Below are positions 1 through 64,000 of a stretch of DNA of 64,000 nucleotides, piece by piece. Positions within the stretch are counted from its first letter, which is position 1, and each line of letters starts with the position of its first letter. Source of the DNA: an uncultured delta proteobacterium. Lineage in GTDB: Bacteria > Desulfobacterota > Desulfobacteria > Desulfobacterales > SpSt-501. The stretch is from positions 64,539 to 128,538 of the forward strand of contig CAWHEZ010000004.1 of the NCBI GenBank assembly GCA_963828345.1. The letters run 5' to 3'. The notes beneath the pieces are model-generated. The model made no database searches. It was given only the letters and a program-made list of their open reading frames with translations, and was not told the origin of the DNA. A program made the position numbers and the translations under genes.

Positions 1-501
1 CGCGAGACCCTGCCCCTGGTGCGCTGCATGCGGTTGGGGGTCGCGCCGGTTCTCGGGGAGGAACGGGCCCGGTTCTCGCTGCTGTTCGTCGAGGACCTGG
101 CCGATGCCGTTTGCCACCTGCTCGACACCCCGCACTGGCGGCCGGGGCCGTTCGAAATCCACGACGGGCAGGCGGGCGGGTACGGCTGGGGCGACCTGGT
201 CCGGACGGTGGGCCGGATCGTCGGCCGGCGGGTTCATGCCGTGCGCATCCCGGCCCCGCTCCTGCGGGTCGCCGCCCGGGTCAGCCTGGGGGTTGCCCGC
301 CGATGCGGCGGCCTGCCGATGCTCACGCCCGGCAAGGTCCGGGAGCTGACCCACCCCGACTGGGTGTGCGACGACGCCCCGCTGCGCGCGGCGACCGGCT
401 GGCGACCGGCGACACTGCTGGAGCCCGGCATGCGGCGCACGCTCGCGCGGCTGCGCGGCGGGCGCTGGGCGGACGGGCAGCGCGGATCGCGCAACCGTTG
501 A
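1..501 (+). CDS. NAD-dependent epimerase/dehydratase-family (extended SDR) reductase, C-terminal part; the 5' end lies outside the window
   Basis: Frame 1 is open from base 1 to the TGA at 499-501. The C-terminal region (LLFVEDLADAV, LTPGKVRELTHPDW) resembles extended-SDR/NDUFA9-like reductases. It lies directly upstream of ACP and an alpha-oxoamine synthase. Confidence 0.6.
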   Translation, partial: RETLPLVRCMRLGVAPVLGEERARFSLLFVEDLADAVCHLLDTPHWRPGPFEIHDGQAGGYGWGDLVRTVGRIVGRRVHAVRIPAPLLRVAARVSLGVARRCGGLPMLTPGKVRELTHPDWVCDDAPLRAATGWRPATLLEPGMRRTLARLRGGRWADGQRGSRNR

Positions 502-598
502 TTCTTTCGCGCCGTTCGTCTAAAAAGGAAACATCCTGAACGGATACGAGCGTGCCGCTGCCGGCGCGCGTTCATCGCAGATACGTCGAGGACCGGGT

Positions 599-847
599 AT
601 GCAGACATACGAAGAACTCCTGTCGCAGGTGATCGAGATGGTGCAGCCGCTGGCCCCTCAGGGGCGCAGCGTCCGCGAGGACACGGACTTGGTCTCCGAC
701 CTCGAGTTCGACTCCCTCAAGGTCATGAGCCTCGTCGAACGGGTGGAAGACCGGTTCGACATCTCGATCCCGCTCAACATCCTGCCGGACGTCCGCACCG
801 TTCGCGACTTTACCGTGCAGCTCCAGAAACTGTTGGGGAAAGTGTGA
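599..847 (+). CDS. acyl carrier protein
   Basis: 82 aa, acidic, with the phosphopantetheine-attachment motif LEFDSLKVMSL (DSL). Its stop overlaps or abuts the next gene's start. Confidence 0.85.
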   Translation: MQTYEELLSQVIEMVQPLAPQGRSVREDTDLVSDLEFDSLKVMSLVERVEDRFDISIPLNILPDVRTVRDFTVQLQKLLGKV

Positions 848-2052
848 CCATGGCGATTTTCGACAAGTTCCAGCAACTGGCCGCCACGCGCCAGGCCCTG
901 TCCGAAAGCGGGATCCAGGCGATCAGCGTGGTGATGGACCAGGTGGTTTCGGCCACCGAAGCGGTGGTGAACGGGCAGCGCGTCATCCTGGCCGGAACCA
1001 ACAACTACCTCGGGCTCACCTTCCACCCCGACTGCATCGAAGCCGCCTGCCAGGCGGTGCGCACCCAGGGCACCGGGACCACCGGCTCGCGGGCCGCCAA
1101 CGGCAGCTACTCGATCCACGTCCAGCTCGAGCGCGAGCTGGCCGATTTCCTCGGCCGGCGCGGGGTGATCGTCTTTTCGACCGGCTACGTGGCCAATCTC
1201 GGCATGCTGTCCACCCTGGCCGGCCCCGGGGATGTCTTCGTGATCGACGGGGACAGCCACGCCAGCATCTACGACGGGTGCCGCCTGAGCGGGGCGGAGA
1301 TCATCCGCTTCCGGCACAACGACCCGGCCGACCTGGACAAGCGGCTGCGCCGCCTCGGCGACCGGATCGCGAACACCCTCATCGTGGTGGAGGGCATCTA
1401 CAGCATGCTGGGCGACCGGGCGCCCCTGGCCGACATCGCCGCCGTCAAGCGCCGCCACCCGGGCGCGATGCTGGTGGTCGACGAGGCGCACTCGCTCGGG
1501 GTCCTCGGGGAGCACGGCCGGGGCATGGCCGAGGAGGCCGGGGTCGAAGCGGACGTCGACTTCGTCATCGGCACCTTCAGCAAGAGCCTGGGGGCGATCG
1601 GCGGGTACTGCGGCAGCGACCACCCCGAGCTCGACCTCATGCGCTTCGCCAACCGGCCCTACGTCTTCACCGCCTCCCCTTCGCCATCGATCATCGCTTC
1701 CACCCGGACCGCCCTCGCGGTCTTGCGGTCGCGCCCGGAGCTGCGCGATCGACTGTGGGAAAACGCCCGAACCCTCTACGGCCGCCTGCGCGACCTGGGG
1801 TATACTCTCGGCCCGGAGCCGAGCCCGATCATCGCCGTGCGTTTCGCGGAACGCGAGAAGGCCTTCGCGGCCTGGACGGCCCTGATCGAACGCGGGGTCT
1901 ACGTGAACCTCGTGCTGCCGCCCGCATCGCCCGACGGCGGGTCCCTGCTGCGCTGCAGCGTCAGCGCCGGCCACACCCCCGAGCAGATCGAGCACATCGC
2001 GCGGGCGTTCGGCGAGTTGCCGAAACCCATCGCCGGCCTGTCGGGCGCCTGA
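844..2052 (+). CDS. PLP-dependent alpha-oxoamine synthase (serine palmitoyltransferase / Kbl / BioF family)
   Basis: 402 aa. PLP-lysine motif GTFSKSLGAIGGY, plus GTTGSRAANG and DEAHSLGVLG motifs typical of the AOS family. Start is GTG 844 (overlapping the ACP stop) or ATG 850. Confidence 0.9.
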   Translation: MTMAIFDKFQQLAATRQALSESGIQAISVVMDQVVSATEAVVNGQRVILAGTNNYLGLTFHPDCIEAACQAVRTQGTGTTGSRAANGSYSIHVQLERELADFLGRRGVIVFSTGYVANLGMLSTLAGPGDVFVIDGDSHASIYDGCRLSGAEIIRFRHNDPADLDKRLRRLGDRIANTLIVVEGIYSMLGDRAPLADIAAVKRRHPGAMLVVDEAHSLGVLGEHGRGMAEEAGVEADVDFVIGTFSKSLGAIGGYCGSDHPELDLMRFANRPYVFTASPSPSIIASTRTALAVLRSRPELRDRLWENARTLYGRLRDLGYTLGPEPSPIIAVRFAEREKAFAAWTALIERGVYVNLVLPPASPDGGSLLRCSVSAGHTPEQIEHIARAFGELPKPIAGLSGA

Positions 2053-2101
2053 CGGGCTATCACCCTCCGGAGCAGGTTCTGAACGGGAAGCGTCTTCATT
2101 C

Positions 2102-3868
2102 ATGAGGCTTTTCTTTACACTCGCGCGGAAGTATCCGTGGCAGACGATTCTGACCCTGGTCGCTATCCTGTTCGCCGGGATATCCGAAGGCTTCGGCATC
2201 TCATCGCTGCTGCCGCTCCTCAACACGCTCTTTAACCAGGCCTCACAGGACGGCGCCGCCGCGGGTTCCCAACCTGCGTGGAGCCAGACGATAGACCAGA
2301 TTGTAAAGGAGGCCCTGGGGGTAATCGGCCTCGCCCCGAGCGTCGCGATCCTGTTGAGCCTGTTCGTCGCCTGCATCGCTCTCAAATGTCTGCTGGTCTA
2401 CCTGGCCAACAAGCAGATCGGGCTCACGGTGGTGATGATTGCCACCGACATGCGCCTGACCCTGCTCAAGTCCCTCTTCGCCTCCAACTGGGAATATTTC
2501 ATCCGCCAGCCGGTCGGGCAGCTGACCAACGCCGTCGCTACCGAGGCGCATCGCGCCTCAACCGCTTTCAGCTTCGGCGCCAAGATGGCGTCCATGCTGA
2601 TCGAGGCCATGGTCTACACGGTCCTGGCGCTCCTGGTCTCCTGGAAAGCCACGCTGATCGCGCTGGGCGGGGGCGTCTTCATCGTGGTCATCCTGCGGCG
2701 GCTGGTTCGCAAAAACCGACGGGCCGGCGCCAAGCAGACCGTCCACATGCAGTCCTTGATCGCCCAGATGACCGATGTCCTCATTTCGATCAAGCCGTTG
2801 AAAGCCATGGCACGTGAAAAGCAGTCCGACGTGGTGTTGACCGACACCACCCGTCGCCTGAACCGTGCGCTCCAAAAGCAGGTCCTGAGCAAAGCCGCAC
2901 TCGGCTCGTTCCAGGAGCCGCTCACCATGGTGTTCTTGGTTCTTTGCCTCTATATCGCCCTGTCGTATTGGGACCTGTCCCCCACGGCCATCATCGCCAT
3001 GGTCTTCTTCATCGGAAAAACTCTCAAGCAAATCGAAAAAATCCAAAAAGAATACGTGAACCTGGTCGAATACGACAGCGCCTACTGGTCGCTGCTCGAA
3101 AAAATCGAGGGGGCACGGAACGCCCGGGAACTGTTCACCGGGACGCTGCAACCGGTCTTCGCCCGCGAGGTCCGGATCGACGGCGTGAGTTTCGCCTATG
3201 GCGACCGCACGGTGTTGGACGACGTGTCGCTGGTGCTCCCGGCGGGGTCCTTTTCGGCGCTGCTGGGCCCTTCCGGTTCGGGGAAAAGCACTCTCGCAGA
3301 CCTGCTGACAGGGTTGCTTCGCCCACAGAAGGGTGATATCTGGGTCGACGGCGCGCCCCTGTCGCAGATCGATATCGGCAGCTGGCGCGAGATGATCGGA
3401 TACGTGCCGCAGGAAAACCTGCTCATGCACGACACGGTCCTCAACAACGTCACGCTGGGAGAGGCCGCCATCAGCGAAGAGGATGTGGAAACCGCGCTGC
3501 GGGCCGCCGGGGCATGGGATTTTGTCCAGCACATGCCCGAGGGTGTCCGCAGCATCGTCGGGGAACGCGGCAGCATGGTTTCCGGGGGCCAGCGCCAGCG
3601 CATCGCCATAGCGCGCGCATTGGTCAAGCGCCCGAAATTGTTGATCCTGGACGAGGCGACGACAGCGCTCGACCCGAAAACCGAAAGAGAGATCTGCGTG
3701 ACCCTCCAGCAGTTGAAGGGGGGCGTCACCATCCTGGCGGTTTCGCATCAATCGGCGGTCGTGGAATGTGCCGATTGGGCCTACCAGCTGAAGGAAGGCA
3801 AGCTGACTCAGATCAAGGCGCCGACGGGGCCGGTGACTCGGCCTGAATCGCTGAGGACGATTTCCTGA
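2102..3868 (+). CDS. ABC exporter with fused permease and ATPase (MsbA/lipid-flippase-like)
   Basis: 588 aa. Hydrophobic six-TM-like N-terminal half. C-terminal NBD with Walker A GPSGSGKST, signature VSGGQRQRIAIARAL and Walker B LLILDEATTALD. Confidence 0.9.
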   Translation: MRLFFTLARKYPWQTILTLVAILFAGISEGFGISSLLPLLNTLFNQASQDGAAAGSQPAWSQTIDQIVKEALGVIGLAPSVAILLSLFVACIALKCLLVYLANKQIGLTVVMIATDMRLTLLKSLFASNWEYFIRQPVGQLTNAVATEAHRASTAFSFGAKMASMLIEAMVYTVLALLVSWKATLIALGGGVFIVVILRRLVRKNRRAGAKQTVHMQSLIAQMTDVLISIKPLKAMAREKQSDVVLTDTTRRLNRALQKQVLSKAALGSFQEPLTMVFLVLCLYIALSYWDLSPTAIIAMVFFIGKTLKQIEKIQKEYVNLVEYDSAYWSLLEKIEGARNARELFTGTLQPVFAREVRIDGVSFAYGDRTVLDDVSLVLPAGSFSALLGPSGSGKSTLADLLTGLLRPQKGDIWVDGAPLSQIDIGSWREMIGYVPQENLLMHDTVLNNVTLGEAAISEEDVETALRAAGAWDFVQHMPEGVRSIVGERGSMVSGGQRQRIAIARALVKRPKLLILDEATTALDPKTEREICVTLQQLKGGVTILAVSHQSAVVECADWAYQLKEGKLTQIKAPTGPVTRPESLRTIS

Positions 3869-4074
3869 GCGGTCGCCTCTCCGCCCGGGCCTACTCGCCC
3901 GGATGGGACGGTTCGCGCCGCGTGAGCGCTTCAGCGTTTCCCGAGACCGGTCAGGTTCCGGGAGCCGACCGGCGACACCGGCGGCGATCCTGAAGAAATT
4001 CAAACCGCTTGAAAAAAACGACCGCTGCTGCGGTCGCACCACGTTTCACCATTAATTCAATGGGGGGGATAGAC

Positions 4075-5142
4075 ATGCACAGGTTAGTCATTGATCAAAA
4101 GACCATCGACGACACGACCGACTGTTATTCGATTGCGGAGATCGGGCACAACCATCAGGGCAAGGTGAAGACCTGTCTGGAGATGTTCAAGGTGGCCAAG
4201 GAGTGCGGGGCGGACGCGGTGAAGCTGCAGAAGCGCGACAACCGCAGCCTCTACACGGCCGCGGGCTATGCCAAGCCCTACGACAACGAGAACAGCTACG
4301 GGGCCACCTACGGGGAGCACCGCGAGGCGCTGGAGTTCGGGGAGAGCGAGTACCGGGAGCTGAAGGCCTACGCCAAGGAGATCGGGGTGACGATGTTCGC
4401 CACGGCCTTTGATTTCCCGAGCGTGGATTTTCTGGCCAAGCTGGACATGCCGGCCTACAAGGTGGCCTCGGGGGATTTGAAGAACACGCCGCTGCTGGCC
4501 TACATGGCGAAGGTGGGCAAGCCGATCGTCTTGAGCACGGGCGGGGGCACGATGGAGGACGTCAACCGGGCCTACGACACGATCATGCCGATCAACCCGC
4601 AGCTGTGCATCCTGCAGTGCACGGCGGGGTATCCGGCGGCCTTCGAGGAGTTGAACCTGCGGGTGATCACCACCTTCCGCGAGCGGTTTCCGCAGGCGGT
4701 GGTGGGGCTGTCCTCGCACGACAACGGGATTGCGATGGCGCTGGCGGCCTACCTGCTGGGGGCGCGGGTGGTGGAGAAGCACTTCACGCTGAACCACACC
4801 ATGAAGGGCACGGACCACGCCTTTTCGCTGGAGCCGATCGGGTTTCAGAAGATGGTGCGGGACCTCCGGCGGGTGCGCACGGCGCTGGGCGACGGGGTGA
4901 AGCGGGTGTACGACAGCGAGGTGACCCCGATGGTGAAGATGGGCAAGCAGCTGGTGGCGGCGCGGGATCTGCCGGCGGGGCACGCGATCCGGCGCGAGGA
5001 CATCGCCATCAAGTCGCCCGGGGGCGGTCTGCAGCCCTACGAGATCGACAAGGTCATCGGCCGCACCACGCGCGTGGCGCTCAAGGCCGACGACGCCTTC
5101 AGCTTCGAAACCCTCAACGGCGCCGGACCCCTGAAGAAGTAG
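4075..5142 (+). CDS. NeuB-family nonulosonic/sialic acid synthase with C-terminal SAF domain, closest in motif content to animal NANS-type (sugar-9-phosphate) synthases
   Basis: Motifs IAEIGHNHQG, ADAVKLQKR, YGATYGEHREALEF, ILQCTAGYP, LSSHDNG and KGTDHAFSLEP. Preferred start is ATG 4075, preceded by a G-rich RBS at 4062-4069; the ORF track starts at 4009. Confidence 0.9.
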   Translation: MHRLVIDQKTIDDTTDCYSIAEIGHNHQGKVKTCLEMFKVAKECGADAVKLQKRDNRSLYTAAGYAKPYDNENSYGATYGEHREALEFGESEYRELKAYAKEIGVTMFATAFDFPSVDFLAKLDMPAYKVASGDLKNTPLLAYMAKVGKPIVLSTGGGTMEDVNRAYDTIMPINPQLCILQCTAGYPAAFEELNLRVITTFRERFPQAVVGLSSHDNGIAMALAAYLLGARVVEKHFTLNHTMKGTDHAFSLEPIGFQKMVRDLRRVRTALGDGVKRVYDSEVTPMVKMGKQLVAARDLPAGHAIRREDIAIKSPGGGLQPYEIDKVIGRTTRVALKADDAFSFETLNGAGPLKK

Positions 5143-5147
5143 GCCGG

Positions 5148-5957
5148 ATGGACGCCTTCGACCTCAAGGGGGAGATCGCCGTGGTCACCGGCGCCCTGGG
5201 CAAACTGGGACCGGTGTGGGTGGAAACGCTCTTGGACGCGGGGGCGAACGTCCTGGCCATAGACCGTGCCGGGGCCCCACCGTCCAAGGCGTTCACGGAC
5301 CTCAGCGGGCGGTTCGGCCCGGAACGGCTGACCTGCGCCGCAGCGGACGTCTGCAGCCGGCCCGAGCTCGAAACGGCCCTCGCCCGCTGCACCGAGGTCT
5401 TCGGCTCCCCGACCATCCTCGTCAACAACGCCGGGATCGATGCGCCGCCCGCGGCCGACGGCAAAGGGTACCGTCTGGATGAGATCCCGCTGGCGGTGAA
5501 CCTGCGGATCCTCGAGGTGAACGCCGCGGGCCTGTTCCTGGTCTCCCAGGTGTTCGGCGCCGCCATGGCGGCCAACCGCCGAGGCTCCATCATCAACATC
5601 GGCTCCCTCTACGCCAGCGTCTCGCCGGACGCACGGTTTTACGACCACATCCCGTGCGATCCCCCGTTCATCAAGCCGCCGGCCTACGGGGCGTCCAAGG
5701 CGGCCGTCATCAACCTCACGAAATACCTGGCCGCCCATCTGGCGCCGCACGGGGTGCGCGTCAATGCCCTCTCCCCGGGCGGGGTCCTGGGCGGGCAGGA
5801 CGAGGACTTCAAACGCAAGTTCTGCGCGCGAGTCCCCCTCGGCCGCATGGCCACCGCGGAGGACCTGCGCGGCCCGCTCCTGTTTCTATCCTCGCCGGCA
5901 TCCGCTTACGTTACCGGGATCAACCTGAAAGTGGACGGCGGCTTCACCGTCTGGTAA
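5148..5957 (+). CDS. short-chain dehydrogenase/reductase (SDR)
   Basis: ATG at 5148, in frame within track ORF 4605..5957. TGALGKLG cofactor motif, NNAG, and YGASKAA catalytic YxxxK. Confidence 0.9.
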   Translation: MDAFDLKGEIAVVTGALGKLGPVWVETLLDAGANVLAIDRAGAPPSKAFTDLSGRFGPERLTCAAADVCSRPELETALARCTEVFGSPTILVNNAGIDAPPAADGKGYRLDEIPLAVNLRILEVNAAGLFLVSQVFGAAMAANRRGSIINIGSLYASVSPDARFYDHIPCDPPFIKPPAYGASKAAVINLTKYLAAHLAPHGVRVNALSPGGVLGGQDEDFKRKFCARVPLGRMATAEDLRGPLLFLSSPASAYVTGINLKVDGGFTVW

Positions 5958-5961
5958 GAAA

Positions 5962-6002
5962 TTGAAGTCCGCCGGGGCACCCCGGCGGACTTCAATTTTT
6001 TT
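5962..6002 (+). terminator. rho-independent terminator after the SDR gene
   Basis: Near-perfect stem TTGAAGTCCGCCGGGG / CCCGGCGGACTTCAA followed by a T7 run. Confidence 0.7.
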
Positions 6003-6035
6003 CTGAAGGGGGAGACCCAAACGACCTCAACCTCC

Positions 6036-7508
6036 ATGAGCTATCCCGGCATCCCCGGGCTCATACCGAACTGGATCGACGGTCGCGAGTCGGACACATC
6101 GACGGGCGAGACCCTGCCGAAGGTTTCCCCCGTCACCGGCAGAGAGATCTGCCGGTTGGCACGCTCGCGCTCGGCCGACGTCGGGCTGGCGGTCGCTGCC
6201 GCGGCCCGCGCCTTCGGGGACTGGTCCGCGCTCACGCCCGTGCGGCGCGCCGAGCTGCTGCTGGCCGTCGCCCGGGAACTCGAGCGCCGACGCGAGGAGA
6301 TGGCCGCCATCGTGGCCGCCGAAACCGGCATGTCCGTCAAGGCCGCGCTGGCCGAGACCGGCGGGGCGATCGCGCTCGGCGAGTTCATGGCCGGCGAGGG
6401 GCGCCGGCTTTACGGCCGCACGACGACCAGCGCCGTGCCGCACCGGACGACGATGACGGTACGCGAGCCCCTCGGGGTCGCCGGCCTCATCATTGCCGCC
6501 AACACCCCGATCGCCAACGTCGCCTGGAAGGTGTTCCCGGCCCTCGTGTGCGGCAACGCGGCCGTCCTGAAGGCCGCCGAGGACACCCCGGCCACGGCCT
6601 GGTTCTTCGGCCGCATCGCCCATGACGCCGGCCTCCCCTCCGGGGTGCTCAACATCGTCCAGGGGTTGGGCGAAGACGCCGGCGCCCCGCTGGTGGCCGA
6701 CCCGCGCGTGGCCGTGGTCAGCTTCACGGGATCGACCGCCGTCGGCCGCGAAATTGCACGCGTGGCCGGCTCGCGCCTGGCCCGGGTGTCGCTCGAGCTG
6801 GGCGGCAAGAACCCGCTGGTGGTCTGCGACGACGCCGACCTCGACCAGGCGGCCCGCTGGGCGGCCCTCTCGGCCTTCAGCAACGCGGGCCAGCGCTGCG
6901 CGGCCGGCAGCCGCGTCATCGTGTTCGACGCGATCTACGAGCGCTTCCGCGACCGCCTCGTGGCGCTCGCCGAGGGGCTGAGGGTCGGCCCCGCCGACGA
7001 CGACGATTTCGGGCCGGTCATCAACGCGAACCAACTCGCGGGCATGCTGGCCGCCGTCGAGCGCGCGCGCGCCGCAGGGGCGCGGGTCCTGACCGGCGGC
7101 AGGCGCCTCACCGACCCCGCACACGCGGACGGGTTTTACCTGGCGCCGACCCTGCTCGAGAACGTGGCGCCGGACGCCGAGATCTCGACCACCGAGGTCT
7201 TCGGCCCGGTCGCCTGCCTCTACCGCGTCCGCGACTACGCGTCGGCCCTGGCGCTCGCCAACCGCTCCCCGTACGGTCTGACCGCCTGCATCCACACCCG
7301 CAGCATCCACCGCGCGCTCGACTTCACCCGGCGGGTCCAGGCGGGGGTGGTCGTGGTCAACGCGGGGACCTTCGGCAGCGAGCCCCACATGCCCTTCGGC
7401 GGGGTCAAGCAGTCCGGCAACGGCTCCCGCGAACCGGGCACCGAAGCGCTGGATGTCTACTCCAACCTGAAAAACGTGATCATGACCTTCGACCCGGGTC
7501 AAACCTGA
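6036..7508 (+). CDS. NAD(P)-dependent aldehyde dehydrogenase
   Basis: 490 aa. ELGGKNP catalytic Glu motif and FSNAGQRCAAGSR catalytic Cys motif. Confidence 0.9.
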   Translation: MSYPGIPGLIPNWIDGRESDTSTGETLPKVSPVTGREICRLARSRSADVGLAVAAAARAFGDWSALTPVRRAELLLAVARELERRREEMAAIVAAETGMSVKAALAETGGAIALGEFMAGEGRRLYGRTTTSAVPHRTTMTVREPLGVAGLIIAANTPIANVAWKVFPALVCGNAAVLKAAEDTPATAWFFGRIAHDAGLPSGVLNIVQGLGEDAGAPLVADPRVAVVSFTGSTAVGREIARVAGSRLARVSLELGGKNPLVVCDDADLDQAARWAALSAFSNAGQRCAAGSRVIVFDAIYERFRDRLVALAEGLRVGPADDDDFGPVINANQLAGMLAAVERARAAGARVLTGGRRLTDPAHADGFYLAPTLLENVAPDAEISTTEVFGPVACLYRVRDYASALALANRSPYGLTACIHTRSIHRALDFTRRVQAGVVVVNAGTFGSEPHMPFGGVKQSGNGSREPGTEALDVYSNLKNVIMTFDPGQT

Positions 7509-7539
7509 GCGACCGAAATCCTATAACCCCCTGACCTCG

Positions 7540-8304
7540 ATGGACCCCATGAGCTCGACACCTCCCAAGCCGTCTTGCATCGCCCTGATCCCGGCCCGCT
7601 CCGGATCCAAGCGGGTCCCGGACAAGAACATCCGGCCGCTGGCCGGCCACCCGCTGATCGCCTATTCGATCTGCGCCGCGCTCCAGAGCGGCGTGTTCGC
7701 GTCTGTCGTGGTCTCCACCGACTCCGAGGCCTACGCCCGCATCGCCCGGGAGCACGGGGCCGAGGTCCCGTTCATGCGCCCGGCCGAGTTCTCCGGCGAC
7801 ACCTCGCCCGACATCGAGTGGGTCGAGTACACGCTCAAGCGCCTGGCCGAGCAAGGCCGGCGCTACGACTGCTTCAGCATCCTGCGCCCCACCAGCCCGT
7901 TCCGGCTGCCCGAGACGATTCAGCGCGCGTGGACGGAGTTCTGCGCGGAGGAGGGGGTGGATTCGCTGCGGGCGGTCGAGAAGTGCGGCCAGCACCCCGG
8001 CAAGATGTGGGTGATCCGCGGCCGGCGCATGCTGCCCCTGCTGCCGTTCGGACCGGCCGAGCAGCCGTGGCACAGCAGCCAGTACCCTTCCCTGCCGCTC
8101 GTCCACGTCCAGAACGCAAGCCTCGAGATCGCCTGGTCCAGGGTGGTGTTCGAAACGCGTACCATCGCCGGCAACGTGCTCATGCCGTTCCTGACCCGCG
8201 ACGAGGAGGGGTTCGACGTCAACCAGCCTTACGACTGGGCACTGGCCGAGCAGATGGTCGCAACGGGGGCGGCTCGACTGCCGTCCGTCGAAAAAGCCCG
8301 GTAG
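7540..8304 (+). CDS. acylneuraminate cytidylyltransferase family (CMP-nonulosonic/ulosonic acid synthetase)
   Basis: N-terminal IALIPARSGSKRVPDKNIRPLAGHPLIAY, typical of NeuA/CMP-NulO synthetases. 254 aa. Confidence 0.85.
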   Translation: MDPMSSTPPKPSCIALIPARSGSKRVPDKNIRPLAGHPLIAYSICAALQSGVFASVVVSTDSEAYARIAREHGAEVPFMRPAEFSGDTSPDIEWVEYTLKRLAEQGRRYDCFSILRPTSPFRLPETIQRAWTEFCAEEGVDSLRAVEKCGQHPGKMWVIRGRRMLPLLPFGPAEQPWHSSQYPSLPLVHVQNASLEIAWSRVVFETRTIAGNVLMPFLTRDEEGFDVNQPYDWALAEQMVATGAARLPSVEKAR

Positions 8305-8441
8305 GAGTGTCTCGCCGGCGATTCAACCGGGAACGTCTCTTCGGTTGACTCCAGGCGGGATCGGGTTGCCCGGCGGGTGGGACCGCACCCAACCGGTTGA
8401 GTGGGAGACCCGGTGCTTCAGGTGGGGGGAGTCGGGCTGTG

Positions 8442-9383
8442 TCAGCCCGGGACCTCTATCTCGTACCAGTCGTAGGCGATGGATCGCCCGCCGAAGTTCT
8501 CCTTGTAGAGCGCCAGCCCGGCGTTCAGAAAGCGGCCGGACTGCTCGGTCGAAATCCCGAAGTCGAAATACGTCCTGTCCGCATAGACCTCCCGGATGAG
8601 ATGGTCCAGCACCAGATCGGCCGCCCCGAATTCCCGCCCTTCGTCGGTCGACGAGATGTATTGCGCGTGGGCAACCCCGGCATCGGCATAGACGATGACC
8701 CCGGCCAGCATGCCCCCCTCCCGAAACGCGCCGAACAGCCGGATGTTCTCGGGGAAGCGCTCGGCCAGGAGCCGGATCTCGGCCGCGGAGTGAACGGGTT
8801 TGGTGCCGTGGTATTTGCGCAGGACGTACTCCTCGATGGCCATGAACGCTTCGAAGTCGAGGCTGGGCTCCACGCTCACACCCGCCTTCCTGGCCTTGTT
8901 GATGCTCCACTTGCGCCCCTTGGCGTAAGGGAGCGGGTGGCGGATGGCGATGGTGGTGGACAGGTCCCGCCGGATCAGGCGGGCGCCCGTGACGAAAAGG
9001 AGGTACAGGTCCTCCTCCGCGGGCAGCCGGTGGTAGATGTGCGGCACGGGCTTGTAGACCAGCCGGCGCACCCCTCGTTGCCGCAAGTGATCCAGCAGGA
9101 GATCGAACGCGGCGCGCATACCGTCGATCGTCATCCGCTCGTCGGTGACCACCCCGCCGAAGGTCAACCCCCCGTGGGACACCCACTCGTCGCCGACGTG
9201 GTTGGCCGGGAGCACCGCCGCGATTCGGCCGCCCTCAAAAAACAGCAGCGAGCTGTCCGCAAACCGGTCGGCGTGGTAGTCCATGTAGTCTCGGCAGAAC
9301 AGGAACACCCCGTTCTTCGAGCGGCGGACGAACTCGTCCCAGGCGGACCGGTGATCGGGCGTGTAGGGGGTGACCGTCAGCAT
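8442..9383 (-). CDS. GNAT/FemAB-like acyl- or aminoacyl-transferase (glycan-modifying, function uncertain)
   Basis: Start trimmed to MLTVTPYTPDHRSAWDEF (ATG 9383), just after the upstream gene's stop at 9392. Two-lobed GNAT-like sequence of a type common in O-antigen/NulO loci. Confidence 0.55.
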   Translation of the reverse strand: MLTVTPYTPDHRSAWDEFVRRSKNGVFLFCRDYMDYHADRFADSSLLFFEGGRIAAVLPANHVGDEWVSHGGLTFGGVVTDERMTIDGMRAAFDLLLDHLRQRGVRRLVYKPVPHIYHRLPAEEDLYLLFVTGARLIRRDLSTTIAIRHPLPYAKGRKWSINKARKAGVSVEPSLDFEAFMAIEEYVLRKYHGTKPVHSAAEIRLLAERFPENIRLFGAFREGGMLAGVIVYADAGVAHAQYISSTDEGREFGAADLVLDHLIREVYADRTYFDFGISTEQSGRFLNAGLALYKENFGGRSIAYDWYEIEVPG

Positions 9384-9391
9384 GCCCGGCC

Positions 9392-10303
9392 TCACTCCGC
9401 GCCGACGGCATATCCGAAACCGTCTCTGCCCATGTCGTTGCCGTTGTAGAACATGTAGGTCCGGTCTTTGTACGCCAGCAGAGACGGATAACACAACGTC
9501 CGGGAGTCCCACCCGGACTCCGAAAGCTCGATCCCGAGAGCCTCGTCGCGCCTCTGCCAGCGGATTCCGTCGGCTGACTCGGCGTACCCCGGGAAGTAGT
9601 TCCCCAGGGTGTCGCCCTTAGTGAAATACATCGCGTAGCCGCCGTTGCGTTTGTAGACCCGCGGCCGCCCGATCCGGTACTCCGCTCCCGCGACGTCGAT
9701 GCACAGCCGCCCCGGACGGTCGAACCGGATCCCGTCCGCAGACTCCGTATAGTGGATGTTGTATTTCGGATAGGGGACCCCGTTCAGCTCTTGCCAGCCG
9801 CTGCCGCTCGCGTACCACACCTTCCAGAGACCGTCTTCGAACAGGACGGTGTGAATGGCACGGATGAACAGCGAGCCGGCGTCCCGGTCCATGACCGGCG
9901 CCGGGCTGGTCCGCACGAAGGTCTCGCCGCCGTCGCGGCTGACGGCCAGCCCTGAGAAAGCCAGGAACTTGACCTGCTGCACCCGCTGAAAGCCGACGTA
10001 GTACATCCGCAGCGATTCGCCGTCCCGGACCACATCCCCCAGGATGACGCCGTTGTCGTCGAAGGCGCCCGGGACCCCGACGTCGAGGACCGGCCGGGCC
10101 GACACCTTGCGTACGACGGACGGGTTGTCCGCCGCGACGTCGACGTAGCCGATGCGGCTGACCCCCTCGGCGTCCCTGAAGCCGGCGTACACCCGGATCA
10201 CGTCCGGCGTGATCAGGATGGGCGTGGGCGTCAAGGCGGAGTGCCGCGCCCAGGGCGCGAACCCGCCCGGACCGTAAACCAATCCCTGCTTGATCCATTT
10301 CAT
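9392..10303 (-). CDS. hypothetical beta-propeller protein (GH32/43/130-like fold), function unknown
   Basis: 303-aa intact ORF with repeated Gly/Asp-rich blade-like segments (VYAGFRD, MYYVGF, VWYASGSG, MYFTKGD, MFYNGND). Tightly packed between glycan genes. Confidence 0.5.
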   Translation of the reverse strand: MKWIKQGLVYGPGGFAPWARHSALTPTPILITPDVIRVYAGFRDAEGVSRIGYVDVAADNPSVVRKVSARPVLDVGVPGAFDDNGVILGDVVRDGESLRMYYVGFQRVQQVKFLAFSGLAVSRDGGETFVRTSPAPVMDRDAGSLFIRAIHTVLFEDGLWKVWYASGSGWQELNGVPYPKYNIHYTESADGIRFDRPGRLCIDVAGAEYRIGRPRVYKRNGGYAMYFTKGDTLGNYFPGYAESADGIRWQRRDEALGIELSESGWDSRTLCYPSLLAYKDRTYMFYNGNDMGRDGFGYAVGAE

Positions 10304-10307
10304 GCGG

Positions 10308-10983
10308 CTAATCCGTTGGGACCCCGAAGGTCTCGTAACTCGATCTGGCGAGGGCCTTGGCCGGGTTGCCCACGTAGACCTTGCCCGGCTCGGTGTCCCG
10401 GACGACGACCGCCCCGGACCCGATGACGCAGTCCCGTGCGACGCGGATCTTGTCGTTGAAGGTGGCGTTCACGCCGACAAAGCAGGATTCGCCGATGTCG
10501 CAGAACCCGGAGATCACCGCGTGCGAGGCGATGTAGGCGTCTTGCCGGATCCGGGTCTGGTGCCCGACATGGTTCCCGCTCCAGAGAAATGACATTGTCC
10601 TCGACGACGACACCGTGCTGGATGACGTTGTTCTCGAGGATGAAGCAGTTTTCCCCTATGTGCGCCGTGCGCCAGACGAACGCCCGCGAGCTGACGTAGC
10701 TCGCGAATGCATAGCCCCTATCTTTCACCTGCCGGTAGATGCGGGCACGGACGCGATTGAGCTGGGTGTACGAGATGGCCACGAACGCCCGGTAGTCCTG
10801 CGGCGGGAAACGCTGCTCCACCGTTTCCAGGGGCACCACGGGCAGGTCGTAGAGCCGTTCCGTCTTTCTGTACTTCTCTTCGACGGCGAACCCGGCCACC
10901 CGCATGTCCGAGTCGTGCGTGAAGTACTCGCAGGCGAGTTGCGCCGTCTCTCCGTCCCCGATGATGATGAGTTCCTGTGGCAT
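10308..10983 (-). pseudogene. NeuD/PglD-family sugar N/O-acyltransferase (left-handed beta-helix), broken by one frameshift
   Basis: The N-terminal domain MPQELIIIGDGETAQLA...ENNVIQHGVVVEDNVI is in the frame of ORF 10300..11001. The hexapeptide-repeat C-terminus LWSGNHVGHQTRIRQDAYIASHAVISGFCDIGESCFVGVNA is in the frame of ORF 10308..10613. The junction is at an A3/T3 run around 10587-10589. Confidence 0.75.
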
Positions 10984-11047
10984 GGCACCTGCCGATCTCA
11001 AATGAGTGGAAAGATGTAGGTCACGATGAGCCCGGGGCGCCGGGGCT

Positions 11048-12109
11048 TCAATTCTTCATCTTCTTGAACGCCTTGCCTGTGATGGGGTTCCGCCCCAAGA
11101 CGCGCTTGAAGGAATACCTCAGCTCGATCCACGGCCGCCGCGCCAGCGACAGCAGCGCGAGCAGGAGCACGCCGGGATGGTAGCGGTAATACCTCAGGAT
11201 GCGGGCATCGCACATGTGGTCCACGTAATCCAGCGCCTGCTTGAAGGCCATGCGCTTGACGGCGGTGGCGTGCGGGCCCGGCATGTTCGCCCGGTAGAGA
11301 TTGTAAAAGACCACGAACTTGACCTTTTTCTTGGTCCGGATCCACTGCGGGTCGGACCGCGAGTAGGACTCTGCCGGAGTGCCGATCTCGCACACGCAGC
11401 GGGGCGAAACCGCCACGGACCCCACGGCGCTCAGGATGAAAATATATGCGCACACGTTGTCCTCGCCCGAGTTCAGCCGGCGGGCCAGGGGTGCGTTGAC
11501 CATGAAGGGCTCGTCGTACGCCCCCAGCGCCAGGGCCTTCTCGTGGTCCAGCACGATGGCCTGGGTCCAGTCCAGGCCGCCCCTCCGGTAGAGGCGGATG
11601 AACTCGTCCCCCGGCAGCACGTGCCAGTCCTCCTGGGAGCTCAGCGTGTCGGGGATTTCGAGCATCCGTCGGTCGCTGTTTTCAAACACGGAGTTCGCCA
11701 GGCAGAGGTGGCAACCGGGCCGGGAGCCCATCACCTGCACGGCGTCGGCGATGAAGCCGGGGTCGGTGAACCAGTTGTCGTGCGCGAAGGGCACCAGGTA
11801 CTTCCCCCGGGCTTGCCCGACGGTGAAGCGGAAATTGTCCATCACGCCGAGATTGCCGGTCTGGCGGTGGAATCGGATCTGAAACCGGTCGTTCTCGGCT
11901 CCTGCAAATTCGCGGACGACCCCCTCAAGCGGCCGGGGCGAGCAGTCGTCCGAGACGATCACCTCGAGCGGCCGGTACCGCTGCTCGAGCGCGGACTGCA
12001 GCGTTCGCCGCAGATAGTCCGGCTGGTTGTAGGCCGGGATGACGATGCTGACGAGATTTTCCTGGAGGGGCATTCGGCCGTCCTGGGCACGCTGAAATTC
12101 CGGGTGCAT
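11048..12109 (-). CDS. family 2 glycosyltransferase
   Basis: VSIVIPAYNQPDYLRRTLQSALEQ...VIVSDDCS (GT-A DxD region). 353 aa. Confidence 0.85.
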   Translation of the reverse strand: MHPEFQRAQDGRMPLQENLVSIVIPAYNQPDYLRRTLQSALEQRYRPLEVIVSDDCSPRPLEGVVREFAGAENDRFQIRFHRQTGNLGVMDNFRFTVGQARGKYLVPFAHDNWFTDPGFIADAVQVMGSRPGCHLCLANSVFENSDRRMLEIPDTLSSQEDWHVLPGDEFIRLYRRGGLDWTQAIVLDHEKALALGAYDEPFMVNAPLARRLNSGEDNVCAYIFILSAVGSVAVSPRCVCEIGTPAESYSRSDPQWIRTKKKVKFVVFYNLYRANMPGPHATAVKRMAFKQALDYVDHMCDARILRYYRYHPGVLLLALLSLARRPWIELRYSFKRVLGRNPITGKAFKKMKN

Positions 12110-12114
12110 GGGTA

Positions 12115-13219
12115 TTAACTGGGGCAGGCTGCCACAGCGTTTATGACCTGCTCCTGCAAGTCGGGCGTCAGATGAGGTCCCATGGGCAGGCTCAACACGG
12201 TTTCAGCGATGCGTTCGCTGACCGGAAACGCCCCGGGCCCGAAGCCCAGATCCGCATACGCATCCGAGCGGTGGGGCGGGATCGGGTAGTGAATCAACGT
12301 TTCCACTCCGGCTGCTGCCAGGTGCCGCTGAAGATCGTCCCGACGCGGATGCCGCACCACGAACAGGTGCCAGGCGGGTTCGACACCCTCGGGCACATGC
12401 GGCAGCCCGAGCGACGGCACCCGCGCCAGGCCCTCCAGGTAGCGCGCCGCGAGGGTCCGGCGCCGATCGTTCCAGTCGTCCAGGCGGGGGAGCTTGACCC
12501 GCAGCACGGCCGCCTGCAGCTCGTCCAGGCGCGCGTTGAACCCCTGGATCTCGTGGTGGTACTTCACCGCCGAGCCGTAGTTGCGCAGCCGCCGCACGCG
12601 GGCGGCCAGCGCGTCGTCGTCGGTCACCAGGGCGCCGGCGTCGCCCAGGGCGCCGAGGTTCTTGCCGGGGTAGAAGCTGAACGCGGCCGCGTCGCCGAGG
12701 CTGCCGGCGCGCCGGGTCCGGTAGCGTGCGCCCTGCGCCTGGGCGGCGTCCTCGATCACCTTCAGGCCGTGCCGCCGGGCCAGAGTCGACGATGGGCTGC
12801 ATGTCGGCCGGCTGGCCGTAGAGGTGCACCGGCATGACGGCCCGGGTCCGCGGAGTGATCGCCCCTCGACCCGGCTCCGCCGCGATGGTGTGAGTGGCCT
12901 CCTCCGGCTCGACCGGCACCGGGACCGCGCCGGTCCTGGACACCGCCAGCCAGGTGGCGATGAAGGTGTTCGTCGGCACGATGACCTCGTCGCCCGGACC
13001 GATCCCGTACCCTCGCAGCGCCAGCTCGAGCGCGTCGAGACCGTTGCTGATCCCGATGCAGTGGCGCGCCCCGCAGTAGGCGGCAAACTCGTTCTCGAAG
13101 CCCTCGACCTCCGGGCCCAGAACGTACCAGCCGGATGACACGACCCGCCGGACGGCGGCGTCGATCTCCGCCTGCAGCTCGCGGTAGGCGGCGCGCAGAT
13201 CCAGGAACGGGACGTTCAC
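12115..13219 (-). pseudogene. DegT/DnrJ/EryC1 sugar aminotransferase (FdtB/QdtB-like), broken by one frameshift
   Basis: The N-terminus from GTG 13219 ([16 protein letters not shown]...[17 protein letters not shown]) is in one frame. The C-terminus ([19 protein letters not shown]...[16 protein letters not shown]...) is in the frame of ORF 12115..13086. One extra nt lies around 12784. The start overlaps the fdtA-like stop (GTGA). Confidence 0.85.
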
Positions 13220-13638
13220 GCCGGGGTCTCCCGCACGCCGCGGATGAAGTCGGGGTAGTGGCGGTAGTAATCCGCTTCGTCGTAGAACTCGGAGGCCAGC
13301 GCGAGGCAGACCGAACCGGAGGAGAAATTGTCGATGTCGCGCCAGATCATGGGCGGGATGTAAAGCCCGTAGTAGGACCGGTTGAGGTGGAACTTGAGCT
13401 TGTTGAAGCCGTCGTCCACCGTGACGTCGAAGCTGCCGGACATGGCGATGAGGAACTGGTGCAGCGCCTTGTGGGCGTGACCGGCCCGCAGCGCTCCGCC
13501 CGGCACGTCGTAGAGGTAATACACGCGCCGGATGTCGAAGGGGATGTGGCGCGAGTTCTCCAGGAACGTGAGGTTGCCGCGCGCGTCGAGGATCTTGGGG
13601 AGGTCGATCAGCTTGCATTTGTCGGAAATCATGCTCAT
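13216..13638 (-). CDS. WxcM/FdtA-like cupin: dTDP-4-keto-6-deoxyhexose 3,4-ketoisomerase
   Basis: 140 aa. LPKILDARGNLTFLE...RVYYLYDVPGGALRAGHAHK motifs typical of FdtA/QdtA. Confidence 0.8.
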   Translation of the reverse strand: MSMISDKCKLIDLPKILDARGNLTFLENSRHIPFDIRRVYYLYDVPGGALRAGHAHKALHQFLIAMSGSFDVTVDDGFNKLKFHLNRSYYGLYIPPMIWRDIDNFSSGSVCLALASEFYDEADYYRHYPDFIRGVRETPA

Positions 13639-13967
13639 TCACCCTTTCATCCGGGGTCGGATCGGAGACAGCGCCGAGATGCCCCTGCAGCGGATGCACG
13701 GACCGGCTGCCTGCTCGAATCCGCAGCGGGTTCCTGATACAAAAAAAGGTGTTATGGACTACCTCACCGGCCAGTGATTGTCAACCAAACGCCCGCATCC
13801 GGGCCTGCGCCGGGCGGGGCGGCACGGGCGATCGCCGGGTCTATTCGGTTGACAACGCAACGCGGTTAAGGCAAAAAGGTTCATTTTTTCAGGATCCATC
13901 TGCCCTAGAGCGCGCACCGGCGGCCGCCCGCGCAATCCCCCGGTCCGATGAGGAGCTTCACCGGCAC

Positions 13968-15371
13968 ATGTCGACCACCCGGCACCTGCTCATACCCGTC
14001 GAAAACCAGGTTCGGGAGCTGGATCCCAAGCTGCTCCTGGCCTGTGTCGCGGCGCGGCGGGGATTCACGTCGGTCATCGGCTCCCGGCGCGAGATGGAGA
14101 TGCTGATCGACTCCTTCCCGCGCAGCATCTACCTCTCCAAGAGCATGACCGTGCGCAGCCTGCTCTTCTTCTGGGTGGCGGCCAAGTACGGGCACGAGAT
14201 CATCACCTGGGACGAGGAGGCCCTCGTCCACCTGCCCCCCGAAACCTACTTCAGCCGCCGCCTGCACCCGGCCGCCATCCGCTACGTCAGCCACCTGTTC
14301 GCCTGGGGGGAGGAAAACGCGGAGCTGTGGCGGCAGTACCCGGAGCTGCCCCGGGGGATCCCCATCCATGTCACCGGCAACCCGCGCAGCGACATGCTGC
14401 GGACGCAGATGCACCCCTACTACGCGGCCGACGTGGCGGCGATCCGCCGGGAGTTCGGCAATTTCATTCTCGTCAACACCAACTTCAACCACGTCAACGC
14501 CTTCGGGGCGGACATGAACCTCTTCAAGCCCGCCCGGCGGCCCGGGGAGCGGCCCCGCTTCGGCCGGGCCGCCCGCGGCATGAGCCGGGAGTACGCGGAG
14601 GGGCTGCGCGACCACAAGCAGGCGGTCATGGCCGACTTCGAGCGCATGATCCCCCTGCTGGAGGACAGCTTCCCGGAGGTCACCGTCGTCGTGCGACCCC
14701 ACCCCACCGAGAGCCACGACGTCTATCGCCGGCTCGCGGAAGGATGCCGCCGGGTGCGGGTGACCAACCAGGGCAACGTCGTGCCCTGGCTCCTGAGCGC
14801 CCGGGCGCTGATCCACAACGGCTGCACCACGGGGGTCGAGGCCTTCGAGCTGGGGGTCCCGGCCCTGAGCTACCGCGCCACGGTCAACGACACCTACGAC
14901 AACGGCTTCTACCGGCTGCCGAACGCGGTCAGCCACAACTGCTTCGGCTTCGACGCGCTGCGACAGACCCTGCGCGGGGTGCTGGACGGCGCGGTCACGG
15001 CGCCCGACACCGAGGAGCGCCGCCGGCTCGTCCGCCATCACCTCGCCGCCCAGGACGGCCCGCTCGCCTGCGAGCGCATTCTCGACGTCCTCGAGGGTGT
15101 CGCGACCGGGGCGCCCCGTTCCCGGTCCCTGCTCGGGCGCCTGGACGGCTGGGTCACTTCCAAGGGTCTGCACGCCCTGCGGCAGATCAAGTCCGTGCTG
15201 CCCGGCTCCCACAACCGGCCGGAGTTCCAGCGCCACCGCTACCCGGGCATGCCGCTCGAGGAAGTGGCCGAGCGCCTGGCGCGCTTCCAGAAGCTGCTGG
15301 GGGACACGACCCCGCTGGCGGTCGAGCCGGTCACGGCCACCATCTACCGCGTGCGGGCGGCAAGGGCCTGA
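13968..15371 (+). CDS. uncharacterised surface-carbohydrate biosynthesis protein, paralogue 1 (putative GT-B-like transferase)
   Basis: Start at MSTTRHLLIPVENQVRELDPK (ATG 13968). About 60% identical by eye to the next gene. Conserved blocks TWDEEALVHLPP, HVTGNPR, LVNTNFNHVNAF, VVVRPHPTE and HNGCTTGVEAF. Confidence 0.6.
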   Translation: MSTTRHLLIPVENQVRELDPKLLLACVAARRGFTSVIGSRREMEMLIDSFPRSIYLSKSMTVRSLLFFWVAAKYGHEIITWDEEALVHLPPETYFSRRLHPAAIRYVSHLFAWGEENAELWRQYPELPRGIPIHVTGNPRSDMLRTQMHPYYAADVAAIRREFGNFILVNTNFNHVNAFGADMNLFKPARRPGERPRFGRAARGMSREYAEGLRDHKQAVMADFERMIPLLEDSFPEVTVVVRPHPTESHDVYRRLAEGCRRVRVTNQGNVVPWLLSARALIHNGCTTGVEAFELGVPALSYRATVNDTYDNGFYRLPNAVSHNCFGFDALRQTLRGVLDGAVTAPDTEERRRLVRHHLAAQDGPLACERILDVLEGVATGAPRSRSLLGRLDGWVTSKGLHALRQIKSVLPGSHNRPEFQRHRYPGMPLEEVAERLARFQKLLGDTTPLAVEPVTATIYRVRAARA

Positions 15372-15381
15372 GGGCGCAGCC

Positions 15382-16791
15382 ATGTCCCGTCCACCGCTGA
15401 TCATCCCGGTCGAAAACCAGGTGCGCGAGCTCGACCCGAAGCTGCTGCTGGCGGCCGTCGCCGCGCGCCGGGGCTTCACCTCCATCCTCGGCTCGCACCG
15501 CGAGGTCGACTTCCGCATCGCCGCCTTCCCGCGCGGGCTCTACCTCAACAAGAGCTTCACCGACCGCAACCTGAAGATGTTCCAGATCATGCGCCGGCTC
15601 GGGCACCTCATCCTGACCTGGGACGAGGAGGCGCTCGTCCACCTGCCGCCGGCGATCTACTACTCGCGGCGGCTCTCCCCCACGGCCATCCGCTGCGTGT
15701 CCCATCTCTTCGCCTGGGGCGAGGACAACGCCGAGCTGTGGCGGCGCTACCCCGAGTTCCCCGCCGGGCTGCCGATCCACGTCACCGGCAACCCGCGCAA
15801 CGACCTGCTCCGGCCGGAGCTGCACCCGTTTTACGCGGACCAGGTGCGGGCCATCCGCGAGCGCTACGGCGACTTCCTGCTGGTCAACACCAACTTCAAC
15901 CACGTGAACGCCTTCTTCCCGGCCCAGAACCTGTTCCGGCCGGCGCAGACCCCCGGGGAGCCGCCCGTCTTCGGCAAGGCGGGCGTGGGCATGACGCGCG
16001 AATTCGCCGAGGCCCTGCGCGACCAGAAGCAGGCCGTGTTCGAGGCCTTCCTGCGCCTGATCCCGGAGCTCGCGCGCGCCTTCCCGCAGCTGGCCGTCGT
16101 CGTGCGGCCGCACCCGACCGAAGGGCAGGAGGTCTACAAGGGGCTCGCGGCCGGCAACGGCCGGATCCACGTCACCAACGAGGGCAACGTGGTCCCGTGG
16201 CTCATGGCGGCCCGGGCGCTGGTGCACAACGGCTGCACGACCGGGGTGGAGGCCTTCGTCATGCGCACCCCGGCCTTCAGCTACCGGCCCTCGATCTGCC
16301 CGGCGATCGACGACAGCTTTTACGTGCTGCCGCACGGCCTGAGCCACCAGTGCGTCACCGCCGCGGAACTGCTCGACCGGATCCGCGCGGTGCTGGACGG
16401 GCGGCTCGGCGCCGCCGGCGGCGACGCGCGCTCGGCGCTCGTCCACCGCTACCTGACCGGCCAGGACGGGGCGCTCGCCTGCGAGCGCATGGTGGACGTC
16501 CTCGAGACGATCGTGCAGGAGCGGCCCGGGCTGCCGGCCCCGCCGCTTCCGACCCGCGTCCTCGGCCGCCTGTTCGCCGAAGGCCGGTTCCTCGTGAAGC
16601 GGCTGAAAGCCTATTACCCCGGGTCCCACGCGCCCCCCGAGTTCCACCGGCACCGCTACCCGGACGTCACCGGGGAGGAGATGCTGCGGCGCATCCGACG
16701 CTTTCAGGACATCCTGGGGGACGATACCCCGATTCGCGTAGAGCCGATCGCCCCGCGCATCTTCCGCATCGCGCCCGAAGGCCGCCCGTAA
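15382..16791 (+). CDS. uncharacterised surface-carbohydrate biosynthesis protein, paralogue 2
   Basis: Start at MSRPPLIIPVENQVRELDPK (ATG 15382), 10 nt after paralogue 1. Carries the same conserved blocks. Confidence 0.6.
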   Translation: MSRPPLIIPVENQVRELDPKLLLAAVAARRGFTSILGSHREVDFRIAAFPRGLYLNKSFTDRNLKMFQIMRRLGHLILTWDEEALVHLPPAIYYSRRLSPTAIRCVSHLFAWGEDNAELWRRYPEFPAGLPIHVTGNPRNDLLRPELHPFYADQVRAIRERYGDFLLVNTNFNHVNAFFPAQNLFRPAQTPGEPPVFGKAGVGMTREFAEALRDQKQAVFEAFLRLIPELARAFPQLAVVVRPHPTEGQEVYKGLAAGNGRIHVTNEGNVVPWLMAARALVHNGCTTGVEAFVMRTPAFSYRPSICPAIDDSFYVLPHGLSHQCVTAAELLDRIRAVLDGRLGAAGGDARSALVHRYLTGQDGALACERMVDVLETIVQERPGLPAPPLPTRVLGRLFAEGRFLVKRLKAYYPGSHAPPEFHRHRYPDVTGEEMLRRIRRFQDILGDDTPIRVEPIAPRIFRIAPEGRP

Positions 16792-16892
16792 ACGGCGGAG
16801 GGGTATCGCTTGACAGCCGAAGACCGGTTCGGGTATAGATCACCGGCACGGACGCGTCACCGTCCGATTTTTTATTTTAGGGGTAGACGGAT

Positions 16893-17753
16893 ATGAAAGT
16901 CTTGATCCTGGGGTTGGGGAAATCCGGCACCACCGGCATGGTGTACAAGGTTGCGGGCGGGCTCCCGAACTGCCACGCATTTTCGGGCGGCAAGCCCGGC
17001 AAGTACAGCGGCGACTACGAAAACGCAGTCTACAAGCACACCTACGAAGAGCGCAAGGGCAAGAACTTCGAGGTCTACCGCAAGCACTTCGCCCGGTTTC
17101 AATACGACCGCAAGGTGTGGATGGCGCGCGACCCCCGGGACGCCGCCGTGAGCCGCATCCTCTACCGCTTCCACAAGGGGCTGCTGTTCAACCGCAAGCA
17201 GTACGAGGCCTACTTCGATCTCATCCTGAAAAAGGAGCAGAACCCCCGGGCGGTCCCGTTCATCGAGATCTGCCGCTACGCCAGCCACCTGGATTGGCCG
17301 GTCAGCCGTGAGAAGGTGATCGAGGAAGAGCGGGTGCGCTACAGCCGCATGCGGGATTTCGTGAAGGGCCTCGGCGAGGGGTGGTACCTCTTCAAGTACG
17401 AGGACATGGTCACCGGGCAATTCACGGACATCAACCGGTACCTGGGGTTCGAGCTGAAGTCCGAGGCCGAGGTGCCCAAGGGCACCGGCAAGGACAAGGT
17501 GGTGCGCAAGAAGGCCTTCGGGGACTGGCGCCACTGGTTCACCGAGGAGGACGTGGCGCTGTTCAAACCGGCCTACCTGCCCTACATGGAGGCGATCGGC
17601 TACGACTGCGAGGACTGGGCCCCGGCGGCCGATCCCGTGATCGAGCCGCAGTTCTCGTCGGTCTACGTCAAGAACCTGGCGAGCAAGGGCCACTCCAACG
17701 TCATCAAGCGGTTCTACGACAACCTCATGCAGCGCTACTACGCGCGGACCTGA
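16893..17753 (+). CDS. sulfotransferase-family protein
   Basis: N-terminal GLGKSGTTG resembles the PAPS 5'-phosphosulfate-binding loop and ARDPRDAAVS resembles the 3'-phosphate-binding motif. 286 aa. Confidence 0.7.
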   Translation: MKVLILGLGKSGTTGMVYKVAGGLPNCHAFSGGKPGKYSGDYENAVYKHTYEERKGKNFEVYRKHFARFQYDRKVWMARDPRDAAVSRILYRFHKGLLFNRKQYEAYFDLILKKEQNPRAVPFIEICRYASHLDWPVSREKVIEEERVRYSRMRDFVKGLGEGWYLFKYEDMVTGQFTDINRYLGFELKSEAEVPKGTGKDKVVRKKAFGDWRHWFTEEDVALFKPAYLPYMEAIGYDCEDWAPAADPVIEPQFSSVYVKNLASKGHSNVIKRFYDNLMQRYYART

Positions 17754-17779
17754 CCGGACCCGCGTTCGGCCCGTACCGA

Positions 17780-17810
17780 GACCACCGGCGAACGCCGGTG
17801 GTCTTTTTTT
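17780..17810 (+). terminator. rho-independent terminator after the sulfotransferase gene
   Basis: GACCACCGGCG-AA-CGCCGGTGGTC stem followed by T7. Confidence 0.7.
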
Positions 17811-17831
17811 GGGGCGGAATGGCGCCCGGCG

Positions 17832-18747
17832 TCAGTCGAACCGGATTTCCTTCAGGCGCAGGTCCACCCGGCCGATGACGGGAAACTCGCAGGCGCCCGC
17901 CAGCGGCAGGCGGCCGTCCGCGCTGACGGTGAGCTGGGCGTCCTTGAAAAAAGGTTCCACGTCGCCGTGGTATGAGCCGATCGGCGTGGCGCTCAACCGG
18001 ATGGTCACCGCGCCGGTCGATCCCGCGCGCCGCTCGGCCGCCTCCGCCGCGTCGCTCCAGGTAGTCGAAGGCGACCTGCGCCCGCCGCTCCGCCCGGAAG
18101 CGCACGAGGTGAAGCTGGCGCTTGTGGAAGACGCACAGCGGGTCGAGCTCGAAGATGCCCTGCGCGGCCGAGCTCGACATGCGGTAGACCAGCATCAAGG
18201 TCTCGGCCAGCGACGGGCAGCGGGCGGCGTCGGCCGGGCCGGCGTAGGCGTTCTCGCTCACGCGCGTCCAGTTCTCGGGCGGCCCGGCCGCCTGGGCGCG
18301 GTCCAGGGGTTCGTGCTGGCGTCTGAAAACCCCCTCCCGGCCGAACACGAACCACTGCGCATAATCGTCGCTGCCCTCGCGGCTGCGGATCGTGCGCAGC
18401 GGCGTCCCGGTCGCGGGGTCGAACCACACCCGGCCTTCCAGCCGGATGGGGGCGATCCCGATCGGGTCGATGGTGGCGAGGACCGTGAGCTTGAGCACGG
18501 TCGGGCCGCTCGGCCGCAGGGGCTCGCCGCGCACCGACGGCCACAGCCCGGCGGGCAGGGGCGCGGCCGGCTCGGGGTCCACCCGGACCTCGACCGTGAC
18601 CCGGCTGCCCAGCCGCTCGGCTTCGAAGCGAAACGACGTCCAGGGGACCGCCGGGGCGGCCTCCGACGCGGCCGGGGCGGGCCCGCCGCAGACCAGGCCG
18701 ACCAGGAGGGCCGTCGCGGCCGCGAGGGCATGGCACCGGCGGGTCAT
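17832..18747 (-). pseudogene. secreted hypothetical protein with signal peptide, broken by one frameshift
   Basis: The start ATG 18747 overlaps the upstream stop (ATGA). Signal-like MTRRCHALAAATALLVGLVCGGPAPAASEA. After ...QVAFDYL (about 18060) plausible coding sequence continues in another frame (AAEAAERRAGSTGAVTIRLSATPIGSYHGDVEPFFKDAQLTVSADGRLPLAGACEFPVIGRVDLRLKEIRFD) to the TGA at 17832-17834. The unshifted frame would instead run through the terminator into the sulfotransferase gene. Confidence 0.55.
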
Positions 18748-21332
18748 GCGGGCTCCGCCTCGAAGCGGTAGTTGCCCTGCATGAACTGCTCGACGTACCA
18801 GTCCACCTGGCGATCGTCGGACAGGTTCATGTCCAGCAGACGCACCGTCCCGAGCAGCCGCCCCAGGAGGTCGAGCTTCTCCACGAGCGCCGATTCCTCG
18901 TATTTCTTGATCTCGCCGCGCACCATGTCGCCCTTCAGCTCGACCTTGAAGTCCAGCTGCTTGAGGATCTGCGCGATCATGAGCGCCCGCCGCGAGCGGC
19001 GCCCGATGTCGGCCGCGCCGCCCTTGAAGTAGAAGGTGATGTAGTTGTCGTTCACCGCCTGCCCGCAGAAGCTGTCGATGGTCGTGAAGTGGTAGCCCAG
19101 CCGCGAGTTGAAGTTGAGGTAGTGCCCGGCGATGACCGCGTAGCTCGGCGCGCCCATGCGCCCCTCGGCCACCGGGTCGCGGATCGCGCTCTGGGCCACG
19201 ATCGAGGCGAACCCGCCCCAGCTGACCCCCGCGGTGCGCGACCAGTCCACCCGTTCGTGCTTCATCCCGTTCAAGAGCGCGCGGAACGGGATGGAGGTCA
19301 CGTCCTCCAGCTCGGCCTGGCGGCCGGCCCAGCCCTGGCGCAGCCCGTTGCCCAGGTCCACCACGAGGACCTTCATGGGCAGGTAGACCCGCAGCGGGAC
19401 GGCGATGCAGTCGTCGGGGGAGACCTGATCGGTGATCCGGAACATCTCCCGCATGGACATCTCGTGGGCGAAACGGATGATGTCGTGCAGGGTCTTGCAG
19501 CCGGAGGGTGCGAAGCTCTCCTTCTGCGGGTCGGTCAGGTTCAGGGGCGCGATGCGCTTGAGGACCGATTTGACGAGGTTGTAGGTGGGGCTGTTCTTCA
19601 TCGGGTTGACGGGCGGTTTCTCCTTGAGGAGCGCGTCCACCCGGCCGCGGTAGACGACGCCCCGGGTCGCGTCGACGGTGATCTCGTCGCCGTGGCCGAT
19701 CGCCGCGGTCCCGTTGCCGGTCCCCACGAGGGTCGGGATGCGGAACTCGCGCGCGACCGAGGCCATGTGGCCCGTGACGCTGCCCACGTCGGTGATGAAG
19801 GCGCGAATGCGGCCCATGAGCGGTACGTAGCGCGGCGAGGTCTGGCGGGCGACCACCACGACCCCCTCCGGGATGTGGTGCAGCATGTGGTCGGACTCGA
19901 TGACATAGGCGGTGCCCGCAGCCGTCCCGTCGCAGGCCGTCTGGCCGCCCCGCAGCAGGACCGGGTTGGCGACCTCCGCGGCGTCCCCGGGGGCGGAGGC
20001 CGCTTCTTCGGGTTCCCGGCTGGGGCGCTGGGAGCGCTTCAGCGGCCGGGCCTGCAGGATGTAGAGCCGGCCGTTCGCGTCGATCGCCCACTCGATGTCG
20101 AGGGCGTACCCGTAGTGGCGCTCGAGCTTCAGGCCGTACTCGGCCAGCAGTCGCAGCTCGACGGCGGACAGGCAGGCCGTCTGCTGCATCTCCGGCGGCA
20201 GCGACTCTTCGCTCACGCCGTCCGCGGCGTCCACCTTCAGACGCCGCTTCTTTTCGGCCACCGTTTGGCTTTCGAGCGCGAGGGTGCGCTTGTCCACCTG
20301 GAAGAAGTCGGTGGCCACCGACCCCTCGACGGCATCGGCCGCCAGGCCCCAGACCGCGCTGATCATGATCACCGAGTGGCGGCTGTCGTTGGGGTCCACG
20401 GTGTACATCACGCCGCTGACCTTGGCCGGGATCATGACGATGACGGCGACGCTCATGTTCACGTCCTGGTCGCGGTACCCGCGCCGGCGGCGGTAGTAGA
20501 TCGCCCGGGGGCTGAAGGTGCTCGCCACCACTTCCTTGTACGCCTCGACCAGGTTGGCCTCGCTCACGTTGAGCACGGTCGAGTGCTGGCCGGCGAAGCT
20601 CGCCTCGGAGTCCTCGCTCGTCGCGCTGCTGCGCACCGCGAGCTTGAGGTCCGCCGCGACCGTCTCGCGCAGCTCGCGGGCGGCCTGCAGGATGGAGCTC
20701 TCGAGGTCGGCGGGCAGGTCGGCGTCCATGATGCGGTTCTGGATCTCCTGGCTCACGGCCATGAGCGCGTCGGTGTCGTTGATGTCGAGCGGTTTGAGCT
20801 TACGCGCGATGAGATCGGAGAGATCGTTGTAGTCGAGAAAGAGCTGGTACCCGTAGGCCGTGATGGCGAAGCCGGGCGGCACGGGCAGGTTGGCGCGGTT
20901 GCAGACCTCGCCGAGGTTCGCGGCCTTCCCGCCCACTTCGGACGCGTTTTCCAGGCTCAGGCGCTCGATGGGCAGCACGAAGCTGGTGTCCTCGAAGTGG
21001 CGCTCGTGGAGCAGCTCCGAGAAGATCTTGCCGGAAATTCGCTGCGTGGCCTCCGCCAGCTCCGCATACCGCTCGCCGGACAGGGCGTTGAGCTCCTTGA
21101 CCAGGGTGTTCACCTCGACGGACAGGGCTTCCGTCTGCGAGACGGCCCACATGTAGGTGAACGGCTTGTCCTGGTAGATCGTGTGCTCCAGGTCGGCGAT
21201 GATCTCGAGCGCCCGGTTGTTCGCCAGCAGGAGTCCTTTGAAGCTGGCGTACTTGCGGTGAAAGACGGAGGTCTCGGGCAGCCCGCACTCGGCGGACCGG
21301 TCCCTGCGGAACCAATCGAAGAATTTGAACAT
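18744..21332 (-). CDS. PEP-utilising enzyme family protein (PpsA-like ATP-grasp plus phosphohistidine swivel domain, non-canonical N- and C-terminal regions)
   Basis: Start at MFKFFDWF (ATG 21332). GGKAANLGE and SSATSEDSEASFAGQHSTVLNV (PPDK_N type). Swivel-domain His in GSVTGHMASVAREFRIPTLVG. The C-terminal ~330 aa lack the usual PEP-binding TIM-barrel motifs. Confidence 0.8.
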   Translation of the reverse strand: MFKFFDWFRRDRSAECGLPETSVFHRKYASFKGLLLANNRALEIIADLEHTIYQDKPFTYMWAVSQTEALSVEVNTLVKELNALSGERYAELAEATQRISGKIFSELLHERHFEDTSFVLPIERLSLENASEVGGKAANLGEVCNRANLPVPPGFAITAYGYQLFLDYNDLSDLIARKLKPLDINDTDALMAVSQEIQNRIMDADLPADLESSILQAARELRETVAADLKLAVRSSATSEDSEASFAGQHSTVLNVSEANLVEAYKEVVASTFSPRAIYYRRRRGYRDQDVNMSVAVIVMIPAKVSGVMYTVDPNDSRHSVIMISAVWGLAADAVEGSVATDFFQVDKRTLALESQTVAEKKRRLKVDAADGVSEESLPPEMQQTACLSAVELRLLAEYGLKLERHYGYALDIEWAIDANGRLYILQARPLKRSQRPSREPEEAASAPGDAAEVANPVLLRGGQTACDGTAAGTAYVIESDHMLHHIPEGVVVVARQTSPRYVPLMGRIRAFITDVGSVTGHMASVAREFRIPTLVGTGNGTAAIGHGDEITVDATRGVVYRGRVDALLKEKPPVNPMKNSPTYNLVKSVLKRIAPLNLTDPQKESFAPSGCKTLHDIIRFAHEMSMREMFRITDQVSPDDCIAVPLRVYLPMKVLVVDLGNGLRQGWAGRQAELEDVTSIPFRALLNGMKHERVDWSRTAGVSWGGFASIVAQSAIRDPVAEGRMGAPSYAVIAGHYLNFNSRLGYHFTTIDSFCGQAVNDNYITFYFKGGAADIGRRSRRALMIAQILKQLDFKVELKGDMVRGEIKKYEESALVEKLDLLGRLLGTVRLLDMNLSDDRQVDWYVEQFMQGNYRFEAEPA

Positions 21333-21497
21333 CGGTGTACCCCCCCGATCCTGCTGGTGTGCCCCCCCGTTGGGGCCACGCCGATCATACCCGTTTTCGC
21401 CGCGACTACAAGAGGGTTTGCAGCACCCGTGCAGGCTTGTCAAAGCGCGGGCGAGCCGCTATGATGCGCCGCAACTTCACGGCAGGAGGACGGCACA

Positions 21498-23366
21498 ATG
21501 ACCGGCGGCTACATGGGGAAAATCGCGTTCGTGGACCTGACGCAGGGGGCCGTGCGCACGGAGGAGCTGTCGGACGAGGTCGCTCGCGGGTTCATCGGCG
21601 GTTACGGGATCGGGGCGCGGGTGCTCTTCGAGCGCATCCCCAGGGGCGCGGACCCACTGGGGCCCGAGAACGTGCTCGGGTTCGCGGCCGGCCCGCTGAC
21701 CGGAACCCGGGCGCCCACCGGCGGCCGCTACATGGCGTGCTGCAAGTCCCCGCTCACCGGGGGCTGGGGGGACGCCAACTCCGGGGGCTACTTCGGCAGC
21801 GAGCTCAAGGCGGCCGGCTTCGACGCGATCTTCGTCTCAGGCGCCGCGGCGGCCCCGTGCTACCTGCGGGTCGCCGACGGGCGGATCGAAATCCGGGACG
21901 CCGCCCGCTTCTGGGGCCTGGACACGATCGCCGCGGAAGAGGCCCTCCAGCGCGAGCTGAACGACCCCAAACTCCGGGTAGCGGCGATCGGGCCCGCCTC
22001 CGAGCGCCTGTCCCTGATCTCCGGGATCGTCAACGATCGCGGGCGGGTGGCCGCGCGCTCGGGCGTGGGCGCGGTCATGGGGTCCAAGCGCCTCAAGGCC
22101 GTGGCCGTGCGCGGCACGGCCGCGGTCCCGGTGGCCGACCCGGACGCCCTCGGCCGGCTTTCCAAAGACTTTGCCCGCGCGCTGCGCGAGCTCCCGGGCA
22201 TGGCGCAGGTGCTGATGAAGCACGGCACGTGCGGGTTCACCGGCGCGCTGGTGGCCGGGGGGGCAACGCCCCTGAAGAACTGGCAGCTCGCGGGCGAGCA
22301 GGCCTTCCCCGCGGTGAAACGGGTGACGGACGGGGATGCCTTCGTCCGCTTCCAGACGCGCAAGTACGGTTGCGCCTCCTGCCCGATCAGCTGCGGCGGC
22401 ATCTGCGACGTGTCCACCGGCAAGTACCCCGTGGGCGAGGTCCACAAGCCCGAGTACGAGACGATCGGGGCGTTCGGACCGCTCTGCATGTGCGACGACA
22501 TCGAAGTGATCATCAAGCTGCACGACCTCTGCAACCGCAGCGGCCTGGACACCATCTCCGCCGGCCACGTCCTCGCCTTCGCCATGGAGTGCTTCGAAAA
22601 GGGGATCCTGACCGAGGGCGACACCGACGGCATCCGCATCGGCTGGGGCGACGGGGCGGCCATGGTCGCCCTGCTCGAGAAGGTGATCCGGCGCGAGGGG
22701 ATCGGCGACGTCCTCGCCGACGGGGTCAAGGCGGCCGCGGCAAAGATCGGCCGCGGCGCGGAGGCCTGCGCCATGCACGTCGGGGGACAGGAGCCCGGGC
22801 TGCACAGCGCGCTCTTCCTGCCGAGCCGCGGCACCGGGTTCGTGTGCGACCCGACGCCGGGACGCCACACGGCCGCGCCGATGGCGCGGATAGAGGGCGG
22901 GCCGGGGGCCTACGCGCCCTACCCCGAGCTGAAGATCGGCGCCTTCGAACGCCACGCCTACACCGGCAAGGGCCCGATGAGCGCCACGGCCTCCTGCTAC
23001 CTGCAGATCGGCAACTGCGCCGGGGTGTGCGTCATGCCGTTCATGTTCTTCGGGAACTACCCGCTCGTCGACCTGCTCAAGGCCGTCACCGGCTGGGACC
23101 TCGACGTGGCGGAGGCCCTGCACACCGGGGCCCGCATCCAGGCGCTGCGCCAGAGCTTCAACCTGCGCGAGGGGGTCACGGCCGGCCAGGTGCGCCTGCC
23201 CGACCGCATGACGGGCCGCCCGCCTCAGGCGCAGGGGCCGCTCGCCGGCGTGACCGTCGACGTGGACAACCTCGCCCGCGAGTTCCGCGCGGCCATGGGC
23301 TGGGATGCAGAGACCGGCGTACCGACCGCGGATACGTTGAAAGACTTGGGATTGACGATTTCGTAA
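21498..23366 (+). CDS. aor: aldehyde:ferredoxin oxidoreductase (tungstopterin AOR family)
   Basis: 622 aa. N-terminal MGKIAFVDLTQGAV...GGYGIGARVL, and an internal AOR-type C-x-x-C region (KYGCASCPISCGG). Confidence 0.9.
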   Translation: MTGGYMGKIAFVDLTQGAVRTEELSDEVARGFIGGYGIGARVLFERIPRGADPLGPENVLGFAAGPLTGTRAPTGGRYMACCKSPLTGGWGDANSGGYFGSELKAAGFDAIFVSGAAAAPCYLRVADGRIEIRDAARFWGLDTIAAEEALQRELNDPKLRVAAIGPASERLSLISGIVNDRGRVAARSGVGAVMGSKRLKAVAVRGTAAVPVADPDALGRLSKDFARALRELPGMAQVLMKHGTCGFTGALVAGGATPLKNWQLAGEQAFPAVKRVTDGDAFVRFQTRKYGCASCPISCGGICDVSTGKYPVGEVHKPEYETIGAFGPLCMCDDIEVIIKLHDLCNRSGLDTISAGHVLAFAMECFEKGILTEGDTDGIRIGWGDGAAMVALLEKVIRREGIGDVLADGVKAAAAKIGRGAEACAMHVGGQEPGLHSALFLPSRGTGFVCDPTPGRHTAAPMARIEGGPGAYAPYPELKIGAFERHAYTGKGPMSATASCYLQIGNCAGVCVMPFMFFGNYPLVDLLKAVTGWDLDVAEALHTGARIQALRQSFNLREGVTAGQVRLPDRMTGRPPQAQGPLAGVTVDVDNLAREFRAAMGWDAETGVPTADTLKDLGLTIS

Positions 23367-23494
23367 GCGGTACGGTAGCGGTTCGAGGAGGTCGCGTCCC
23401 GGGGGAGGCAACTTCGAGAGTGTTACGTGTAGAACCGTTCTCCAGTCGTTCAATCGGCTCGGCCCAAGTGCTCGAGAGCAAGGCGTCGCGAATT

Positions 23495-23529
23495 GCGCGG
23501 CGCGAGGCGTACTCCCAGTACGCCGCAGC
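23495..23529. repeat. dispersed hairpin repeat, copy 1 (GCGAGGCGTACT..AGTACGCCGCA)
   Basis: GCGGCGCGAGGCGTACTCCCAGTACGCCGCAGCG, with an internal inverted repeat GGCGTACT/AGTACGCC. A close copy lies at 45486-45518. Confidence 0.5.
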
Positions 23530-23581
23530 GCCCGCGCGATGAGCGCAACCAGCTATCAAACCTAAAACCGAACCACTCTTT

Positions 23582-24430
23582 CTACTCGTAAAGCTGCGGA
23601 TAATGCTCCTTCCACCGCCGCATGAGCCAATGCCACTGCTCCGGATGCTCCCGCACCACCCGCTCGATCACGTCCGTGATGCGCTGCGTGTTCTCGACCA
23701 GGTCGGCCCGCAGGTCCCGTGAGCGCCGCATCTCGATCGGCGGGTGGCCGTGGATGCCGATCACGCCGTCCGGCTCGCGCACGCAGAAGACCGGCACGAC
23801 CGGGCAGCGGCAGCGCAGCGCCAGCATGGCCACCGCCGGGGTGGCGGTCGCCTTTTTGCCGAAGAACGTGACGTCCACCCCGTCCTTGCGCCGCGCCATG
23901 TCCATCAGCACGGCGAGCACCCCCCCGCCGCGCAGAATGGCGGTCATGTCCGCCAGCGACCCCTTCTTGTAGAGAATCGAATTCCCGAACCGGGTGCGGA
24001 TGTAGTGCAGCCAGCGCTCGAAGCGGTTGTTCTTGAACCGCTTGGCGACCGCCGTCACCTTCCCGTCGAACATGCACGGCATGGCCTGGACCCCGAGCTC
24101 CCAGTTCCCCAGGTGCGCCGAAACCGCGATGACGCCGCGATGTTGGACGTAGGCGTCGCGGAAGTGCTTGATGCCGTATAGCCGGATCCGTCCTTCGACG
24201 TCCGCAGGGGTCATGAAGCCGAGCTGCAGGATCTCGACCAGGGTGATCCCGTAGTTGCCGAAGACGCGGCGCGAGCGCGCGCGCACCGCGGCCGGGGAGA
24301 GGTCCGGAAAGGCGAACGCGAGGTTGCGCCGGACGGTTCGCCGCGCGGCGCGGTCGCAAAGGTAGAGGCCGTGCCCGAGCAGGTGCCCGAGCGGCCGGGA
24401 CGGCAGCTTCGTGATCAGACGGTTCAGCAT
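23582..24430 (-). CDS. lysophospholipid/lipid A late acyltransferase (LpxL/HtrB family)
   Basis: Start at MLNRLITKLPS (ATG 24430). HLGNWE catalytic HX4E-type motif. 283 codons including the stop. Confidence 0.8.
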   Translation of the reverse strand: MLNRLITKLPSRPLGHLLGHGLYLCDRAARRTVRRNLAFAFPDLSPAAVRARSRRVFGNYGITLVEILQLGFMTPADVEGRIRLYGIKHFRDAYVQHRGVIAVSAHLGNWELGVQAMPCMFDGKVTAVAKRFKNNRFERWLHYIRTRFGNSILYKKGSLADMTAILRGGGVLAVLMDMARRKDGVDVTFFGKKATATPAVAMLALRCRCPVVPVFCVREPDGVIGIHGHPPIEMRRSRDLRADLVENTQRITDVIERVVREHPEQWHWLMRRWKEHYPQLYE

Positions 24431-24497
24431 AGTGGCGCCACTTCTCCTCCGCTCCCGCGCACGGGAGCCGGTCTCATACCAAAGCGGCCGAGGGCTG

Positions 24498-26645
24498 TCA
24501 ACGCGCGCGGGTCCGGGCCGGGCGGTCCGGCCCGAGCCCGCGAACCTGAAAGCGCACCCGGTCCCCGCCCCCGTCCGGCGCGGACACGCAGAGCTCGTGC
24601 CGCCCCGGTTCGGGCGCCCAGGCGATCGTGCTCCCGGTCTCCGCCAGGAGGCGGCCGTCGAGGGTCCAGCGCAGCTCGACCGCAGGCGCCTGCGCGGCAA
24701 AAACGACCCGCTGCCGCTCGGCGGGGATGTCGGGATCGAGCGCGAACACCGTCTCCGGCGGCGGGTAGGTGATCCGCACCTCGACCCGGCCGGAGGCCGC
24801 GGCACCGGCCGGGACCGTGCCCCGGATGAACCACTCCGCGCGCGCCGGAACGCCGGCCTCGGCCCGCACCAGGCCGGCGGGCGCTTCTCCCGGCAGGAGG
24901 GGCTCGTCGTCGCGCAGGAAGTTCATCAGCTCCATCCAGAGCGGGGCGGCGCCCGTGACCCCGCTCACCTCGCGCATCGGCGCGCCCGAGTAGTTCCCCA
25001 CCCACACGCCCACGGTATAGCGCCGCGAGTACCCGATGCACCAGTTGTCCCGCATGTCCTTGCTCGTTCCGGTTTTCACCGCCGCCGGGAACCGCGGGGA
25101 CAGCGGGTTTTCCAGGCCGAAGGTCGCGCTGCGCGCCTCGCGGTCCGCCAGGATGTCGGTCACGAGAAAGGCGGCTTCGGCCGAGAAGACGCGGCGGCCG
25201 GGCGGGGCCTCGGGTGCGGGCGACAAGCGGATGGCGCCCGCCACGCCGCTCGCGGCCAGTGCCCGGTAGGCCGCGACCAGCTCCCAGAGACTCACGTCGG
25301 CCGTTCCCAGGGCGAGGGAGGGACCGTAGAAATCCCCGTCCTCCTCCAGGCCCCCGAGACCGAGCTCGCGCAGGGTTTTCAGAAACAGCTCGACGCCTGT
25401 CATCTCAACCGTACGCACGGCCGGGATGTTCATCGAGGCCGCCAGCGCCGCCCGGGCGGTGACCGGGCCCTGGTAGCCGCTGTCGAAGTTGCGCGGCTGG
25501 TAAATGCCGCCGGCAACCGGGACGTCGAGCGGGCGGTCGTCGAGCCGTGTCGCCGGGGTGAGGATGCGCCGGTCGAAGGCCAGTGCATACAGGAACGGCT
25601 TCAGCGTCGACCCGGCCTGGCGCCGGGCCGTCACCCCGTCCACGTAGCGCGAGCGCGCGGGGTCGCGGGTGTGGACGGCGTAGGCGAGCACCTCGCCGGT
25701 CCGGTTCGCGACCACGAGCACCGCCCCCTCGCCGACCGCGCGGCCCTGCAACAGCTCGAGCTGACGGGCGAGGCGTTCACGGGCAAAGGCCTGCAACTCC
25801 GCATCCAGCGTGCTCGCCAGGAACGGGCCGGGTCCTCCGGCGGCGGCCAGGCGCCTGGCCGCGTGGGGGGCGAGATCGGCCCCGCCGGCGAAGGCGTGCG
25901 GCCCCGCCAAGGCCCGGGCGGCGGCCTGGCGGACGGCGTCGTCGTCCACCGCCGCCCCGAGGGCCGACTTCAGCCGCAACGCGCGGACGGCGACCCGCTC
26001 GGGGTCCGCGTTCGGGGAGCGCACGAGCGCCGCCAGCACCAGCGCCTCGGGAGCGTCCACGCCGTGCGGGGACTTGCCGAACAACGCGCGGCAGGCCGCG
26101 CCGACCCCCTGGATCTCCCCGCGGAAGAACACGAGGTTGAGGTAGGCCTCGAGCATCTCCTCCTTGCGCCAGCGGGCGTCGAGCTCGCGCGCCGCCAGCA
26201 CCTGGCGCCACTTCTGGCCGAGCGACCGCCCCCCCTCCCCGGCCCGGAGCGCCGGGTCGAGCAGCGCCGCGAGCTGCATCGGGATCGTGCTGGCCCCGCG
26301 GAAGGTCCAGCCCGGCACCCCGCGCAGCGCGGCCGCCGCAAGCGCCCGCCAGTCGACCCCGGCGTGCTCGTAGAACCGACGGTCCTCGGCGCCCACCACG
26401 GCGCTCAGCAGCGCCGGGGAGACCTCCTCTATCGGCACCCAGGCCAGCCGCCGCACCGTGCGGTCGGTGCGCAGCTCCTGCAGCGGGCGGCCCCGGCGAT
26501 CGAGCAGCACGGTTTCGGAAGACCGGTAGCCGGCGCGCACCTCGTCGTAGGCGGGCAGCGCCAGAGCGGCACCGGAGAGGAGCAGGACGGCGAAACAGGC
26601 GCAGCCCATGTGCAGGCCGCTGTTAGCGATTCGGGTTGCGACCAT
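24498..26645 (-). CDS. pbpC: penicillin-binding protein 1C (glycosyltransferase plus transpeptidase)
   Basis: 715 aa. GT51 motifs EDRRFYEHAGVD and GASTIPMQLA, a transpeptidase region including KTGTSKDMRDNW, and a PBP1C-type C-terminal domain. It lies immediately downstream of an alpha-2-macroglobulin gene, as in the known yfhM-pbpC pairing. Confidence 0.85.
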   Translation of the reverse strand: MVATRIANSGLHMGCACFAVLLLSGAALALPAYDEVRAGYRSSETVLLDRRGRPLQELRTDRTVRRLAWVPIEEVSPALLSAVVGAEDRRFYEHAGVDWRALAAAALRGVPGWTFRGASTIPMQLAALLDPALRAGEGGRSLGQKWRQVLAARELDARWRKEEMLEAYLNLVFFRGEIQGVGAACRALFGKSPHGVDAPEALVLAALVRSPNADPERVAVRALRLKSALGAAVDDDAVRQAAARALAGPHAFAGGADLAPHAARRLAAAGGPGPFLASTLDAELQAFARERLARQLELLQGRAVGEGAVLVVANRTGEVLAYAVHTRDPARSRYVDGVTARRQAGSTLKPFLYALAFDRRILTPATRLDDRPLDVPVAGGIYQPRNFDSGYQGPVTARAALAASMNIPAVRTVEMTGVELFLKTLRELGLGGLEEDGDFYGPSLALGTADVSLWELVAAYRALAASGVAGAIRLSPAPEAPPGRRVFSAEAAFLVTDILADREARSATFGLENPLSPRFPAAVKTGTSKDMRDNWCIGYSRRYTVGVWVGNYSGAPMREVSGVTGAAPLWMELMNFLRDDEPLLPGEAPAGLVRAEAGVPARAEWFIRGTVPAGAAASGRVEVRITYPPPETVFALDPDIPAERQRVVFAAQAPAVELRWTLDGRLLAETGSTIAWAPEPGRHELCVSAPDGGGDRVRFQVRGLGPDRPARTRAR

Positions 26646-26659
26646 CGGCTAAGACCATG

Positions 26660-26797
26660 AAATTCGAAATCCGAATATCGAAATCCGAAACAATACGGAA
26701 TGACCGAAACTGCTGGGGCACTGCCGGGTTGCCGTGTTTATCCGTTTGGTCATTTGGGCTTGTTTCGGATTTCGGGATTCGTGCTTCGGATTTGAAG
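26660..26797. repeat. long imperfect palindromic element built from CGAAATC-type heptamers
   Basis: The left arm CGAAATC CGAATAT CGAAATC CGAAACA pairs with the right arm TGTTTCG GATTTCG GGATTCG..TTCGGATTTG. Inner pair AATGACCGAAAC / GTTTGGTCATT. The tract is AT-rich relative to its flanks and lies in the A2M-pbpC spacer. Confidence 0.7.
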
Positions 26798-26834
26798 CAA
26801 CTCCGCTCCTCATCACATGAGCCGAATCCCCGCC

Positions 26835-29800
26835 TCACGGCGCCACCTCAATGGCGGCGTTCGGCATCTCGCCGAACATCTCCGGCGCGTAGAGGGCTTC
26901 GACCCGGGTCGGGGGCAGCAGGAAGGTGCCGTCCTGGTTGAGCCGCAGCGTGTACTCCAGCGACCACGTCCCCCGCGGCAGGAACTCGTAGTAGGCGCGG
27001 AAGGCGTCGAAGGCGCGCTCCTCCCAGGCCGGACGCACGCCGCCCGGGCGCGCCTCGTTCCGCGTCATGAGCTGCGAGTCCCGCCCCAGGCCGGAGCCCA
27101 GGACGGCGGCGCCGGCGGGCACCGGGTCGCTCACCGCGACCCAGGTCATGTCGGCCGAGGCCTCCAGCTCGAGGCGCACCCGCAGCACGTCCCCCCGGCT
27201 CCACCGGTCCGGCAACCGGCGGCTCACGGCCGCGACCGTGCGGCGGACCCGGTACCCGGCGGCCAGCTCCTCGGTGAGCGGCACGGCCGCGACGCTCTGC
27301 ACGGACAGCCAGGGACGACCGCCGCCCGCATGCGCCGCCGTGAGCTCGGAGCGGCCCTCCGGCCACGCGAAGAGCACGCCCTCCCCTTCGGGCGAGCGGT
27401 CCCAGTCCACCTGCTGCGAGCGGCCGTCCCATCCCAGCCGGGTCGACCCGGTCACCGGCTCCTGTTCGTGGTCGCGCGAGAAGCGCTGCAGCGCCAGGAC
27501 CCCCCAGGCGTTGGCGGTCGTCAGGTCCCAGTGGCCGCGCACCTGGCGGGCGAGCAGGCCGCGCACCAGCCGCGGCAGGTCCTCCCGCCAGCCGTCCAGC
27601 CGCAGCGCCGCCAGCAGGGTGCGGGCGGCATTGACGTCGGTCGAGACCATGAGCCACCACAGGCGGTCGGACGACGCCGACGAGAACCCCACGACCGAGC
27701 CCTGGTAGACCACGCGCGTCCGCAGGACCCGGTCGGCCTCTGCGAGCCGCCGCGCGCGGTCCGGGGCACTCTCCAGGTGGTGCAGGATGTCGATCCAGTC
27801 GATGACGGCCGAGGTGGGCCAGAGCTCGGGCTCGACCGTCACGGACCCGAGCAGCTTCGGCTCGGCGAGCCCGACGCGCGCCAGCGCCCCGATGGCCGCG
27901 AGCTTGCGCAGGGTCAGGTCGACCGTCGGCAGCGGGGCATGGCGCTGCAGGGAGCCCTCGACGAAGCGCCGGAGGCCGACGGCCGCGGGCCCGAGGACGC
28001 CGTCCGGCAGCCGCCACCCGGCCTCGTGCGTCACCGCGACGACATAGGCCGTGAGGACGGGGTCGCCGGAGGGAGTCGCGGGGAAATATTTCAGCAGCCC
28101 GTCCGCGTCCGTGTAGGCCGGGAGGTCTGCCGCCAGCCGTTCCCAGCGCGCCGCGTCCCGCAGCGCCACGGCCGCGGAGACCTTCTGCTCCAGGCACCCG
28201 TGGGGGTAGGCGCGCATGTAGTCCGCGACGCCGTCGAGACCCTCGGCCAGACGCGGGCGCAGCTGGACCTTCACCCCGCCGACCGGCAGCGCCCCTGCGG
28301 GCCGCTCGAGCGGCAGGCCGACGGCCGGCGCGAGCCGGTCGACGAGGGCCTGAACCACCCGGGGCGGGACGGCCGGCACCACGGTCTGGGCCACCCGCAG
28401 GCGGTCGCGCTCGCCGGTTTCGCGCGCGAGCGTTTCGAATTCCCACGACAGCCGCTCGACCCCCGGCGGGACGGTCACCTCCCAGGCGAGCTCCCGCGCT
28501 TCGCCCGGCCGCAGGACGGCGGACTGCGCGTCGAGCGCCGGCGCGATGCCGGGGGCGGCCGGCCGGGCCTCCACCGTCATGGCGGCGGCCGAGGCGTTGC
28601 GCACGGTGACCGTCGCCCGGAAGCGGTCGCCGGTGCGCACGAGCGGCGGCAGACCGGCGAACACCATGAGATCGCGGCTCGAGCGGATCGTGGTCTCGCC
28701 CGTCCCGAAGAGGCCCGCGCCGGCCGAGGCGACGGCGACGATGCGGAAGGCGGTGATGCTGTCGTTCAGCGGCACCGCGACCGTCGCCTCGCCGTTGGCG
28801 TCGAGCGGTACGCGGGCCTGCCACGCCAGCAGCGTGTCGAACAGCTCGCGGGTCACCTGCCGTCCTCCGCCCCCGCCCGGCGGGAGCGCCTTGACCCCGA
28901 AGTGGCGCTTGCCGACCACCTGCATCTGGGCGGTCGCCGTCTTCACCTCGCAGCCGCGGCGCCCCATCATGGCGGAGAGCAGGTCCCAGCTGCGGTTGGC
29001 CATGAGCTCCAGCAGGCCCTCGTCCACGGCCGCGAGCGCCACCTCGGCGCCGGCCGGCGGGGGCTGGCCGCCGGCCGTGACCGCGCGCACGCGGATGCGA
29101 GCGGTGTCCCGCGTCGGGTAGACGGGCCGGTCGGCCGCAACCGAGACCCTCAACTCGTGGGCCCGCCAGCCCACCCGGATCTCGGCCGTCCCCAGCTTGA
29201 AGGCGGGCTTGCCCAGGTCGGCCATGGCGGTCGGAGCCGGACCGGCCACGCGGCCGCGGACCGCGAGGACCGATACGAAGACGTTCGGGGCGTGGTGCCC
29301 CTCGACCGGGATCCGGACGACCGGCTCGCGGCGGGTGAGCCTCTCCACCCGCGCCTCCATGACCCCCTCGCGCTCGACGGTCACCAGCGCGGTCGCCGCG
29401 TCGAAGGGCATGCGCACCTGGAAGACCGCGGTGTCGCCCGGCTCGTAGCGCCTGCGCTCGGGCAGCAGGTCCATGCGGTCGTGGTTGTCGGCCTCGAACC
29501 ACCACCCCCGCCGGTCGGCCACCCAGACGGCGCGGTGCGCGAGGCTGCGGTTGCCCTCGCCGTCCCGGGAGGCGACGACCAGGATGATCTCGCCGGTCGC
29601 CGGGGGCCGCACCTCGCAGTGCAGCACCCCGCGGGCATCGGTCCGGCCCTCGGCCAGGCTGCCCACCCGCCGGGTCGCGACCGCGTGCTCGTAGGCGTAG
29701 AACCCGCCGGCCAGGCGTTTGCGGTGGGACATCACCTGCCGCTCGTAGATGTCCACCGTCACGGGCGCGCCCGCGACCGGACGGCCCGCGAGGTCGACCA

Positions 29801-32525
29801 CGGCCGCGTCGAAGACCAGGGTCTCCGCGCCCGCCGACCCGCTCTCCGGCCTGATCCCGGCCAGCACCCCGGCGTTCCAGAGAGGCACCCGCGCGGCCAC
29901 GGTCTGGACCTCGCCGCTCGGGTCCCTGAACTCCATCTCGGCGGTCAGCTCGAGCGGGGTCTCGACGTGCCGGCAGCCCGCCGAGCACGGCGCGCCCGGT
30001 CCCGGCGGGGTCGAGGGTCAGCTCCTGCGCGGGCAGCGCCACGCGGCGGGGGGCCGCGGCCGTGTCGTCGGGGTCGCCGCGGCGCACGGTCCCTTCCCGC
30101 ACCCCGCCGTTGGCGAAGACGAACTCCTCGAAGCCCTCGAAGGCCGGGAGCGTGCGCGGCGCAGCCTCGGAGCGCACCGTCACCGGGAGCTCCGCGGCCC
30201 CGCCGCCGGCGAGGTAGCGCACGGCGAGATCGAGCGCGACCTCGCGCGGTCGGACCTGGGGGGCCGCCGGCGGCTGGACCACCGCCTGCAGGAGCGGGAC
30301 CCGGAACTCCTCGACGCGGAAGCGGCCGGCCCTCAGCCGGCCGGGCTCGCCGTCGATTGCATCGTCCTCGTCGTCCGGGTTCTCGTCCGCCGATTCCGAC
30401 GGCGGGTCGTCGCTCCGCGTCCGCACGAGCGTCACCTCGTATTCGCCGAGGGGCGCCTCGCGCGGGATCGCCCAGGCGGACTCGGCGGTCCCGGCGTCAT
30501 CCCAGGTCAGCGCCAGCGTGAAGCTGCGCCGGCTGCCGCGGTGCTGCAGGGAGACGGTGTCCGGCAGGCTCGCCGGTCGACCGCGGCGAACCCGGCCCGG
30601 GTGTGGCGCCGGATGAAGTGCTTCATGTGCAGGGTCTCGCCCGCCCGCAGCAGGCTGCGGTCGAAGACGCTGTGCGCCGCCACGGGCCCGGCGACCGTGT
30701 CGCCCGGGATCCGGAAGCGCCAGGCTTCGATCCCCTGGTCCCAGCTGGAGTGCACGAAGCTCATGTCGGCGCCCAGCCGTGCGGTGACGAACAGCCCGCC
30801 GTCGAGGCGCCGCAGCGCGGCGAGCTGCGCGTAGTCGTGCCCGTCCGGCTCGCAGGGGCAGGACGGCAGGCCGCGATCGGAGGGCAGCGCCCGCTCGACC
30901 CGCGCGACCCCGTCCGCACCGGTCTCCCCTTCCCAGAGCACGCGGCCCTCGCAGTCGGCCACGGTGACCGCCGCGCCGCCGACCGGCTCGGCCCGGTCCA
31001 GGGTGGTCACCCACACCAGCGAGGATTCGCGGCCGCGCTTCAGGTGCACCGCCAGGTTGGTGACCAGGGCGGCCGCGGGCACGAACATGGGCTTGGGCGG
31101 GCTGAGCAGGGATTTCCCCAGCAGCGCGCTTTCGATCTCGACGATGTAGAGCCCGGGCCCCTGCAGCGGGATGCCGATCACGTCCGTGGCGCTCGCCCCC
31201 GTCGCGGCGGGGAGCGCGATCGCCGCAGCCCCCGCGGCCTCCCGCAGCAGCGAGGTCTCACGCGAGGCGGCCGCGACCCGCCGCAGCCAGCCCTGGGCCA
31301 GGTCGGCCCGCTCGGCCGGGACCGCCAGCACCTTGGCCCGCAACGCATCGCCCGCGGCGGCGTCGGGCGATGTCGCCTGCCCCCGTGCCGCGGGCCGCGG
31401 CTCGAGATTGCGCACCGCCACCGGCAGGACCGGGTCCGATGCCTCGAGGATCCCGAAGCGCGCCGAGAACTTGGCCAGCGGCGGGTAGCCCCCGGTGCGC
31501 ACGCGCAGCGGGAACCGGTCCGCGTTCAGCAGCGGCCGGCCGGCGTCGTCGCGCAGCTCGCGCGGGATCTCCAGCCGCAGCTCGGCCTTCGCCGGGAACG
31601 GTCCCTCGAAGACGACCGCCCCGTCCGGCGTCACCGGTGCGCGCCAGGTCCGTCCGGCCGGCCCGTTCAGCACGGCCTCGGCCCCGTCCGGCGCCGTCAG
31701 CGGGGCGTTGAACCGCAGGGTCATCGGCAGCACGGGGATGCACCCGGCGCGGGGGCTCTCGCGTTCGCAGCTGAACTCGGCCAGGAACGCGGCCCGGGTC
31801 TCGAAGGCCAGCACCTGGTCGCGCTCGGTGGCGACGCCCGACAGCGACCGGATGCCCTTGCCCCACACCAGGCTCACCCGGGCCTTCACCGGCAGCCGCT
31901 GGACCGCCTGGACGAGCACGTGCCGCGCGGGGTCGGGCTCGCGCTCCAGCAGCCACGGCTGGGCGGCGAGGATCTGCTCGCGTTCCGCGCCCCGGAGAAT
32001 GCGCAGCCCGATGCGGTCCTGGAGGCCGGGCGCCGCGACCCCGGCGTGGGCCGCGACCGAGGCTTCGTCCGGCGCGGCGTCGAGGGTCAGGATGAACACC
32101 TGGTCCTCGCTGATCGCGCGGTGCCCCGCGAACGGGAGCGAGCTCACGACGGCGGGGCCGCCGGTCGAGAAGCGGAAGTCGCGTTTCCCCGAACGTCCCG
32201 GCCGCTGAGGGCCCGCATCCCGGGCTTCAGCTGAAAGGCGCAGCCCGTGCCGCCCGGCACCTCGCGCTCGAAGTCGTACACCCAGGTGCGCGGGTCGAGC
32301 CAGCGCCCCCGCCCCGCCTCCGCGCACTCGACCGCGAACGGGTCGCCGGCGCCGCGCGGGTCGCCGAAGGGGACCATGGGCTCGCTGAAGGCGGCCCGCA
32401 CCTGGCGCACGTTCTTGACCGTGCCCTGGGGGGAAAACGTGGCGACCCGCGGCGGTTCCGCCGCCAGGGCGACGGAGCACAGAACCGACCAGGCTGACCA
32501 GGAGGGCAAAAGGGGCGCGGGACAT
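26835..32525 (-). pseudogene. bacterial alpha-2-macroglobulin (YfhM-like, thioester-containing), about 1,900 aa, interrupted by at least four frameshifts
   Basis: The thioester motif YPHGCLEQKV is present. Coherent A2M-like sequence is recovered by hopping frames. MSRAPFALLVSLVGSVL runs from 32525. CSVALAAEPPRVATFSPQG...LKPGMRALSG follows in the frame of ORF 32144..33379. KRDFRFSTGGPAVV...HMKHFIRRHTRAGF follows in ORF 30507..32525. ASLPDTVSLQHRG...LTLDPAGTGRAVLGGLPA follows in the frame of ORF 26848..31014. VETPLELTAEMEFRDPSGEV... to the stop follows in ORF 26835..29936. Confidence 0.85.
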
Positions 32526-32676
32526 GGAAGGCCTCTCAGTCGGAAGGGTTTCGGAGAAGAACGCGGGACCGGTGTCCCATCGGATGGCGCTCGACCGCGC
32601 CGTGGGCGAGGATGCCCCGATTCCGGTCGGAAGGGGCAGCGGGCGGCGTGCACCGGCGACAGGCGCGACAGTGTCC

Positions 32677-33379
32677 TCAGAGGCCCAGGAAGGCCTCCTT
32701 CACCTTCTGGTCCGCGAGCAGTTCGGCTCCCGTGCCCTCCATGACGATGCGGCCGTTTTCGAGCACGTAGGCCCGGTGGCACATGGAAAGGGTCTGCTTC
32801 ACGTTCTGCTCGACGAGCAGAACCGTGACGCCCTCCTCGTTGACCTTGCGGATCATGCGGAAAATCTCGGACACGAGGATGGGCGCCAGTCCGAGCGATG
32901 GCTCGTCGAACATCATGATCTTGGGCAGGGACATGAGGCCCCGGCCGATGGCCACCATCTGCTGCTCGCCGCCGGAGAGGGTCCCGGTCAGCTGGGCCTT
33001 GCGCTCTCTGCAGCCGGGGGAACAGCGCGTACACGCGCTCGATCGTCTTGGCCCGGCGGGCTTTGGCCTGGCCGTGCAGGGAGCCCATGATGAGGTTTTC
33101 CTCGACGCTCATCTGCGTAAAAAGCCGCCGGCCCTCGGGCACGTGGACGATCCCGTGCTCGATCACCCGATACGCGGGAATCTGGTCGATGCGCACGCCG
33201 TCGAACTCGACGCTGCCCTTGCGCGGCTTGATCAGTGCGGAAACCGTCTTGATGATCGTGGACTTGCCGGCCCCGTTCGCGCCCACCAGCACGACGATCT
33301 CGCCCGGCCGCACCTCGAAGGAGACGTCCCAGAGCACCTGCAGGTCGCCGTAAAAAACATCGATCCCGTTAACCCTCAT
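32677..33379 (-). pseudogene. livF: branched-chain amino acid ABC transporter ATPase LivF, one frameshift
   Basis: N-terminus MRVNGIDVFYGDLQVLWDVSFEV..GANGAGKST...ERVYALFPRLQ in one frame. The continuation ERKAQLTGTLSGGEQQMVAIGRGLMS...LVEQNV... lies in the frame of ORF 32677..32958. One extra nt around 33009. Confidence 0.85.
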
Positions 33380-34100
33380 AATCCTCTCCCAGGTAGGCCT
33401 CGATGACGGCCTTGTTGTCGGCGACCTCCTTCGGCGTCCCCTCGGCGATGGTCTGGCCGAAGTTGATGGCGTGGATGCGGTCGGAGATGGTCATGATGAC
33501 CTTCATGATGTGCTCGACGACGAGGATCGTGATGCCGTCGTCGCGGATGCGCTTGATCAATGCGATCGCCTCGTCCACCTCGGTCGGGTTCAGGCCGGCC
33601 GCGGTCTCGTCCAGGAGCAGGAGCGTCGGCCGGGTGGCGAGCGCGCGGGCGATCTCGAGCCGCTTGCGCCCGGCGATCGGCAGGCTCTTGGCGGGCTTGG
33701 CGCTGACCATGTCCAGGTGGCAGTACTCCAGCATCTCGTCCGCCACGCGCTGGGCGTCGCGGATCGTGTTCACCCGGCAGAAGGCCGAGGCGGTGACGTT
33801 GTCCCGCACGGTCATGCGCGCCAGCGGCTTCACGACCTGGAAGGTCCGACCAATGCCGGCCTGGCAGATGCGGTGGGTCTTCAGCCCCTTGATGCTTCTG
33901 CCGTTGAAGACGATGTCCCCGGAGGTGATCGGGAAGAATTGGCAGATGCAGTTGAAGGTGGTGGTTTTCCCGGAGCCGTTCGGGCCGATGAGCCCGAAGA
34001 TCTCGCCCTTCTCCACCTTGAAACTGACGTCGTTTACGGCCATCAGGCCGCCGAAGGCCTTGGAGACGTTCTTGAGTTCGAGCAGCGGCATCGATTCCAC
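33369..34100 (-). CDS. livG: branched-chain amino acid ABC transporter ATPase LivG
   Basis: LELKNVSKAFGGLMAVNDVSF, Walker A GPNGSGKTT, Walker B LLLLDE. Confidence 0.9.
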   Translation of the reverse strand: MESMPLLELKNVSKAFGGLMAVNDVSFKVEKGEIFGLIGPNGSGKTTTFNCICQFFPITSGDIVFNGRSIKGLKTHRICQAGIGRTFQVVKPLARMTVRDNVTASAFCRVNTIRDAQRVADEMLEYCHLDMVSAKPAKSLPIAGRKRLEIARALATRPTLLLLDETAAGLNPTEVDEAIALIKRIRDDGITILVVEHIMKVIMTISDRIHAINFGQTIAEGTPKEVADNKAVIEAYLGEDYEG

Positions 34101-34116
34101 TCCCGTGCAGACCGCG

Positions 34117-35070
34117 TCAGCGGGCCCGCGAGAAAAGTCCCTTGATCTTCCGCCAGTCGCCCACGACCCCGTTGGTGAGGAACATGATCACGAAGATCAC
34201 CATCAGGCCGAACACCAGCGCGTGCCCCTGGCTGACCCACTTGGGCGCCAGGCCGAAGAACGAGCTGCGGAAGGTCTCCTGCACCATGACCATGATGAAC
34301 GCGCCCACGGCCGGGCCCCAGATCGTGGCGACCCCGCCGACGATCGCCACCAGGATGGCCATGATGGAGACGTAGTTGAGGTGGAACACCACCTCCGGGT
34401 CGATGAAGCCCATGTAGTTCATGTAAAAGGCGCCGGCCGTGCCGGTGAAGAAGGCGCTGATCAAGAGCGAGATGTTCTTGTAGAGCGAGGTGTTGATCCC
34501 CATCGCCTCGGCCGTGTCCTGATCCTCGCGGATCGAGACGAAGTAGTAGCCCCACTTGGATTTGGTCACGAAGTGGATGGTGTAAATGCAGGCCGCAGCG
34601 AGCGCGAGTGCGATGTAGTAGTACGGCAGCTTGCTCCGAAAGGTCTGCATGACGAGGATCCCGACCATGCCCTCGGTCAGGCTCTCCCAGTTGGTGGCGA
34701 CCAGCCGCACGATTTCGCCGCCCGCCAGGGTGGCCAGCGCAAAATACGGCCCGCGCAGCCGGAAGCACACCCAGCCGACGAAGAGCGCGAAGGCCATGGC
34801 GACGACCCCGCCGAAGGCCATGCCCCACCAGGCGGAGATCCCCAACTGGGTGACGAGAATGCCGGCAGTGTAGGCCCCGACACCGAAGAAGATCGCGTGG
34901 CCGAAGGAGACCTGCCCCGTGTAGCCCGCGAGCAGGTTCCACGAGGAGCCGATCACGACCCACATCAGCACGATGATGATCAGGTGCTGGTAGTAATCGG
35001 AGGGAACGATCAGGGGAAAGAGGAGAACGAACAGCCCCAGAAGAGTCCAGACGATGCGGCGCGCCAGCAT
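34117..35070 (-). CDS. livM: branched-chain amino acid ABC transporter permease LivM
   Basis: 317-aa polytopic membrane protein adjacent to livH and livG. Confidence 0.9.
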   Translation of the reverse strand: MLARRIVWTLLGLFVLLFPLIVPSDYYQHLIIIVLMWVVIGSSWNLLAGYTGQVSFGHAIFFGVGAYTAGILVTQLGISAWWGMAFGGVVAMAFALFVGWVCFRLRGPYFALATLAGGEIVRLVATNWESLTEGMVGILVMQTFRSKLPYYYIALALAAACIYTIHFVTKSKWGYYFVSIREDQDTAEAMGINTSLYKNISLLISAFFTGTAGAFYMNYMGFIDPEVVFHLNYVSIMAILVAIVGGVATIWGPAVGAFIMVMVQETFRSSFFGLAPKWVSQGHALVFGLMVIFVIMFLTNGVVGDWRKIKGLFSRAR

Positions 35071-35080
35071 GGGTATCCCC

Positions 35081-35956
35081 CTAGATCTTGGTGAGCTGTT
35101 TCAGACCGCCGGGCAGGAAGATCAGCACCAGCACGAAAATGATGAAGCCGACCATTTCCTTGTAGCCCATGCCGAAGTAGGTCGCCCCGAGCGATTCGGC
35201 GATTCCCAGCACGAGGCCGCCGAAGATGGCGCCCACGGTGCTCCCCATCCCGCCCAGGACCGTGATGACGAAGGCCTTGAGGGTGAACGGCCGCCCCAGG
35301 TCGGGATAGAGGTAGAAGATGGGCAGCAGCAGGACGCCCGCGCAGGCGACCAGGGCGGCGCCCAGCCCGAAGGTGATGACGGTGATGCGCTCGGTGTTGA
35401 CCCCCATCAGCGTCGCGGCGTCGCGGTCCTGCGCCGTGGCCCGGATGGCCCGTCCCGTGTCGGTCTTGAGCAGGAACCAGAAAAGCGCGAGCGTGAAGAC
35501 CACCGCGAACAGGAACGCGATGCACATCGGCAGGTTGAACGAAATGCCCCCCACGAAAAAGGCCGTGGAGCTGTAGGAGGTCTTCACCGACTTGTAGTCC
35601 GAGGAGAAGATCAGCCGGGCGACCTCGGTCAGGACGGTCCCGACCCCGACCGTCATCAGCACCTGGGTGTGCGGCAGGATCGACTCGACCTTCATCAACG
35701 GGCTGAGGGTGTAGCGCTGGATGAGGACCCCCAGCAGGAACAGGGCCGGCATGGCAACGAGAAGAGAGAGGTAGGGGTCCAGCGCAAACCACTCAAACAG
35801 AAGGTATGCCACGTACATGGCCACCATCATCAGCTGACCGTGGGTCAGGTTGATGATGCCCATGACGCCCATGATCAGGCTCATGCCGATCCCGATGAGG
35901 CTGTAAATGCCGCCGATGAGAACCCCGGCCACCAAGGTTTGCAGGAATACCGCCAT
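35081..35956 (-). CDS. livH: branched-chain amino acid ABC transporter permease LivH
   Basis: 291-aa polytopic membrane protein. The N-terminus MAVFLQTLVAGVLIGGIYSLIGIGMSLI is typical of LivH. Confidence 0.9.
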   Translation of the reverse strand: MAVFLQTLVAGVLIGGIYSLIGIGMSLIMGVMGIINLTHGQLMMVAMYVAYLLFEWFALDPYLSLLVAMPALFLLGVLIQRYTLSPLMKVESILPHTQVLMTVGVGTVLTEVARLIFSSDYKSVKTSYSSTAFFVGGISFNLPMCIAFLFAVVFTLALFWFLLKTDTGRAIRATAQDRDAATLMGVNTERITVITFGLGAALVACAGVLLLPIFYLYPDLGRPFTLKAFVITVLGGMGSTVGAIFGGLVLGIAESLGATYFGMGYKEMVGFIIFVLVLIFLPGGLKQLTKI

Positions 35957-36005
35957 CGCGCGTCCTTTCGAAAAACCGCTTCAGCCGTAAGTGCGGACCG
36001 GAACG

Positions 36006-36035
36006 GGACGGGCCGCCCCCTCGGGCAGCCCGTCC
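36006..36035 (-). other. intercistronic GC-rich stem-loop between livK and livH
   Basis: GGACGGGC...GCCCGTCC inverted repeat about 40 nt downstream of the livK stop. An analogous hairpin follows the second livK at 60301-60329. Confidence 0.4.
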
Positions 36036-36074
36036 TTCGCAAACCGGAGCGCCCCGCGAGCGGGGGCACGGTCA

Positions 36075-37273
36075 TCAGTAGCCCCAGATCTTCAGCCAGT
36101 CGATCGGGTACTCGAACTTCTTGGTCTGCGAGATTCGCGGGCCACACCAACTCGAGCCTCCCGCCGATCCACTGGACGACGTAGGTGGGCAGCTTGTTCT
36201 GGTTCTTGTGTTTGCCGTAGGCGATGAACTTGACCGGGCCGAACACGGTCATCATGTCGGTTTTCTCGAGCGCCGACTTGATATCGGCGGCCTTGGTGGA
36301 ACTGGCGCGCTTCAGCACGTCGGCGATGACGTAGGCGGCCGCATAGGCTTCGGCCCCGTGGTACTCGGTGTCTTTTTTAAACGTGTTGACGAATTTCGTG
36401 TAGTAGTCCATCGCCCCCGGGTAGGGCAGGCTCTGGAACCAGAGGGTCGCGGAGATCACCTTGTCGGCGGCGATTGCCCGCGTTCTGGGCGAACTCGGGC
36501 AGGGTGAATCCTGCCCCGCCGCCGATGAACATCTTAGGCGTGAACTTGAGCTCCTTGGACTGTTTCATGAGCAGCGAGGCATCCATGACGTAGGACACCA
36601 TGTAGACGATGTCCGGGTTCTTCTCCTTGACCTGCACGAGAACCGGTTTGAAGTCGATCCCGCCGGCCTGGTAGCCCTCCTTCAGGACGACCTGGATCCC
36701 CAGCTCTTTACAGGACTTCTCGAACTCCTTGGCGCCCGAGGTCCCGAACAGTGAGTTCTCGTAAAGGATGGCGGCCGACTTGGGCTTGATGACCTCTTTC
36801 AATAGGTTCTCGATCGCCTCGGCGTACTCGCTCACGGGCGAATTCAGCCGGAAGACATAGTCCCAGTTGGACTGGGTGATGTTGTCGGCCGAACCGGTGT
36901 TCACCAGGAAGGGGATCTGGTTCTGCTGGCAGACGCCCGCCACGGCGTAGGTGACCGAGCTGCTGTACCCGCCGCCGATCATCACGACCTTGTCTTTGGT
37001 GATGAGTTTCTCCACCACCGAACGTCCGACCTCGGGCCGGCCGGTGTCGTCCTCGATCACGAACTCGAGCTTCTTGCCGTTGATACCGCCCTTGGCGTTG
37101 ATCTCTTGCAGGGCCAGGTCGAACGAGAGCTTTTCGATTTCACCGAACTTGGCCTGCTCGCCCGTCAGGGGCAGCACGATGCCCACCTTGATGGTATCCT
37201 GCGCGGCGCATGGCAGCACACCCCAGGTGGCGACCAGGAGCGTCAAGCCGAGAAAAATAGAGAACTTTTTCAT
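36075..37273 (-). pseudogene. livK: Leu/Ile/Val-type periplasmic substrate-binding protein (LivK/LivJ family), two frameshifts
   Basis: Signal peptide MKKFSIFLGLTLLVATWGVLPCAAQ. Frame 1 runs to ...LPEFAQNAG (about 36474). Frame 2 carries IAADKVISATLWFQSLPYPGAMDYY...LVWPANLAD (about 36123). Frame 3 carries KKFEYPIDWLKIWGY to the stop at 36075-36077. Confidence 0.85.
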
Positions 37274-37470
37274 TAAATCGGCCCCCTTTCAGTTTTTGAA
37301 TGGAAATTGGGAAGTGGAAATAAGCTTTAATAAGAGTCACGCGAACTGTCAATACCAATCCGCGTCTAGTAATCGCAAAATACGGGAGAGCGGCCCAGGT
37401 TCTGCCGCCCTCCCCGTATACCATTGCTCAGCTGGGCTTTAGACCCTGGAGACCGACGCCGTTCGCACGC

Positions 37471-39026
37471 TCACGCCAGCCCCACCAGCGGGAGCAGGAT
37501 CCACAGCCCGGCCCAGATCACCAGCCCCCCCAGGATGTCGAAGAAGATGCCGGCGCGGATCATCTTGGTGATCGGGATCATGCCCGACCCGTAGACGATC
37601 GCGTTGGGCGGGGTGGAGACCGGCAGCATGAATCCCCAGCTCGCACCCAGAGTGGCGCCGATCGCCGGCGGGATGGGGTTGACCCCGGCCGCCTGCGCCA
37701 GCGAGATCATGACGGGGATGACCATGTTGGCGGAGGCCGTGTTCGAGGAGGTCTCGCTCACCAGGATGGCGATGAAGATCGCCCCGAAGGTGATGCCCCA
37801 CATGGAGGTCGCCCCGCTCATCTCGAGCAGATTCTTGCCGATCACCTCGGCGAGCTTGGACTCGAACATGAGGTTGCCGAGCGTGAGGCCGCCGCCGAAG
37901 AGCAGGAGCGTCCCCCAGTCGATCTTGGTGGCCTGGCTCCAGGTCACGGTGAACTGGCGTTCCTTCCAGTTCACCGGCATCAGGAAGAGCAGCATCGCGC
38001 CGATCAGGGCGGCCACGCCTTCGGGCATGAACTTGCCGTAGCTTCTTGGAGATCGGGGCGTCGGTGCCGTAGAACACCGCCAGGAAGCCCGGGATGAGCC
38101 AGAGTACGACGGTGATCCCGAATGCGATGCACGCGTTCTTCTGGGCCCGGGTCCATTTCCCGAGCTGGGCGCGCTCGCGCGCGACGTACTCGGCGCTGCC
38201 CTCGATGTTCGAGAGCTCGGGCTTGTGCAGGAAGTACATCAGCACGAACAGCAGGCCGAAGAGCAGGATCAGCAGCGGGATCGCGAAGACCATCCACTGG
38301 AAGAAGGCGATTTTCACGCCGCAGAACTTCTCGATCATGGCGATGCCGATCAGGTTGGGGGGCGTGCCGACGGGGGTCCCGATGCCGCCGGCCGAGGCGG
38401 CGTAGGCCGCCATGAGCATCATGCCGGTGCCGAAGCGCAGCTTGGTCGGGTCGACGCTCTTGCCCGTCTGCCGGCCCATGATGTCGCCCATGGCGTAGAC
38501 GATGCCCGAGGCCGATCGGGAACATCATGGCCGTCGCGGCCGTGTTGCTGATCCACATCGACAGGAAGGCGCAGATGACGCCGAAGGCCAGCAGGATGCG
38601 GCCGGTGCTGTTGCCGACCGACTTCATGGACATGATGCCGTAGGCGAAGCGCTTGTCCAGGCCGTGGATGGCCATGACTTCGGCCAGCACGAAGCTGCCG
38701 AAGAAGAGCCAGATGATCGGGTCGGCGAACGGCGCGAAGACCTTGCGCACGTCGGCCACCCCGCAGAGCACGCACAGCATCGCGCCCAGCATGGCGGACA
38801 TGGGCAGGGGCACCGGCTCGGTGACCCACCAGATGCCGACCCAGCTGATAATGGCGGCCAGGATGTGGGCATTGGGCGTCAGGCTCGGCATGGGCGTGAG
38901 ATAGACCAGGAGGGCCACCAGGGGGCCTAATCCCAGCCCGATCGTGTTGCGCCAGCGTTCGAACTTCTCCTCCTGTTCGGAGAGGGTGGCCTCGATTGTG
39001 GGGGGGGTCTGGATCGTTTCCGCCAT
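37471..39026 (-). pseudogene. DASS-family (SLC13-like) anion:sodium symporter, two frameshifts
   Basis: Three consecutive membrane-protein ORFs in different frames join seamlessly. The first junction is ...NTAATAMMFPIGLG | IVYAMGDIMGRQTGKS (about 38505). The second is ...FYGTDAPISKK | YGKFMPEGVAALIGAMLLF (about 38042). Confidence 0.8.
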
Positions 39027-39086
39027 CGCTTGAGTCCTCCTAAAATTGAGTGTCGGTTCAGACGTTCACGCCGGGAAACGACCGGT

Positions 39087-39557
39087 TCACTTGAGCGGCC
39101 GGATGACGCCGTTCATGACGAGGTTGAAGACGTCGCTCATGCGCAGGATCCCGACGGTGGTGCCCTGGGCGGTCACGACCAGGTTGTGCAGCTTGCTGTG
39201 GATCAGCTTGGGCACGGCTTCGGCCAGCGATGCATCCTCCTCGATGTGATCCTCCTTGCCGTAGCGGGTCATGGCATCCTTGACCAGCCCGCTGCGGGCG
39301 GCCTCCCCGAGGCTGGCGAAGACCTTGTCCCACTCCGGCTTGTGCGCCCCTCCGAGCACGCGCATCATGCCGGTGTGGTCCAGCCCGCCGATCAGGTTGA
39401 AATCGGCGTCGTGCACGAGCACCACGCGCGGCCGGTACTCCTTGCGCGCGAACCGCTTGCGGTGGGCTTCCAGGATGTTGAAGGCGTCAAAAACGCTGCG
39501 ATCTTCCGCCACTCTCGGGTAGTCGGTCACCGGGACCATGAGCTCTTTCACCTTCAT
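39087..39557 (-). CDS. CBS domain pair protein
   Basis: 156 aa. MKVKELMVPVTDYPRVAEDRSVFDAFNIL, with a second CBS repeat VKDAMTRYGKEDHIEEDASLAEAVPKLI. Confidence 0.8.
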   Translation of the reverse strand: MKVKELMVPVTDYPRVAEDRSVFDAFNILEAHRKRFARKEYRPRVVLVHDADFNLIGGLDHTGMMRVLGGAHKPEWDKVFASLGEAARSGLVKDAMTRYGKEDHIEEDASLAEAVPKLIHSKLHNLVVTAQGTTVGILRMSDVFNLVMNGVIRPLK

Positions 39558-39775
39558 GGACGCACTCCTCTTCTGTGGGGTTCCGGGAATGGATGGCTCA
39601 TTGCCGTCGGCGCATGCGGCACCCTGTGTTGATTTCGCCGAGATACAGGGGCGCCGGTGCGCGCATCGCCGGCAAATTGGAAAACGGTGGAGTAGGTAAA
39701 ACGTTCAGCGATAAGGAACTGGGCCCGATAAAACACCGGGAAGGCCCTCGTTGTCAACGGGCAGCAGACAGAAGC

Positions 39776-39804
39776 GGGCGCCGCACCGAGATCGGTGGGC
39801 GCCC
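39776..39804 (-). terminator. possible terminator hairpin after the 2-hydroxyacid dehydrogenase gene
   Basis: GGGCGCC-GCAC...GTG-GGCGCCC stem 30 nt after the stop at 39835. The downstream tract is only moderately T-rich. Confidence 0.3.
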
Positions 39805-39834
39805 CTAAGCGACGGTCAGGAATACCCGACTCGT

Positions 39835-40971
39835 CTATTTCCCCTGCCACCAGCGGAAGATGCGGTAGTCGTCCAGCATCCGCGGCTCCTTCTTCACGAA
39901 CAGCAGCGGCGGGATGAGGTTGAGTTCCTTGATGTCGCGCACGGTCGTGGAGCGGACGAGCGAGTTGAGGTTCGAGAGCATGGTGGCGGACATGCGCGCC
40001 CGCGTGTCGGCGTCGGCCGTGGCGCTGTGGGGCGTGAAGATGAAGCGCAGGTCCGGCCGGTCGACCGAGATCTGGCGGAACTCGGCGAGCGTGCGCTCCG
40101 GGATGGGCTCGTCCTCGTAGACGTCGAAGGCCAGGTGGAGCGCGACGTCGCGGCTCTTGAGCAGGCGGATGAGCGCCTCGAAGTCGATGATCGCCCCCCG
40201 CGCCGTGTTCACCAGCAGCGCGCGCGGCCGCATCAGCCGCAGCAGGCGCTCGCCCACGAAGTGGTGCGTCGACTCGTCCAGCGGGATGTGGATCGAGAGG
40301 ATGTCGGCCACCTTGAACAGCTGCTCGACGTCCTCGTAGTAGGTCAGGTTGGGGTACTTCTCCTCCATCTCGGCGCTCTGGAAGATGTCGTGGTAGCCGA
40401 TGTGGATGCCCCAGGGCGCCACCCGGTTGACGACCTCCCGCCCGATCTCGCCCAGCCCCATGATGCCGTAGGTGAGGTTCTCGGTGTTCTTGGTGATGTG
40501 CCGGTCCAGGTCCCAGCGCTCATCCGCCTTCCACTGCCCGGTCCAGACGAAGTCGTTGAGACCGACGACGTTCCTCAGGTTGGAGAGGATCAGCGAGAGG
40601 GTGTAGTCGGCGATCGTGCCGGCGAGGACCCCGGGGGTGTTGGTGACGATGACCCCGGGGTGGGCGAAGATGTGGTTCCACCCCACGTTGCTGGTCGAGA
40701 CGGCCTTGACGCTGGGCAGCGAGACGATCTCCTCGGGGATCTGGTGCCCGATGTGGCAGCCGATGAAGTCGACCTCGTTCTCCTCGATCGTCTGCCGCAT
40801 CTCCTCCACGGTCGGGAAACGGCTGGGCGCGACGATCACGTTGGCCGCGGAGTTGAGATTGCTCCAGACCTTGTTGATGAGGAACTTGTACTTGACCGAG
40901 ACTTTCGGGTGGTCGGCGATTTCCCGGAAAACCGGCGATGTCAGGTAGACTTGGGGGGTTGATCCTTTCAC
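39835..40971 (-). CDS. D-isomer-specific 2-hydroxyacid dehydrogenase family protein
   Basis: NAD motif GIMGLGEIGREV, LVNTARGAIID, and a His region FTPHSA. Preferred start is GTG 40971, 7 nt after an AAGGAGG RBS; the track ORF starts at 41025. Confidence 0.85.
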   Translation of the reverse strand: MKGSTPQVYLTSPVFREIADHPKVSVKYKFLINKVWSNLNSAANVIVAPSRFPTVEEMRQTIEENEVDFIGCHIGHQIPEEIVSLPSVKAVSTSNVGWNHIFAHPGVIVTNTPGVLAGTIADYTLSLILSNLRNVVGLNDFVWTGQWKADERWDLDRHITKNTENLTYGIMGLGEIGREVVNRVAPWGIHIGYHDIFQSAEMEEKYPNLTYYEDVEQLFKVADILSIHIPLDESTHHFVGERLLRLMRPRALLVNTARGAIIDFEALIRLLKSRDVALHLAFDVYEDEPIPERTLAEFRQISVDRPDLRFIFTPHSATADADTRARMSATMLSNLNSLVRSTTVRDIKELNLIPPLLFVKKEPRMLDDYRIFRWWQGK

Positions 40972-41107
40972 GGGTGTTCCTCCTTTTGCACTGCGCTTGC
41001 CGTCCGTTGCCGACGGGGCGCGCACCGGTGCGCCCCGCGGGGCCGCCGCATCCTACACAACCGCCGTCGGGGGAGTCAAACCCCCTCGCCCGGCCGCTTG
41101 AACGTTC

Positions 41108-42559
41108 CTACCTCGGCTCGGGCCACTGCCGCACGACCCGGTTTTCGGAATCCAGCAGGGTGATCTGCACACCGTGATCGCCGTCCAGGCGATGCGTGGC
41201 GCAGCTGATTCAGGGATCGTAGGCGCGCACCGCCATTTCGATCCGGTTGAGGATCCCCTCCGTCACCGGCTCGCCCTGGATCAGCATGCGGGCAGCCTGC
41301 TTCACGCTCAGGTTCATGGGGCCCAGGTTGTGGGTGGTCCCGACGATCAGGTTGGCGCGCGTAATCAGCCCGTTTTCGTCCGTCGAGTAGTCGTGGATCA
41401 GCGTCCCGCGCGGGGCTTCCACGCACCCGACGCCGCGGCCGGCGCGCGGCTCGACCTTGGCGCGCACGTTCGGGTCGGTGATCGCGGGGTCCTCCAGGAT
41501 CTCGATCGCGCGCTCGCAGGCGTAGACCTCCTCGATCAGCCGGGCGTAGTGGTAGAGCAGGGTCGCCTGCGCCGGCCGCCCGAAGAGGGAGCGGAACTCC
41601 TCGAGCTCGGCCTGCGCGCGCGGGGTGGCCATGCGGTCGGCCACGTTGATGCGGGCCAGCGTGTTGGCGCGGTAGATGCCCTTGGGGTGGTCCACGTCGA
41701 GCGCGAACCCCTCGTTCCAGCAGCGCGCGTAGGGGAACTTCCCGTAGGAGTTGGGCTCGACGTGCTCGCCCAGGTAGTCCGCGTAGTCCTGGGGGTCGAA
41801 GTCGATGAAGGTCCCGTCGGGCTTCATCAGCCGGATCCGGCCGTCGTAGAGGTTGTGGGCGCCGTCGGCGTCCACCGTCCCGATGAAGCCGGTCGTGATC
41901 ACCCCCAGGGTCCGGATCGCGTCCATGTACTTCGGGAAGACGTTCTGCTTGGCGAAGTCGATCGTGAAGAGCGCGAAGTCGAGCACCTGGCGCATCTTGG
42001 CCAGGATGTCCACGCGATCCTCCTCGAGCATGGGCTTGGAGAAGCCGCCCGGGACGCCCGCGATCGGGTGGATGGTTTTGCGCGAGAACTTGTCCAGGAT
42101 CATCTTGACCATGTACCGCATCTTGACGACCTGGGTCGCCAGCTCCGGGTTGGCCTTGGCGATTCCGACCACGTTGCGCACCGCGTAGTCGGCGTCCGGG
42201 CCGATGACGAAATCCGGGGCCGCGAGGAAGTAGAAGTGCAGCAGCTTGTCCTCGGCGTGGGCGATGGTCTGCATCAGCTCGCGCAGCCGGTGGCCGGTCG
42301 GGGTCGGCGTCACCCCGAAGCAGCGGTCCACGGCCTTGTTGGAGGCCAGGTGGTGCATCCAGGGGCAGATGCCGCAGATGCGGCAGACGATGTCCGGCAG
42401 CTCCTCGGCCGGCTTGCCTTCGACGAACTTCTCGAACCCCCGCAGGGACATGTAGTTCACGCGGGCATCCGTGTAGCGGCCCGCCTCGTCCAGCCAGATC
42501 TTGATGGACGCATGGCCCTCGATGCGGGTGATCGGTTGAATGGTGATGGGCGAGGTCAT
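41108..42559 (-). CDS. mvhA: [NiFeSe] hydrogenase large subunit (Mvh/Vhu-type, group 3c-like) with in-frame UGA selenocysteine
   Basis: N-terminal Ni-ligand motif RICGICP. The C-terminal motif reads RAYDP-TGA-ISCATH, that is DP[U]xxCxxH, with the TGA at 41210-41212. The frame stays open for 33 more codons to the TAG at 41108-41110, consistent with a protease-cleaved tail. Confidence 0.85.
41177..41193 (-). promoter_or_regulatory. candidate SECIS hairpin for the mvhA UGA
   Basis: 16 nt after the UGA: AUCGCC-UGGAC-GGCGAU (6-bp stem, G-containing pentaloop). Confidence 0.6.
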
Positions 42560-42560
42560 G

Positions 42561-43501
42561 TCAACTCGATCTCCTTTCGTGAGGTATCGGTTTGAGCAGG
42601 GAGTGCGCCCCGGAGAAGCGCAGCAGCAGCGGCCGGTTGGGGATGGACCGGACGTCGATGCCGTTGGAGGCGAGCGCGTTCACCATGTCCAGCAGCTGGT
42701 TGCCGTCCGGGCGCACCGGCCCGGAGCAGCCCCGGCAGGGCACCCGGGCCGAGATGCAGCGCGGGGTCACCCCGTCGCCCCCGCAGCCGGCGCGCGTGAC
42801 GGGCCCCATGCACAGGAACCCCTGCTCCAGCAGGCAGCGCATCCGGTCGAGCGGCTCGCCCGGTTCGTGGTAGAAGGGCGCCTGCAGGAAGCGCCGCACC
42901 TGCTTGACCTCGCCCTTGCCCTTGCGCACGGTCGGGCAGGTGTCGCACACACTGTGCGACGGCACCTTGAGCGGGGTGCCCTGCACGAGGGCGACCAGCG
43001 CGCTGAAGATGTGGTCCGGGTGGGGCGGGCAGCCGGGCAGATGGATGTCCACCTTGATCTTCTCGTCCACGGCGTAGCAGGCATCCAGCAGCTCGGGGAT
43101 GTCCTCGGACGGGTAGGCATCGGGCCGGTCGGTGGTCTCGGTGGAGAAGGCCCGCTCCAGGATCTCGCCGTGGTGAACGAGTTGGCCAGCGCCGGGATCC
43201 CGCCGTGGGTCGCGCAGGTCCCGAGCGCGATGATGATCTTGCACTTCTTGCGCATCTCGTGCGCGACCTCGAGGTGCTCCGAGTTGCGGATCCCGCCGCT
43301 GATGAGGCCGACGTCGGCTTCCGGCAGATCCATGTGCGCCTTCTCCCCGGTCTGGCCGTAGTATTTGCTGTCCACCAGCGCGGGGAGGTGGACGATGTCC
43401 GCCACCTGGAGCACGTCCAGCAGGCGCTCGCCCATGTCGAGAATCGAGATCTCGCACCCCGAGCACGAATTCAACCACTCGCTTGATACGCGGACACCCA
43501 T
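42561..43501 (-). pseudogene. mvhG: [NiFe] hydrogenase small subunit (MvhG-like), one frameshift
   Basis: MGVRVSSEWLNSCSGCEISILD...ALGTCATHGGIPALANS is in the frame of ORF 42767..43501. VHHGEILERAFS...HLPGCPPHPDHIF...PCRGCSGP follows in the frame of ORF 42561..43478. One nt is missing around 43180. The stop is 1 nt before the mvhA ATG. Confidence 0.85.
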
Positions 43502-43529
43502 GGGTCGGTCCTCCGGGAGATTTCGGACG

Positions 43530-43610
43530 TTTTAGTGTTGGTGTTCAGTGTTTAGGTGTTTAGGTGTTTGGGTCGTGCTTCGAAACACGTAACACCGCAA
43601 CACTTAAAAC
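43530..43610. repeat. GTGTTT(A/G)G tandem-repeat hairpin element
   Basis: The left arm AGTGTTGGTGTTCAGTGTTTAGGTGTTTAGGTGTTTGGG pairs with the right arm CGAAACACGTAACACCGCAACACT. It lies in the spacer between the hdrCB-like gene and mvhG. Confidence 0.6.
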
Positions 43611-43623
43611 TCTTGTTCCCCAG

Positions 43624-44919
43624 CTACAGTCCTACTTCGGCCAGCTCCGGGCCGAGGTAGGCGCGTTCGTTTTCGCCCAGGCAGCCCATGGCGAGGCAGA
43701 TCAGCGTCCAGAGGTGCACCGTGTGCCAGCCGCCCTTGAAGTGCTCGCTCAGGTCGTGGATCTGCGAGTGGCAGTTGTGGCACGGGGCGATGCAGTACGG
43801 CGCGCCGGTCGCCAGGATCTGGTCGGTCTTGATCTTGCCGAAGGCGCGCCGGCCTTCGGCGTAGCCGGCCTGGAGCGCGCCGCCGCCGCCGCCGCAGCAG
43901 TAGTTGTTCGAGCGGTTGGGCGTCATGTCGACGAAGTTCTCCTCGCCGACCACCCGCTTGACGACGTAGCGCAGGTCCTCGGCGTAGGCGTCGCCGAAGG
44001 TCTTGCGCACCTGGTTGCAGGGGTCCTGCACCGTGAACTTGACCCGGAGGTCCTTGTTCCAGTCCGCGGACACCCGCAGCCGGCCCTCGCGCAGCCACTG
44101 CGCGTAGAGCTGGACGATGGTGGTGATCTCGAAGGAATGAGGGATGTTGTACTTTTGCAGTCCGGCCCGGACTGCGAAGAGCTCGTGCCCTCACTCCGTG
44201 TTGACCCAGTATTTACAGCCCAGGTCGTCGACGGCCTTGGCCTTGATGCGCACGATGCGTTCCCAGCTCTCGTCGTCGGCCAGGAACATGCAGTAGTTCT
44301 CGGCGGCCCAGCCCTTGGTGCCGTAGGTCCAGTCGGCGCCGACCGCGTGCAGGATCTTCCAGAGCGGCACCATCTCGTCGGGCTCGGTCACCGGCTCGCG
44401 CGAGTTCTGGTTCACGAAATACGTCGCCCCCCGCTTGTCCAGAGGCGCCTGGAGGGTCTCCCAGCCGGGCTGGTTGGCGCGCACCTCCTCGAGGACGTCC
44501 TCCACCACGAAGCGGAAGTCCTCCTCCGAGGCGCCCATGGCGCTGCAGCTCTCGTGCTTGAGCGCCATGTCGCAGGAGCCGCGGATGCCCTTGGGCCGCT
44601 CCTCGCGCGGCCAGCTCTTGCGCGCGTGGTAGACCAGCTGCGGGATGTCGATCTTCATCGGGCAGACGTAGATGCAGCGCCAGCAGAGCGTGCAGTTCCA
44701 CACCCACTCGGTCTTGAGGATCTGCTCGTCCAGGCCCATGCTGGCCATGCGCAGGAACTTGCGCGGGTCCATCCCGGCGATCCCGGTGGCCGGACAGCCC
44801 GAGGCGCAGGCGCCGCACGTCAGGCAGGCGTTCAGGTTCCCGCCCTCGGGCAGCAGCTGCATGACCCGGTCTTTGAAGATGCTTTTGCGTTCCTTCGGGA
44901 GCACGATCGGTTCGGTCAT
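43624..44919 (-). CDS. fused HdrC/HdrB-like (HdrD/GlpC-type) Fe-S oxidoreductase with in-frame UGA selenocysteine
   Basis: Two ferredoxin motifs, CLTCGACASGCP and CTLCWRCIYVCP. CCG-domain motif NYCCGGGGG and APCHNCHSQ. The TGA at 44191-44193 sits in WVNTE-TGA-GHELF, where homologues carry ECGH. ORFs 44191..44919 and 43624..44073 are in the same frame. Confidence 0.8.
44157..44175 (-). promoter_or_regulatory. candidate SECIS hairpin for the hdrCB-like UGA
   Basis: 15 nt after the UGA: GCAGUCC-GGGCC-GGACUGC (7-8 bp stem). Confidence 0.6.
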
Positions 44920-44922
44920 GGC

Positions 44923-45378
44923 TCACCTCGCTGCGGCCGACGCCGGGGCCGCCACGGCGGCCTTGCGACGCGGGATGGGGTTCGGGCCGATGCCGCGGAT
45001 CTTTTCGGTGAAGCAGGTCACCACCTCCGCGAAGCGCGGCGCTTCGGCGGACGACACCCACTCGACGCCGTACCGTTCGGGGTCGACCCCCTGGGTTTCG
45101 AGGACCATGCGGACGGCTTCGCTGCGGGCCAGGGCTTTGTGATTACCATCCAGGTAATGACATTCGCCCAGGTGTCAGCCCATCAGGATGACGCCGTCGG
45201 CCCCGCGGCGGAAGGCCTCGACCACCAGCTCCGGGTGCACCATGCCGGAGCACATCACGCGCACCGCGCGCATGTTGGGCGGGTACTGCAGGCGCGAGAC
45301 CCCCGCCAGGTCGCCCCCGGCGTACGCGCACCAGTTGCAGAGGAACCCCAGGATCACCGGTTCGAATTTCTCGCTCAT
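44923..45378 (-). CDS. mvhD: methyl-viologen-reducing hydrogenase delta subunit (MvhD) with in-frame UGA selenocysteine
   Basis: MSEKFEPVILGFLCNWCAYAGGD...GADGVILMG-TGA-HLGECHYLDGNHKA. The family motif is GCHxGxCHY. The TGA lies at 45175-45177. ORF 44923..45108 is in the same frame. Confidence 0.85.
45142..45158 (-). promoter_or_regulatory. candidate SECIS hairpin for the mvhD UGA
   Basis: 16 nt after the UGA: AUUACC-UGGAU-GGUAAU (6-bp stem, pentaloop nearly identical to the mvhA one). Confidence 0.6.
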
Positions 45379-45485
45379 TTTCCTCTCCTTTTCAGCAGCT
45401 CCTTCGGGTTGGAAGCTGTTCGATTATGCGAAAGGATCCGGAAGTCGTTGCCCAATGTCCAGTTCTCAAGGCGGGCGAGCGCCAC

Positions 45486-45518
45486 GCGGCGAGGCGTACT
45501 GGCAATACGCCGCAACGA
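45486..45518. repeat. dispersed hairpin repeat, copy 2 (GCGAGGCGTACT..ATACGCCGCA)
   Basis: CGCGGCGAGGCGTACTGGCAATACGCCGCAACG in the hdrA-mvhD spacer, with a partial third copy GCCGCGAGGCGTCGGCG at about 45531-45548. Related to 23495-23529. Confidence 0.5.
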
Positions 45519-45551
45519 CGTTTCCTAACGCCGCGAGGCGTCGGCGAAACA

Positions 45552-48500
45552 TCAGGCGACGTCCTCGAGGGCGGCGGCCACCTGCGCCTTCAGCTGCTCC
45601 TGCGTGAAGCCGTGGACGAAGACGCCGCCCTTCGGGCAGGTGGCCGCGCACAGGCCGCACCCCTTGCAGAGCGCCGCGTCGGTGCGGATGCGCCGGTGGG
45701 AGCGACCGTCCTCGCCCGGGTAGTCCTCCAGCGCGATGGCGCGGTAGGGGCAGACGTCCAGGCACAGCGCGCACCCGTCGCAGCTCTCCGTGACGCAGGA
45801 CTTGATGGCGTCGAGCGTCATCTCCGTCTGCGCGAGGATGCTCCCGGCCCGCACGGCGGCCGCCTTGGCCTGGGCGATCGTCTCGTCCATGGGCTTGGGG
45901 TAGTTGCAGAGGCCGGCGACGAACAGCCCGTCCACGGACATGTCCACCGGCCGCAGCTTCGGATGGGCCTCGTTGAGGAAGCCGTCGGCGTTGGCGGCGC
46001 ACTTGAAGAGCTCGACCAGGCCACGGCTTTCGCGCGGCTCGACCGCGGCGGCGAGCACGAGGTAATCCGCCGCAATGGCGAGCGGCAGCTGCAGGATGGG
46101 GTCGAAGACGTCGATCCGCAGGTCGCCGCCCTCGCGCCGGACGAGCGGCTTGCGCTCGAGCTCGTACCGGATGAAGATCACCCCCAGGTCGCGCGCCTTG
46201 CGGTAGAGACCTTCGCGCTCGCCGTAGGTGCGGATGTCGCGGTAGAGCACGTAGACGTTCATCTGCGGGTTGAGGCCCTTCAGCGCCGCGGCCGCCTTCA
46301 CGGCGTGCGTGCAGCAGATCCGGCTGCAGTAGGGGCGGTGCTCGTCGCGCGAGCCGACGCACTGGATGAAGGCCACACTCTGGGCGCGCTTCAGGGCGGC
46401 CGGGTCCTCGCGCAGCAGCCCGTCGAGCTCCAGGTGGGTCAGGACCCGGGGGTCCTCCCCGTAGAGGTACTCGGTCGGCTGAGACTCCTGGCCGCCGATG
46501 GCGAGCACGGCCGCCCCGTAGGCGACCTCGCGCTCCTGGCCGTCGACCTTGACCCGGCTGACGAAGCTGCCCACCGAGCCGGCGGTCGAGGCCAGCTCGG
46601 CCTTCTTGAGCACCTCGATGCGCGGGTGCCGCTCCACGGTCGCGATGAGGGATTCCAGGTGCGGCCGCACGGCCTCGCCCTGGTCGGTCGTGTTGATCCG
46701 CCAGGCGTTGCCGCCGAGCTGGGCGGACTGCTCCAGGAGGGTGGTCTGGAAGCCCTGCTCCGCCAGGCCCAGCGCGGAGTGCATGCCGGCCACCCCGCCG
46801 CCGATCACGAGCGCCTTGGGGATCACGTTGACCCGGCCGCTCGCGATCGGAGTGCTCAGCGCGGCCTTGGCGACCGCCATGCGCACCTGGTCCTTGGCCT
46901 TGGCGGTCGCCCGTTCCGGTTCGCGCTGGTGCACCCACGAGTTCTGATTGCGGATGTTGGCCATCTCGACCAGGTAGGGGTTGAGCGAGGACTCGCGCAG
47001 CGTGTCCTGGAAGAGCGGCTCGTGCGTGCGCGGCGTGCAGGCGGCGATGACGACGCGGTTCAGGCGGTGCTCGGAGATCTTCTTGCCCATGAGCTCCTGG
47101 GTGTCGGCCGAGCAGCTGAAGAGGTTGTTCTCCGCGAGCACGACCCCCGGCAGCGTGCGGGCGTACTTCACGACCTCGTCCACGTTGACGATTCCGGCGA
47201 TGTTGATGCCGCAGGAGCACACGAAGACGCCGATGCGCACCGGTTCGGCGCCTAAACTGCGCTCGGCCGGGTAGCTGCGGGTGCGCGTGAGCTCGCCGCG
47301 GGCGGCGATCAGGGTCGCGGCCGCCTCGCAGGCCGCGGTCGAGGCCTCGGCGACCGAACGCGGGATGGCCTTGGGGGCCTGGAAGGCGCCGGCCACGAAC
47401 ACGCCGGCCCGGTTGGTCGTCACCGGCGCGAAATCCGAGGTGCGCGCGAAACCGTACTCGTCGAGATCGAACTTGAAGACGCGCGCCAGTTCCTGGGCGT
47501 CGCCCGCGGGCTCGAGCCCGACCGACAGCACCGCCAGGTCGAACTCCTCGACCTTGACCTCTCCCTCGTCGGTGCTGTAGCGCATCGACACGCCGTGGTT
47601 GCCGGCCCCGGCCTCGATCGAGTGCGGACGGGCGCGGACGAAGCGCACGCCCTTGTCCTTGGCCCCCTCGTAGAAGCGGTCGAAGTCCTTGCCGTGGCTG
47701 CGGATGTCCATGAAGAAGATGGCCTGCTCCAGCCCGCCGCCGGAGGTGTGCTCCGCGGTCACGAGCGCCTCCTTGATCGCGTACATGCAGCAGACGCTCG
47801 AGCAGTAGCCGTTCTTGCACTGGTTGGTGTTGCGCGAGCCCACGCACTGGATCCAGGCGATGCGCCGCGGCTCCGTGCGGTCGGAGGGCCGCACCAGGTG
47901 CCCCATGCAGGGGCCGCTCGACGAGAGCAGCCGCTCGTACTCGAGGCTGGTGACCACGTCCGGGATGCGCTTGTAGCCGTAGAAATCGAACCCGGAGGGG
48001 TCGAAGGGCTTGAAGCCCGGGGCGAGGATCACCGCGCCGACGTTGAGCGTGGCCACCTCTTCCTTGTCCTCGAAGTTGATGGCCGAGGTGGGGCAGAACT
48101 TCTCGCAGGCCTTGCACTTGCCGCGGGTCAGGTAGATGCAGGTCTGGCCGTCGATCGCGTACTTCAGGGGCACGGACTGGCCGTACTTGATGTAGGCCGC
48201 TGTGCGGTCGTTCAGGCCCAGGTTGAACTCGTCACGGACCTTGCGGGGGCATTTCTGGGCGCAGAGGCCGCAGGCAATGCACTTGTCCATGTCGATGTAG
48301 CGGGGTTTCTTCTTGATCGTGACGGTGAAATTTCCGACGTCACCGGAGACGTCGACCACTTCGGACAGGGTGAGCAACTCCACATTCAGATGCCGGCCGA
48401 CCTCGACCAGTTTGGGTGAGATGATTCACATCGCGCAGTCGTTGGTCGGAAAGGTCTTGTCCAGCTGGGCCATCACGCCGCCGATCCCGGCGCTTTTCTC

Positions 48501-48605
48501 CACCAGATGGACGAAGTAACCCGAGTTGGCGAGGTCGAGGGTCGCCTGCATGCCGGCGATGCCTCCGCCAACCACCAATACGGAACCGATGGGTTTGCCT
48601 GACAT
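45552..48605 (-). CDS. hdrA: large HdrA-like flavoprotein with two tandem HdrA modules and in-frame UGA selenocysteine
   Basis: ATG 48605 with an AGAGGTG RBS. MSGKPIGSVLVVGGGIAGMQATLDLA...DKTFPTNDCAM-TGA-IISPKLVEVGRHLNVELL, with the TGA at 48426-48428. A second FAD module starts at KALVIGGGVAGMHSALGLA. Several CxxCxxCxxxCP ferredoxin motifs. 1,017 aa if read through. Confidence 0.85.
48393..48410 (-). promoter_or_regulatory. candidate SECIS hairpin for the hdrA UGA
   Basis: 15 nt after the UGA: CUGGUC-GAGGUC-GGCCGG (6-bp stem including two G-U pairs, loop containing GGUC). Confidence 0.55.
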
Positions 48606-48872
48606 AGTCACCTCTTTGGCCGTGGAATGAAGGGGGGGGGTGATGCGCGCATCACCCGGGAGGGGAACCGAGTTGGAAAGGACGATCTCCTGCATGACGG
48701 CGACCGGGATGAGTTGCTCGCGGCAGAACTCCGCGAACGCATCCTGCGCGATCATGTATTTCTTCCCGACGGTGGCGCTCGCCCGCAGCTTGCCGCTGCG
48801 GATCCAGTTGGTGACGGTGTTGCGGTGAACGCCGAGCTTTTCGGCGAGCTGTCCGACGCGGATTTCGATCAT
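48606..48872 (-). CDS. excisionase/MerR-like helix-turn-helix DNA-binding protein; in this assembly it has no stop codon and runs in frame into hdrA
   Basis: ATG 48872 with a GGAGG RBS, overlapping the protease stop (ATGA). MIEIRVGQLAEKLGVHRNTVTNWIRSGKLRA is a classic HTH. No stop occurs before the hdrA ATG at 48605. Removing one G from the G9 run (48632-48640) would create a TGA 2 nt before that ATG. Confidence 0.6.
48638..48657. promoter_or_regulatory. 20-bp perfect palindrome upstream of the hdrA start (candidate operator or RNA stem)
   Basis: GGGTGATGCGCGCATCACCC equals its own reverse complement. It lies 33-52 nt upstream of the hdrA ATG and overlaps the end of the G9 run. Confidence 0.6.
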
Positions 48873-49381
48873 GATTCCTCCGATGCATTTGGCGTGGGTC
48901 CGATGGCCGCCAGGATCCGGGCGCACATGGCCGGAATGGCCCGCTGCATGGGCTCGGACAGCCCGGGCCTCACCTCGGACGGCATGCCGGCCACCTGGGC
49001 GACGAACACGTTGATGTCGACCCGCGTTTCGTCCCGGATCTCCTTGAGCAGGTTGATGCCGGGGAACTGGTGCAGCGCGAAGTCGCAGCGCTTCTCGGGC
49101 CGGATCTGGTCGATGTCGATCTCGCAGATTTCCCCGGGGGTCATCGCACGGGAGTCGGTGACGTCGACGATGATGACCTGCCGCGGCTTGCGCGGTGAGA
49201 GGATGATGTCGAAGAGGATGTCGCGGATGGATGTGCCGCAGTCGATGAGGGCCACGGAGTCCGGCAAGGAGTGGTGCTCTTCGAGATGATGAATGACCGC
49301 CGGTCCGAACCCGTCATCTCCGATGAGGAGATTGCCGCAACCCAGAACGAGGCAATCGTATTCGGCGACCGGCTTGAGCAT
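48869..49381 (-). CDS. hydrogenase maturation endopeptidase (HycI/FrhD/HoxM family)
   Basis: LVLGCGNLLIGDDGFGPAV...LIDCGT and ALHQFPG motifs. Preferred start is ATG 49381 (MLKPVAEY); the track ORF uses TTG 49390. Confidence 0.8.
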   Translation of the reverse strand: MLKPVAEYDCLVLGCGNLLIGDDGFGPAVIHHLEEHHSLPDSVALIDCGTSIRDILFDIILSPRKPRQVIIVDVTDSRAMTPGEICEIDIDQIRPEKRCDFALHQFPGINLLKEIRDETRVDINVFVAQVAGMPSEVRPGLSEPMQRAIPAMCARILAAIGPTPNASEES

Positions 49382-49388
49382 GTTGTGC

Positions 49389-49418
49389 AAATTAGGCCAA
49401 AATCAAAAGCGCTGTCAA
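49389..49418 (-). promoter_or_regulatory. candidate sigma70-type promoter of the Hdr/Mvh operon (possibly leaderless)
   Basis: On the minus strand: TTGACA (49418-49413), 18-nt spacer, TAATTT (49394-49389). The ATG at 49381 lies 7 nt downstream and no Shine-Dalgarno is visible. Confidence 0.3.
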
Positions 49419-49753
49419 GCAGAATTTATGCGATCTGTGCAAAGCCCGGCCTCCGCTTTGTTTTATTGCTCAGCACTTTAGAAAAGCAAAAGTACACAGC
49501 CCGGCTATGATAAGTAGCTAAACAAATTGATATTATTTTTAATTTTTTATTATGAACCTCGTTTATTTTCAGAGTATATGTAAAAGTACTTCGAATCGAT
49601 CGTCAATGTTCGCATGCATTCAATTAAGGAAGGGGTGGGGATTGCATGGGATGAGCGCCGCGCAACACCGGCTCAATTTTAAGGCTCACCCCCGGCGCGC
49701 CGCCCCCCGACTCGCGGCTCGAGCCCTTGCCGGATAGCCGGTCATGCGGCCGA

Positions 49754-52312
49754 TCATCCCCTCCGGGGCTTGCGCCCTTGCGCGCGGCGCGTCGGGAGGG
49801 CGTGCCGTGGATCCTCCGGCCAGGGGTGCTTCGGGTAGCGGCCGCGCAGTTCCTTTCTGACCTCCCGATAGCTCCCTGCCCAGAACCCCGCCAGGTCCGC
49901 GGTCACCTGGACGGGCCGGCCGGCCGGCGAAAGCAGCTGCAGCAGCACCGGTTGCCGGCCGCCCGCGACGCGCGGCGTGTCCGTGCAGCCGAACATCTCC
50001 TGGACGCGCACCGCGAGCACGGGGCTCTCGCCGGAGTAGTCCAGCCGGAGGCGGGACCCGGAGGGGACCTCGACGTGGGTCGGCGCAAGCTCGTCCAGGC
50101 GCCGGCGCTGCGGCCAGGGCAGCAGCGACTCGAGCGCGGCCGCGAGGTCGATCCCCTTGAGCCCGGCCGGCCGCGTCACCCCGCCGACATACGCTGCCAG
50201 CCAGGTTTCCAGGACCGCGCTCAGCCTCTCGTCGCCGACATCCGGCCACTCGTCCCCGCCCAGCACCCGCCGGAGGAAGAGCACGCGCTGCTGCCAGCGC
50301 CGCAGGCCCGGGGTCCAGGGGAGGCATTCGAGACCCATCTCCCGGATCCCCTCCAGCATGGCCAGCGCCACCCGGCCGGGGTCGGCGGCGACGATCGTCT
50401 CGGTCCGCAGGGTCAGTGCCCCCAGGCGCACCGCGCGCTGCGCTACGACCGCGCGGCTGCGCCGGTCCCAGCGGACGATCTCCTCGGGCCGCAGCGTGCC
50501 GCTGAAATCCTCGGGCAGGAAGACCGGGTCGCAGGCGGCCGCGAGAAAAATGCGCGCTTCGCGGCGGTCGCCGTCCAGGTGGGCCGCCACCACGCATTCG
50601 GACGAAGACAGCGGTTCGGGACCCGCGAAACAGGCGCCCCGGCCGTTGGCAAGCAGGTAGCGCCCCGGCTCGCCCGGCCGCCGCAACCCGATCCGGTCGG
50701 GGTAGGCCCAGGACAGGGCGCGGCCGACGTCATCCGCGGCCGACGGACGGCTCGGCCGCCCGGACCGGCCGAGCACGTCCGCGACCTGCACGGCGCGGCG
50801 GCAGGCGGACCGGTCGATGCGGATGCCGCCGGCCTCCGGCCAGCGGCCGGAGCGCGCGGCCGCCATCACCTCCAGGCGCAGCTTCAGGTCCGAGTCGCCC
50901 TGCCCGGGCGGGAACCCGATGAAATCGCGTTCGCTCAGGACGGCCGCGAGGTCGCAGGCCGCCTGCCCCATCCCCAGCTCGCGGGCCCGGAGCACCATGT
51001 GGGCCAGGCGCGGGTGCAGCGGGAGTTCGGCCATGCGTCGTCCGTGCGCGGTCACCCGGCCGCGGCCGTCGAGCGCGGCGAGACCGCCGAGCAGCTCGCC
51101 CGCCTGCCGGCAGGCGGCGGCCGGGGGCGGGTCGAGCCAGCGCAGGCGGCCGGGGTCGTCCACGCCCCAGATCGCGCACTCCAGCACCAGACCCGCCATG
51201 TCGGCCTGCAGGATCTCCGGCGGGTCGAAGGGCCGCAGGCCCCCGTGCTCGGACTCGTCCCACAGCCGGTAGCACACCCCCGGCCCCGTCCGGCCGGCCC
51301 GGCCGCGGCGCTGCTCGGCGGCGGCCTGCGACACCCGCTGCGTCTCCAGCCGGGTCATGCCGCTGCGCACGTCGAAACGCGGCGCGCGCGCCAGCCCTCC
51401 GTCCACCACGACCCGAATGCCTTCGATCGTGAGGCTGGTCTCGGCGATGTTGGTGGCCAGGACGACCTTGCGCCGGCCGGGCGGCGCGGGCGCGATCGCG
51501 CGATCCTGCTCGTCCTTGGAGAGGCTCCCGTAGAGCGGGGCGACGATCCACTCCGGGTCGCGGAGAGCGGCGGACAGCAGCGCGCAGGCTCGGCGGATCT
51601 CCGGCGCGCCCGGGAGGAACGCGAGGATGCTGCCGGTCTCGGAGCGCGCGGCGGCCAACACCGCCTGCGCCACGGCAGCGTCCGGCCGCTCCGCGGCCGG
51701 ACGCCCCAGGTAGCGCGTCTCGACCGGAAACCGGCGGCCCTCGCAGCGGACGACCGGGGCATCCCCGAGCAGCCGGGCAACCGCCTCGCCCTCGAGGGTG
51801 GCCGACATCACCAGCAGCCGCAGGTCGGGATTGAGCACGCCCTGGAGGTCCAGGCACAGCGCCAACCCGAGGTCGGACTCGAGGTGGCGCTCGTGGAACT
51901 CGTCGAAGACGACCAGCCCCACCCCTGCCAGGGCCGGATCCCGCTGAAGCATGCGCGTCAGGACGCCTTCGGTCACCACCTCGATGCGGGTGTCCGGCCC
52001 GACCCGCGTGTCCAGGCGCACGCGGTAGCCGACCGTCCGCCCGACCGGCTCCCCGCGCAGCTCCGCCATGCGCATGGCGGCCGCGCGCGCGGCCAGCCGC
52101 CGCGGTTGCAGCACGAGGATGCGCCGGCCCGCGAGCCACGGCTCGCCCAGCAGGGCCGGGGGCACGAGCGTGGTCTTGCCCGCGCCCGGCGGGGCCTGCA
52201 GCACGACCGCCGGCCCGGCGCGCAACGTCGATGCCAGATCGGCCAGCACGTCCTCGACCGGGAGGCGGTCGGCGGGGGCTTCGGATGTCCGGGCGTCGGT
52301 CAAAGACGTCAC
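49754..52312 (-). CDS. hrpB: ATP-dependent RNA helicase HrpB (DEAH-box)
   Basis: 852 aa. Walker A APPGAGKTT, DEFHERH box, and an HrpB-type C-terminal domain. Confidence 0.9.
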   Translation of the reverse strand: MTSLTDARTSEAPADRLPVEDVLADLASTLRAGPAVVLQAPPGAGKTTLVPPALLGEPWLAGRRILVLQPRRLAARAAAMRMAELRGEPVGRTVGYRVRLDTRVGPDTRIEVVTEGVLTRMLQRDPALAGVGLVVFDEFHERHLESDLGLALCLDLQGVLNPDLRLLVMSATLEGEAVARLLGDAPVVRCEGRRFPVETRYLGRPAAERPDAAVAQAVLAAARSETGSILAFLPGAPEIRRACALLSAALRDPEWIVAPLYGSLSKDEQDRAIAPAPPGRRKVVLATNIAETSLTIEGIRVVVDGGLARAPRFDVRSGMTRLETQRVSQAAAEQRRGRAGRTGPGVCYRLWDESEHGGLRPFDPPEILQADMAGLVLECAIWGVDDPGRLRWLDPPPAAACRQAGELLGGLAALDGRGRVTAHGRRMAELPLHPRLAHMVLRARELGMGQAACDLAAVLSERDFIGFPPGQGDSDLKLRLEVMAAARSGRWPEAGGIRIDRSACRRAVQVADVLGRSGRPSRPSAADDVGRALSWAYPDRIGLRRPGEPGRYLLANGRGACFAGPEPLSSSECVVAAHLDGDRREARIFLAAACDPVFLPEDFSGTLRPEEIVRWDRRSRAVVAQRAVRLGALTLRTETIVAADPGRVALAMLEGIREMGLECLPWTPGLRRWQQRVLFLRRVLGGDEWPDVGDERLSAVLETWLAAYVGGVTRPAGLKGIDLAAALESLLPWPQRRRLDELAPTHVEVPSGSRLRLDYSGESPVLAVRVQEMFGCTDTPRVAGGRQPVLLQLLSPAGRPVQVTADLAGFWAGSYREVRKELRGRYPKHPWPEDPRHALPTRRAQGRKPRRG

Positions 52313-52334
52313 CTCGATTGCGGACGCTCGCGTC

Positions 52335-52460
52335 CAGGGTTCAGGGTGTCGGGGTTCAGAAAAGAGGGCGCAAGGGTTCGGGGTTCAGGGGTCAGCCAAA
52401 AGAACAACGTCGATGCGGGGTCTTGATCTTCCTGAACCCTGATCGCTGAACCCTCTTTTC
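52335..52460. repeat. GGTTCAGGG-type repeat hairpin element
   Basis: The left arm GGGTTCAGGGTGTCGGGGTTCAGAAAAGAGGGCGCAAGGGTTCGGGGTTCAGGGG faces the inverted right arm CCTGAACCCTGATCGCTGAACCCTCTTTTC. Confidence 0.6.
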
Positions 52461-52504
52461 GGTGACGTCATTTCACCGCCACCGGGCCATCCGGACCTGT
52501 TTTA

Positions 52505-52605
52505 GCCTCCCAGCCTCCCAGCCTCAAGCGTTTTTCCCTGCCGGCCCAAACACCCGACACCTAAACCCCCATCCCCCAAACACCAAACACAAAACACCAA
52601 ACACC
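52505..52605. repeat. tandem simple repeats: (CCTCCCAG)n followed by (CAAACAC)n
   Basis: GCCTCCCAGCCTCCCAGCCTC at 52505-52525. CCCAAACACCAAACACAAAACACCAAACACC at 52575-52605 is the reverse complement of the GGTGTTT repeats at 57420-57450. Confidence 0.6.
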
Positions 52606-52714
52606 GGCCCCCCACCCTCTTGCTTTTCAGTGTCAACTTCATTTAGCAAGAACGCTCCATTGGCCCGACACCCCGCCCTGCCCATCTCCGGCGGTCGACC
52701 CCAAAGGAGGAGAC

Positions 52715-55930
<3,216 letters not shown>

Positions 55931-56009
55931 CAAAAGGGCAAGGAGATAATTTCGACCGGCAACGGCGCTTCAGGCCATCACAACCGTCACATCCAATTAA
56001 GGAGCCCCC

Positions 56010-57413
56010 ATGGGCGGAATGTTCGGCATCGCATCCAAGGAAAACTGCGCCGCAGACCTCTTCTACGGCACCGACTACCACTCGCATCTCGGCACCCGCT
56101 ACGGCGGAATGGCCGTGCGCAACCGCACCGGGTTCGAGCGCGCGATCCACACCATCGAGAACAGCTATTTCCGCACCAAGTTCGAATCCGAGCTGCCCAA
56201 GTTCCAGGGCGGCACCGGCATCGGGGTCATCAGCGACACCGACCCGCAGCCCATCTTCATCCGCTCCCACCTCGGCACGTTCGGGGTCGTGACGGTGGGC
56301 AAGATCACGAACATCGACCCGCTGGTGCGGGAGGCCTTCGAGCGGCGCCGCTATTTTTCGGACGTGAACGGCGACAGCATCAACCCCACGGAGCTCGTGG
56401 GGGCGCTCGTCAGCGAGGCGCCCACCTTCGAGGAGGGCATCCGCCGGGCCCAGGAGGTCATTCAAGGGTCCTGCACCCTGCTGCTGCTCTCCGAGACCGG
56501 GCTCTACGCGGCGCGCGACCGCCTCGGCCGCACCCCGCTCGCGATCGGCCGCCGCGAGGGCGCCTTCGCGGTCAGCTCCGAGACCTGCGCCTTCCCGAAC
56601 CTCGGCTTCGAGATCGAACGCTTCGTCGGCCCGGGTGAGATCGTGCGCGTCACCCCCGAGGGGTGCGAAACCCGCGTGCCGGCCGGGCCGCGCATGCAGA
56701 TCTGCTCCTTCCTGTGGGTCTACTACGGCTACCCCGCCTCCGAGTACGAGGGCATCAACGTGGAGCAGGTGCGCAACACCTGCGGCGCGGCGCTGGCCGC
56801 CCGCGACGACGTCGAGATCGACTACGTGGCCGGCATCCCGGACTCGGGCATCGGCCACGCGATCGGGTACGCCACGGCGCGCGGCCTGCCCTACCGGCGG
56901 CCCTTCGTGAAGTACACGCCGACCTGGCCGCGCAGCTTCATGCCCCAGAACCAGCAGATGCGGGACCTCGTGGCGCGCATGAAGCTGATCCCCGTGCGGC
57001 CGCTGATCCGCGACAAGCGGCTGCTCTTCTGCGAGGATTCGATCGTGCGCGGCACCCAGCTGAAGGACACGATCCGGTTCCTCTTCGACTGCGGCGCCCG
57101 CGAGGTCCACATGCGGCCGGCCTGCCCGGTGTTGATCCACCCCTGCGAGTTCATCAACTTCTCGAGCTCGCGCTCGACCCTCGACCTGGCCGGGCGCAAG
57201 GCCATCCAGGACCTGGAGGGCGCGGACGGCGTCCACCTGGAGGAGTACGCCGCGGCCGGGTCGGCCAGGAACACGGCGATGATCGAGGGCATCCGCAGCC
57301 GGCTGCGGCTGACCACCCTGAAGTACCAGCGCCTGGAGGACCTCGTGGCGGCTATCGGGCTGCCCAAGGACAAGCTGTGCACGCACTGCTGGGACGGAAC
57401 TTCCTATTTCTAA
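56010..57413 (+). CDS. amidophosphoribosyltransferase (PurF)-like protein lacking the N-terminal nucleophile Cys
   Basis: 467 aa. Class-II GATase-like N-domain plus a PRTase domain (LLFCEDSIVRGTQ). The position after the initiator reads MFGIAS instead of MCGI. Confidence 0.8.
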   Translation: MGGMFGIASKENCAADLFYGTDYHSHLGTRYGGMAVRNRTGFERAIHTIENSYFRTKFESELPKFQGGTGIGVISDTDPQPIFIRSHLGTFGVVTVGKITNIDPLVREAFERRRYFSDVNGDSINPTELVGALVSEAPTFEEGIRRAQEVIQGSCTLLLLSETGLYAARDRLGRTPLAIGRREGAFAVSSETCAFPNLGFEIERFVGPGEIVRVTPEGCETRVPAGPRMQICSFLWVYYGYPASEYEGINVEQVRNTCGAALAARDDVEIDYVAGIPDSGIGHAIGYATARGLPYRRPFVKYTPTWPRSFMPQNQQMRDLVARMKLIPVRPLIRDKRLLFCEDSIVRGTQLKDTIRFLFDCGAREVHMRPACPVLIHPCEFINFSSSRSTLDLAGRKAIQDLEGADGVHLEEYAAAGSARNTAMIEGIRSRLRLTTLKYQRLEDLVAAIGLPKDKLCTHCWDGTSYF

Positions 57414-57419
57414 TATGCT

Positions 57420-57450
57420 GGTGTTTGGTGTTTGGTGTTTGGTGTTTGGT
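57420..57450. repeat. (GGTGTTT)4 tandem heptamer repeat
   Basis: GGTGTTTGGTGTTTGGTGTTTGGTGTTTGGT, starting 7 nt after the purF-like stop. Confidence 0.7.
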
Positions 57451-57500
57451 AGGATACGGCGCGCGGCGCCACTTTAGCGGCAAGAAGGGTTTTGGTCTTT

Positions 57501-57550
57501 GTGGGAGAGGCTTTCAGCCTCGATCGTCGCGGCTGGAAAGCCGCTCCCAC
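57501..57550. repeat. REP-like palindromic element (GTGGGAG..CTCCCAC)
   Basis: GTGGGAGAGGCTTTCAGCC-TCGATCGTCGC-GGCTGGAAAGCCGCTCCCAC, about an 18-bp imperfect stem. Confidence 0.65.
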
Positions 57551-57630
57551 AGGAAAAAATGCCGACTGACCAGAAAGACGGTTGGTGAAAACTCCGTACC
57601 GGGCGGGCAGGTGCATTTTGAAGATGGGCT

Positions 57631-57670
57631 CCCGCGCAATGCCGGATCACGGCCCGAGACGCCGTTTTTC
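57631..57670 (+). repeat. dispersed repeat, copy 1 (..GGATCACGGCCCGAGACGCCG..)
   Basis: CCGCGCAATGCCGGATCACGGCCCGAGACGCCGTTTTTC. About 35 of 39 nt are identical to the reverse complement of 62284-62321. Confidence 0.6.
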
Positions 57671-57741
57671 CTGAGAGGCGACCCCATGACGGCTCGCAGC
57701 CCGCCCTGCTTTCCCCGGGAGGCCGCCCATTTTCACCCCGT

Positions 57742-57779
57742 TCCCCCTCCCCTTGCGGGAGGGGCCAGGGGAGGGGGAA
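57742..57779. repeat. C/G-tract hairpin (CCCCCTCCCC..GGGGAGGGGG)
   Basis: TCCCCCTCCCCTTGCGGGAGGGGCCAGGGGAGGGGGA, immediately upstream of the next gene's ATG region. Confidence 0.5.
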
Positions 57780-57806
57780 ATCCCCTTCCGATCACGGCAG
57801 GCAACC

Positions 57807-58871
57807 ATGTCAGACCGCAGGAAACCCAGGCTGAGCCTGGCGCCGATGCGCCGGTGGCGGCCGCCCAAGGGGTGGCAGCGCATCACGGCGATCGACCTCC
57901 ACACCGGCGGGGAGCCGTTCCGCGTCATCACGGGCGGGTTCCCGGACCTGGGCGGCGCGACCGTGCTCGAGCGTCGGCGCACGGTGAAAGAGCGCTACGA
58001 CCACCTGCGCACCGCGCTGATGTGGGAGCCGCGCGGCCACGCCGACATGTACGGCTGCCTCGTGACGCCCCCGGTCACCCCGGGGGCGGACATCGGGGTG
58101 CTCTTCATGCACAACGAGGGCTACAGCACCATGTGCGGCCACGGGATCATCGCCGTCACCAAGGTGGTGCTCGAGACGGGGCTCGTGCCGGTCCGCGGCC
58201 CCGAGACGACGGTCCGCATCGACAGCCCGGCCGGGTTGATCACCGCCTGCGCGGTCGTCTCCGGCGGCGCGGTCGAACGGGTGCGCTTCCAGAACGTCCC
58301 CGCGTTCGTGCTGGCGCTGGACGAGACGGTCGCGGTGCCCGGCCTGGGCCGGGTGCGCTACGACCTGGCCTTCGGCGGCGCCTTCTACGCCTATGTCGAC
58401 GCCCAGGCCGCAGGCGTGCGCTGCGTTCCCGAGGATTTCCGGCCGCTGATCGAAAAAGGCATGGCGATCAAGCGCGCCGTCATGTCGACCCGGGACATTC
58501 AGCACCCGTTCGAGCCGGACCTGGGGTTTCTCTACGGGACCATCTTCATCGGCCCGCCGCAGGGGGCCGACGCCCACAGCCGCAACGTGTGCGTCTTCGC
58601 CGAGGGCGAGGTCGACCGCTCGCCCACCGGCACCGGGGTCAGCGCGCGGCTGGCGATCCACCACGCCCGCGGCGAGATCGCCTTCGGCGAGCGCATCGTC
58701 GTCGAGAGCATCATCGGCAGCCGCTTTGCCGGCCGCGTGCTCGCGACGACCGTGTTCGGCCCGCACGCGGCGGTGGTCCCGGAAGTCGAGGGGACGGCCC
58801 ACATCACGGGCCGCCAGGAATTCCTGATCGACCCGGCCGACCCCTTGCGCAATGGCTTCATCCTGAGATGA
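57807..58871 (+). CDS. proline racemase superfamily enzyme of the Cys/Thr type (predicted trans-3-hydroxy-L-proline dehydratase)
   Basis: The first catalytic motif STMCGHG retains Cys. The second reads VDRSPTGTGVSA, with Thr in place of the second Cys. Start chosen at ATG 57807, downstream of the repeat element; the track ORF starts at 57753. Confidence 0.75.
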   Translation: MSDRRKPRLSLAPMRRWRPPKGWQRITAIDLHTGGEPFRVITGGFPDLGGATVLERRRTVKERYDHLRTALMWEPRGHADMYGCLVTPPVTPGADIGVLFMHNEGYSTMCGHGIIAVTKVVLETGLVPVRGPETTVRIDSPAGLITACAVVSGGAVERVRFQNVPAFVLALDETVAVPGLGRVRYDLAFGGAFYAYVDAQAAGVRCVPEDFRPLIEKGMAIKRAVMSTRDIQHPFEPDLGFLYGTIFIGPPQGADAHSRNVCVFAEGEVDRSPTGTGVSARLAIHHARGEIAFGERIVVESIIGSRFAGRVLATTVFGPHAAVVPEVEGTAHITGRQEFLIDPADPLRNGFILR

Positions 58872-58902
58872 CTCGGGGCTTCGGAAAGGCGCCGGTTGGA
58901 CC

Positions 58903-58931
58903 TTGACAGCAAATGGTCCATCCATTATAAA
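58903..58931 (+). promoter_or_regulatory. candidate sigma70 promoter for the second liv operon
   Basis: TTGACA (58903-58908), 17-nt spacer, TATAAA (58926-58931). This implies a leader of about 240 nt before the livK ATG at 59178. Confidence 0.4.
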
Positions 58932-59177
58932 ATCAGCCTCCAATCCGCAGAGCACCCGAATTTCAGAACAGGAAAGCGGCAGAGCCTGCACGGGGCGCGC
59001 CACCGCAGGCCGTCCGACGCCGCCGTCGCCGGGCGCCCTCTCATCGCAGCCGTATCGTGGTTCACCACCGCCCCTCCAGCGGGGAATGGAGGCGGGCGGA
59101 CGCAGCCGGCCGGCGGCAACCGCCGGTTCTCCCCGACTCGACGCATCCACACCCAACCGCACAGAAGGAGGCAGCTC

Positions 59178-60281
59178 ATGAGGAAGATCGCGTTGCTGTT
59201 CGCAGTATCGGTTCTCGTGGCCGGACTGGCCGGCCCGGCCATGGCCGACATCAAGGTCGGCATCATGGTCCCCACCACCGGCTCGGAAGCCACCTACGGC
59301 AAGGACATGGAAAACGCGGTGAAGATGGCGGTCGATGAGCTCAACGCCAAGGGCGGGGTGCTCGGCCAGAAGTTCACGACCTTCACCGCCGACGACGGCT
59401 GCGACCCGCAGATGGCGACCGCCGCGGCCAGCAAGATCACCTCCGCGGGTGTCGACGCGGTGGTGGGCGGCTACTGCTCCGGCGCCACCCTGCCGACGCT
59501 GAAGATCTACGCGGACGCCGGGATCCCCTTCGTCATCACGGCCGCCAACTCCAGCAAGTTCAGCGACATGAACCCGGGCAACGCCTTCCTGGTCAACGCC
59601 ATCGGCAGCTACCAGGTCGAAACCGCCGTGGCGCTCTTCAAGAAGCTGGGCGTCAAAAAGCTCGCCATCGTCCACCAGGGCGACGGCTACTCCGAGGACC
59701 TCGCCAGCCTGACCCAGAAGAAGTGGAAGGAGCTGGGCAACGAGGTGGTGGCCTACGAGCTGGTCAACAAGGGCGAGCAGGACCAGTCCGCGCTCGTCAC
59801 CCGGCTGAAGTCCAAGAACCCGGACATGGTCTTCTGGACCGCCTACTACGCCGACGGCGGCCTGCTCATCAAGCAGCTGCGGCAGGGCGGCTACAAGGGC
59901 AAGATCGCCGTGGGCGACGGCTCGACCGACGCCAAGCTGCTCCAGATCGGCGGCAAGGCGACCGAGGGCGTCTACGCCCTGGCCAACCCGCTGCCCGAGT
60001 TCCTGACGACGGGCAAGAAGTTCATCGCCGACTACAAGGCCAAGTTCAAGGCCGACCCCGGCCCCTACTCGGCGCTGACCTACGACGGCATGATGCTGCT
60101 GGCCGACGCGATCAAGCGCGCCGGCTCCGCCGACAAGAAGGCCGTCACGGCCGCCCTCAAGAAGACCGACAAGTTCCCCGGCCTCTCCGGCCCGGTCTCC
60201 TTCACCGACAAGAACCTGCTGGCCACGTCCAACTTCGTGGTCCTGCTGGTCAAAGACGGCAAGTGGAGCCTGTCGAAGTAG
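59178..60281 (+). CDS. livK: Leu/Ile/Val-type periplasmic substrate-binding protein (LivK/LivJ family)
   Basis: ATG 59178 after a GAAGGAGG RBS. Signal peptide MRKIALLFAVSVLVAGLAGPAMA. IKVGIMVPTTGSEATYGKD is typical of type-I PBPs. Confidence 0.9.
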   Translation: MRKIALLFAVSVLVAGLAGPAMADIKVGIMVPTTGSEATYGKDMENAVKMAVDELNAKGGVLGQKFTTFTADDGCDPQMATAAASKITSAGVDAVVGGYCSGATLPTLKIYADAGIPFVITAANSSKFSDMNPGNAFLVNAIGSYQVETAVALFKKLGVKKLAIVHQGDGYSEDLASLTQKKWKELGNEVVAYELVNKGEQDQSALVTRLKSKNPDMVFWTAYYADGGLLIKQLRQGGYKGKIAVGDGSTDAKLLQIGGKATEGVYALANPLPEFLTTGKKFIADYKAKFKADPGPYSALTYDGMMLLADAIKRAGSADKKAVTAALKKTDKFPGLSGPVSFTDKNLLATSNFVVLLVKDGKWSLSK

Positions 60282-60300
60282 TCGCTCCGTCTCACTCCCC

Positions 60301-60329
60301 GGGCCCGCGCCGCGCTCCGGCGCGGGCCC
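60301..60329 (+). other. intercistronic GC-rich stem-loop after livK
   Basis: GGGCCCGCGCCG-CGCTC-CGGCGCGGGCCC, a perfect 12-bp stem with no T-run. Likely an mRNA stabiliser or attenuator rather than a full terminator. Confidence 0.5.
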
Positions 60330-60360
60330 TCACCCGCTCAGCCGCGAGAGGAACCGTCCC

Positions 60361-61275
60361 GTGGACACCCTCGACATCATCAGCCAGCAGATCGCCAACA
60401 GCCTCATCCTGGGGTCGTTCTACGCCCTGGTCGCCCTCGGCTACTCGATGGTCTACGGGATCATCAAGCTGTTGAACTTCGCCCACGGCGACGTCTACAT
60501 GGTCGGCGCCTTCATCGGGTTCACGCTCCTGTCGCTCCTGTCGGGCTTCCTGGGCGACGGCTGGCTGGGGATCAGCGCCGCGGTGGTGCTCTCCATGATC
60601 GCCACCGGGTTCCTGGGCGTCGTGATCCAGCGCATCGCCTACCGCCCGCTCCTGTCCGCGCCGCGGCTGTCGATCCTGATCACCGCCATGGGGGTCTCGC
60701 TGGTGCTCTTCAACGCGGTCATGGCCGCCACCTTCGGCGAGTACAAGGCCTTCGAGACCGGCCTGGACTTCGAGGGCGTCGATTTCGGCAGCATTCACAT
60801 CAGCCACACCCAGATCGTGCTGGTGCTGGCGACCGCGCTGCTGATGACGGGGCTGACCCTCTTCATCAACCGGACCATCTACGGCAAGGCCATGCGCGCC
60901 ATCTCGATCGACATGGACGCCTGCCGCCTGATGGGCATCGACGTCAACAAGATCATCGCCCTGACCTTCTTCGTGGGCTCGGCCCTGGCCGCGGCCGCCG
61001 GCGTCATGGCCGGCGTCTACTACGGGTCGATCCACTTCTTCATGGGCTTCATCATCGGCCTGAAGGCGTTCACCGCCGCGGTCTTCGGCGGCATCGGCAT
61101 CATCCCGGGGGCCATGCTGGGCGGGCTGCTGCTCGGGGCGCTCGAGTCCTTCGGGACGCAGATGCCCTGGATCGGCACGGAGTGGAAGGACGTCTTCTCG
61201 TTCGGCCTGCTGATCCTGATCCTGGTGTTCAAACCCAACGGCCTGATGGGCCGCAACGAAATCGAGAGGATGTGA
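60361..61275 (+). CDS. livH: branched-chain amino acid ABC transporter permease LivH
   Basis: 304-aa polytopic protein with a GTG start. LILGSFYALVALGYSMVYG is typical of LivH. Confidence 0.9.
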   Translation: MDTLDIISQQIANSLILGSFYALVALGYSMVYGIIKLLNFAHGDVYMVGAFIGFTLLSLLSGFLGDGWLGISAAVVLSMIATGFLGVVIQRIAYRPLLSAPRLSILITAMGVSLVLFNAVMAATFGEYKAFETGLDFEGVDFGSIHISHTQIVLVLATALLMTGLTLFINRTIYGKAMRAISIDMDACRLMGIDVNKIIALTFFVGSALAAAAGVMAGVYYGSIHFFMGFIIGLKAFTAAVFGGIGIIPGAMLGGLLLGALESFGTQMPWIGTEWKDVFSFGLLILILVFKPNGLMGRNEIERM

Positions 61276-61278
61276 GCC

Positions 61279-62274
61279 ATGGCCGCGAACGACGAGACGG
61301 CCGCCGTGCGCCGGACCGGGATGGCCGGCATCGAGGACCGCATCGCCGACGTTCTGGAGGACCGCAGCAAGCGCGCCGCCGTCTTCGCCGCGCTGGTCCT
61401 GACGGCCGTGCTGGTGCCGAGCGTCGGCAGCAACTACACGCTGGAGATCCTCACCAACTCCTTTCTCTACATCGTGCTCTGCCTCGGCCTGAACATCATC
61501 GTGGGCTACGCGGGCCTGCTCGACCTGGGGTTTGCCGCCTTCTTCGCGGTGGGCGCCTACAGCGTGGGGATCCTGACCTCCAAGTTCGGCTGGAACTTCT
61601 GGCTGGCCATCCCGCCGGCGCTCCTGCTCACGGTCGTCGTGCGCGTCGTCATCGGCGCGCCGACGCTGCGCCTGCGCAGCGACTACCTGGCGATCGTCAC
61701 GCTCGGCGCCGGCGAGATGATCCGCATCATCGCCCGCAACATGAAGGACCTGACCGGCGGCGCCAGCGGCCTGATCGGCATCCAGCGCCCCAGCATCTTC
61801 GGCCTGGAGCTCAACCAGATCAGCCACTACTATTACATCTTTCTGATCCTCGCGATCCTGGCCGTCTTCGCCAGCGACCGGCTCGAGAACTCGCGCCTGG
61901 GCCGGGCCTGGAAGTACGTGCGCGACGACGAGGACGCCGCCGAGGCGATGGGCATCGACCGCGTGGCCGTCAAGCTGTCGGCCTACATCATCGGGGCGCT
62001 CTTCGCGGGGCTCGCCGGCTGCTTCTACGCGGCCAAGATGACCGCCATCTCGCCCGAGACCTTCCAGTTCATGCAGTCGATCATGATCCTGGTGGCCGTC
62101 GTGCTGGGCGGCATGGGCAAGATCGCCGGCATGGTGGTCGGTGCGCTCGCCATGGTGCTCTTCCCGGAGATCTTCCGCGAGATCGGCTCCATGCGCATGC
62201 TGGTCTTCGGCGTGATCCTGATCGTGATGATGATCTTCAGGCCGCAGGGCCTGTGGCCCGACCGCCGGCACTGA
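61279..62274 (+). CDS. livM: branched-chain amino acid ABC transporter permease LivM
   Basis: 331-aa polytopic protein. GYAGLLDLGFAAFFAVGAY motif. Confidence 0.9.
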   Translation: MAANDETAAVRRTGMAGIEDRIADVLEDRSKRAAVFAALVLTAVLVPSVGSNYTLEILTNSFLYIVLCLGLNIIVGYAGLLDLGFAAFFAVGAYSVGILTSKFGWNFWLAIPPALLLTVVVRVVIGAPTLRLRSDYLAIVTLGAGEMIRIIARNMKDLTGGASGLIGIQRPSIFGLELNQISHYYYIFLILAILAVFASDRLENSRLGRAWKYVRDDEDAAEAMGIDRVAVKLSAYIIGALFAGLAGCFYAAKMTAISPETFQFMQSIMILVAVVLGGMGKIAGMVVGALAMVLFPEIFREIGSMRMLVFGVILIVMMIFRPQGLWPDRRH

Positions 62275-62283
62275 CAGGCTGCT

Positions 62284-62321
62284 GAAAACCGGCGTCTCGG
62301 GCCGTGATCCTGCGTTGCGCG
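62284..62321 (-). repeat. dispersed repeat, copy 2 (inverted relative to 57631-57670), inside the livM-livG spacer
   Basis: GAAAACCGGCGTCTCGGGCCGTGATCCTGCGTTGCGCGG, followed by a second palindromic stretch TTTGGGCA..TGCCCAAA at about 62325-62370. Confidence 0.6.
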
Positions 62322-62417
62322 GCCTTTGGGCATGCTCACATACTACGCGTATGCTGCGCTGCCCAAAAGACCGGGCGCCTTGGCTGACGGCCCGATACTG
62401 GGTTTTCAACACCCTGC

Positions 62418-63212
62418 ATGCATAAGGATGATTCTATGGCCATTCTGGAAGTCCAGGATCTGACGTTGCGGTTCGGCGGGCTGGAGGTCATCGACCGGCT
62501 CAGCTTCGAGGTCGAGGAGGGCGGCATCGTCAGCCTGATCGGGCCGAACGGGGCCGGGAAGACCTCGGTGTTCAACTGCCTGACCGGGTTTTACAAGCCG
62601 AGCTCGGGCGACATCCGCTTCAAGGGCGAGTCGGTGATGAGCCTCAAGCCGCACAAGATCACCGGACGCGGCATGGCGCGCACCTTCCAGAACCTGCGCC
62701 TGTTCAAGCAGATGACCGTCATCGAGAACGTCAAGTCCGGCCTGCACTGCCGCACCCGCGAGGGCGCGCTGGGGGCGATGCTGCGCAGCCCCGGCCAGCG
62801 CCGCGAAGAGGATCGGATCCGCAGCGCGGCCGAGGAGTGCCTGGCCTTCGTCGGCATCCTCGAGCACAAGGACCGCCTGGCGCGCAACCTGCCCTACGGC
62901 GACCAGCGGCGCGTGGAGTGGGCCCGCGCGCTCGCGACCCAGCCCAAGCTGCTGCTCTTCGACGAGCCCGCCGCGGGGTTGAACTACGACGAGAAGGAGC
63001 GGCTGATGACCCTCATCCGCCGCATCCGCGAGGAGCTCAAGATCACGGTCTTCCTGATCGAGCACGACATGGGGCTCGTGATGCGCGTCTCGGAGAAGGT
63101 GGTCGTCATCGACTATGGCCGCAAGATCGCCGAGGGCAACTGCGCCGAGGTCCAGAACGACCCCAAGGTCATCGAGGCCTACCTGGGCAAAGAGGACGAA
63201 GAGGGCAACTGA
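62418..63212 (+). CDS. livG: branched-chain amino acid ABC transporter ATPase LivG
   Basis: LEVQDLTLRFGGLEVIDRLSF, Walker A GPNGAGKTS, Walker B LLLFDEP. An alternative start is at 62436 (MAILEV). Confidence 0.9.
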   Translation: MHKDDSMAILEVQDLTLRFGGLEVIDRLSFEVEEGGIVSLIGPNGAGKTSVFNCLTGFYKPSSGDIRFKGESVMSLKPHKITGRGMARTFQNLRLFKQMTVIENVKSGLHCRTREGALGAMLRSPGQRREEDRIRSAAEECLAFVGILEHKDRLARNLPYGDQRRVEWARALATQPKLLLFDEPAAGLNYDEKERLMTLIRRIREELKITVFLIEHDMGLVMRVSEKVVVIDYGRKIAEGNCAEVQNDPKVIEAYLGKEDEEGN

Positions 63213-63213
63213 G

Positions 63214-63942
63214 ATGAACGAACCGGTTCTCCAGATCGACGGCCTGCAGACCTACTACGGCAAGATCCACGCGCTCAAGGGCATCAGCCTCGTCGTCCGG
63301 CGCGGGCAGATCGTGACGCTGCTCGGCGCCAACGGCGCCGGGAAAAGCACCACGCTGAAAACCATCTCCGGCCTGATCCGGGCCGCCGCCGGGACGATCG
63401 TGTTCGAGGGCACGGACATCACGGCCGCCCCGCCCCACGACATCGTGCGCATGGGCCTGATCCACGCCCCCGAGGGGCGCCGCATCTTCAAGGGCATGAG
63501 CGTCCAGGAAAACCTCGACCTCGGCGGGTTCACGGACCACCGGAACAAGGCCGAGCTGGAACGGCGGCGGCAGTACGTCTTCGAGCTGTTCCCGATTCTC
63601 TACGAACGCCGCGCCCAGGACTCCGGCCTGCTCTCCGGCGGCGAGCAGCAGATGCTCGCCATCGGCCGGGCGCTGATGACCAACCCCAAGCTCATGCTCC
63701 TGGACGAGCCGTCGATGGGCCTGGCCCCCTTCCTGGTCCAGGCCATCATGAAGATCATCCGCAAGCTCAACCAGCAGGGCGCCACCATCCTGCTGGTCGA
63801 GCAGAACGCCAAAGTCGCGCTCAAGCTGGCCGACTACGGCTACGTGCTCGAGACCGGGAAGATCGTCATCGAGGGCGACGGCGCCACCCTGCGCCAGGAC
63901 GAGAGCATCGTGAAGGCCTACCTCGGCGGCGGCAGCCACTGA
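63214..63942 (+). CDS. livF: branched-chain amino acid ABC transporter ATPase LivF
   Basis: ATG 63214. LQIDGLQTYYGKIHALKGISL, Walker A GANGAGKST, signature LSGGEQQMLAIGRAL, Walker B LMLLDEPS. Confidence 0.9.
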   Translation: MNEPVLQIDGLQTYYGKIHALKGISLVVRRGQIVTLLGANGAGKSTTLKTISGLIRAAAGTIVFEGTDITAAPPHDIVRMGLIHAPEGRRIFKGMSVQENLDLGGFTDHRNKAELERRRQYVFELFPILYERRAQDSGLLSGGEQQMLAIGRALMTNPKLMLLDEPSMGLAPFLVQAIMKIIRKLNQQGATILLVEQNAKVALKLADYGYVLETGKIVIEGDGATLRQDESIVKAYLGGGSH

Positions 63943-64000
63943 CAATAGCTCCGCACCCATCACCGCCGGCGCCAGGCTATTCGCCCCTGCTGCCGCGAGC

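Follow-up and report, generated by a model that had tools for sequence, protein, structure and literature searches.

Three genes on the + strand open the 64-kb stretch of DNA analysed here (the window), and the question they raise is which lipid they help to build. The initial annotation described them as a reductase, an ACP (acyl carrier protein) and an alpha-oxoamine synthase, arranged as in known loci for bacterial ceramide synthesis. All three genes were confirmed, with matches that are far beyond chance by E-value. We consider it highly probable that positions 1–2052 belong to an aasR-cerR-acpR-spt operon of the AasR/AcpR-dependent type, forming its 3' part, and that this operon serves to make the ceramide sphingoid backbone, because the synthase passed the equivalog model for serine palmitoyltransferase (Spt) and failed the others, the ranking of PDB matches agrees, the catalytic residues are conserved, and the AasR, CerR, AcpR and Spt orthologues of Escherichia coli BL21 (47, 43, 46 and 54 % identity respectively) keep the same order.

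The synthase (844–2052 or 850–2052, +; Aminotran_1_2 match, 8e-55) was classified using curated HMM cutoffs and ranked PDB scores; its amino-acid specificity is not readable from sequence. On the NCBIfam equivalog NF047599 (SerpalmtaseBetaP) it scored 631 bits against a cutoff of 500, and it failed all of the other equivalogs, namely bioF (326 bits, cutoff 426), Kbl (310, cutoff 460), ALAS (232, cutoff 339) and the CqsA type (202, cutoff 428). Comparison with PDB sequences gave 445 bits for the Sphingomonas wittichii SPT (2x8u) and 431 bits for that of S. paucimobilis (2jg2), followed by KBL (224 bits), cysteate acyltransferase (178 bits) and BioF (165 bits). The Sphingomonas enzymes, which likewise have an adjacent ACP, were the best structural relatives and share with the synthase the fold, the PLP-binding lysine, the histidine and aspartate residues and an equivalent of R390; His139, Asp213, His216, Lys247 and Arg370 align with H159, D231, H234, K265 and R390 of the S. 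paucimobilis protein. With the E. coli BL21 Spt, which has been validated by experiment, the synthase shares 54 % identity. Both the cutoffs and the PDB ranking thus group the enzyme with Spt rather than with BioF or Kbl, as the initial annotation had proposed. This supports membership of the Spt clade and a predicted reaction in which L-serine and an acyl thioester are condensed to 3-ketosphinganine, from which we infer a serine-derived long-chain base as the product.

The ACP gene (599–847, +; PP-binding match, 4e-9) encodes 82 aa, with the phosphopantetheine serine at Ser39 in a DSL motif. Housekeeping-ACP models of NCBIfam all scored far under cutoff (best 38 bits against 84; AcpP cutoffs of at least 65). 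The protein was 46 % identical to E. coli BL21 AcpR (61 bits) and, in a comparison that serves only as a lead, scored 31 bits against an approximate AcpP sequence. Its TGA stop occupies positions 845–847, and two starts are possible for spt: a GTG at 844, which overlaps the stop by 4 nt, and an ATG at 850, which leaves a gap of 2 nt. The coupling of the two genes, noted in the initial annotation, is tight because both candidate starts abut the ACP stop. The ATG is more likely to be the start; it is the one used in gene calls on related contigs, giving 400 aa, and the purine run GGGGAAAG lies just 5' of the spt start.

The reductase gene (1–501, +) is open at the 5' window edge in frame 1, and only the 3' half of this cerR-like, NAD(P)-dependent epimerase/dehydratase-family protein (a putative ceramide or 3-keto reductase) lies inside the window, 166 of 328 codons. 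An exact-sequence look-up of the ACP retrieved contigs of the same species (L081–L083), which are 98–99 % identical to the window over 10.8 kb; the equivalent look-up of Spt, with both start codons tried, returned no record. On contig L083 the reductase is complete (8917–9903, 328 aa), and all 166 residues of the fragment were identical to its C-terminus. The fragment alone had no Pfam or NCBIfam match, and scored 70.5 bits (E 9e-21) against E. coli BL21 CerR. For the full-length L083 protein the score was 222 bits (43 % identity); its sequence contains the Rossmann motif GATGFVGS as well as Y-x3-K. A full-length homologue in the related locus L001 matched the Pfam Epimerase family at 5e-28. 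When the same-species contigs and the window are combined, the reductase lies between aasR and acpR, as expected of an orthologue of CC_1164 and E. coli CerR. The closest relatives carry the label Desulfobacterales, consistent with the Desulfobacterota-like host suggested at the outset. The organism is known from metagenome contigs only. A promoter and terminator scan of positions 1–9000 performed no better than on shuffled sequence.

The AasR/AcpR-dependent type is called 'rhodobacterial' in the literature (alpha-, beta- and gammaproteobacteria) and is distinct from the Spt type of Bacteroidetes and myxobacteria. Spt-like genes in Desulfobacterota have already been flagged by metagenomic surveys. 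The enzyme functions of AasR, CerR, AcpR and Spt have been demonstrated experimentally for E. coli and Caulobacter (PMC9386255). The order aasR-cerR-acpR-spt is shared with the cluster of E. coli B and BL21(DE3) (yghO-aasR-cerR-acpR-spt; ECD_02850–02854), and cerR-acpR-spt with CC_1164–CC_1162 of Caulobacter (PMC11324152, PMC9386255), in agreement with the neighbourhood originally invoked. In both BL21(DE3) and the window species, acpR and spt abut and paralogous lptF/lptG genes (lptG2/lptF2) lie alongside. Sphingomonadaceae differ in that their aasR lies far from acpR-spt (PMC9386255). Across the loci compared, aasR-cerR-acpR-spt was retained in most of 86, and cerR-acpR-spt was conserved in at least 60, from several classes. 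The reductase-ACP-Spt trio itself is a further instance of the known bacterial ceramide pathway; what differs is the host, an anaerobe-type Desulfobacterales lineage here as opposed to an alpha-, beta- or gammaproteobacterium for the Caulobacter-type locus.

The same-species contigs were also used to extend the locus upstream, where the initial annotation had looked for an acyl-ACP synthetase. An AasR-type acyl-AMP ligase was found directly 5' of cerR, a 590-aa AMP-binding protein with 47 % identity to E. coli AasR; its orthologue in L001 scored 783 bits on the fatty acyl-AMP ligase model NF006624. A divergent operon within 10 kb upstream encodes an NTP-transferase (NTP_transf_3, MobA/CofC-like), LptF2, LptG2, a Metallophos phosphoesterase, a DAGK_cat lipid kinase and a Tam41-like protein, the last assigned by 62 % identity to a protein of L174 that itself has a Pfam Tam41_Mmp37 match. 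Instead of the biotin or threonine-catabolic genes that would have spoken against a sphingolipid context, the upstream region thus carries the ligase and decoration and transport genes of the Caulobacter type. The same families are listed for CC_1152–CC_1161 (PMC11324152 S1 Text). The wider ceramide and ceramide-(di)phosphoglycerate locus of Caulobacter crescentus (CC_1152–CC_1168) shares AasR, CerR, AcpR, Spt, LptF2 and LptG2, as well as the DAGK_cat ceramide kinase (CpgB), the Tam41-like CpgC, the Metallophos protein (CC_1158) and the MobA/CofC-like NTP transferase (CC_1153). Caulobacter proteins not found near the window locus were bCerS, CpgA (CDP-alcohol phosphatidyltransferase, PF01066), LptC2 and the Wzx-type flippase; for the last three, none of the genes called between -10 kb and about +21 kb carried a corresponding Pfam tag.

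The substrates, reaction order and final lipid proposed here are predictions built on gene identities, orthology, conserved residues and synteny. AasR, encoded just off the window edge, would adenylate a free fatty acid and load it onto the dedicated carrier AcpR. The PLP enzyme Spt would then join acyl-AcpR and L-serine with decarboxylation, giving 3-ketosphinganine; a second chain would be added by an N-acyltransferase not encoded nearby in the window species, and the 3-keto group would be reduced by CerR. The neighbouring conserved genes probably decorate and export the lipid, with the lipid kinase, Tam41-like enzyme and nucleotidyltransferases as candidates for forming an anionic head group, and LptF2 and LptG2 as candidates for extraction of the lipid to the outer membrane. 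Synthesis of a sphingolipid or related amino-lipid, as suggested in the initial annotation, is thereby supported at the level of predicted function.

The expectation of a bCerS-type acyltransferase upstream did not hold. Neither the 64-kb window nor the 9.4 kb upstream of the locus contained a YghO/CC_1154-type GNAT N-acyltransferase (bCerS), whereas in E. coli YghO is encoded immediately upstream of aasR. Searches with phmmer and tblastn using E. coli YghO, P0193 and the bCerS of L167 found nothing in the window, L081–L085 or L001–L021. The gene is present in the relatives L022–L026, L137, L142, L167 and L174, and lies upstream of the trio in, for example, L174, L167 and L022–L026. Since none was found in the window or the 9.4 kb upstream, ceramide is not secured as the product, and the long-chain base could instead stay free or be acylated in another way. 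A FemAB-like PF13480 protein (8442–9512, -) was considered as a bCerS and rejected, as similarity to E. coli YghO was undetectable; the protein is common only to L012, L084 and the same-species contigs, and lies in a variable dTDP-sugar block.

Directly downstream of spt lies a gene for a fused ABC exporter (2102–3868, +; Pfam ABC_membrane and ABC_tran, approximately six TM segments); the E. coli cluster has a Wzx-like 'lipopolysaccharide biosynthesis protein' rather than an ABC exporter. It scored under cutoff on the MsbA and HepA models of NCBIfam. The gene is a neighbour of spt in roughly 45 of 80 loci from genomes of Desulfobacterales and Gammaproteobacteria. A flippase for bacterial sphingolipids has not yet been identified (PMC11087976), and the linkage of this MsbA-like exporter to spt in many taxa makes it a concrete candidate for that role.

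The exporter is followed on the + strand by four genes of a putative sugar-acid module that has no counterpart in the E. coli cluster. The first encodes a PEP-condensing ulosonic acid synthase with a SAF domain (4075–5142; Pfam NeuB, 1e-79), which can be placed only in the NeuB Pfam family, since it missed the NeuB_NnaB (296 bits against 400) and PseI (237 against 340) equivalog cutoffs; its best PDB match was PseI (153 bits). A short-chain dehydrogenase/reductase (SDR; 5148–5957; adh_short_C2, 9e-39), conserved after the NeuB gene by synteny, and an aldehyde dehydrogenase (ALDH; 6036–7508; Aldedh, 1e-151), which reached no NCBIfam equivalog cutoff, come next. The last is a CTP_transf_3 cytidylyltransferase of the CMP-ulosonic acid synthetase type (7540–8304; PF02348, 5e-23) with 136 bits on the PseF model, under its cutoff of 206. 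None of the module genes reached the KdsB equivalog either. In relatives there is also a KdsC-family phosphatase (113 bits against a cutoff of 107), as well as transketolase genes. A NeuB-family synthase and a CTP_transf_3 enzyme are thus shared with activation of Kdo, Kdn and sialic acid, which uses a KdsA/NeuB-type synthase, a KdsC-type phosphatase and a CMP-synthetase, but the SDR and ALDH, and the transketolase of relatives, are additional to those pathways.

Further downstream, beyond the variable dTDP-3-amino sugar block (8442–13638) that separates the spt and NeuB part from them in the window, two tandem genes on the + strand encode TIGR04396 'surface carbohydrate biosynthesis' proteins. 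The first (13968–15371) scored 352 bits against a cutoff of 125 and is conserved together with the spt-NeuB unit; the second (15382–16791) scored 348 bits and is 56 % identical to it. An AF2 model of the first (pLDDT 85, pTM 0.88) has a GT-B fold, and Foldseek matched it to UDP-GlcNAc 2-epimerases and TagF at TM 0.5–0.6; a PDB sequence search gave no match. This is compatible with a putative CMP-sugar-acid transferase. The tandem pair recurs in L102, L103, L131, L155, L175 and L176. After it comes a Sulfotransferase-domain protein (16893–17753, +; Sulfotransfer_1, 6e-7), with homologues of 62–65 % identity in the same position in L122, L124, L127, L128, L131, L150 and L155. The exporter, CMP-ulosonic acid pathway, tandem GT-B proteins and sulfotransferase are all additions relative to the Caulobacter locus.

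We tentatively propose that a conserved unit of approximately 17–20 kb serves to assemble a strongly anionic glycosphingolipid resembling LPS, and that the Spt module is the half providing the lipid anchor; with all of its steps included, we regard this scheme as possible and well short of probable. Ceramide or ceramide phosphate would be glycosylated by the two TIGR04396 proteins, using as donor a CMP-activated 3-deoxy-ulosonic acid, which the NeuB-like synthase, a KdsC-like phosphatase and the cytidylyltransferase would produce. Oxidation by the SDR and ALDH may turn the sugar into a dicarboxylic 'ulosaric' acid, and the product may also carry O-sulfate. Flipping of this lipid would fall to the MsbA-like exporter, and its transfer to the outer membrane to LptF2G2. 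In Kdo2-lipid A export by MsbA and LptB2FG the acceptor is lipid A; here, an MsbA-like exporter and LptFG paralogues flank the sugar-acid module and the acceptor would be a sphingolipid. The coupling of spt to these genes predicts an undescribed acidic glycosphingolipid; if the scheme is true, sediment Desulfobacterales would have in it a sphingolipid equivalent of Kdo2-lipid A. Nothing relevant came from searching the literature for bacterial sphingolipids that carry ulosonic acids.

There is nearly an even chance that the Spt module and the NeuB/SDR/ALDH/CMP-transferase genes are neighbours and nothing more, the sugar acid serving LPS, capsule or protein glycosylation. The dTDP-3-amino sugar block inserted in the window, the generic description of TIGR04396 proteins as surface carbohydrate proteins and the presence in L175 of another NeuB/CTP_transf_3/Capsule_synth cluster, set apart and lying before the TIGR04396 pair, are all consistent with this, and the association is found mainly within one broad clade, so that shared ancestry of gene order contributes to it. 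However, NeuB-anchored metagenome loci with enough flanking sequence contained spt in 30 of 30 cases and the ABC gene in 36 of 37. The linkage also outlasts insertions (L013, L024, L025) and occurs in the gammaproteobacterial locus L043, and in L025 all genes from bCerS to the TIGR04396 genes lie on one strand with short gaps.

For the lipid anchor itself, a locus that is only sphingolipid-like, in which the ACP-synthase pair makes a non-serine amino-lipid (1-deoxysphingoid bases from alanine, or capnine and sulfonolipid from cysteate), is improbable. Black Sea metalipidomics tentatively assigned 1-deoxy- and sulfono-1-deoxyceramides to Desulfobacterota (PMC11334938), and substrate choice in the alpha-oxoamine synthase family is unpredictable from family membership. 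The solved cysteate acyltransferase nevertheless scored 178 bits against 445 for SPT, and the conserved DAGK_cat kinase of the divergent operon, of the ceramide-kinase type seen in CC_1160, depends on the C1 hydroxyl that serine supplies. The extended cluster has a conserved sulfotransferase, which could be read in favour of a sulfonolipid but would give O-sulfate esters and not C-S sulfonates. A reading of the synthase as a plain BioF, Kbl, ALAS or CqsA, all of which belong to one superfamily and match the same Pfam domain, with the ACP and reductase as unrelated neighbours, is effectively refuted by equivalog scores well under cutoff for each of these, the absence of bio, tdh or quorum-sensing genes nearby and the cerR-acpR-spt order kept in the at least 60 loci of several classes.

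One residue of the Sphingomonas enzymes differs in the window Spt. The Sphingomonas-specific R378 of S. paucimobilis is replaced by Leu358, as it is by leucine in most homologues. Its absence was dropped as an argument against Spt activity, because nearly all of the 87 homologues, the active E. coli Spt among them, have a hydrophobic residue there.

The first 2052 bases of the window were found to contain the three forward-strand genes described in the initial annotation. The first, a cerR-like reductase gene, is present as its 3' part (1-501; frame 1 open from base 1, TGA at 499-501, 166 residues), and this fragment searched alone gave no match in Pfam or NCBIfam. Same-species contigs carry this ORF in full, as a 328-aa epimerase-family protein whose last 166 residues are identical to the window fragment and which has a Rossmann motif (GATGFVGS) and a Y-x3-K motif. 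An acpR-like gene for an 82-aa ACP follows (599-847; phosphopantetheine-attachment domain, 4e-9; attachment serine Ser39 within a DSL motif), and then an alpha-oxoamine synthase gene (844-2052; class I/II aminotransferase fold, Pfam match 8e-55) with a purine-rich GGGGAAAG just 5' of its start. The ACP stop codon occupies 845-847, and the proposed coupling of ACP and synthase is tight with either start codon, GTG 844 (4-nt overlap) or ATG 850 (2-nt gap), the latter being chosen by gene calls on related contigs and giving a 400-aa synthase. Window 1-2052 is very probably cerR-acpR-spt.

The synthase was typed using NCBI curated models with cutoffs and score ranking against solved structures. 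Only the serine palmitoyltransferase model NF047599 passed its cutoff (631 bits, cutoff 500) among the five compared, the others being bioF (326, cutoff 426), Kbl (310, cutoff 460), ALAS (232, cutoff 339) and CqsA-type (202, cutoff 428), which bears out the earlier separation from bioF and kbl. The structure ranking was concordant with this clear model-based call of serine palmitoyltransferase (Spt): Sphingomonas wittichii SPT (445 bits) and S. paucimobilis SPT (431) were followed by Bacteroidetes-type SPT (281), KBL (224), cysteate acyltransferase (178) and BioF (165). By alignment count, S. paucimobilis His159, Asp231, His234, Lys265 and Arg390 correspond to window His139, Asp213, His216, Lys247 and Arg370. 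Sphingomonas Arg378 is replaced by Leu358. Essentially all 87 collected homologues, including the E. coli BL21 enzyme of demonstrated activity (PMC9386255), carry a hydrophobic residue here, so Arg378 is a Sphingomonas peculiarity and its absence no defect.

An exact-sequence look-up of the ACP retrieved metagenome contigs 98-99% identical to window 1-10,850, and window base 1 is position 9403 of one of these, L083. The initial annotation had proposed looking upstream for an acyl-ACP synthetase, and a gene for a 590-aa AMP-binding protein of the AasR type lies directly 5' of the reductase; against the fatty acyl-AMP ligase model, its orthologue in the related locus L001 scored 783 bits. Further upstream, on the strand opposite to aasR-spt, are a MobA-like NTP transferase and paralogues of LptF and LptG, followed by a calcineurin-like phosphoesterase (forward strand) and, again on the opposite strand, a DAGK_cat lipid kinase and a 316-aa protein 62% identical to a relative with a Pfam Tam41_Mmp37 match. 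The same-species ENA contigs (L081-L085, L170, L171) contain many frameshifts, splitting the ABC, SDR, ALDH and kinase gene calls. Numerous frameshifts are typical of uncorrected long-read assemblies, and in the window, unlike these contigs, the ABC, SDR and ALDH genes are intact.

The locus was compared with the CHARACTERISED loci of E. coli BL21 and Caulobacter. In Caulobacter and E. coli B, the ligase AasR loads the ACP AcpR (Padilla-Gomez et al., PMC9386255), Spt prefers acyl-AcpR as its substrate, and the reductase and N-acyltransferase correspond to the epimerase-family gene and yghO, respectively (PMC9386255). The E. coli BL21(DE3) cluster is annotated as yghO, fatty acyl-AMP ligase, epimerase-family protein, ACP, spt, lptG and lptF; gene order is shared, with identities of 47% for AasR, 43% for CerR, 46% for AcpR and 54% for Spt. 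The divergently transcribed genes upstream are of the families listed for Caulobacter CC_1152-CC_1161 (Olea-Ozuna et al., PMC11324152 S1 Text) and of the LptF2/G2 pair, which is implicated in sphingolipid transport (2026 preprint). Sequence and synteny together show what the four backbone genes are and to which families the transport and decoration genes belong. Because E. coli orthology, gene order and Caulobacter-type upstream families agree, the sphingolipid-type module is supported more fully than the initial annotation could know.

The expectation of an upstream bCerS, the missing ACYLTRANSFERASE, was not borne out: E. coli YghO and two bCerS proteins of the Desulfobacterales type, used as queries, gave no match in the 64-kb window, the 9.4 kb upstream of it or the closest genome loci (L001-L021). 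The 523-nt gap between the NTP transferase gene and aasR (L083 6522-7043) holds no bCerS remnant. This is the position of bCerS in L174, a locus with the same overall architecture and a 75% identical Spt, and bCerS likewise adjoins aasR in L167 and L022-L026. A 37-residue remnant persists there (6181-6291) in L013, a closed Desulfobacterales genome (CP070746). Absence here, a remnant in L013 and presence in relatives point to repeated bCerS loss or relocation within the clade. A FemAB-like PF13480 protein (8442-9512, reverse strand) was unconvincing as a substitute; it is unrelated to YghO and occurs in few loci, inside a variable sugar block.

Downstream of spt, on the forward strand, are genes for a fused MsbA-like ABC exporter (2102-3868), a NeuB-family synthase (4075-5142), an SDR (5148-5957), an aldehyde dehydrogenase (6036-7508) and a CTP_transf_3 cytidylyltransferase (7540-8304), none of which reached the equivalog cutoff for NeuB, PseI, PseF, KdsB or MsbA. 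About 20 genome loci labelled Desulfobacterales share this order, as do L024, L025 and one Ectothiorhodospiraceae locus; in L025 all genes from bCerS to the last share one strand. In relatives, a gene for a KdsC-family phosphatase is inserted 5' of the NeuB gene, and a transketolase-like one 3' of the cytidylyltransferase. For reverse linkage, metagenome contigs were scanned with the NeuB-like protein; among loci with enough upstream sequence, spt was present in 30/30 and a same-strand ABC gene in 36/37. In about 45 of 80 genome loci, some of them from Gammaproteobacteria without the NeuB module, the exporter gene adjoins spt, and as the sphingolipid flippase is still unidentified according to the literature, it is a flippase candidate. 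NeuB-type enzymes consume PEP; an 862-aa PEP synthase/pyruvate phosphate dikinase-like protein (~18754-21342, reverse strand) has conserved counterparts beside the clusters of L175 and L176. A Caulobacter mutant in PEP synthase was cofit with the cpg genes (PMC11324152 S1 Text).

On the forward strand, at 13968-15371 and 15382-16791, lie tandem paralogues (56% identity) of TIGR04396 ('surface carbohydrate biosynthesis protein'; 352 and 348 bits, cutoff 125), a pair that accompanies the spt-NeuB unit across many loci. Neither has a Pfam domain or a PDB sequence match. An AlphaFold model (pLDDT 85, pTM 0.88) predicts a GT-B fold, with UDP-GlcNAc 2-epimerases and TagF, a polymerase that uses CDP-glycerol, as the closest structures; the pair may be transferases or epimerases. 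In L175 (1-9800) a second NeuB/CTP_transf_3/Capsule_synth (KpsC/S-like)/methyltransferase cluster precedes the pair, which can therefore adjoin a different nonulosonic-acid pathway. Directly 3' of the TIGR04396 pair is a gene for a sulfotransferase-domain protein (16893-17753, forward strand); seven or more further metagenome loci have a homologue in this position (62-65% identity), which suggests an O-sulfated product. Between cytidylyltransferase and GT-B pair, a reverse-strand inserted block (8442-13638; FdtA, DegT aminotransferase, hexapeptide transferase, GT2, GH130-like and the FemAB-like protein) serves a dTDP-3-amino-3,6-dideoxyhexose-type sugar, and is variable, being only partly common to L010, L012 and L102/L103. 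An LpxL-type lipid A acyltransferase (~23572-24420, reverse strand; tagged PF03279 in the precomputed annotation of same-species contigs) is encoded immediately ahead of a class A PBP gene, suggesting that the organism also makes lipid A.

From characterised orthologues we infer that AasR would put a fatty acid on AcpR, Spt would condense the acyl chain with serine, CerR and an N-acyltransferase not encoded nearby would complete the ceramide, the kinase and Tam41-like enzyme would begin an anionic head group, and LptF2G2 would extract the lipid. Hypothetically, the ABC exporter would be the flippase, a CMP-activated ulosonic acid from the NeuB-type pathway would be moved to the sphingolipid by the GT-B pair, and the SDR and ALDH could turn a terminal alcohol into a second carboxylate. 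A role for the sugar-acid genes in some other surface glycan is a reasonable rival reading, with a chance only slightly below even.

Spt-like genes in Desulfobacterota were already known from Black Sea metagenomes (PMC11334938), and the trio is a further instance of a known pathway. Less expected are the AasR/AcpR-dependent 'rhodobacterial' type in this lineage, the Bacteroidetes/myxobacterial type having been described in other former delta-proteobacteria (PMC9386255), a dedicated ABC exporter with spt across several classes, and the invariable coupling of spt to a CMP-ulosonic acid module. Short contigs assigned to Gemmatimonadota, Hyphomicrobiales and Chloroflexota bins (L019, L021, L027) also carry Spt genes with 70-84% identity to that of the window; mis-binning is the likely cause, though horizontal transfer is possible.

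Follow-up and report, generated by a model that had tools for sequence, protein, structure and literature searches.

Related lipid and glycan systems

In Caulobacter crescentus, CC_1152-CC_1168 form a sphingolipid biosynthesis and transport cluster comprising aasR, cerR, acpR, spt, cerS, a ceramide kinase gene and genes for Tam41-like and MobA-like proteins and LptF2/G2 (Olea-Ozuna et al. 2024, PMC11324152). The locus described here shares with it an acyl-AMP ligase, an epimerase-family reductase, a dedicated acyl carrier protein (ACP) and serine palmitoyltransferase (Spt) in largely the same order, with LptF/G, a DAGK-type kinase, a Tam41-like protein and a MobA-like nucleotidyltransferase next door. 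It differs in having an ABC exporter, where Caulobacter has the Wzx-like candidate flippase CC_1166, and in a NeuB/CMP cassette, TIGR04396 proteins and a sulfotransferase that the Caulobacter cluster lacks. Caulobacter sphingolipids carry phosphoglycerate or hexose/hexuronic acid as head group, and no ceramide synthase (cerS) was recognised within the present locus.

The sialic (NeuB/NeuA), pseudaminic (PseI/PseF) and legionaminic acid (LegI/LegF) pathways likewise pair a NeuB-family enzyme with a CTP_transf_3 cytidylyltransferase, whereas the enzymes here fall under the equivalog cut-offs and are accompanied by an SDR oxidoreductase and an aldehyde dehydrogenase (ALDH) instead of the canonical upstream enzymes. 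In the group 2 capsules of E. coli and Neisseria, the beta-Kdo transferases KpsS and KpsC use a phosphatidylglycerol-derived lipid as substrate, and an ABC exporter serves export. The pathway proposed here would share with that linker a CMP-ulosonic acid, paralogous GT-B enzymes, a membrane lipid, a cytoplasmic site, ABC export and independence from undecaprenol. The transferase family is different, with Capsule_synth not matched in the window (the whole 64-kb stretch of DNA analysed), and the ABC protein is a fused MsbA-like half-transporter rather than KpsMT, with no KpsD/E and no polymer on top. The dTDP-Fuc3NAc and dTDP-Qui3NAc pathways (FdtA/FdtB/FdtC and QdtA/B/C) serve S-layer glycans and O-antigens. 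As in these, an FdtA isomerase, a DegT aminotransferase and a hexapeptide acetyltransferase lie here in one operon with a family-2 glycosyltransferase (GT2), but the window contains neither RmlA nor RmlB, frameshifts interrupt two of the three genes in the present sequence and only a subset of related loci carries the arm. If the model below is right, the product would resemble animal gangliosides and sulfatides in joining ceramide with a CMP-derived ulosonic acid and/or sulfate, the likeness being one of analogy only, between unrelated enzymes in an entirely different compartment and organism.

Tannerella forsythia uses the Pse/Leg transferases Tanf_01245 and BFO_1060 (Tomek et al. 2017, PMC5420450), which resemble the TIGR04396 proteins in length (~450 aa), GT-B/TagB-like architecture, an HP motif and a position immediately downstream of the CMP-NulO pathway. 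In contrast, W-D-E-E-A stands here in place of the D/E-D/E-G motif, the match to the BFO_1060 family is weak (37-38 bits, the family cut-off being 200), and the glycan capped in Tannerella is a protein O-glycan while two or three tandem paralogs occur here in a lipid context.

Extent, conserved layout and export

The region studied, from an uncultured, Desulfobacterota-like bacterium, makes up the right-hand 18 kb of an envelope-lipid locus of ~27 kb (Table 1). Position 1 is the window edge and not a locus boundary, with same-organism contigs carrying ~9.7 kb more leftwards, so that the 17.7-kb block originally predicted took its left limit from that edge. On these contigs the leftward genes encode an acyl-AMP ligase (FAAL), the CerR-like reductase, LptF/LptG, a MobA-like transferase, a metallophosphoesterase, a DAGK-type kinase (DAGK_cat) and a Tam41-like protein. 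The right limit is real, a terminator-like hairpin lying 25 bp past the sulfotransferase stop codon with a convergent gene beyond. Every family named in the original prediction was found in its place by profile searches and in the translations, its list having omitted the SDR, the ALDH, the beta-propeller protein and the 3′ end of the CerR-like gene.

Table 1. Features of the right-hand part of the locus, in window coordinates.
Feature	Position	Strand	Evidence
CerR-like NAD-epimerase-family reductase, 3′ end, cut by window edge	1..501	+	166 codons
Dedicated ACP, AcpR-like	599..847	+	PF00550, E 4e-9
Spt	850..2052	+	NCBIfam equivalog NF047599, 631 bits vs cut-off 500
Fused TMD-NBD ABC exporter	2102..3868	+	PF00664 + PF00005
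NeuB-family PEP-condensing ulosonic acid synthase	4075..5142	+	PF03102 1e-79 + SAF domain
SDR oxidoreductase of cassette	5148..5957	+	adh_short_C2, 3e-38
ALDH, optional cassette member	6036..7508	+	PF00171, 1e-151
CMP-ulosonate synthetase (CTP_transf_3 cytidylyltransferase)	7540..8304	+	PF02348; PDB matches are CMP-NeuAc synthetases
FemAB-like GNAT (Acetyltransf_6), accessory modifier	8442..9383	-	PF13480, 5e-8
303-aa accessory protein, weak GH130/GH32 beta-propeller similarity	9392..10303	-	Pfam and NCBIfam matches sub-threshold only
NeuD/PglB/VioB-type hexapeptide N-acetyltransferase	10300..10983	-	TIGR03570
GT2	11048..12109	-	PF00535, 2e-19
DegT-family sugar aminotransferase, FdtB/QdtB-like	12115..13219	-	PF01041
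FdtA-type dTDP-4-keto-6-deoxyhexose 3,4-ketoisomerase	13216..13638	-	PF05523, 7e-55
TIGR04396 protein 1, GT-B-fold putative CMP-ulosonate transferase	13968..15371	+	352 bits vs cut-off 125
TIGR04396 protein 2	15382..16791	+	347 bits vs cut-off 125; 57% identical to protein 1
PAPS-type sulfotransferase	16893..17753	+	PF00685, 29.6 bits vs 22
Intrinsic-terminator-like hairpin, locus right end	17778..17805	+	12-bp stem, 8 GC pairs, T-run

The CerR-like fragment is 49-66% identical to 307-328-aa Epimerase-family genes before ACP-Spt in related loci, the full-length gene encoding 328 aa in one same-organism contig (L093). With Spt above its equivalog cut-off, the ACP/Spt-like lipid module of the original prediction is a real Caulobacter-type sphingolipid module, and Spt homologues of 72-99% identity are plentiful in metagenomes. 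Across 21 loci with Spt identity of 69-87%, ACP, Spt, ABC exporter, NeuB, SDR and CMP-transferase keep a constant order and strand with short gaps, the ACP lying directly 5′ of Spt in all 21 (gap 0-1 bp in 20) and the ABC gene always 3′ of Spt at 20-180 bp. NeuB follows the ABC gene after 0-142 bp in 14 of the 21, with insertions falling at this junction. The same order, with ALDH optional, recurs in at least 16 species-representative Desulfobacterota genomes and several metagenome contigs, indicating that the arrangement is more than chance, and adjacency of Spt and cassette is held over considerable divergence. The synteny comparison suggested with the original prediction found the lipid module tightly and repeatedly linked to exporter and CMP-sugar genes.

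The ABC exporter is a candidate flippase for the lipid-linked product. Its top NCBIfam matches are HepA, MsbA and PglK, each under its cut-off. The gene has a GC content of 0.61 against 0.66-0.70 in its neighbours, and two deeply divergent alleles exist, with identity bimodal (66-80% vs 40-49%) and not tracking that of Spt. The FdtA/GT2 arm occurs only alongside the first allele (5/9 loci vs 0/10; Fisher p ~0.01, uncorrected for phylogeny), a pattern that recognition of the variable glycan by the exporter would be expected to produce.

Wzx, Wzy, Wzz, Wza, Wzm/Wzt, KpsMT and a polyprenyl-phosphate initiating transferase were all absent from the 64 kb in Pfam searches of all large ORFs, bearing out over the whole window the predicted lack of Wzx, Wzy, Wzz and Wzm/Wzt. 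A short extension of the LPS core needs no O-antigen polymerisation genes either, and it is conceivable, though on balance unlikely, that CMP-ulosonate, amino sugar and sulfate are added to lipid A-core at the cytoplasmic face, as in sialylated LOS, with an MsbA-like paralog flipping, LptFG exporting and the sphingolipid genes mere neighbours because outer-membrane lipid genes cluster. LptF and LptG beside the locus exceed the canonical equivalog cut-offs and LpxL-like acyltransferases flank it (23582-24805 here; upstream in L002, L003 and L006), which makes lipid A-core an equally natural acceptor; in keeping with this, MsbA is among the top matches of the exporter and the cassette works without Spt elsewhere. 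However, the ABC gene is tied to spt in 21/21 loci and not to lpx or lpt genes, the locus contains no heptosyl- or Kdo-transferase or other core gene, and Caulobacter too holds LptF/G copies within its sphingolipid cluster (PMC11324152).

Acidic sugar, transferases and accessory arm

The NeuB homologue falls short of the NeuB and PseI equivalog cut-offs in NCBIfam and is about equidistant from PseI, SpsE and NeuB among PDB sequences, while the cytidylyltransferase, 66-84% identical across at least six phyla, also misses the PseF cut-off, leaving both enzymes under every equivalog cut-off. Canonical Neu, Pse and Leg were ruled out as the cassette sugar on the missed NeuB, PseI and PseF cut-offs. 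The canonical upstream enzymes (NeuC; PseB/C/H/G; LegB/C/H/G) are all missing from the conserved core, and the partners conserved in their place are the SDR and ALDH, joined outside this clade by a transketolase-like enzyme and a HAD phosphatase. The SDR, for which the closest NCBIfam models are sugar-acid dehydrogenases including KduD, is kept beside NeuB in nearly all loci, and the ALDH, with a best match under cut-off to alpha-ketoglutaric semialdehyde dehydrogenase, is present in about two-thirds. Missed cut-offs, absent upstream enzymes and other partners together suggest that the sugar is probably undescribed; the predicted NeuB-type synthase and CMP-activating enzyme thus hold as families, though not as makers of a canonical nonulosonic acid.

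The cassette is distributed more widely than its linkage to Spt, reaching at least six phyla. Among 42 loci with enough flank, 26 have no Spt within 10 kb, all outside the Desulfobacterales-like group save L050, and Spt-less cassettes lie inside other, conventional glycan loci of Acidobacteriota, Chloroflexota, Gamma- and Alphaproteobacteria, with a Glycos_transf_4 initiating enzyme in L068, among GT1, GT2 and Capsule_synth in L047 and among T1SS/RTX genes in L075. It is therefore a portable donor-sugar supply. Likewise, TIGR04396 paralogs and sulfotransferase occur in Gammaproteobacteria without nearby Spt, as in Thiohalobacter (L053), which also has a 48%-identical ABC protein. The independent distribution named beforehand as evidence against a single system is thus seen in part, the cassette standing alone in other phyla while the Desulfobacterota linkage holds.

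This spread suits two or three independent abutting systems, namely a Caulobacter-type ceramide phosphoglycerate-like locus with an ABC flippase and a portable glycosylation island (CMP-ulosonate, TIGR04396 transferases, sulfotransferase, Fuc3NAc/Qui3NAc arm) serving a protein (S-layer, pilin, flagellin) or undecaprenol-linked glycan with its initiating enzyme elsewhere, an unlikely though serious alternative. The cassette occurs in protein- or polysaccharide-type contexts, insertions at the ABC-to-NeuB junction reach 2.1 kb, strand switches at ~8.4 kb and ~13.7 kb imply at least three transcription units, and Fdt-type sugars are classic components of S-layer and O-antigen. The nearest characterised relatives of the paralogs act on Tannerella S-layer protein glycans (PMC5420450). 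Yet among 17 Desulfobacterota loci with sufficient flank 16 keep the adjacency, variation in the ABC allele follows the glycan arm and not Spt, and the surroundings contain no gene for an oligosaccharyltransferase, a ligase, an initiating transferase or a target protein.

The genes for the amino sugar, GT2 and GNAT vary between loci and form an accessory arm outside the core, so that the predicted dTDP-3-amino-3,6-dideoxyhexose module stands in its families but not as an integral part of the system. GT2 accompanies FdtA and DegT in L006-L008, L011-L013 and L015, while the GNAT, same-organism contigs aside, occurs only in L007 and L012, each time with the 303-aa protein. The acetyltransferase is split by a 1-bp insertion at ~10592 (TIGR03570 positions 2-125 in one frame, 125-202 in another) and DegT by one at ~12788, which puts the N- and C-terminal halves of PF01041 in different frames; both are intact, at 224 and 367 aa, in the near-identical assemblies L088 and L089.

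The tandem TIGR04396 pair is kept in most Desulfobacterota and gammaproteobacterial loci, with three copies in some and the sulfotransferase 3′ of the pair in many. Protein 1 has a GT-B fold predicted by AF2 (pLDDT 88), with Foldseek matches to 2-epimerases, TagF and a CMP-bound capsule polymerase, and the WDEEA, RPHP and HNGCTT motifs are invariant. From fold and HP motif the two paralogs are probably CMP-sugar transferases, and with the weak BFO_1060 match the transferase role first proposed for them is plausible. The predicted sulfotransferase closes the unit and is of PAPS type, its PAPS-loop motifs GKSGTT and RDPRD being read directly in the translation.

Sulfated ceramides (sulfate-1-deoxyceramides) have been detected in euxinic waters with Desulfobacterota among the candidate producers (PMC11334938), and extra Sulfotransfer_3 genes adjoin the cassette in several related loci. 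In keeping with these, the sulfotransferase might act on the lipid and not the glycan, with the TIGR04396 proteins as GT-B-fold sugar-nucleotide epimerase/hydrolase-like enzymes feeding NeuB; the best Foldseek matches of the paralog are indeed UDP-GlcNAc 2-epimerases including NeuC, and not transferases. This is highly improbable, with no match to the Epimerase_2 Pfam family in the paralogs, which carry the HP motif that typifies CMP-dependent transferases, as well as the BFO_1060 family match; they are also absent from most loci still carrying NeuB and CMP-transferase and are therefore dispensable for making the sugar.

Proposed pathway and product

The explanation tentatively preferred, possible if short of probable, is that the locus makes a lipid, ceramide being the likeliest, that bears a short glycan both acidic and sulfated and is flipped by the ABC exporter; an LPS-core acceptor and the mere adjacency of separate systems are serious alternatives to it. 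The acyl-AMP ligase encoded left of the window would load the dedicated ACP, Spt would join acyl-ACP and serine, and ceramide would then arise through the CerR-like reductase and an N-acyltransferase whose gene lies elsewhere. In parallel, the NeuB homologue may join PEP and an aldose, with the SDR and ALDH oxidising its product and the cytidylyltransferase giving a CMP-activated ulosonic acid, which the two TIGR04396 paralogs would move at the cytoplasmic face to a lipid acceptor, for which ceramide or ceramide phosphate is the likeliest candidate. In some strains GT2 could add dTDP-3-acetamido-3,6-dideoxyhexose from FdtA, DegT and the acetyltransferase. The sulfotransferase would put on sulfate, and the exporter would flip the finished short glycolipid for LptFG to hand on to the outer membrane.

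Observations for a ceramide glycolipid are Spt above cut-off, Caulobacter-like left neighbours, conserved order, the ABC allele-arm pairing, the paralogs' GT-B fold, HP motif and weak BFO_1060 match, and absent polymerisation genes; those against it are Spt-less cassettes, the Spt-less Thiohalobacter paralogs and sulfotransferase, LptF/G and LpxL-like neighbours, no ceramide synthase found in the locus and the 2-epimerase Foldseek matches. A periplasmic location has been reported for Caulobacter CerR (PMC11087976), which makes cytoplasmic glycosylation of finished ceramide harder to fit. For the sulfated glycosphingolipid or surface glycolipid of the original prediction, the linkage, gene content and absence of polymerisation genes stand, with the independent spread of the cassette and the lipid A-core alternative weighing on the other side. 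With ceramide genes adjoining exporter, acidic-sugar and sulfate genes in a recurring layout, the locus may therefore encode a ganglioside-like surface lipid, which, if this reading is true, would be an undescribed one in a sulfate-reducer-like bacterium.

Gene content and limits of the locus

The preferred reading of the locus, held tentatively, is that it directs the synthesis of a short, acidic, sulfated, lipid-linked glycan that would be flipped by the ABC exporter and most likely carried on ceramide. Raw open reading frame lists were crowded with shadow ORFs because the window DNA is approximately 68% G+C, and gene calls were made first from GC at the third codon position and next from domain searches. 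Each gene family named in the original prediction, which had proposed a glycolipid locus from the sequence alone, was placed in this way such that its inventory was right for the genes it listed, but it had omitted the SDR, the aldehyde dehydrogenase (ALDH), the propeller-like protein and the truncated first gene. The genes form at least three transcription units. A scan for sigma-70 promoters gave nothing usable in the high-GC DNA of the window.

Table. Features of the locus and its downstream flank, with positions in the window
Feature	Position	Strand	Remarks
Epimerase-family gene	1-501	+	3′ end only
ACP	599-847	+	
Serine palmitoyltransferase (Spt)	850-2052	+	NF047599
ABC exporter, fused	2102-3868	+	
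NeuB-family synthase	4075-5142	+	
SDR	5148-5957	+	
Aldehyde dehydrogenase	6036-7508	+	
CTP_transf_3 cytidylyltransferase	7540-8304	+	
FemAB-like GNAT	8442-9383	-	Start of convergent block
Beta-propeller-like protein	9392-10303	-	303 aa
NeuD/PglB/VioB-type acetyltransferase	10300-10983	-	
GT2	11048-12109	-	
DegT aminotransferase	12115-13219	-	
FdtA	13216-13638	-	
TIGR04396 paralog 1	13968-15371	+	57% identical to paralog 2; divergent from FdtA block
TIGR04396 paralog 2	15382-16791	+	
Sulfotransferase	16893-17753	+	
Terminator-like hairpin	17778-17805		Strong
ORF of ~243-294 aa	17860-18740	-	No Pfam match; between sulfotransferase terminator and PPDK-like gene; called gene in same-organism contig L087
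PPDK_N protein	18744-21443	-	With PEP-utilizer mobile domain, without usual C-terminal domain
Aldehyde:ferredoxin oxidoreductase	21498-23366	+	Beside PPDK_N protein, adjoining locus
LpxL-like lipid A late acyltransferase	23582-24805	-	6 kb from locus
Alpha-2-macroglobulin	26835-32525		In two pieces
Periplasmic binding protein	36377-37273		Two thirds of model matched
Sulfate symporter	37471-38028		Fragment
NiFe hydrogenase	41210-42559		Matched in two stretches

The left edge of the window is artificial and is not a boundary of the locus. Long contigs of the same organism were found through the exact ACP sequence, an exact look-up of the window Spt having given no match, and upstream of window position 1 these carry in order a Tam41-like 316-aa protein with a DAGK-type kinase, a metallophosphoesterase, LptG, LptF, a MobA-like nucleotidyltransferase, a 590-aa fatty acyl-AMP ligase (FAAL) and the 328-aa epimerase-family gene. 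Since the same-organism contigs continue the locus leftwards it extends to ~27 kb in all. With 631 bits the Spt clears the NF047599 equivalog, for which the cut-off is 500, and a dedicated ACP adjoins spt; the FAAL, two genes upstream in the same-organism contigs, passes PRK09192 (786 bits against 600). The epimerase-family gene, full-length in the same-organism contigs L093-L095, has Epimerase and 3Beta_HSD matches and by these would encode a CerR-type reductase. Family by family, the upstream stretch has the same make-up as the sphingolipid synthesis and transport cluster CC_1152-CC_1168 of Caulobacter (PMC11324152). No ceramide synthase was recognised in the locus. The FemAB-like GNAT, the sole GNAT in the locus, was considered for this role and is unlikely to be a core enzyme, being missing from most related loci with only a few having a copy.

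LptF and LptG pass canonical equivalog cut-offs and LpxL-like genes adjoin, one downstream and, in related contigs, another upstream beside LptF/G, indicating a general outer-membrane-lipid neighbourhood and making lipid A-core a natural alternative acceptor. Decoration of LPS is on this evidence a serious though rather doubtful alternative, there being a precedent in Caulobacter for Lpt genes within a sphingolipid cluster (PMC11324152). A ceramide-linked glycan remains the preferred reading, and an ordinary O-antigen or capsule locus was ruled out. The large ORFs of the 64 kb contain no Pfam family for Wzx/Wzy/Wzz, Wzm/Wzt or KpsMT/KpsDE, bearing out the absence of O-antigen polymerisation genes originally reported, and the same-organism contigs add none over the 10 kb upstream. 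An initiating polyprenyl-phosphate sugar-phosphate transferase of the WecA, WbaP or PglC type was likewise missing from the window and from the flank upstream of it. Domain searches of the downstream flank identified the PPDK-N-type enzyme, the aldehyde:ferredoxin oxidoreductase, the LpxL-like acyltransferase, PBP1C and alpha-2-macroglobulin, followed by amino-acid ABC systems, Hdr/Mvh-type redox genes, HrpB, CarB and proline racemase, with no polysaccharide polymerisation or export genes among them. The PPDK_N and aldehyde:ferredoxin oxidoreductase genes are kept as a pair at the same place in same-organism contigs; NeuB consumes PEP.

In the window the FdtA reading frame is intact, with DegT and the acetyltransferase each matching their family model in two frames. 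The first paralog led to three ENA contigs that are 98-99% identical to the window, and in the same-organism contigs L088 and L089 both DegT (367 aa) and the acetyltransferase (224 aa) are intact, the 1-bp insertions at 10592 and 12788 being common to the window and L087 and absent from L088 and L089. Each of the four near-identical assemblies has its own scattered 1-bp indels, those private to L088 lying in the SDR and ALDH, those of L089 in NeuB, the SDR, the GNAT and the sulfotransferase and that of L087 in the second paralog. Fragmented genes in the downstream flank, between 26835 and 42559, likewise suggest indel noise in the window assembly. A decaying arm with DegT and the acetyltransferase as pseudogenes was not adopted, both genes being intact in two assemblies with indels scattered elsewhere. 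As the window and its sister assemblies have other broken genes, the two breaks are ascribed either to assembly noise or to a strain variant and are not read as a sign that the arm is dead, a real strain variant being possible because the insertion contexts are not homopolymers.

The CMP-ulosonate cassette, the putative CMP-sugar transferases and the sulfotransferase

The conserved core of the glycan genes comprises only NeuB, the SDR, the ALDH (not always present) and the cytidylyltransferase, DegT and the NeuD-like gene belonging to the variable FdtA arm outside it. The NeuB homologue falls below the equivalog cut-offs for NeuB_NnaB (296 against 400) and PseI (237 against 340), and the cytidylyltransferase, which matches PF02348 with 82 bits and has CMP-NeuAc synthetases as its PDB matches (E 1e-23), falls below that for PseF (136 against 206). 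Both lie at about the same distance from Pse, Neu and Sps enzymes in the PDB, and no NeuC, PseB/C/H/G or LegB/C/H/G was found in the conserved core. With the equivalog cut-offs missed and the upstream enzymes absent, canonical sialic, pseudaminic and legionaminic acids were ruled out, and the cassette corresponds to no characterised pathway. By NCBIfam the likeness of the SDR is to sugar-acid dehydrogenases, KduD among them, and that of the ALDH is to 2-oxoglutarate-semialdehyde dehydrogenases; from these resemblances we infer that the two may oxidise the terminal carbon of an ulosonic acid.

A cytidylyltransferase alignment was scanned against one genome per species; 216 relatives emerged, from which 80 loci were retained, and a tblastn table was built over all loci. 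The cassette is present in Acidobacteriota, Chloroflexota, Gammaproteobacteria (Thiohalobacter, Thiogranum), Alphaproteobacteria and a Planctomycetota bin, with the cytidylyltransferase 66-84% identical throughout and at least six phyla represented (loci L028-L086, compared with 4075-8304 of the window). No Spt was found within 10 kb of the cassette in any of these groups. Outside the Desulfobacterales-like clade a transketolase-like gene of ~650 aa comes next, and of four loci checked two, L053 and L068, also have a HAD phosphatase after the cassette. In Acidobacteriota (Vicinamibacterales, L068) a Glycos_transf_4 initiating enzyme lies beside the cassette, in Chloroflexota it is surrounded by GT1, GT2 and Capsule_synth-like genes and in Thalassobaculum by a type I secretion ABC/HlyD pair with an RTX protein; Thalassobaculum fulvum KCTC 42651 is a cultured carrier. 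Outside the Desulfobacterota-type loci the cassette is thus a portable block seated in ordinary glycan loci. One contig binned as 'Hyphomicrobiales bacterium' (JBLMXM010000408.1) carries the full run from Spt and ABC exporter to NeuB and cytidylyltransferase, with proteins 83-87% identical to those of the window, and is probably a mis-binned Desulfobacterota contig.

The two paralogs have no Pfam domain and exceed the TIGR04396 cut-off of 125 bits with scores of 352 and 347, matching the BFO_1060 family of Tannerella transferases weakly (37-38 bits against 200). Across the TIGR04396 family W-D-E-E-A, R-P-H-P and H-N-G-C-T-T are invariant, such that the HP motif is kept (R246-P-H-P249), whereas the acidic motif reads W-D-E-E-A in place of D/E-D/E-G. 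A profile of 29 TIGR04396 proteins gave no match in the PDB and the fold therefore had to be predicted, with the AlphaFold (AF2) model from 46 sequences giving a GT-B fold (pLDDT 88, pTM 0.89) whose Foldseek matches were UDP-GlcNAc 2-epimerases, TagF and a CMP-bound capsule polymerase (E 7e-9 to 2e-7, TM 0.45-0.61). The HP motif and the weak match to the Tannerella Pse/Leg transferases point to the paralogs as putative CMP-sugar transferases, with some small room left for an epimerase-like role. The sulfotransferase has a Sulfotransfer_1 domain (PF00685, 29.6 against 22), and the GKSGTT (residues 9-14) and RDPRD motifs read in its translation supply the 5′-PSB and 3′-PB loops of a PAPS-dependent enzyme; no PDB sequence relative was found. 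A variant of the pathway in which the lipid is sulfated or an epimerase role is involved is improbable.

Conservation of gene order and the ABC exporter

All six long contigs with Spt 75-87% identical to that of the window carry a run of acyl-AMP ligase, epimerase, ACP, Spt, ABC exporter, NeuB, SDR, ALDH (not always present) and cytidylyltransferase, after which comes a variable stretch made up of methyltransferases, sulfotransferases, TIGR04396 genes and the FdtA/DegT/GT2 arm. Of the 17 Desulfobacterota-type loci in which sufficient upstream sequence is available, 16 have Spt and the exporter immediately ahead of NeuB and on its strand; the gap from Spt to exporter is 20-180 bp in 21/21 loci and that from exporter to NeuB 0-142 bp in 14/21, the remainder having insertions of up to 2.1 kb. 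The linkage of lipid and glycan genes originally predicted is borne out for Desulfobacterota-type loci, where order, strand and spacing are kept over considerable divergence, a point in favour of one system. Against one system, cassette, paralog and sulfotransferase genes all function elsewhere with no Spt close by. In Gammaproteobacteria the TIGR04396 pair and sulfotransferase come after the cassette, and in one such locus (L053) a 48%-identical ABC exporter adjoins them. Three tandem TIGR04396 paralogs in L040, L045 and L049 and extra Sulfotransfer_3 genes in L001 and L004 show that transferase and sulfotransferase copy number is species-variable.

The exporter found at the same position in related loci is bimodal in its identity to the window copy, at either 66-80% or 40-49%, and does not track Spt identity. 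Thus two loci from one sample (L002 and L003) have Spt 85% and 83% identical to that of the window with exporters at 45% and 80%, respectively. The FdtA/GT2 arm occurs only with the 66-80% allele (5/9 against 0/10, Fisher p ~0.01, a value uncontrolled for phylogeny), and the G+C content of the exporter gene is 0.61 against 0.66-0.70 in its neighbours. The exporter therefore behaves as a flippase reading the variable glycan, and because the position of this glycan-tracking exporter is fixed to spt its double allegiance is the best single argument for lipid and glycan in one molecule. That the lipid and glycan genes are adjacent but independent systems is unlikely in the light of this arrangement, although the separate transcription units and the occurrence of the glycan genes elsewhere speak for it. 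The absence of a carrier-lipid initiating enzyme, polymerase or ligase is in keeping with a single lipid-linked product, against which stands the failure to recognise a ceramide synthase.

Possible product and its significance

Only a few head groups are known for bacterial sphingolipids, namely hexoses, uronic acids, phosphoglycerate, phosphoinositol and phosphoethanolamine. No account of an Spt locus linked with a NeuB/CMP cassette, or of the cassette alone, appeared in the literature searched; the original prediction likewise knew of no described pathway with this combination. The closest work found was on the Caulobacter cluster, the Tannerella transferases and a Black Sea survey of Spt-bearing MAGs, the scope of which did not extend to neighbouring genes. 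The Caulobacter workers state that a flippase or transporter for sphingolipids still awaits identification (PMC11087976). The ABC exporter, placed immediately behind spt in 21 loci, offers a concrete and testable candidate and, if the reading holds, would be the first identified bacterial sphingolipid flippase.

The finding is interesting but unproven, and clear experiments exist. It is possible, though on the doubtful side, that this Desulfobacterota lineage makes a counterpart of gangliosides and sulfatides, a ceramide-anchored outer-membrane lipid bearing a new CMP-activated ulosonic acid (which the SDR and ALDH may render dicarboxylic) and sulfate with its own dedicated ABC flippase, and that separately the cassette, with or without the transketolase, makes a new and widespread acidic sugar. 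If so, a ceramide bearing ulosonate and sulfate would represent a new class of lipid, made by anaerobes that are abundant in the environment, and might account for some of the unassigned sulfated sphingolipids of anoxic waters. Naming the sugar of the cassette would count well beyond this locus, as the cassette is carried by Acidobacteriota, Chloroflexota, Desulfobacterota and Gamma- and Alphaproteobacteria.

Follow-up and report, generated by a model that had tools for sequence, protein, structure and literature searches.

Zhang et al. (2006, PMC1794560) reported an operon with four selenoprotein genes, glpC-hdrA-frhD-frhG-frhA, from the Deltaproteobacteria Syntrophobacter fumaroxidans and Desulfotalea psychrophila, and a 2026 review uses the term 'four-selenoprotein-gene operon' and lists the UGH motif for the GlpC/HdrD-like selenoprotein family (PMC13188914). 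As far as the available portions of these sources go, the locus studied here has the same five protein families, the same placement of selenocysteine (Sec in GlpC, HdrA, FrhD/MvhD and FrhA/MvhA, not in the small subunit), the same fused hdrA-hdrA and the same Sec motifs (UGH, CxxU and UxxC). Compared by published description, it differs in gene order, which here is hdrA-mvhD-glpC-mvhG-mvhA after a protease gene, and in an HTH_17-HdrA fusion, of which we found no mention in the available portions of PMC1794560 or PMC13188914. An earlier note on this DNA had regarded four Sec residues in one operon as unusual, a view that does not hold: a four-selenoprotein operon of this kind was already in print in 2006, and all four TGAs recur in each of seven complete related operons. 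The operon type has been known since 2006 in sulfate-reducing and syntrophic bacteria, and the present find, although correct, is therefore ordinary.

The Hdr-Vhu system of Methanococcus maripaludis (VhuA/U, VhuG, VhuD, HdrA; PMC13518236) and MvhADG-HdrABC of Methanothermococcus (PDB 5odc) are similar, in that a group 3c-type hydrogenase is joined through MvhD/VhuD to an FAD-containing HdrA, with Sec at the Ni ligand position and at the HdrA residue equivalent to 197. In contrast to the methanogens, HdrA here is a permuted fused dimer, a single HdrD-like protein replaces HdrB and HdrC, the SECIS elements are bacterial and lie within the coding sequence rather than being archaeal 3'-UTR elements, and CoM/CoB metabolism is not expected. 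The BamDEF module of the class II benzoyl-CoA reductase of Geobacter metallireducens (bioRxiv 10.64898/2026.04.10.717634) also contains selenocysteine and uses HdrA-type bifurcation, as our complex may do. BamE is likewise a fused HdrA dimer and BamF an MvhD-like adaptor, while BamD, which resembles an HdrBC fusion and in many cases has a degraded distal non-cubane cluster, is the counterpart of the HdrD-like subunit. The input of BamDEF is NADH and ferredoxin via BamGHI, whereas here it would be H2 via MvhAG. The two would also differ in output, which for BamDEF goes to a tungsten enzyme; none of the related operons has an AOR-type gene nearby. A further comparison is with the mvhA2DG-hdrA1 cluster of the Desulfobacterales sulfate reducer Desulfobacterium autotrophicum HRM2, in which a cytoplasmic Sec-containing Mvh hydrogenase is clustered with a Sec-containing HdrA; Sec-containing paralogues of MvhD and HdrD occur in that genome as well, together with a full selABCD set (PMC2702500). 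By description, the gene complement of the HRM2 cluster differs, as it adjoins HysAB.

Within the window (the whole 64-kb stretch of DNA that was analysed), the region very probably represents one operon that encodes a cytoplasmic Mvh/Vhu-type [NiFeSe] hydrogenase, an HdrA-type flavoprotein and an HdrD/BamD-like Fe-S subunit, with four UGA codons read as Sec. All features lie on the minus strand, in the order HycI/FrhD-type protease, tandem HdrA, MvhD, HdrC+CCG "Fe-S oxidoreductase" (GlpC/HdrD-like), MvhG and MvhA. The protease and hdrA meet in an ATGA (48872-48869), the mvhD stop (44925-44923) adjoins the ATG at 44919 of the HdrCB-like gene, and the mvhG stop (42563-42561) adjoins the mvhA ATG at 42559. 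Rechecked on the minus strand, the coordinates, junctions, in-frame TGAs and hairpins of the earlier note were all as claimed, and Pfam and NCBIfam profile matches bear out its Hdr/Mvh assignment. It had counted seven genes; these are indeed co-directional on the minus strand, but no stop separates the HTH ORF from hdrA, which leaves six reading frames. The 'seventh gene' is an Xis/BldC-like HTH domain in frame with HdrA, and a frameshift in mvhG near 43168 had been overlooked.

The hydrogenase maturation endopeptidase (48869-49381) matches PF01750 (64 bits) and, above cutoff, TIGR00072 (114 bits); a TTG at 49390 is another possible start. The hdrA gene (45552-48872) encodes HTH_17, a linker and tandem HdrA in a single frame of 1106 codons. 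Its product matches the HdrA2/HdrA profiles in three stretches and 5odc_A with E=3.7e-172. MvhD, the [2Fe-2S] adaptor subunit (44923-45378), matches PF02662 (169 bits, aa 9-131) across its TGA. The HdrCB-like gene (43624-44919) encodes an HdrC-like di-cluster ferredoxin fused to a CCG domain (GlpC/HdrD/BamD-like), with Fer4_8/Fer4_17 and CCG domain matches; its top NCBIfam matches, HmcF, TmcB and DsrK, are all below cutoff. MvhG, the hydrogenase small subunit (42561-43501), matches PF01058 (113 bits) and VhuG (230 bits) once its frame is repaired. MvhA, the [NiFeSe] large subunit (41108-42559), matches PF00374 (118 bits), VhuA (459 bits) and, at aa 434-461, VhuU; it has the N-terminal motif RICGICPWMHH and a 27-residue C-terminal extension after the His. 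Scores fall below the NCBIfam equivalog cutoffs for VhuA, VhuG, VhuD and HdrA2, and we therefore regard the proteins as relatives of the methanogen ones, not equivalogs.

The four TGAs are located in hdrA (48428-48426, TNDCAM-TGA-IISPK), mvhD (45177-45175, ILMG-TGA-HLGECHY), the HdrCB-like gene (44193-44191, WVNTE-TGA-GHELF, motif U-G-H) and mvhA (41212-41210, RAYDP-TGA-ISCATH, that is DP-U-ISC-ATH, within DPUxxCxxH). Pfam and NCBIfam matches span all four without interruption, and homology resumes in the same frame after each TGA, as had been claimed. Homologue alignments, the 5odc structure and related loci place every one of them in a conserved Cys column, again in agreement with the note. 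The hdrA TGA corresponds to Cys197 of 5odc_A, which is Sec197 in M. maripaludis HdrA (PMC13518236). The column is Cys in 20/20 full-length homologues of the HdrCB-like protein; for MvhD, 28 related loci have Cys there and 17 have TGA. TGA recurs in independent genomes at each site: in 80/80 loci for HdrCB, in 32 distinct sequences for HdrA, in 17 for MvhD and in 10 for MvhA. An independent contig, L081 (95.6% identical to the window), has the identical four TGAs, while an orthologous operon, L084, has TGT, TGT and TGC at three sites and keeps TGA solely in mvhA. The 64-kb window holds no tRNA, and none of the 20 window ORFs scanned matched a Sel-family protein.

A SECIS hairpin within the coding sequence of a bacterial gene brings SelB with Sec-tRNA to the ribosome. 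The candidate elements, all on the minus strand, are those of hdrA (48410-48393, CTGGTCG-AGGT-CGGCCGG, 7 bp, loop AGGU), mvhD (45158-45142, ATTACC-TGGAT-GGTAAT, 6 bp, loop UGGAU), the HdrCB-like gene (44175-44157, GCAGTCCG-GGC-CGGACTGC, 8 bp, loop GGC) and mvhA (41193-41177, ATCGCC-TGGAC-GGCGAT, 6 bp, loop UGGAC). The mvhA hairpin lies in codons that surround the site of protease cleavage. The constant spacing reported earlier was recovered: each hairpin begins 15-16 nt past its TGA, and the loop starts at UGA+22 nt, or at UGA+23 nt in the HdrCB-like gene. All four agree with the bacterial SECIS constraints as given in the available part of PMC13188914; they match no Rfam family. Of the 2454 in-frame codons in the operon genes, about 4.8% are followed by a hairpin with at least 6 bp, a G in the loop and a start 14-17 nt downstream, so four out of four by chance would have a probability of about 6e-6, a value to be read with the reservation that the offsets were picked post hoc from data already seen. 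Such a hairpin follows one of the 12 real TGA stops of the window.

The hairpins are conserved in relatives and, site by site, go with the TGA. That of hdrA is present in 32/32 TGA loci and 0/2 Cys loci; in most of the 32 its sequence does not vary even at synonymous sites, and 97% of cells are paired. The mvhD hairpin is found in 17/17 TGA loci but 0/28 Cys loci, which use varied codons for the same residues; its stem shows no variation in the 17 Sec loci, whose proteins are 50-85% identical. Whereas these two helices are frozen at synonymous sites, the other two show compensatory changes. In the HdrCB-like gene (78 distinct sequences), they occur at three pairs, and 0/500 shuffles match the observed covariation; in mvhA (10 loci), they occur at two stem pairs, with pairing in 98% of cells as opposed to 17-67% once the partner is slid. 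L084 lacks the hairpin at its three Cys sites (hdrA, mvhD and HdrCB-like) and keeps that of mvhA with additional compensatory changes.

Gene callers return exactly the fragments that would be seen if the four TGAs were ordinary stops and the pieces separate small subunits: as the earlier note had foreseen for naive annotation, the L081 gene calls are 148+943, 67+61, 242+149 and 449 aa, and thousands of 148-aa database entries named 'excisionase family DNA binding protein' stop at the hdrA TGA. We nevertheless consider split genes highly improbable, since a conserved Cys lies at each TGA with in-frame homology directly after it, the earliest start codon of the next ORF comes 14 to 39 codons past the TGA, no ORF of at least 40 aa follows the mvhA TGA, the Cys-form orthologues are single unbroken ORFs of 1109, 146 and 433 aa (HdrA Cys forms 1109 and 1121 aa), and the hairpins accompany TGA, never Cys. 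Genome-wide reassignment of TGA, to Trp or Gly for example, instead of site-specific Sec draws on nothing beyond the existence of in-frame TGAs and is scarcely credible: TGA ends 12/18 genes checked within the window where their families predict, so the code is standard, and the in-frame TGAs match Cys columns, not Trp or Gly.

The quality of the sequence bears on two further readings. The mvhG gene is read in two overlapping frames owing to a one-base deletion (GGG to GG in a G run) at about 43168, where L081 has CACGACGGGCGAGATCC and the window CACCACGG-CGAGATCC. The window has at least five frameshifts between 32.6 and 43.2 kb, mvhG included, the others affecting LivF-like, LivK-like and DASS transporter (two) genes. 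With such clear indel errors, the TGAs too might be assembly errors or pseudogene lesions, but the errors observed are single-base indels, not substitutions, and the same four TGAs occur in the independent L081 and in dozens of other genomes; the idea is refuted in practice and its likelihood is negligible. The mvhG break itself is probably an assembly error, not biology, because L081 has an unbroken mvhG (313 aa) and at least four further frameshifts lie near it in the window. Were the break real, no hydrogenase assembly would be possible in the strain, and one could picture the hydrogenase part as decaying in this lineage, with loss of an FrhB-like gene as an earlier step; that gene occurs in 12/12 relatives whose sequence covers the position, but neither the window nor L081 has it. 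We think decay unlikely. L081, which also lacks the FrhB-like gene, has intact mvhG and mvhA with 99% protein identity to the window; mvhA and mvhG retain a strong codon bias (mvhA GC3 0.93) and mvhA its SECIS. The deletion sits in a G run, unrelated neighbouring genes have the same type of lesion, and a gene that is whole in the window carries indels in L081, a pattern that fits long-read assembly error. With the FrhB-like subunit missing in the lineage, the electron wiring may differ from that of relatives.

By likeness to MvhADG-HdrABC and BamDEF, the products of an intact Sec-encoding operon probably form an H2-oxidising, bifurcating complex. The first gene encodes a dedicated maturation protease. 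With a SECIS apical loop starting 22-23 nt past it, each UGA would be decoded as Sec. In MvhA, this residue would take the Ni-ligand position (DPUxxC), and in MvhD the Cys column of GCHxGxCHY, a presumed [2Fe-2S] ligand. The Sec of HdrA would stand in a CxxU pair beside the flavin, equivalent to Cys/Sec197, and that of the GlpC/HdrD-like subunit in the UGH motif. We suggest that MvhG and then MvhD relay electrons from H2 to HdrA, whose bifurcating FAD would send one to ferredoxin and the other, by way of the HdrD-like subunit, to an acceptor of higher potential.

The HTH_17 domain (approximately 48872-48675; PF12728 at aa 6-52) is N-terminal on HdrA, and the HTH-HdrA frame is without a stop in 8/8 loci. 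The best structural matches of its model in Foldseek are the winged-helix proteins Xis (4j2n) and BldC (6amk, 6ama), with weak E-values (0.02). The promoter region (49382-49450) contains two copies of TTGCACA (49442-49436 and 49390-49384), the only ones in the entire window, around a sigma-70-like TTGACA-N18-TAATTT pair; this putative -35/-10 pair was assigned by eye and is not listed by a stricter promoter scan. Related operons have two to four T(T/G)GCACA(A) copies at the equivalent place, mostly in tandem with a 10-nt period, and the 200 nt that precede the first gene are enriched 33-fold in the exact 7-mer. Xis and BldC both bind tandem direct repeats, which the TTGCACAA repeats of the operon promoter resemble, and the HTH here is a putative DNA binder. 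In one related operon (L044), the promoter repeats are present and the HTH is absent. Trigger enzymes of the PutA type join a DNA-binding domain to a flavoenzyme; the likeness, which concerns the HTH domain only, is that here the HTH is fused to HdrA. A second ATG in hdrA, at 48605, is preceded by an SD.

The tight row of reading frames on the minus strand (49381-41108) shows a strong third-position GC bias, and its first gene encodes a maturation protease of the HycI/FrhD type (Pfam, NCBIfam). With the in-frame TGAs read through, hdrA yields a 1106-residue protein in which an HTH_17 domain precedes a tandem HdrA (Pfam, NCBIfam). MvhD has the FlpD domain (PF02662, 169 bits against a cutoff of 22.3), MvhG matches VhuG with 230 bits (NCBIfam), and MvhA matches PF00374 with 117.8 bits (cutoff 25.8). 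The HdrCB-like protein (431 residues, gene at 43624-44919 of the minus strand) joins an HdrC-like two-cluster ferredoxin domain (Fer4_8 and Fer4_17, residues 29-91) to a CCG domain (residues 296-387; Pfam). Its top NCBIfam matches, HmcF, TmcB and DsrK, are all under cutoff, and a profile search against known structures finds HdrC (E = 2.6e-16) and HdrB (1.2e-5). VhuA is the top-scoring NCBIfam family for MvhA, at 459 bits against an equivalog cutoff of 800, and HdrA2 scores 949.8 bits against a cutoff of 1100; the HdrA here is not the archaeal HdrA2. The equivalog cutoffs of NCBIfam are set for methanogens, and none is reached; we therefore regard the products as bacterial relatives, not equivalogs, of the methanogen proteins. 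The gene junctions are those described in the earlier note: an ATGA overlap at 48872-48869, a stop at 44923 against a start at 44919, and a stop at 42561 against a start at 42559.

The four in-frame TGAs were located by script at 48428-48426 (hdrA), 45177-45175 (mvhD), 44193-44191 (HdrCB-like) and 41212-41210 (mvhA), in exactly the peptide contexts quoted for them. Homology continues in frame beyond each one, as had been predicted: Pfam and NCBIfam matches cross the TGA in all four genes, and the VhuU model matches the segment of MvhA past its TGA. Alignment with Cys homologues places the TGAs in conserved Cys columns. The HdrCB-like column is Cys in all 20 full-length homologues (60-70% identity), within an invariant E-C-G-H; the MvhD column, in a GCHxGxCHY motif, has 28 loci with Cys and 17 with TGA; and the HdrA TGA aligns with Cys197 of Methanothermococcus HdrA (5odc_A; NDC-AM-U against NDC-SI-C, residue number from offset). 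In Methanococcus maripaludis HdrA, Sec197 is paired with a Cys beside the flavin (PMC13518236). The Sec motifs listed in a 2026 review (PMC13188914) are U-G-H in the Fe-S oxidoreductase-like family, CxxU in HdrA and UxxC in MvhA; the HdrCB-like (NTE-U-GHE), HdrA and MvhA sites of the window match these exactly.

A scan of relatives, reduced to one genome per species, gave 80 loci, mainly from Desulfobacterales metagenome-assembled genomes (MAGs) and including a Desulfosudis oleivorans MAG and the isolates Desulfonema magnum, Desulfopila aestuarii and Desulfospira joergensenii. The HdrCB-like site is TGA in 80 of 80 loci; for HdrA the distinct sequences with TGA at the site number 32, for MvhD 17 and for MvhA 10. 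The operon is complete in seven related loci (L004, L022, L034, L044, L047, L049 and L053), every one of which has all four TGAs. TGA is the normal terminator of 12 of the 18 window genes checked, so the genetic code is not reassigned. The window contains no tRNA genes, and no Pfam match to SelA, SelB or SelD was found among the 20 window ORFs scanned outside the operon. We consider the identification of the four UGAs as selenocysteine codons to be correct, both in observation and, as judged from sequence comparison, in interpretation.

A perfect 6-8-bp hairpin, its loop containing a G, begins 15 or 16 nt past every TGA, in line with the earlier note. Such hairpins follow about 4.8% of in-frame codons in the operon genes and 1 of the 12 genuine TGA stops in the window, and their presence at four TGAs out of four is well beyond chance. 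The bacterial SECIS consensus, as set out in the Fig. 2 legend of PMC13188914, asks for 3-9 nt in the apical loop, 4-16 bp in the upper stem, one G or more in loop positions 1-2, a spacing of 16-37 nt and a minimum free energy (MFE) of -7.5 kcal/mol or lower. The stems and loops are 7 bp and 4 nt in hdrA, 6 and 5 in mvhD, 8 and 3 in the HdrCB-like gene and 6 and 5 in mvhA, all within these sizes. All four loops (AGGU, UGGAU, GGC and UGGAC, in the same order) carry a G among their first two nucleotides, and the SECIS spacings of 22, 22, 23 and 22 nt lie in the consensus range. Over 38-nt segments, the MFE values are -10.4, -7.9, -14.0 and -14.3 kcal/mol, all below the limit; that of mvhD is near it over 38 nt and reaches -19.4 over 50 nt. 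Rfam, searched at gathering and at permissive thresholds, gave no relevant match and no model that catches the hairpins.

The hairpins are conserved at the nucleotide level across genomes of widely differing base composition. The mvhA stem shows compensatory changes in two pairs, with 98% of cells paired as compared with 17-67% when the partner is slid, and the HdrCB-like stem shows three compensatory pairs among 78 sequences, a covariation reached in none of 500 shuffles. The hdrA and mvhD stems are nearly invariant, synonymous positions included. At MvhD, 17 of 17 TGA loci have the hairpin, as against 0 of 28 Cys loci, where the C-H-Y-x-x-G-N residues are encoded by freely varying codons. 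The orthologous operon of L084 and L085 (GCA_020720325.1 and GCA_974336885.1) has TGT in HdrA, TGT in MvhD and TGC in the HdrCB-like gene, with no hairpin at these sites; its mvhA keeps both TGA and hairpin, with further compensatory changes. L084 and L085 show that the four sites switch between Sec and Cys codons independently. The relatives thus provide a site-by-site natural experiment, in which the hairpin always accompanies TGA and never Cys, even inside one operon. Conservation, covariation and the link of TGA to hairpin lend indirect support to a role in which the hairpins would recruit SelB and direct Sec insertion.

Five loci (L022, L034, L036, L044 and L049) have a different hdrA hairpin, TTGAGTGC-GGTCG-GCACTTAA, a few nucleotides farther from the UGA, with an accompanying Val-to-Cys change in the peptide (KLVECGRH). 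In this subgroup, the hdrA SECIS has apparently been remodelled and Sec retained. A separate 8-bp hairpin of SECIS-like geometry, GCGGCGTT-AGGA-AACGTCGT (window 45554-45500), starts 17 nt past the true TGA stop of hdrA. An in-frame TAG lies nine codons on, and the spacer is poorly conserved in L081, a near-identical contig; this is probably an intergenic structure without a role in recoding.

Three stretches of the HdrA part match 5odc_A (E = 3.7e-172), in permuted order: residues 171-508 of 5odc_A come first, then 3-180 and then 512-653. [quoted passage not shown] We infer duplication from this second match because each HdrA part was matched once in 5odc_A; the arrangement is consistent with a fused HdrA dimer. 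MvhA has both metal-binding motifs, RICGICPWMHH (RxCGxCxxxH) towards the N-terminus and DP-U-ISC-ATH (DPUxxCxxH) towards the C-terminus. A C-terminal extension of 27 residues lies beyond the His, and a dedicated protease gene opens the operon; the extension fits a predicted removal by this HycI/FrhD-type endopeptidase.

The Sec of the HdrCB-like protein is harder to place. Pfam finds no second (N-terminal, HdrB/HdrD-like) CCG domain in the protein, a domain that would fix the position of the Sec with respect to the distal non-cubane cluster, and in the PDB profile search HdrB was matched only by way of the C-terminal CCG domain. Alignment of the two halves by hhalign gave a probability of 0.1, and Pfam returned only a spurious WW match for the N-terminal half. 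Mapping of Sec243 onto a degenerate N-terminal CCG domain found no support from hhalign, Pfam or the PDB profile search; we infer only that the Sec may replace the first Cys of a degenerate CxxC. A Sec-type HdrCB-like gene, 71-77% identical to that of the window, also lies beside a more distant tandem HdrA (46-49% identity, with Sec). In these clusters (L006, L010, L018, L021, L023, L026, L042, L048, L050-L052, L055, L058, L060, L063, L073, L074 and others), MvhD is of the Cys type and hydrogenase genes are absent nearby. We considered that these might be bam clusters and rejected the idea, as no AOR-type gene is found within 10 kb. The occurrence of the HdrCB-like gene in clusters with and without hydrogenase suggests that two or three types of complex, at the least, share the subunit.

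The earlier note regarded four Sec residues in one operon as unusual, a view that does not hold: such an operon was published in 2006, and the seven complete relatives each carry four TGAs. Zhang et al. (2006, PMC1794560) described operons of five genes, glpC-hdrA-frhD-frhG-frhA, from Syntrophobacter fumaroxidans and Desulfotalea psychrophila, with Sec in four products and a fused hdrA-hdrA gene, and the 2026 review names the arrangement the 'four-selenoprotein-gene operon' (PMC13188914). The window has what these accounts describe for the deltaproteobacterial operon: clustered genes for glpC, fused hdrA-hdrA, mvhD, mvhG and mvhA, with Sec in four products. Desulfobacterium autotrophicum has a comparable cluster together with a complete set of sel genes (PMC2702500). 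Among characterised modules, BamDEF of class II benzoyl-CoA reductase comes closest: BamE is a fused HdrA dimer, BamF is MvhD-like, BamD resembles an HdrBC fusion, and the complex contains selenocysteine (bioRxiv 10.64898/2026.04.10.717634). By analogy with MvhADG-HdrABC and Bam, H2 would be oxidised at the Ni-Fe-Se site of MvhA, and the electrons would reach HdrA's FAD via MvhG and the cluster of MvhD, to be split there between ferredoxin and, through the HdrD-like subunit, a higher-potential acceptor, for which the literature suggests DsrC-type disulfides or ETF as candidates. As the operon type is established, the contribution of the window is a further member, from an uncultured relative of the Desulfobacterales with high GC, and little else; its interest is low for this reason. 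Its value for annotation is that of a clean worked example and a good catch, and the expectation that naive annotation would split the operon was borne out, standard gene callers cutting four genes into stubs. The by-products (the TGA/Cys natural experiment, the HTH-HdrA fusion and the conserved promoter repeat, and the loss of an FrhB-like subunit) are possibly worth more than the operon itself.

The HTH_17 reading frame had been counted as a separate, seventh gene, and this we revise: from the ATGA overlap it runs stop-free into hdrA. HTH_17 and linker occupy 48872-48606, in frame with hdrA, and the seven relatives with an HTH all have it in the hdrA frame, joined by a linker that varies in length and contains no stop. 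Shine-Dalgarno-like sequences precede both ATGs, that of the HTH and that internal to hdrA. Gene calling in Cys-type operons gives HTH-HdrA as a single product, 1109 or 1121 residues long. Over 3,400 fragments in the database are about 148 residues long and stop at the HdrA Sec codon, many of them under the name 'excisionase family DNA binding protein'; standard annotation cuts the Sec-type protein at the UGA, so the fusion is hidden behind these stubs. In the AlphaFold model, residues 1-66 form a confidently predicted winged helix (pLDDT 80-87) and the linker is disordered. The top structural neighbours of the model are Xis of phage Pukovnik and DNA-bound Streptomyces BldC (probability about 1.0 and TM about 0.65-0.70, but E about 0.02), and on this model the HTH is a predicted winged-helix domain of the Xis/BldC/MerR type, a DNA-binding type. 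The HTH-HdrA fusion and the promoter repeat are the sole features of the operon for which we found no description in the literature searched.

The 64-kb window has just two copies of TTGCACA, and both lie upstream of the first operon gene, no more than 60 nt from it. T(T/G)GCACA(A) is found two to four times at the corresponding promoter position of relatives (window 49382-49450, minus strand; L004, L022, L034, L044, L047, L049, L053, L081 and L084). The copies are mostly tandem direct repeats with a 10-nt period, one helical turn, and are inverted in L084. Upstream of the first gene the exact 7-mer is enriched 33-fold, and clusters of it are nearly absent from 1 Mb of other loci. We suggest the repeat as a candidate operator. 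A sigma-54 promoter formed by TTGCACA-N3-YGCATA was rejected for the window, where the spacing from GC to GC measures 9 nt instead of 11 nt; three relatives have TTGGCAC-N5-TTG, with the spacing correct for sigma-54, farther upstream. The HTH_17 domain might bind TTGCACA(A) at its own promoter, which would make HdrA a 'trigger enzyme' by analogy with PutA, a flavoenzyme fused to a DNA-binding domain, and would tie transcription of the hydrogenase operon to the redox or assembly state of HdrA. As the HTH precedes the first Sec codon, it is further possible that failure to decode the UGA at low selenium would free a 148-residue DNA-binding fragment, a built-in selenium sensor. We think this reading, its selenium-sensor extension included, unlikely. 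The L044 operon has the promoter repeats and lacks the HTH, so the pairing of HTH and repeat is only a lead.

The mvhG gene of the window has its N-terminal 110 residues in one frame and the remainder in another. L081, a contig of ENA sample ERZ25039489, is fully syntenic with the window and matches it at 95.6% identity over 14 kb; its mvhG is intact at 313 residues, and the window differs by one G missing from a GGG run (43160-43180). At least five single-base frameshifts fall within 11 kb of the window, in otherwise well-conserved genes: besides that of mvhG, there are two in a DASS transporter gene (37470-39026; at about 38508 and 38130), one in a LivK-like gene (about 36460) and one in a LivF-like gene (about 33030), the last three genes all having theirs within 32.6-39 kb. 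L081 resolves those of mvhG and of DASS at 38508, both genes being intact there, and one DASS frameshift is an extra C in the window relative to L081. L081 bears indels of its own in a gene (56001-57413) that the window has intact. We rejected programmed -1 frameshifting as an explanation for mvhG on the lack of a slippery heptamer, the G missing from the GGG run relative to L081 and the similar frameshifts elsewhere. That the mvhG frameshift is a real mutation we judge unlikely. The frameshifts look like long-read assembly error, a resemblance that calls for care with the gene calls of the window.

A gene for an FrhB/FdhB-like protein of 370 residues (PF04422, PF04432 and a ferredoxin domain; 11331-12449 in L004, with equivalents in 11 other loci) lies between the HdrCB-like gene and mvhG in all 12 relatives that cover the position. 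It is absent from the window and L081, which have instead a spacer of 110-122 nt (window 43502-43623) with an 8-nt tandem repeat, TAAACACC, in 4.4 copies at 43540-43573 of the window. By this comparison of gene order, the lineage of the window and L081 is one that appears to have lost the FrhB-like subunit. The two contigs also differ at 52359-55966, where the window has a 3.6-kb stretch with a carB-like gene for the large subunit of carbamoyl-phosphate synthase (52565-55930). At the syntenic position of L081 this stretch is missing, and hrpB and an amidotransferase-like gene are just some 300 nt apart; either close relatives differ here by an insertion or deletion, or one of the two is misassembled. 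A gene for a tungsten-type aldehyde:ferredoxin oxidoreductase (21465-23366), some 18 kb away from the operon and apparently unrelated to it, adjoins, in divergent orientation, a PEP/pyruvate-dikinase-like gene (18744-21458).

Follow-up and report, generated by a model that had tools for sequence, protein, structure and literature searches.

The DNA analyzed here (64,000 nt; hereafter the window) comes from an uncultured Desulfobacterales genome and carries on its minus strand a cluster of genes in the order maturation protease, HTH_17 segment, doubled hdrA, mvhD, HdrC/B (GlpC-type) gene, mvhG, and mvhA. The HTH_17 segment lies upstream of hdrA and in frame with it, and a gene encoding a 2-hydroxyacid dehydrogenase is found downstream of the cluster. 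Besides the UGA codon of mvhA, three extra in-frame UGAs are present in the operon, in hdrA, mvhD, and the HdrC/B-like gene (hdrCB). The genes are the following.

48869–49390, minus strand: hydrogenase maturation endopeptidase of the HycI/FrhD family, which opens the cluster; Pfam HycI 64.2 bits, TIGR00072 113.6 bits, frhD 105 bits
45552–48605, minus strand: double-module hdrA (NCBIfam HdrA2, 949 bits), with a UGA at 48428–48426 (...FPTNDCAM-U-IISPK)
44923–45378, minus strand: mvhD, with a UGA at 45177–45175 (...ILMG-U-HLGECHY) and a putative SECIS element AUUACC-UGGAU-GGUAAU after a 16-nt spacer
43624–44919, minus strand: HdrC/HdrB-like gene (GlpC-type, Fer4 + CCG), with a UGA at 44193–44191 (...WVNTE-U-GHELF) and a hairpin downstream
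42561–43501, minus strand: mvhG, small subunit; a G-run near 43168 lacks 1 nt in this assembly, so that the gene falls into two frames
41108–42559, minus strand: mvhA, complete coding sequence of 483 codons including the predicted Sec450, with a TAG stop at 41110–41108

The open reading frame of mvhA (42559–41213) ends with ...EMAVRAYDP and is followed by the TGA at 41212–41210. Beyond this codon, the same frame continues for 33 sense codons, ISCATHRLDGDHGVQITLLDSENRVVRQWPEPR (41209–41111), before the TAG is reached. An earlier sequence-only reading of this DNA had proposed that the gene extends through the TGA, and when the sequence and its translation were read again, the positions, the residues, and the number of codons that it had given were all exact. 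Read through, the product is 483 residues long and has the C-terminal motif D448-P-U450-IS-C453-AT-H456. In the alignment to solved structures, the UGA falls on the first Cys of the DPCxxCxxH motif of Cys-type MvhA, and the segment 'RAYDPCLSCATH' of solved MvhA chains matches 'RAYDP-U-ISCATH' of the read-through product column for column. The alignment to solved MvhA thus confirms the DP-U-xx-C-xx-H motif, that is, the second Ni-ligand motif that read-through had been claimed to restore. Inspection of the sequence between the TGA and the CxxH motif found no ATG, GTG, or TTG and no ribosome binding site; a separate small gene therefore cannot supply the motif. The elements within mvhA that are discussed below are these.

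42353–42382, minus strand: N-terminal Ni-binding motif R60-I-C62-G-I-C65-P-W-M-H69 (RxCGxCxxxH), from the translation and the alignment to solved MvhA/VhuA
41210–41212, minus strand: UGA, predicted selenocysteine codon (residue 450) and first ligand of DP-U-IS-C-AT-H; TGA kept in orthologues
41177–41193, minus strand: predicted SECIS hairpin AUCGCC-UGGAC-GGCGAU, with a 6-bp stem and a 5-nt loop, 16 nt after the UGA
41111–41191, minus strand: C-terminal extension R457–R483 of 27 codons, which follows the CxxH histidine and would be cut off by the maturation endopeptidase

Family of the read-through product and conservation of its UGA codon

The MvhA protein matches the Pfam family NiFeSe_Hases with 117.8 bits. 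Its best match in the PDB is the methanococcal VhuA chain 9sfi_g (E=1.4e-122), a protein of 418 aa that stops before the C-terminal motif, with the MvhA chains 9sw2_F (E=1.8e-116) and 5odc_F (E=5e-113) also among the matches. The 27-aa chain of the same structure 9sfi (VhuU) matches residues 432–456 of MvhA, and VhuA and VhuU, two separate chains in 9sfi, are both colinear with the single protein encoded here. The same picture was given by NCBIfam, where the best models are VhuA (residues 4–427, 459 bits) and the selenoprotein subunit VhuU (residues 434–461, 38.8 bits), both scores being below the equivalog cut-off (459 against 800 for VhuA), and therefore the mvhA product is not the split methanococcal equivalog. 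The sequence-only reading had suggested an alignment with [NiFeSe] large subunits; with VhuA the closest, that alignment left the periplasmic HysA distant, with PDB E values of about 1e-30 to 1e-37 and an NCBIfam HysA score of 144.6 bits against a cut-off of 780. Full-length homology is stronger to MvhA/VhuA than to other hydrogenase groups in both the PDB and NCBIfam. Because the PDB and NCBIfam matches span first VhuA and then VhuU, the product of mvhA is, as judged by homology, a bacterial group 3c [NiFeSe] large subunit of the Vhu/Mvh type in unsplit form. The proposal that a Sec stands in for the first Cys, as it does in [NiFeSe] enzymes, agrees with these best matches and with the colinearity to 9sfi. 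The N-terminal RxCGxCxxxH motif required of group 3c large subunits is present at R60–H69, and the operon partners expected of such an enzyme, MvhG, MvhD, and HdrA, are all encoded in the cluster, mvhG being frameshifted in the assembly.

The conservation of the UGA was followed in 81 orthologues, that is, mvhA itself and 80 further loci from a scan of GTDB representative genomes. The TGA at residue 450 is kept in all of them (81/81, 74–99% identity), and it is followed in each by [IVM]SCATH[RC]LDG and then by a tail of 24–35 residues. The hosts include Desulfobacterales, Desulfatibacillum, Desulfosudis, Desulfosarcina, Desulfoluna, Desulfacinum, Desulfamplus, and Syntrophobacteraceae, the orthologues of the latter being 74–78% identical, as well as others. 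Among cultured strains, Desulfatibacillum alkenivorans DSM 16219, Desulfosarcina widdelii PP31, and Desulfoluna limicola ASN36 carry orthologues with 77%, 76%, and 74% identity, respectively. Nine orthologues from the same genus and from other families of the order (74–99% identity) have exactly one in-frame TGA each (9/9), and their alignment continues to residue 481–483. It had been argued at the outset that the reading would fall if homologues from relatives ended at the DP position and a separate small gene encoded the CxxH motif; this arrangement occurs in none of the 81 orthologues, and the reading survives. Because of the residue-for-residue alignment to solved MvhA and the TGA kept in 81/81 orthologues, read-through of this codon is predicted far beyond what chance would give.

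The [NiFe] large subunits, MvhA among them, are synthesized as preproteins whose C-terminus is clipped off after DPCxxCxxH/R (Kaster et al. 2011, PMC3087415), and several deposited mature chains, for example 5xf9_D, end at the ...CATH histidine. The tail of MvhA is homologous to the tail of methanogen MvhA, and its pattern is conserved in the 81 orthologues. The idea that the residues after the histidine are the substrate of a maturation endopeptidase is supported by the published preprotein clipping and by the ends of the mature chains, and cleavage would be expected after His456. The endopeptidase gene had also been correctly placed, at 48869; the reading frame 48869–49390 belongs to TIGR00072, with its 113.6 bits well over the cut-off of 47.45 bits. 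Its position in the operon suggests that this protease may be specific for MvhA.

The hairpin downstream of the UGA codon

The predicted SECIS hairpin is encoded by codons H456–D461 and thus covers both the putative site of protease cleavage and the beginning of the tail. Counted from the U of the UGA, nucleotides 20–25 pair with nucleotides 31–36 around an invariant UGGA[C/U] loop. The GG of this loop stands at +24/+25 relative to the UGA. In an alignment of 80 sequences, 97.9% of the cells of the stem were paired, compared to 17–67% in slid-register controls, and the observed covariation score was reached by none of 500 shuffles. Two of the pairs carry compensatory changes, pair 21:35 being U:A in 56 sequences, C:G in 20, and U·G in one, and pair 22:34 being C:G in 74 sequences and U:A in six. 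The same helix was predicted independently by RNAalifold. The four-fold-degenerate third positions that lie in the stem (CGC, CUG, GGC) are invariant, those of Ala/Thr codons just upstream vary freely, and the swap of C:G for U:A in the stem comes with Arg to Cys and Asp/Gly to Lys/Ser changes in the protein. Invariant four-fold sites together with the amino-acid cost of the pair swap therefore point to a constraint on the RNA and not on the protein. The start of the tail, RLDG[D/G], would then be fixed by the hairpin and provide a clean case of RNA structure dictating protein sequence, in which the replacements of R by C and of D by K/S follow base-pair swaps.

The Cys-type paralogues form only 0–2 of the six pairs in the same register. 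An Rfam gathering scan of the window gave no matches, and no Rfam model fits this hairpin. The sequence-only reading had suggested that the RNA at 41170–41212 be folded, and this suggestion was borne out in part. In the single-sequence fold of 41150–41215, the hairpin is present, but its z of -0.44 is unexceptional for GC-rich RNA, and it is the comparative analysis that reveals the element at 41177–41193. The stem-loop lies inside the open reading frame directly after the UGA, a G of the apical loop is at a fixed distance from this codon, and compensatory changes are observed, as expected of a bacterial SECIS. The comparative evidence is decisive for taking the hairpin as a real element of this class, which would be bound by SelB.

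Hairpins of the same general geometry are also found at a similar distance after each of the other three UGAs of the operon. The predicted SECIS of mvhD is a near duplicate of the mvhA element, and the hairpins of hdrA (15-nt spacer, 7 bp, AGGU loop) and hdrCB (15-nt spacer, 8-bp stem, GGC loop) differ from these two.

Selenocysteine machinery and decoding of the UGA codon

The genome encodes SelA (528 bits) and SelD, the gene for the latter having one in-frame TGA of its own. In this assembly, which is 97.5% complete, searches for SelB (PF09107, TIGR00475) matched only EF-Tu, IF2, and similar proteins, the search for tRNA-Sec (RF01852) returned nothing above the cut-off, and both a motif scan and a blastn-short search with the selC and selC* of relatives were negative. 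Two Aragorn calls considered as tRNA-Sec, 'tRNA-???' on contig C18 and 'tRNA-Ser(act)' on contig C13, were rejected as false positives. In the genus, SelB was found in 24 of the 26 genomes and tRNA-Sec above the Rfam cut-off in 22. In the sister genome G013 (~95% nucleotide identity), selB lies at C2:8286-10181, and contig C2 of the present assembly starts at the homologue of G013:C2:22132, so selB would be expected ~12 kb past the contig end. Because synteny with G013 puts selB beyond the end of contig C2, its absence points to an assembly gap and not to a loss of the gene.

The evidence supports the view that the apparent stop of mvhA in truth specifies selenocysteine, with an insertion hairpin of its own in the RNA, and that selenium would be incorporated there. 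Our preferred reading is that a SECIS directs the insertion of Sec as residue 450 of a [NiFeSe] large subunit of fused VhuA/VhuU type; we assign this reading a probability of roughly 0.93. According to this model, the ribosome would not terminate at the UGA (41212–41210) as the 17-nt hairpin at 41193–41177 (loop UGGAC), 16 nt downstream, would act as a bacterial SECIS and recruit SelB.GTP.Sec-tRNA(Sec), leading to the insertion of Sec as residue 450. Sec450 and Cys453 (DPUxxCxxH) could then ligate the Ni-Fe center together with Cys62 and Cys65 (RxCGxCxxxH). After metal insertion, the HycI/FrhD-type protease of the operon would remove the 27-residue tail beyond His456, and the mature MvhA would join MvhG, MvhD(Sec), the doubled HdrA(Sec), and the HdrCB/GlpC-like(Sec) protein. 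The resulting complex would be a cytoplasmic, flavin-based electron-bifurcating, H2-oxidizing enzyme that delivers electrons to a presumed physiological acceptor.

It is compatible with Sec insertion at residue 450, but unlikely, that mvhA is an intact selenoprotein gene of a hydrogenase that is no longer functional, the frameshift in mvhG being real and reflecting a recent decay of the operon. The G-run affected by the 1-nt deletion reads GG here and GGG in G013, and mvhG is intact in G013 and in all other relatives examined (L027–L033). However, many isolated 1-nt indels separate the two assemblies within coding DNA (for example at 38041, 38508, and 56150–56779), as is typical of consensus errors, and because of these an assembly error is the likelier origin of the mvhG frameshift and probably the correct one. 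Furthermore, mvhA, mvhD, hdrA, and hdrCB are otherwise intact, and the mvhA copies of this genome and G013 are 99% identical.

Another possibility is that the UGA of mvhA is decoded as Cys, always or when selenium is scarce, by tRNA(ReC)/SelC* and a second SelB acting at the same SECIS. Decoding of UGA as Cys at SECIS elements by tRNA(ReC)/SelC* has been reported (PMC13582414), and the genus does hold candidates for it, with a second SelB in six of the 26 members and a second tRNA-Sec-like gene adjoining it in at least five. In G018, the anticodon of this second tRNA is UCA and its discriminator is U (G in the canonical tRNA of this genome), so that it fits the published tRNA(ReC) criterion (PMC13582414). 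The same kind of SelB*/tRNA pair is present in G005, G007, G012, and G022, and in G012, G018, and G022 it coexists with a UGA-type mvhA. The selB and selC genes of the genome studied here are unassembled, which leaves room for such a pair; but neither tRNA(ReC) nor SelB* was detectable in it, and its SelA and UGA-containing SelD make sense only with Sec synthesis. Moreover, a UGA-type mvhA is accompanied by just one SelB in G004, whose reported completeness is 100%, and in G013, at 77% completeness. The TGA is kept in 81/81 orthologues although TGC and TGT are one mutation away, which argues that Sec itself is selected, and we consider Cys decoding very improbable.

We regard it as quite improbable that one mvhA gene gives either a [NiFeSe] or a [NiFe] enzyme within this genus, depending on whether SelB/tRNA-Sec or SelB*/tRNA(ReC) delivers the amino acid. 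If true, a dual-decoded mvhA would be a one-gene alternative to the methanococcal two-gene Vhu/Vhc selenium-responsive switch, and the SECIS subclass shared by mvhA and mvhD (16-nt spacer, 6 bp, UGGAY), unlike that of hdrA and hdrCB, would allow the sites to be discriminated.

Lastly, a true stop at the UGA, leaving a 449-residue MvhA without two Ni ligands that would be either a pseudogene or completed by a VhuU-like peptide, has next to no probability, and the comparative data all but refute it. In its favor, the methanococcal subunit is indeed divided into VhuA and VhuU, and the best database homologues are recorded with lengths close to this one. But the UGA is itself part of the DP-U motif, so that a peptide starting later would be without the Sec/Cys ligand, and the CxxH motif has no start codon or ribosome binding site before it. 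Moreover, all the orthologues conserve the frame beyond the UGA together with its motif and tail, a covarying predicted SECIS follows the codon, and a nonsense mutation is not expected to be fixed across several bacterial families. The recorded lengths are a matter of annotation. The best 120 matches in a collection of 5.8 billion proteins are all 449–455 aa long, cut at the UGA and so without two Ni ligands, and these truncated records include NCBI and UniRef entries from the cultured Desulfacinum infernum and Desulfamplus magnetovallimortis. No NCBIfam equivalog was found for the fused bacterial form. The fused MvhA family is systematically mis-called in public databases, and the practical value of the present analysis is the correction of this annotation, for which the covarying SECIS pattern A[U/C][C/U]GCC-UGGAY-GGC[G/A][A/G]U (16-nt spacer) could serve.

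Two more hydrogenase genes of the same genome deserve mention. A Cys paralogue of MvhA on contig C29 (46% identical) was examined as a possible Vhc-like back-up Mvh and rejected, its neighbors being NuoF-like, NuoG-like, and HoxY-like; on this gene context it is a Hox/Bfu-type NAD-linked hydrogenase, and it was retained as a negative control for the hairpin. A hydrogenase gene with an N-terminal CxxU is present on contig C41.

Comparison with known selenocysteine-containing hydrogenases

The methanococcal VhuA and VhuU (PDB 9sfi; NF041785/NF041786) resemble the protein described here in belonging to group 3c and in having Sec at the first position of UxxC, and VhuA/VhuU associates with VhuD/HdrA. 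However, the methanococcal subunit consists of two proteins, VhuA of 418 aa and VhuU of ~25 aa, whereas mvhA encodes one polypeptide. Archaeal SECIS elements sit in the 3' UTR; in contrast, the one predicted for mvhA is part of the coding sequence and begins 16 nt past the UGA. The MvhA proteins of Methanothermobacter and Methanothermococcus (5odc_F, 9sw2_F) are colinear over their full length with the protein encoded here, share its RAYDP-x-xSCATH, and have a homologous tail (...THRLDGDHGVQITLLDSENRVVR), but they have Cys in place of Sec and are made without a SECIS.

Among bacterial enzymes, HysA of Desulfovibrio vulgaris and Desulfomicrobium baculatum (2wpn, 5jsu, 1cc1) has Sec at the equivalent DPUxxCxxH position and relies on a bacterial SECIS, although this periplasmic enzyme belongs to group 1 and is only distantly related to the MvhA studied here. 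The SECIS of E. coli fdhF is a short stem-loop inside the open reading frame, directly 3' of the UGA, with an apical-loop G ~24–25 nt after the UGA. Compared with it, the mvhA element has a longer spacer (16 nt, against the 11 nt that precede the minimal upper stem of fdhF), and its 6-bp stem with a UGGAY loop has no evident bulged U.

The C-terminal UxxC is the canonical position of Sec in hydrogenases of Groups 1 and 3 (Takano et al. 2026, PMC13582414), and a 2026 review counts MvhA/VhuA/VhuU (UxxC), which occur in sulfate reducers and methanogens, as one of the selenoprotein families verified by experiment (PMC13188914). Five-gene operons hdrA-frhD-GlpC-frhG-frhA were described by Zhang et al. 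2006 in Syntrophobacter fumaroxidans and Desulfotalea psychrophila, where HdrA, FrhD, GlpC, and FrhA are selenoproteins and hdrA is doubled (PMC1794560), and a Sec-containing MvhA2DG with a Sec-HdrA1 was reported in Desulfobacterium autotrophicum HRM2 by Strittmatter et al. 2009 (PMC2702500). MvhD and MvhA as named here correspond to FrhD and FrhA of the 2006 operon. Compared by description, the Syntrophobacter, Desulfotalea, and HRM2 operons and the present one have the same genes, the same four Sec proteins, the doubled hdrA, and bacterial SECIS elements inside the open reading frames. The present operon differs from these in its host, a metagenome-assembled genome (MAG) of an uncultured Desulfobacterales, and in its surroundings, with the protease and HTH_17 segment upstream and the 2-hydroxyacid dehydrogenase gene downstream. 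The Sec-MvhA operon type has been known since 2006–2009, and the present finding is correct and not new in kind. It adds one more uncultured Desulfobacterales lineage to those with the selenium-rich, electron-bifurcating Hdr/Mvh module, which Syntrophobacter and Desulfobacterium were already known to have.

UGA codons and gene boundaries in the operon

Besides the Sec codon of mvhA, which encodes the large subunit of a [NiFeSe] hydrogenase, three in-frame UGA codons of the operon fall at known Sec positions:

48428-48426, minus strand: UGA of hdrA, at the known Sec position of HdrA
45177-45175, minus strand: UGA of mvhD, at the known Sec position of MvhD
44193-44191, minus strand: UGA of the HdrCB/GlpC-like gene, at the known Sec position of that protein

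In each of these genes a hairpin lies 15-16 nt 3' of the UGA, and that of mvhD (AUUACC-UGGAU-GGUAAU) is a near-duplicate of the mvhA SECIS.

The operon gene mvhG is read in two frames on the minus strand (43501-42767 and 43478-42561), and the break is caused by a one-base deletion in a G-run (within 43150-43190) that reads GG in the genome under study (G000) versus GGG in its sister genome G013. As many isolated 1-nt indels within coding DNA separate these two genomes, the deletion is probably an assembly error; mvhG was intact in every relative examined.

Two observations were made at the borders of hdrA. An HTH_17 (excisionase/MerR-like) DNA-binding segment (48606-48872, minus strand) lies in the hdrA frame with no intervening stop. 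It could be fused to hdrA, or it could be a small regulator in its own right that an indel has deprived of its stop; alternatively, hdrA could simply begin at the internal ATG at 48605. Just past the hdrA stop, the hdrA-mvhD intergenic region carries strong stem-loops (45490-45552, minus strand; about -30 kcal/mol over 66 nt), which may be an intra-operon element of mRNA processing, stability or attenuation.

Database records and a Cys-type paralogue of MvhA

In the public protein collection, all 120 of the 120 closest MvhA homologues listed are recorded at 449-455 aa, NCBI and UniRef entries of cultured strains included, and these entries are therefore truncated at the Sec codon. The genome also encodes a Cys-type paralogue:

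G000:C29:31530-32966 (L142:5530-6966): Cys-type MvhA paralogue, 46% identical

Its neighbours are NuoF-like, NuoG-like and HoxY-like genes, and the cluster is of the Hox/Bfu type. The C-terminal tail of the paralogue is short in G000 (...THALGQMPLEMS, then the stop), whereas relatives have ~27 residues, and this may be another indel artefact.

A hydrogenase with an N-terminal UGA

Outside the window, a further hydrogenase gene contains an in-frame UGA:

G000:C41:80596-82248, plus strand: group 1 (periplasmic-type) [NiFe] large subunit

The protein reads ...VQR-T-C-G-V-UGA-T-Y-I-H. The UGA stands where the N-terminal RxCGxC motif has its second Cys, the bridging one; the C-terminal motif is ordinary (DPCIACAVH). 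A SECIS-like hairpin follows the UGA after a 15-nt spacer, with an 8-bp stem (CUGUCCUC/GAGGGCAG) and a GGU loop, and many relatives carry the same single TGA. The subunit belongs to the rare N-terminal CxxU type, which Baltazar 2011 noted (cited through PMC13582414).

SelB and tRNA-Sec genes

The selB gene and its ~22 kb surroundings are present in G013 (G013:C2:1-22131; L057, L058) and missing from the G000 assembly, where the start of contig C2, a contig end, coincides with the break in synteny to this region. The tRNA-Sec gene was found in neither the G000 nor the G013 assembly, being unassembled in both.

In the relative G018 (G018:C27:257000-260200; L141), a second SelB paralogue directly adjoins a tRNA-Sec-like gene of 92 nt whose anticodon is UCA and whose discriminator base is U; the canonical SelB and the G73 tRNA-Sec are present as well. 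The same pairing occurs in G005, G007, G012 and G022, and the sole selB-tRNA pair found in G006 is of this second type. A SelB paralogue beside such a tRNA is the signature of tRNA(ReC)/SelC*, which recodes UGA to Cys.
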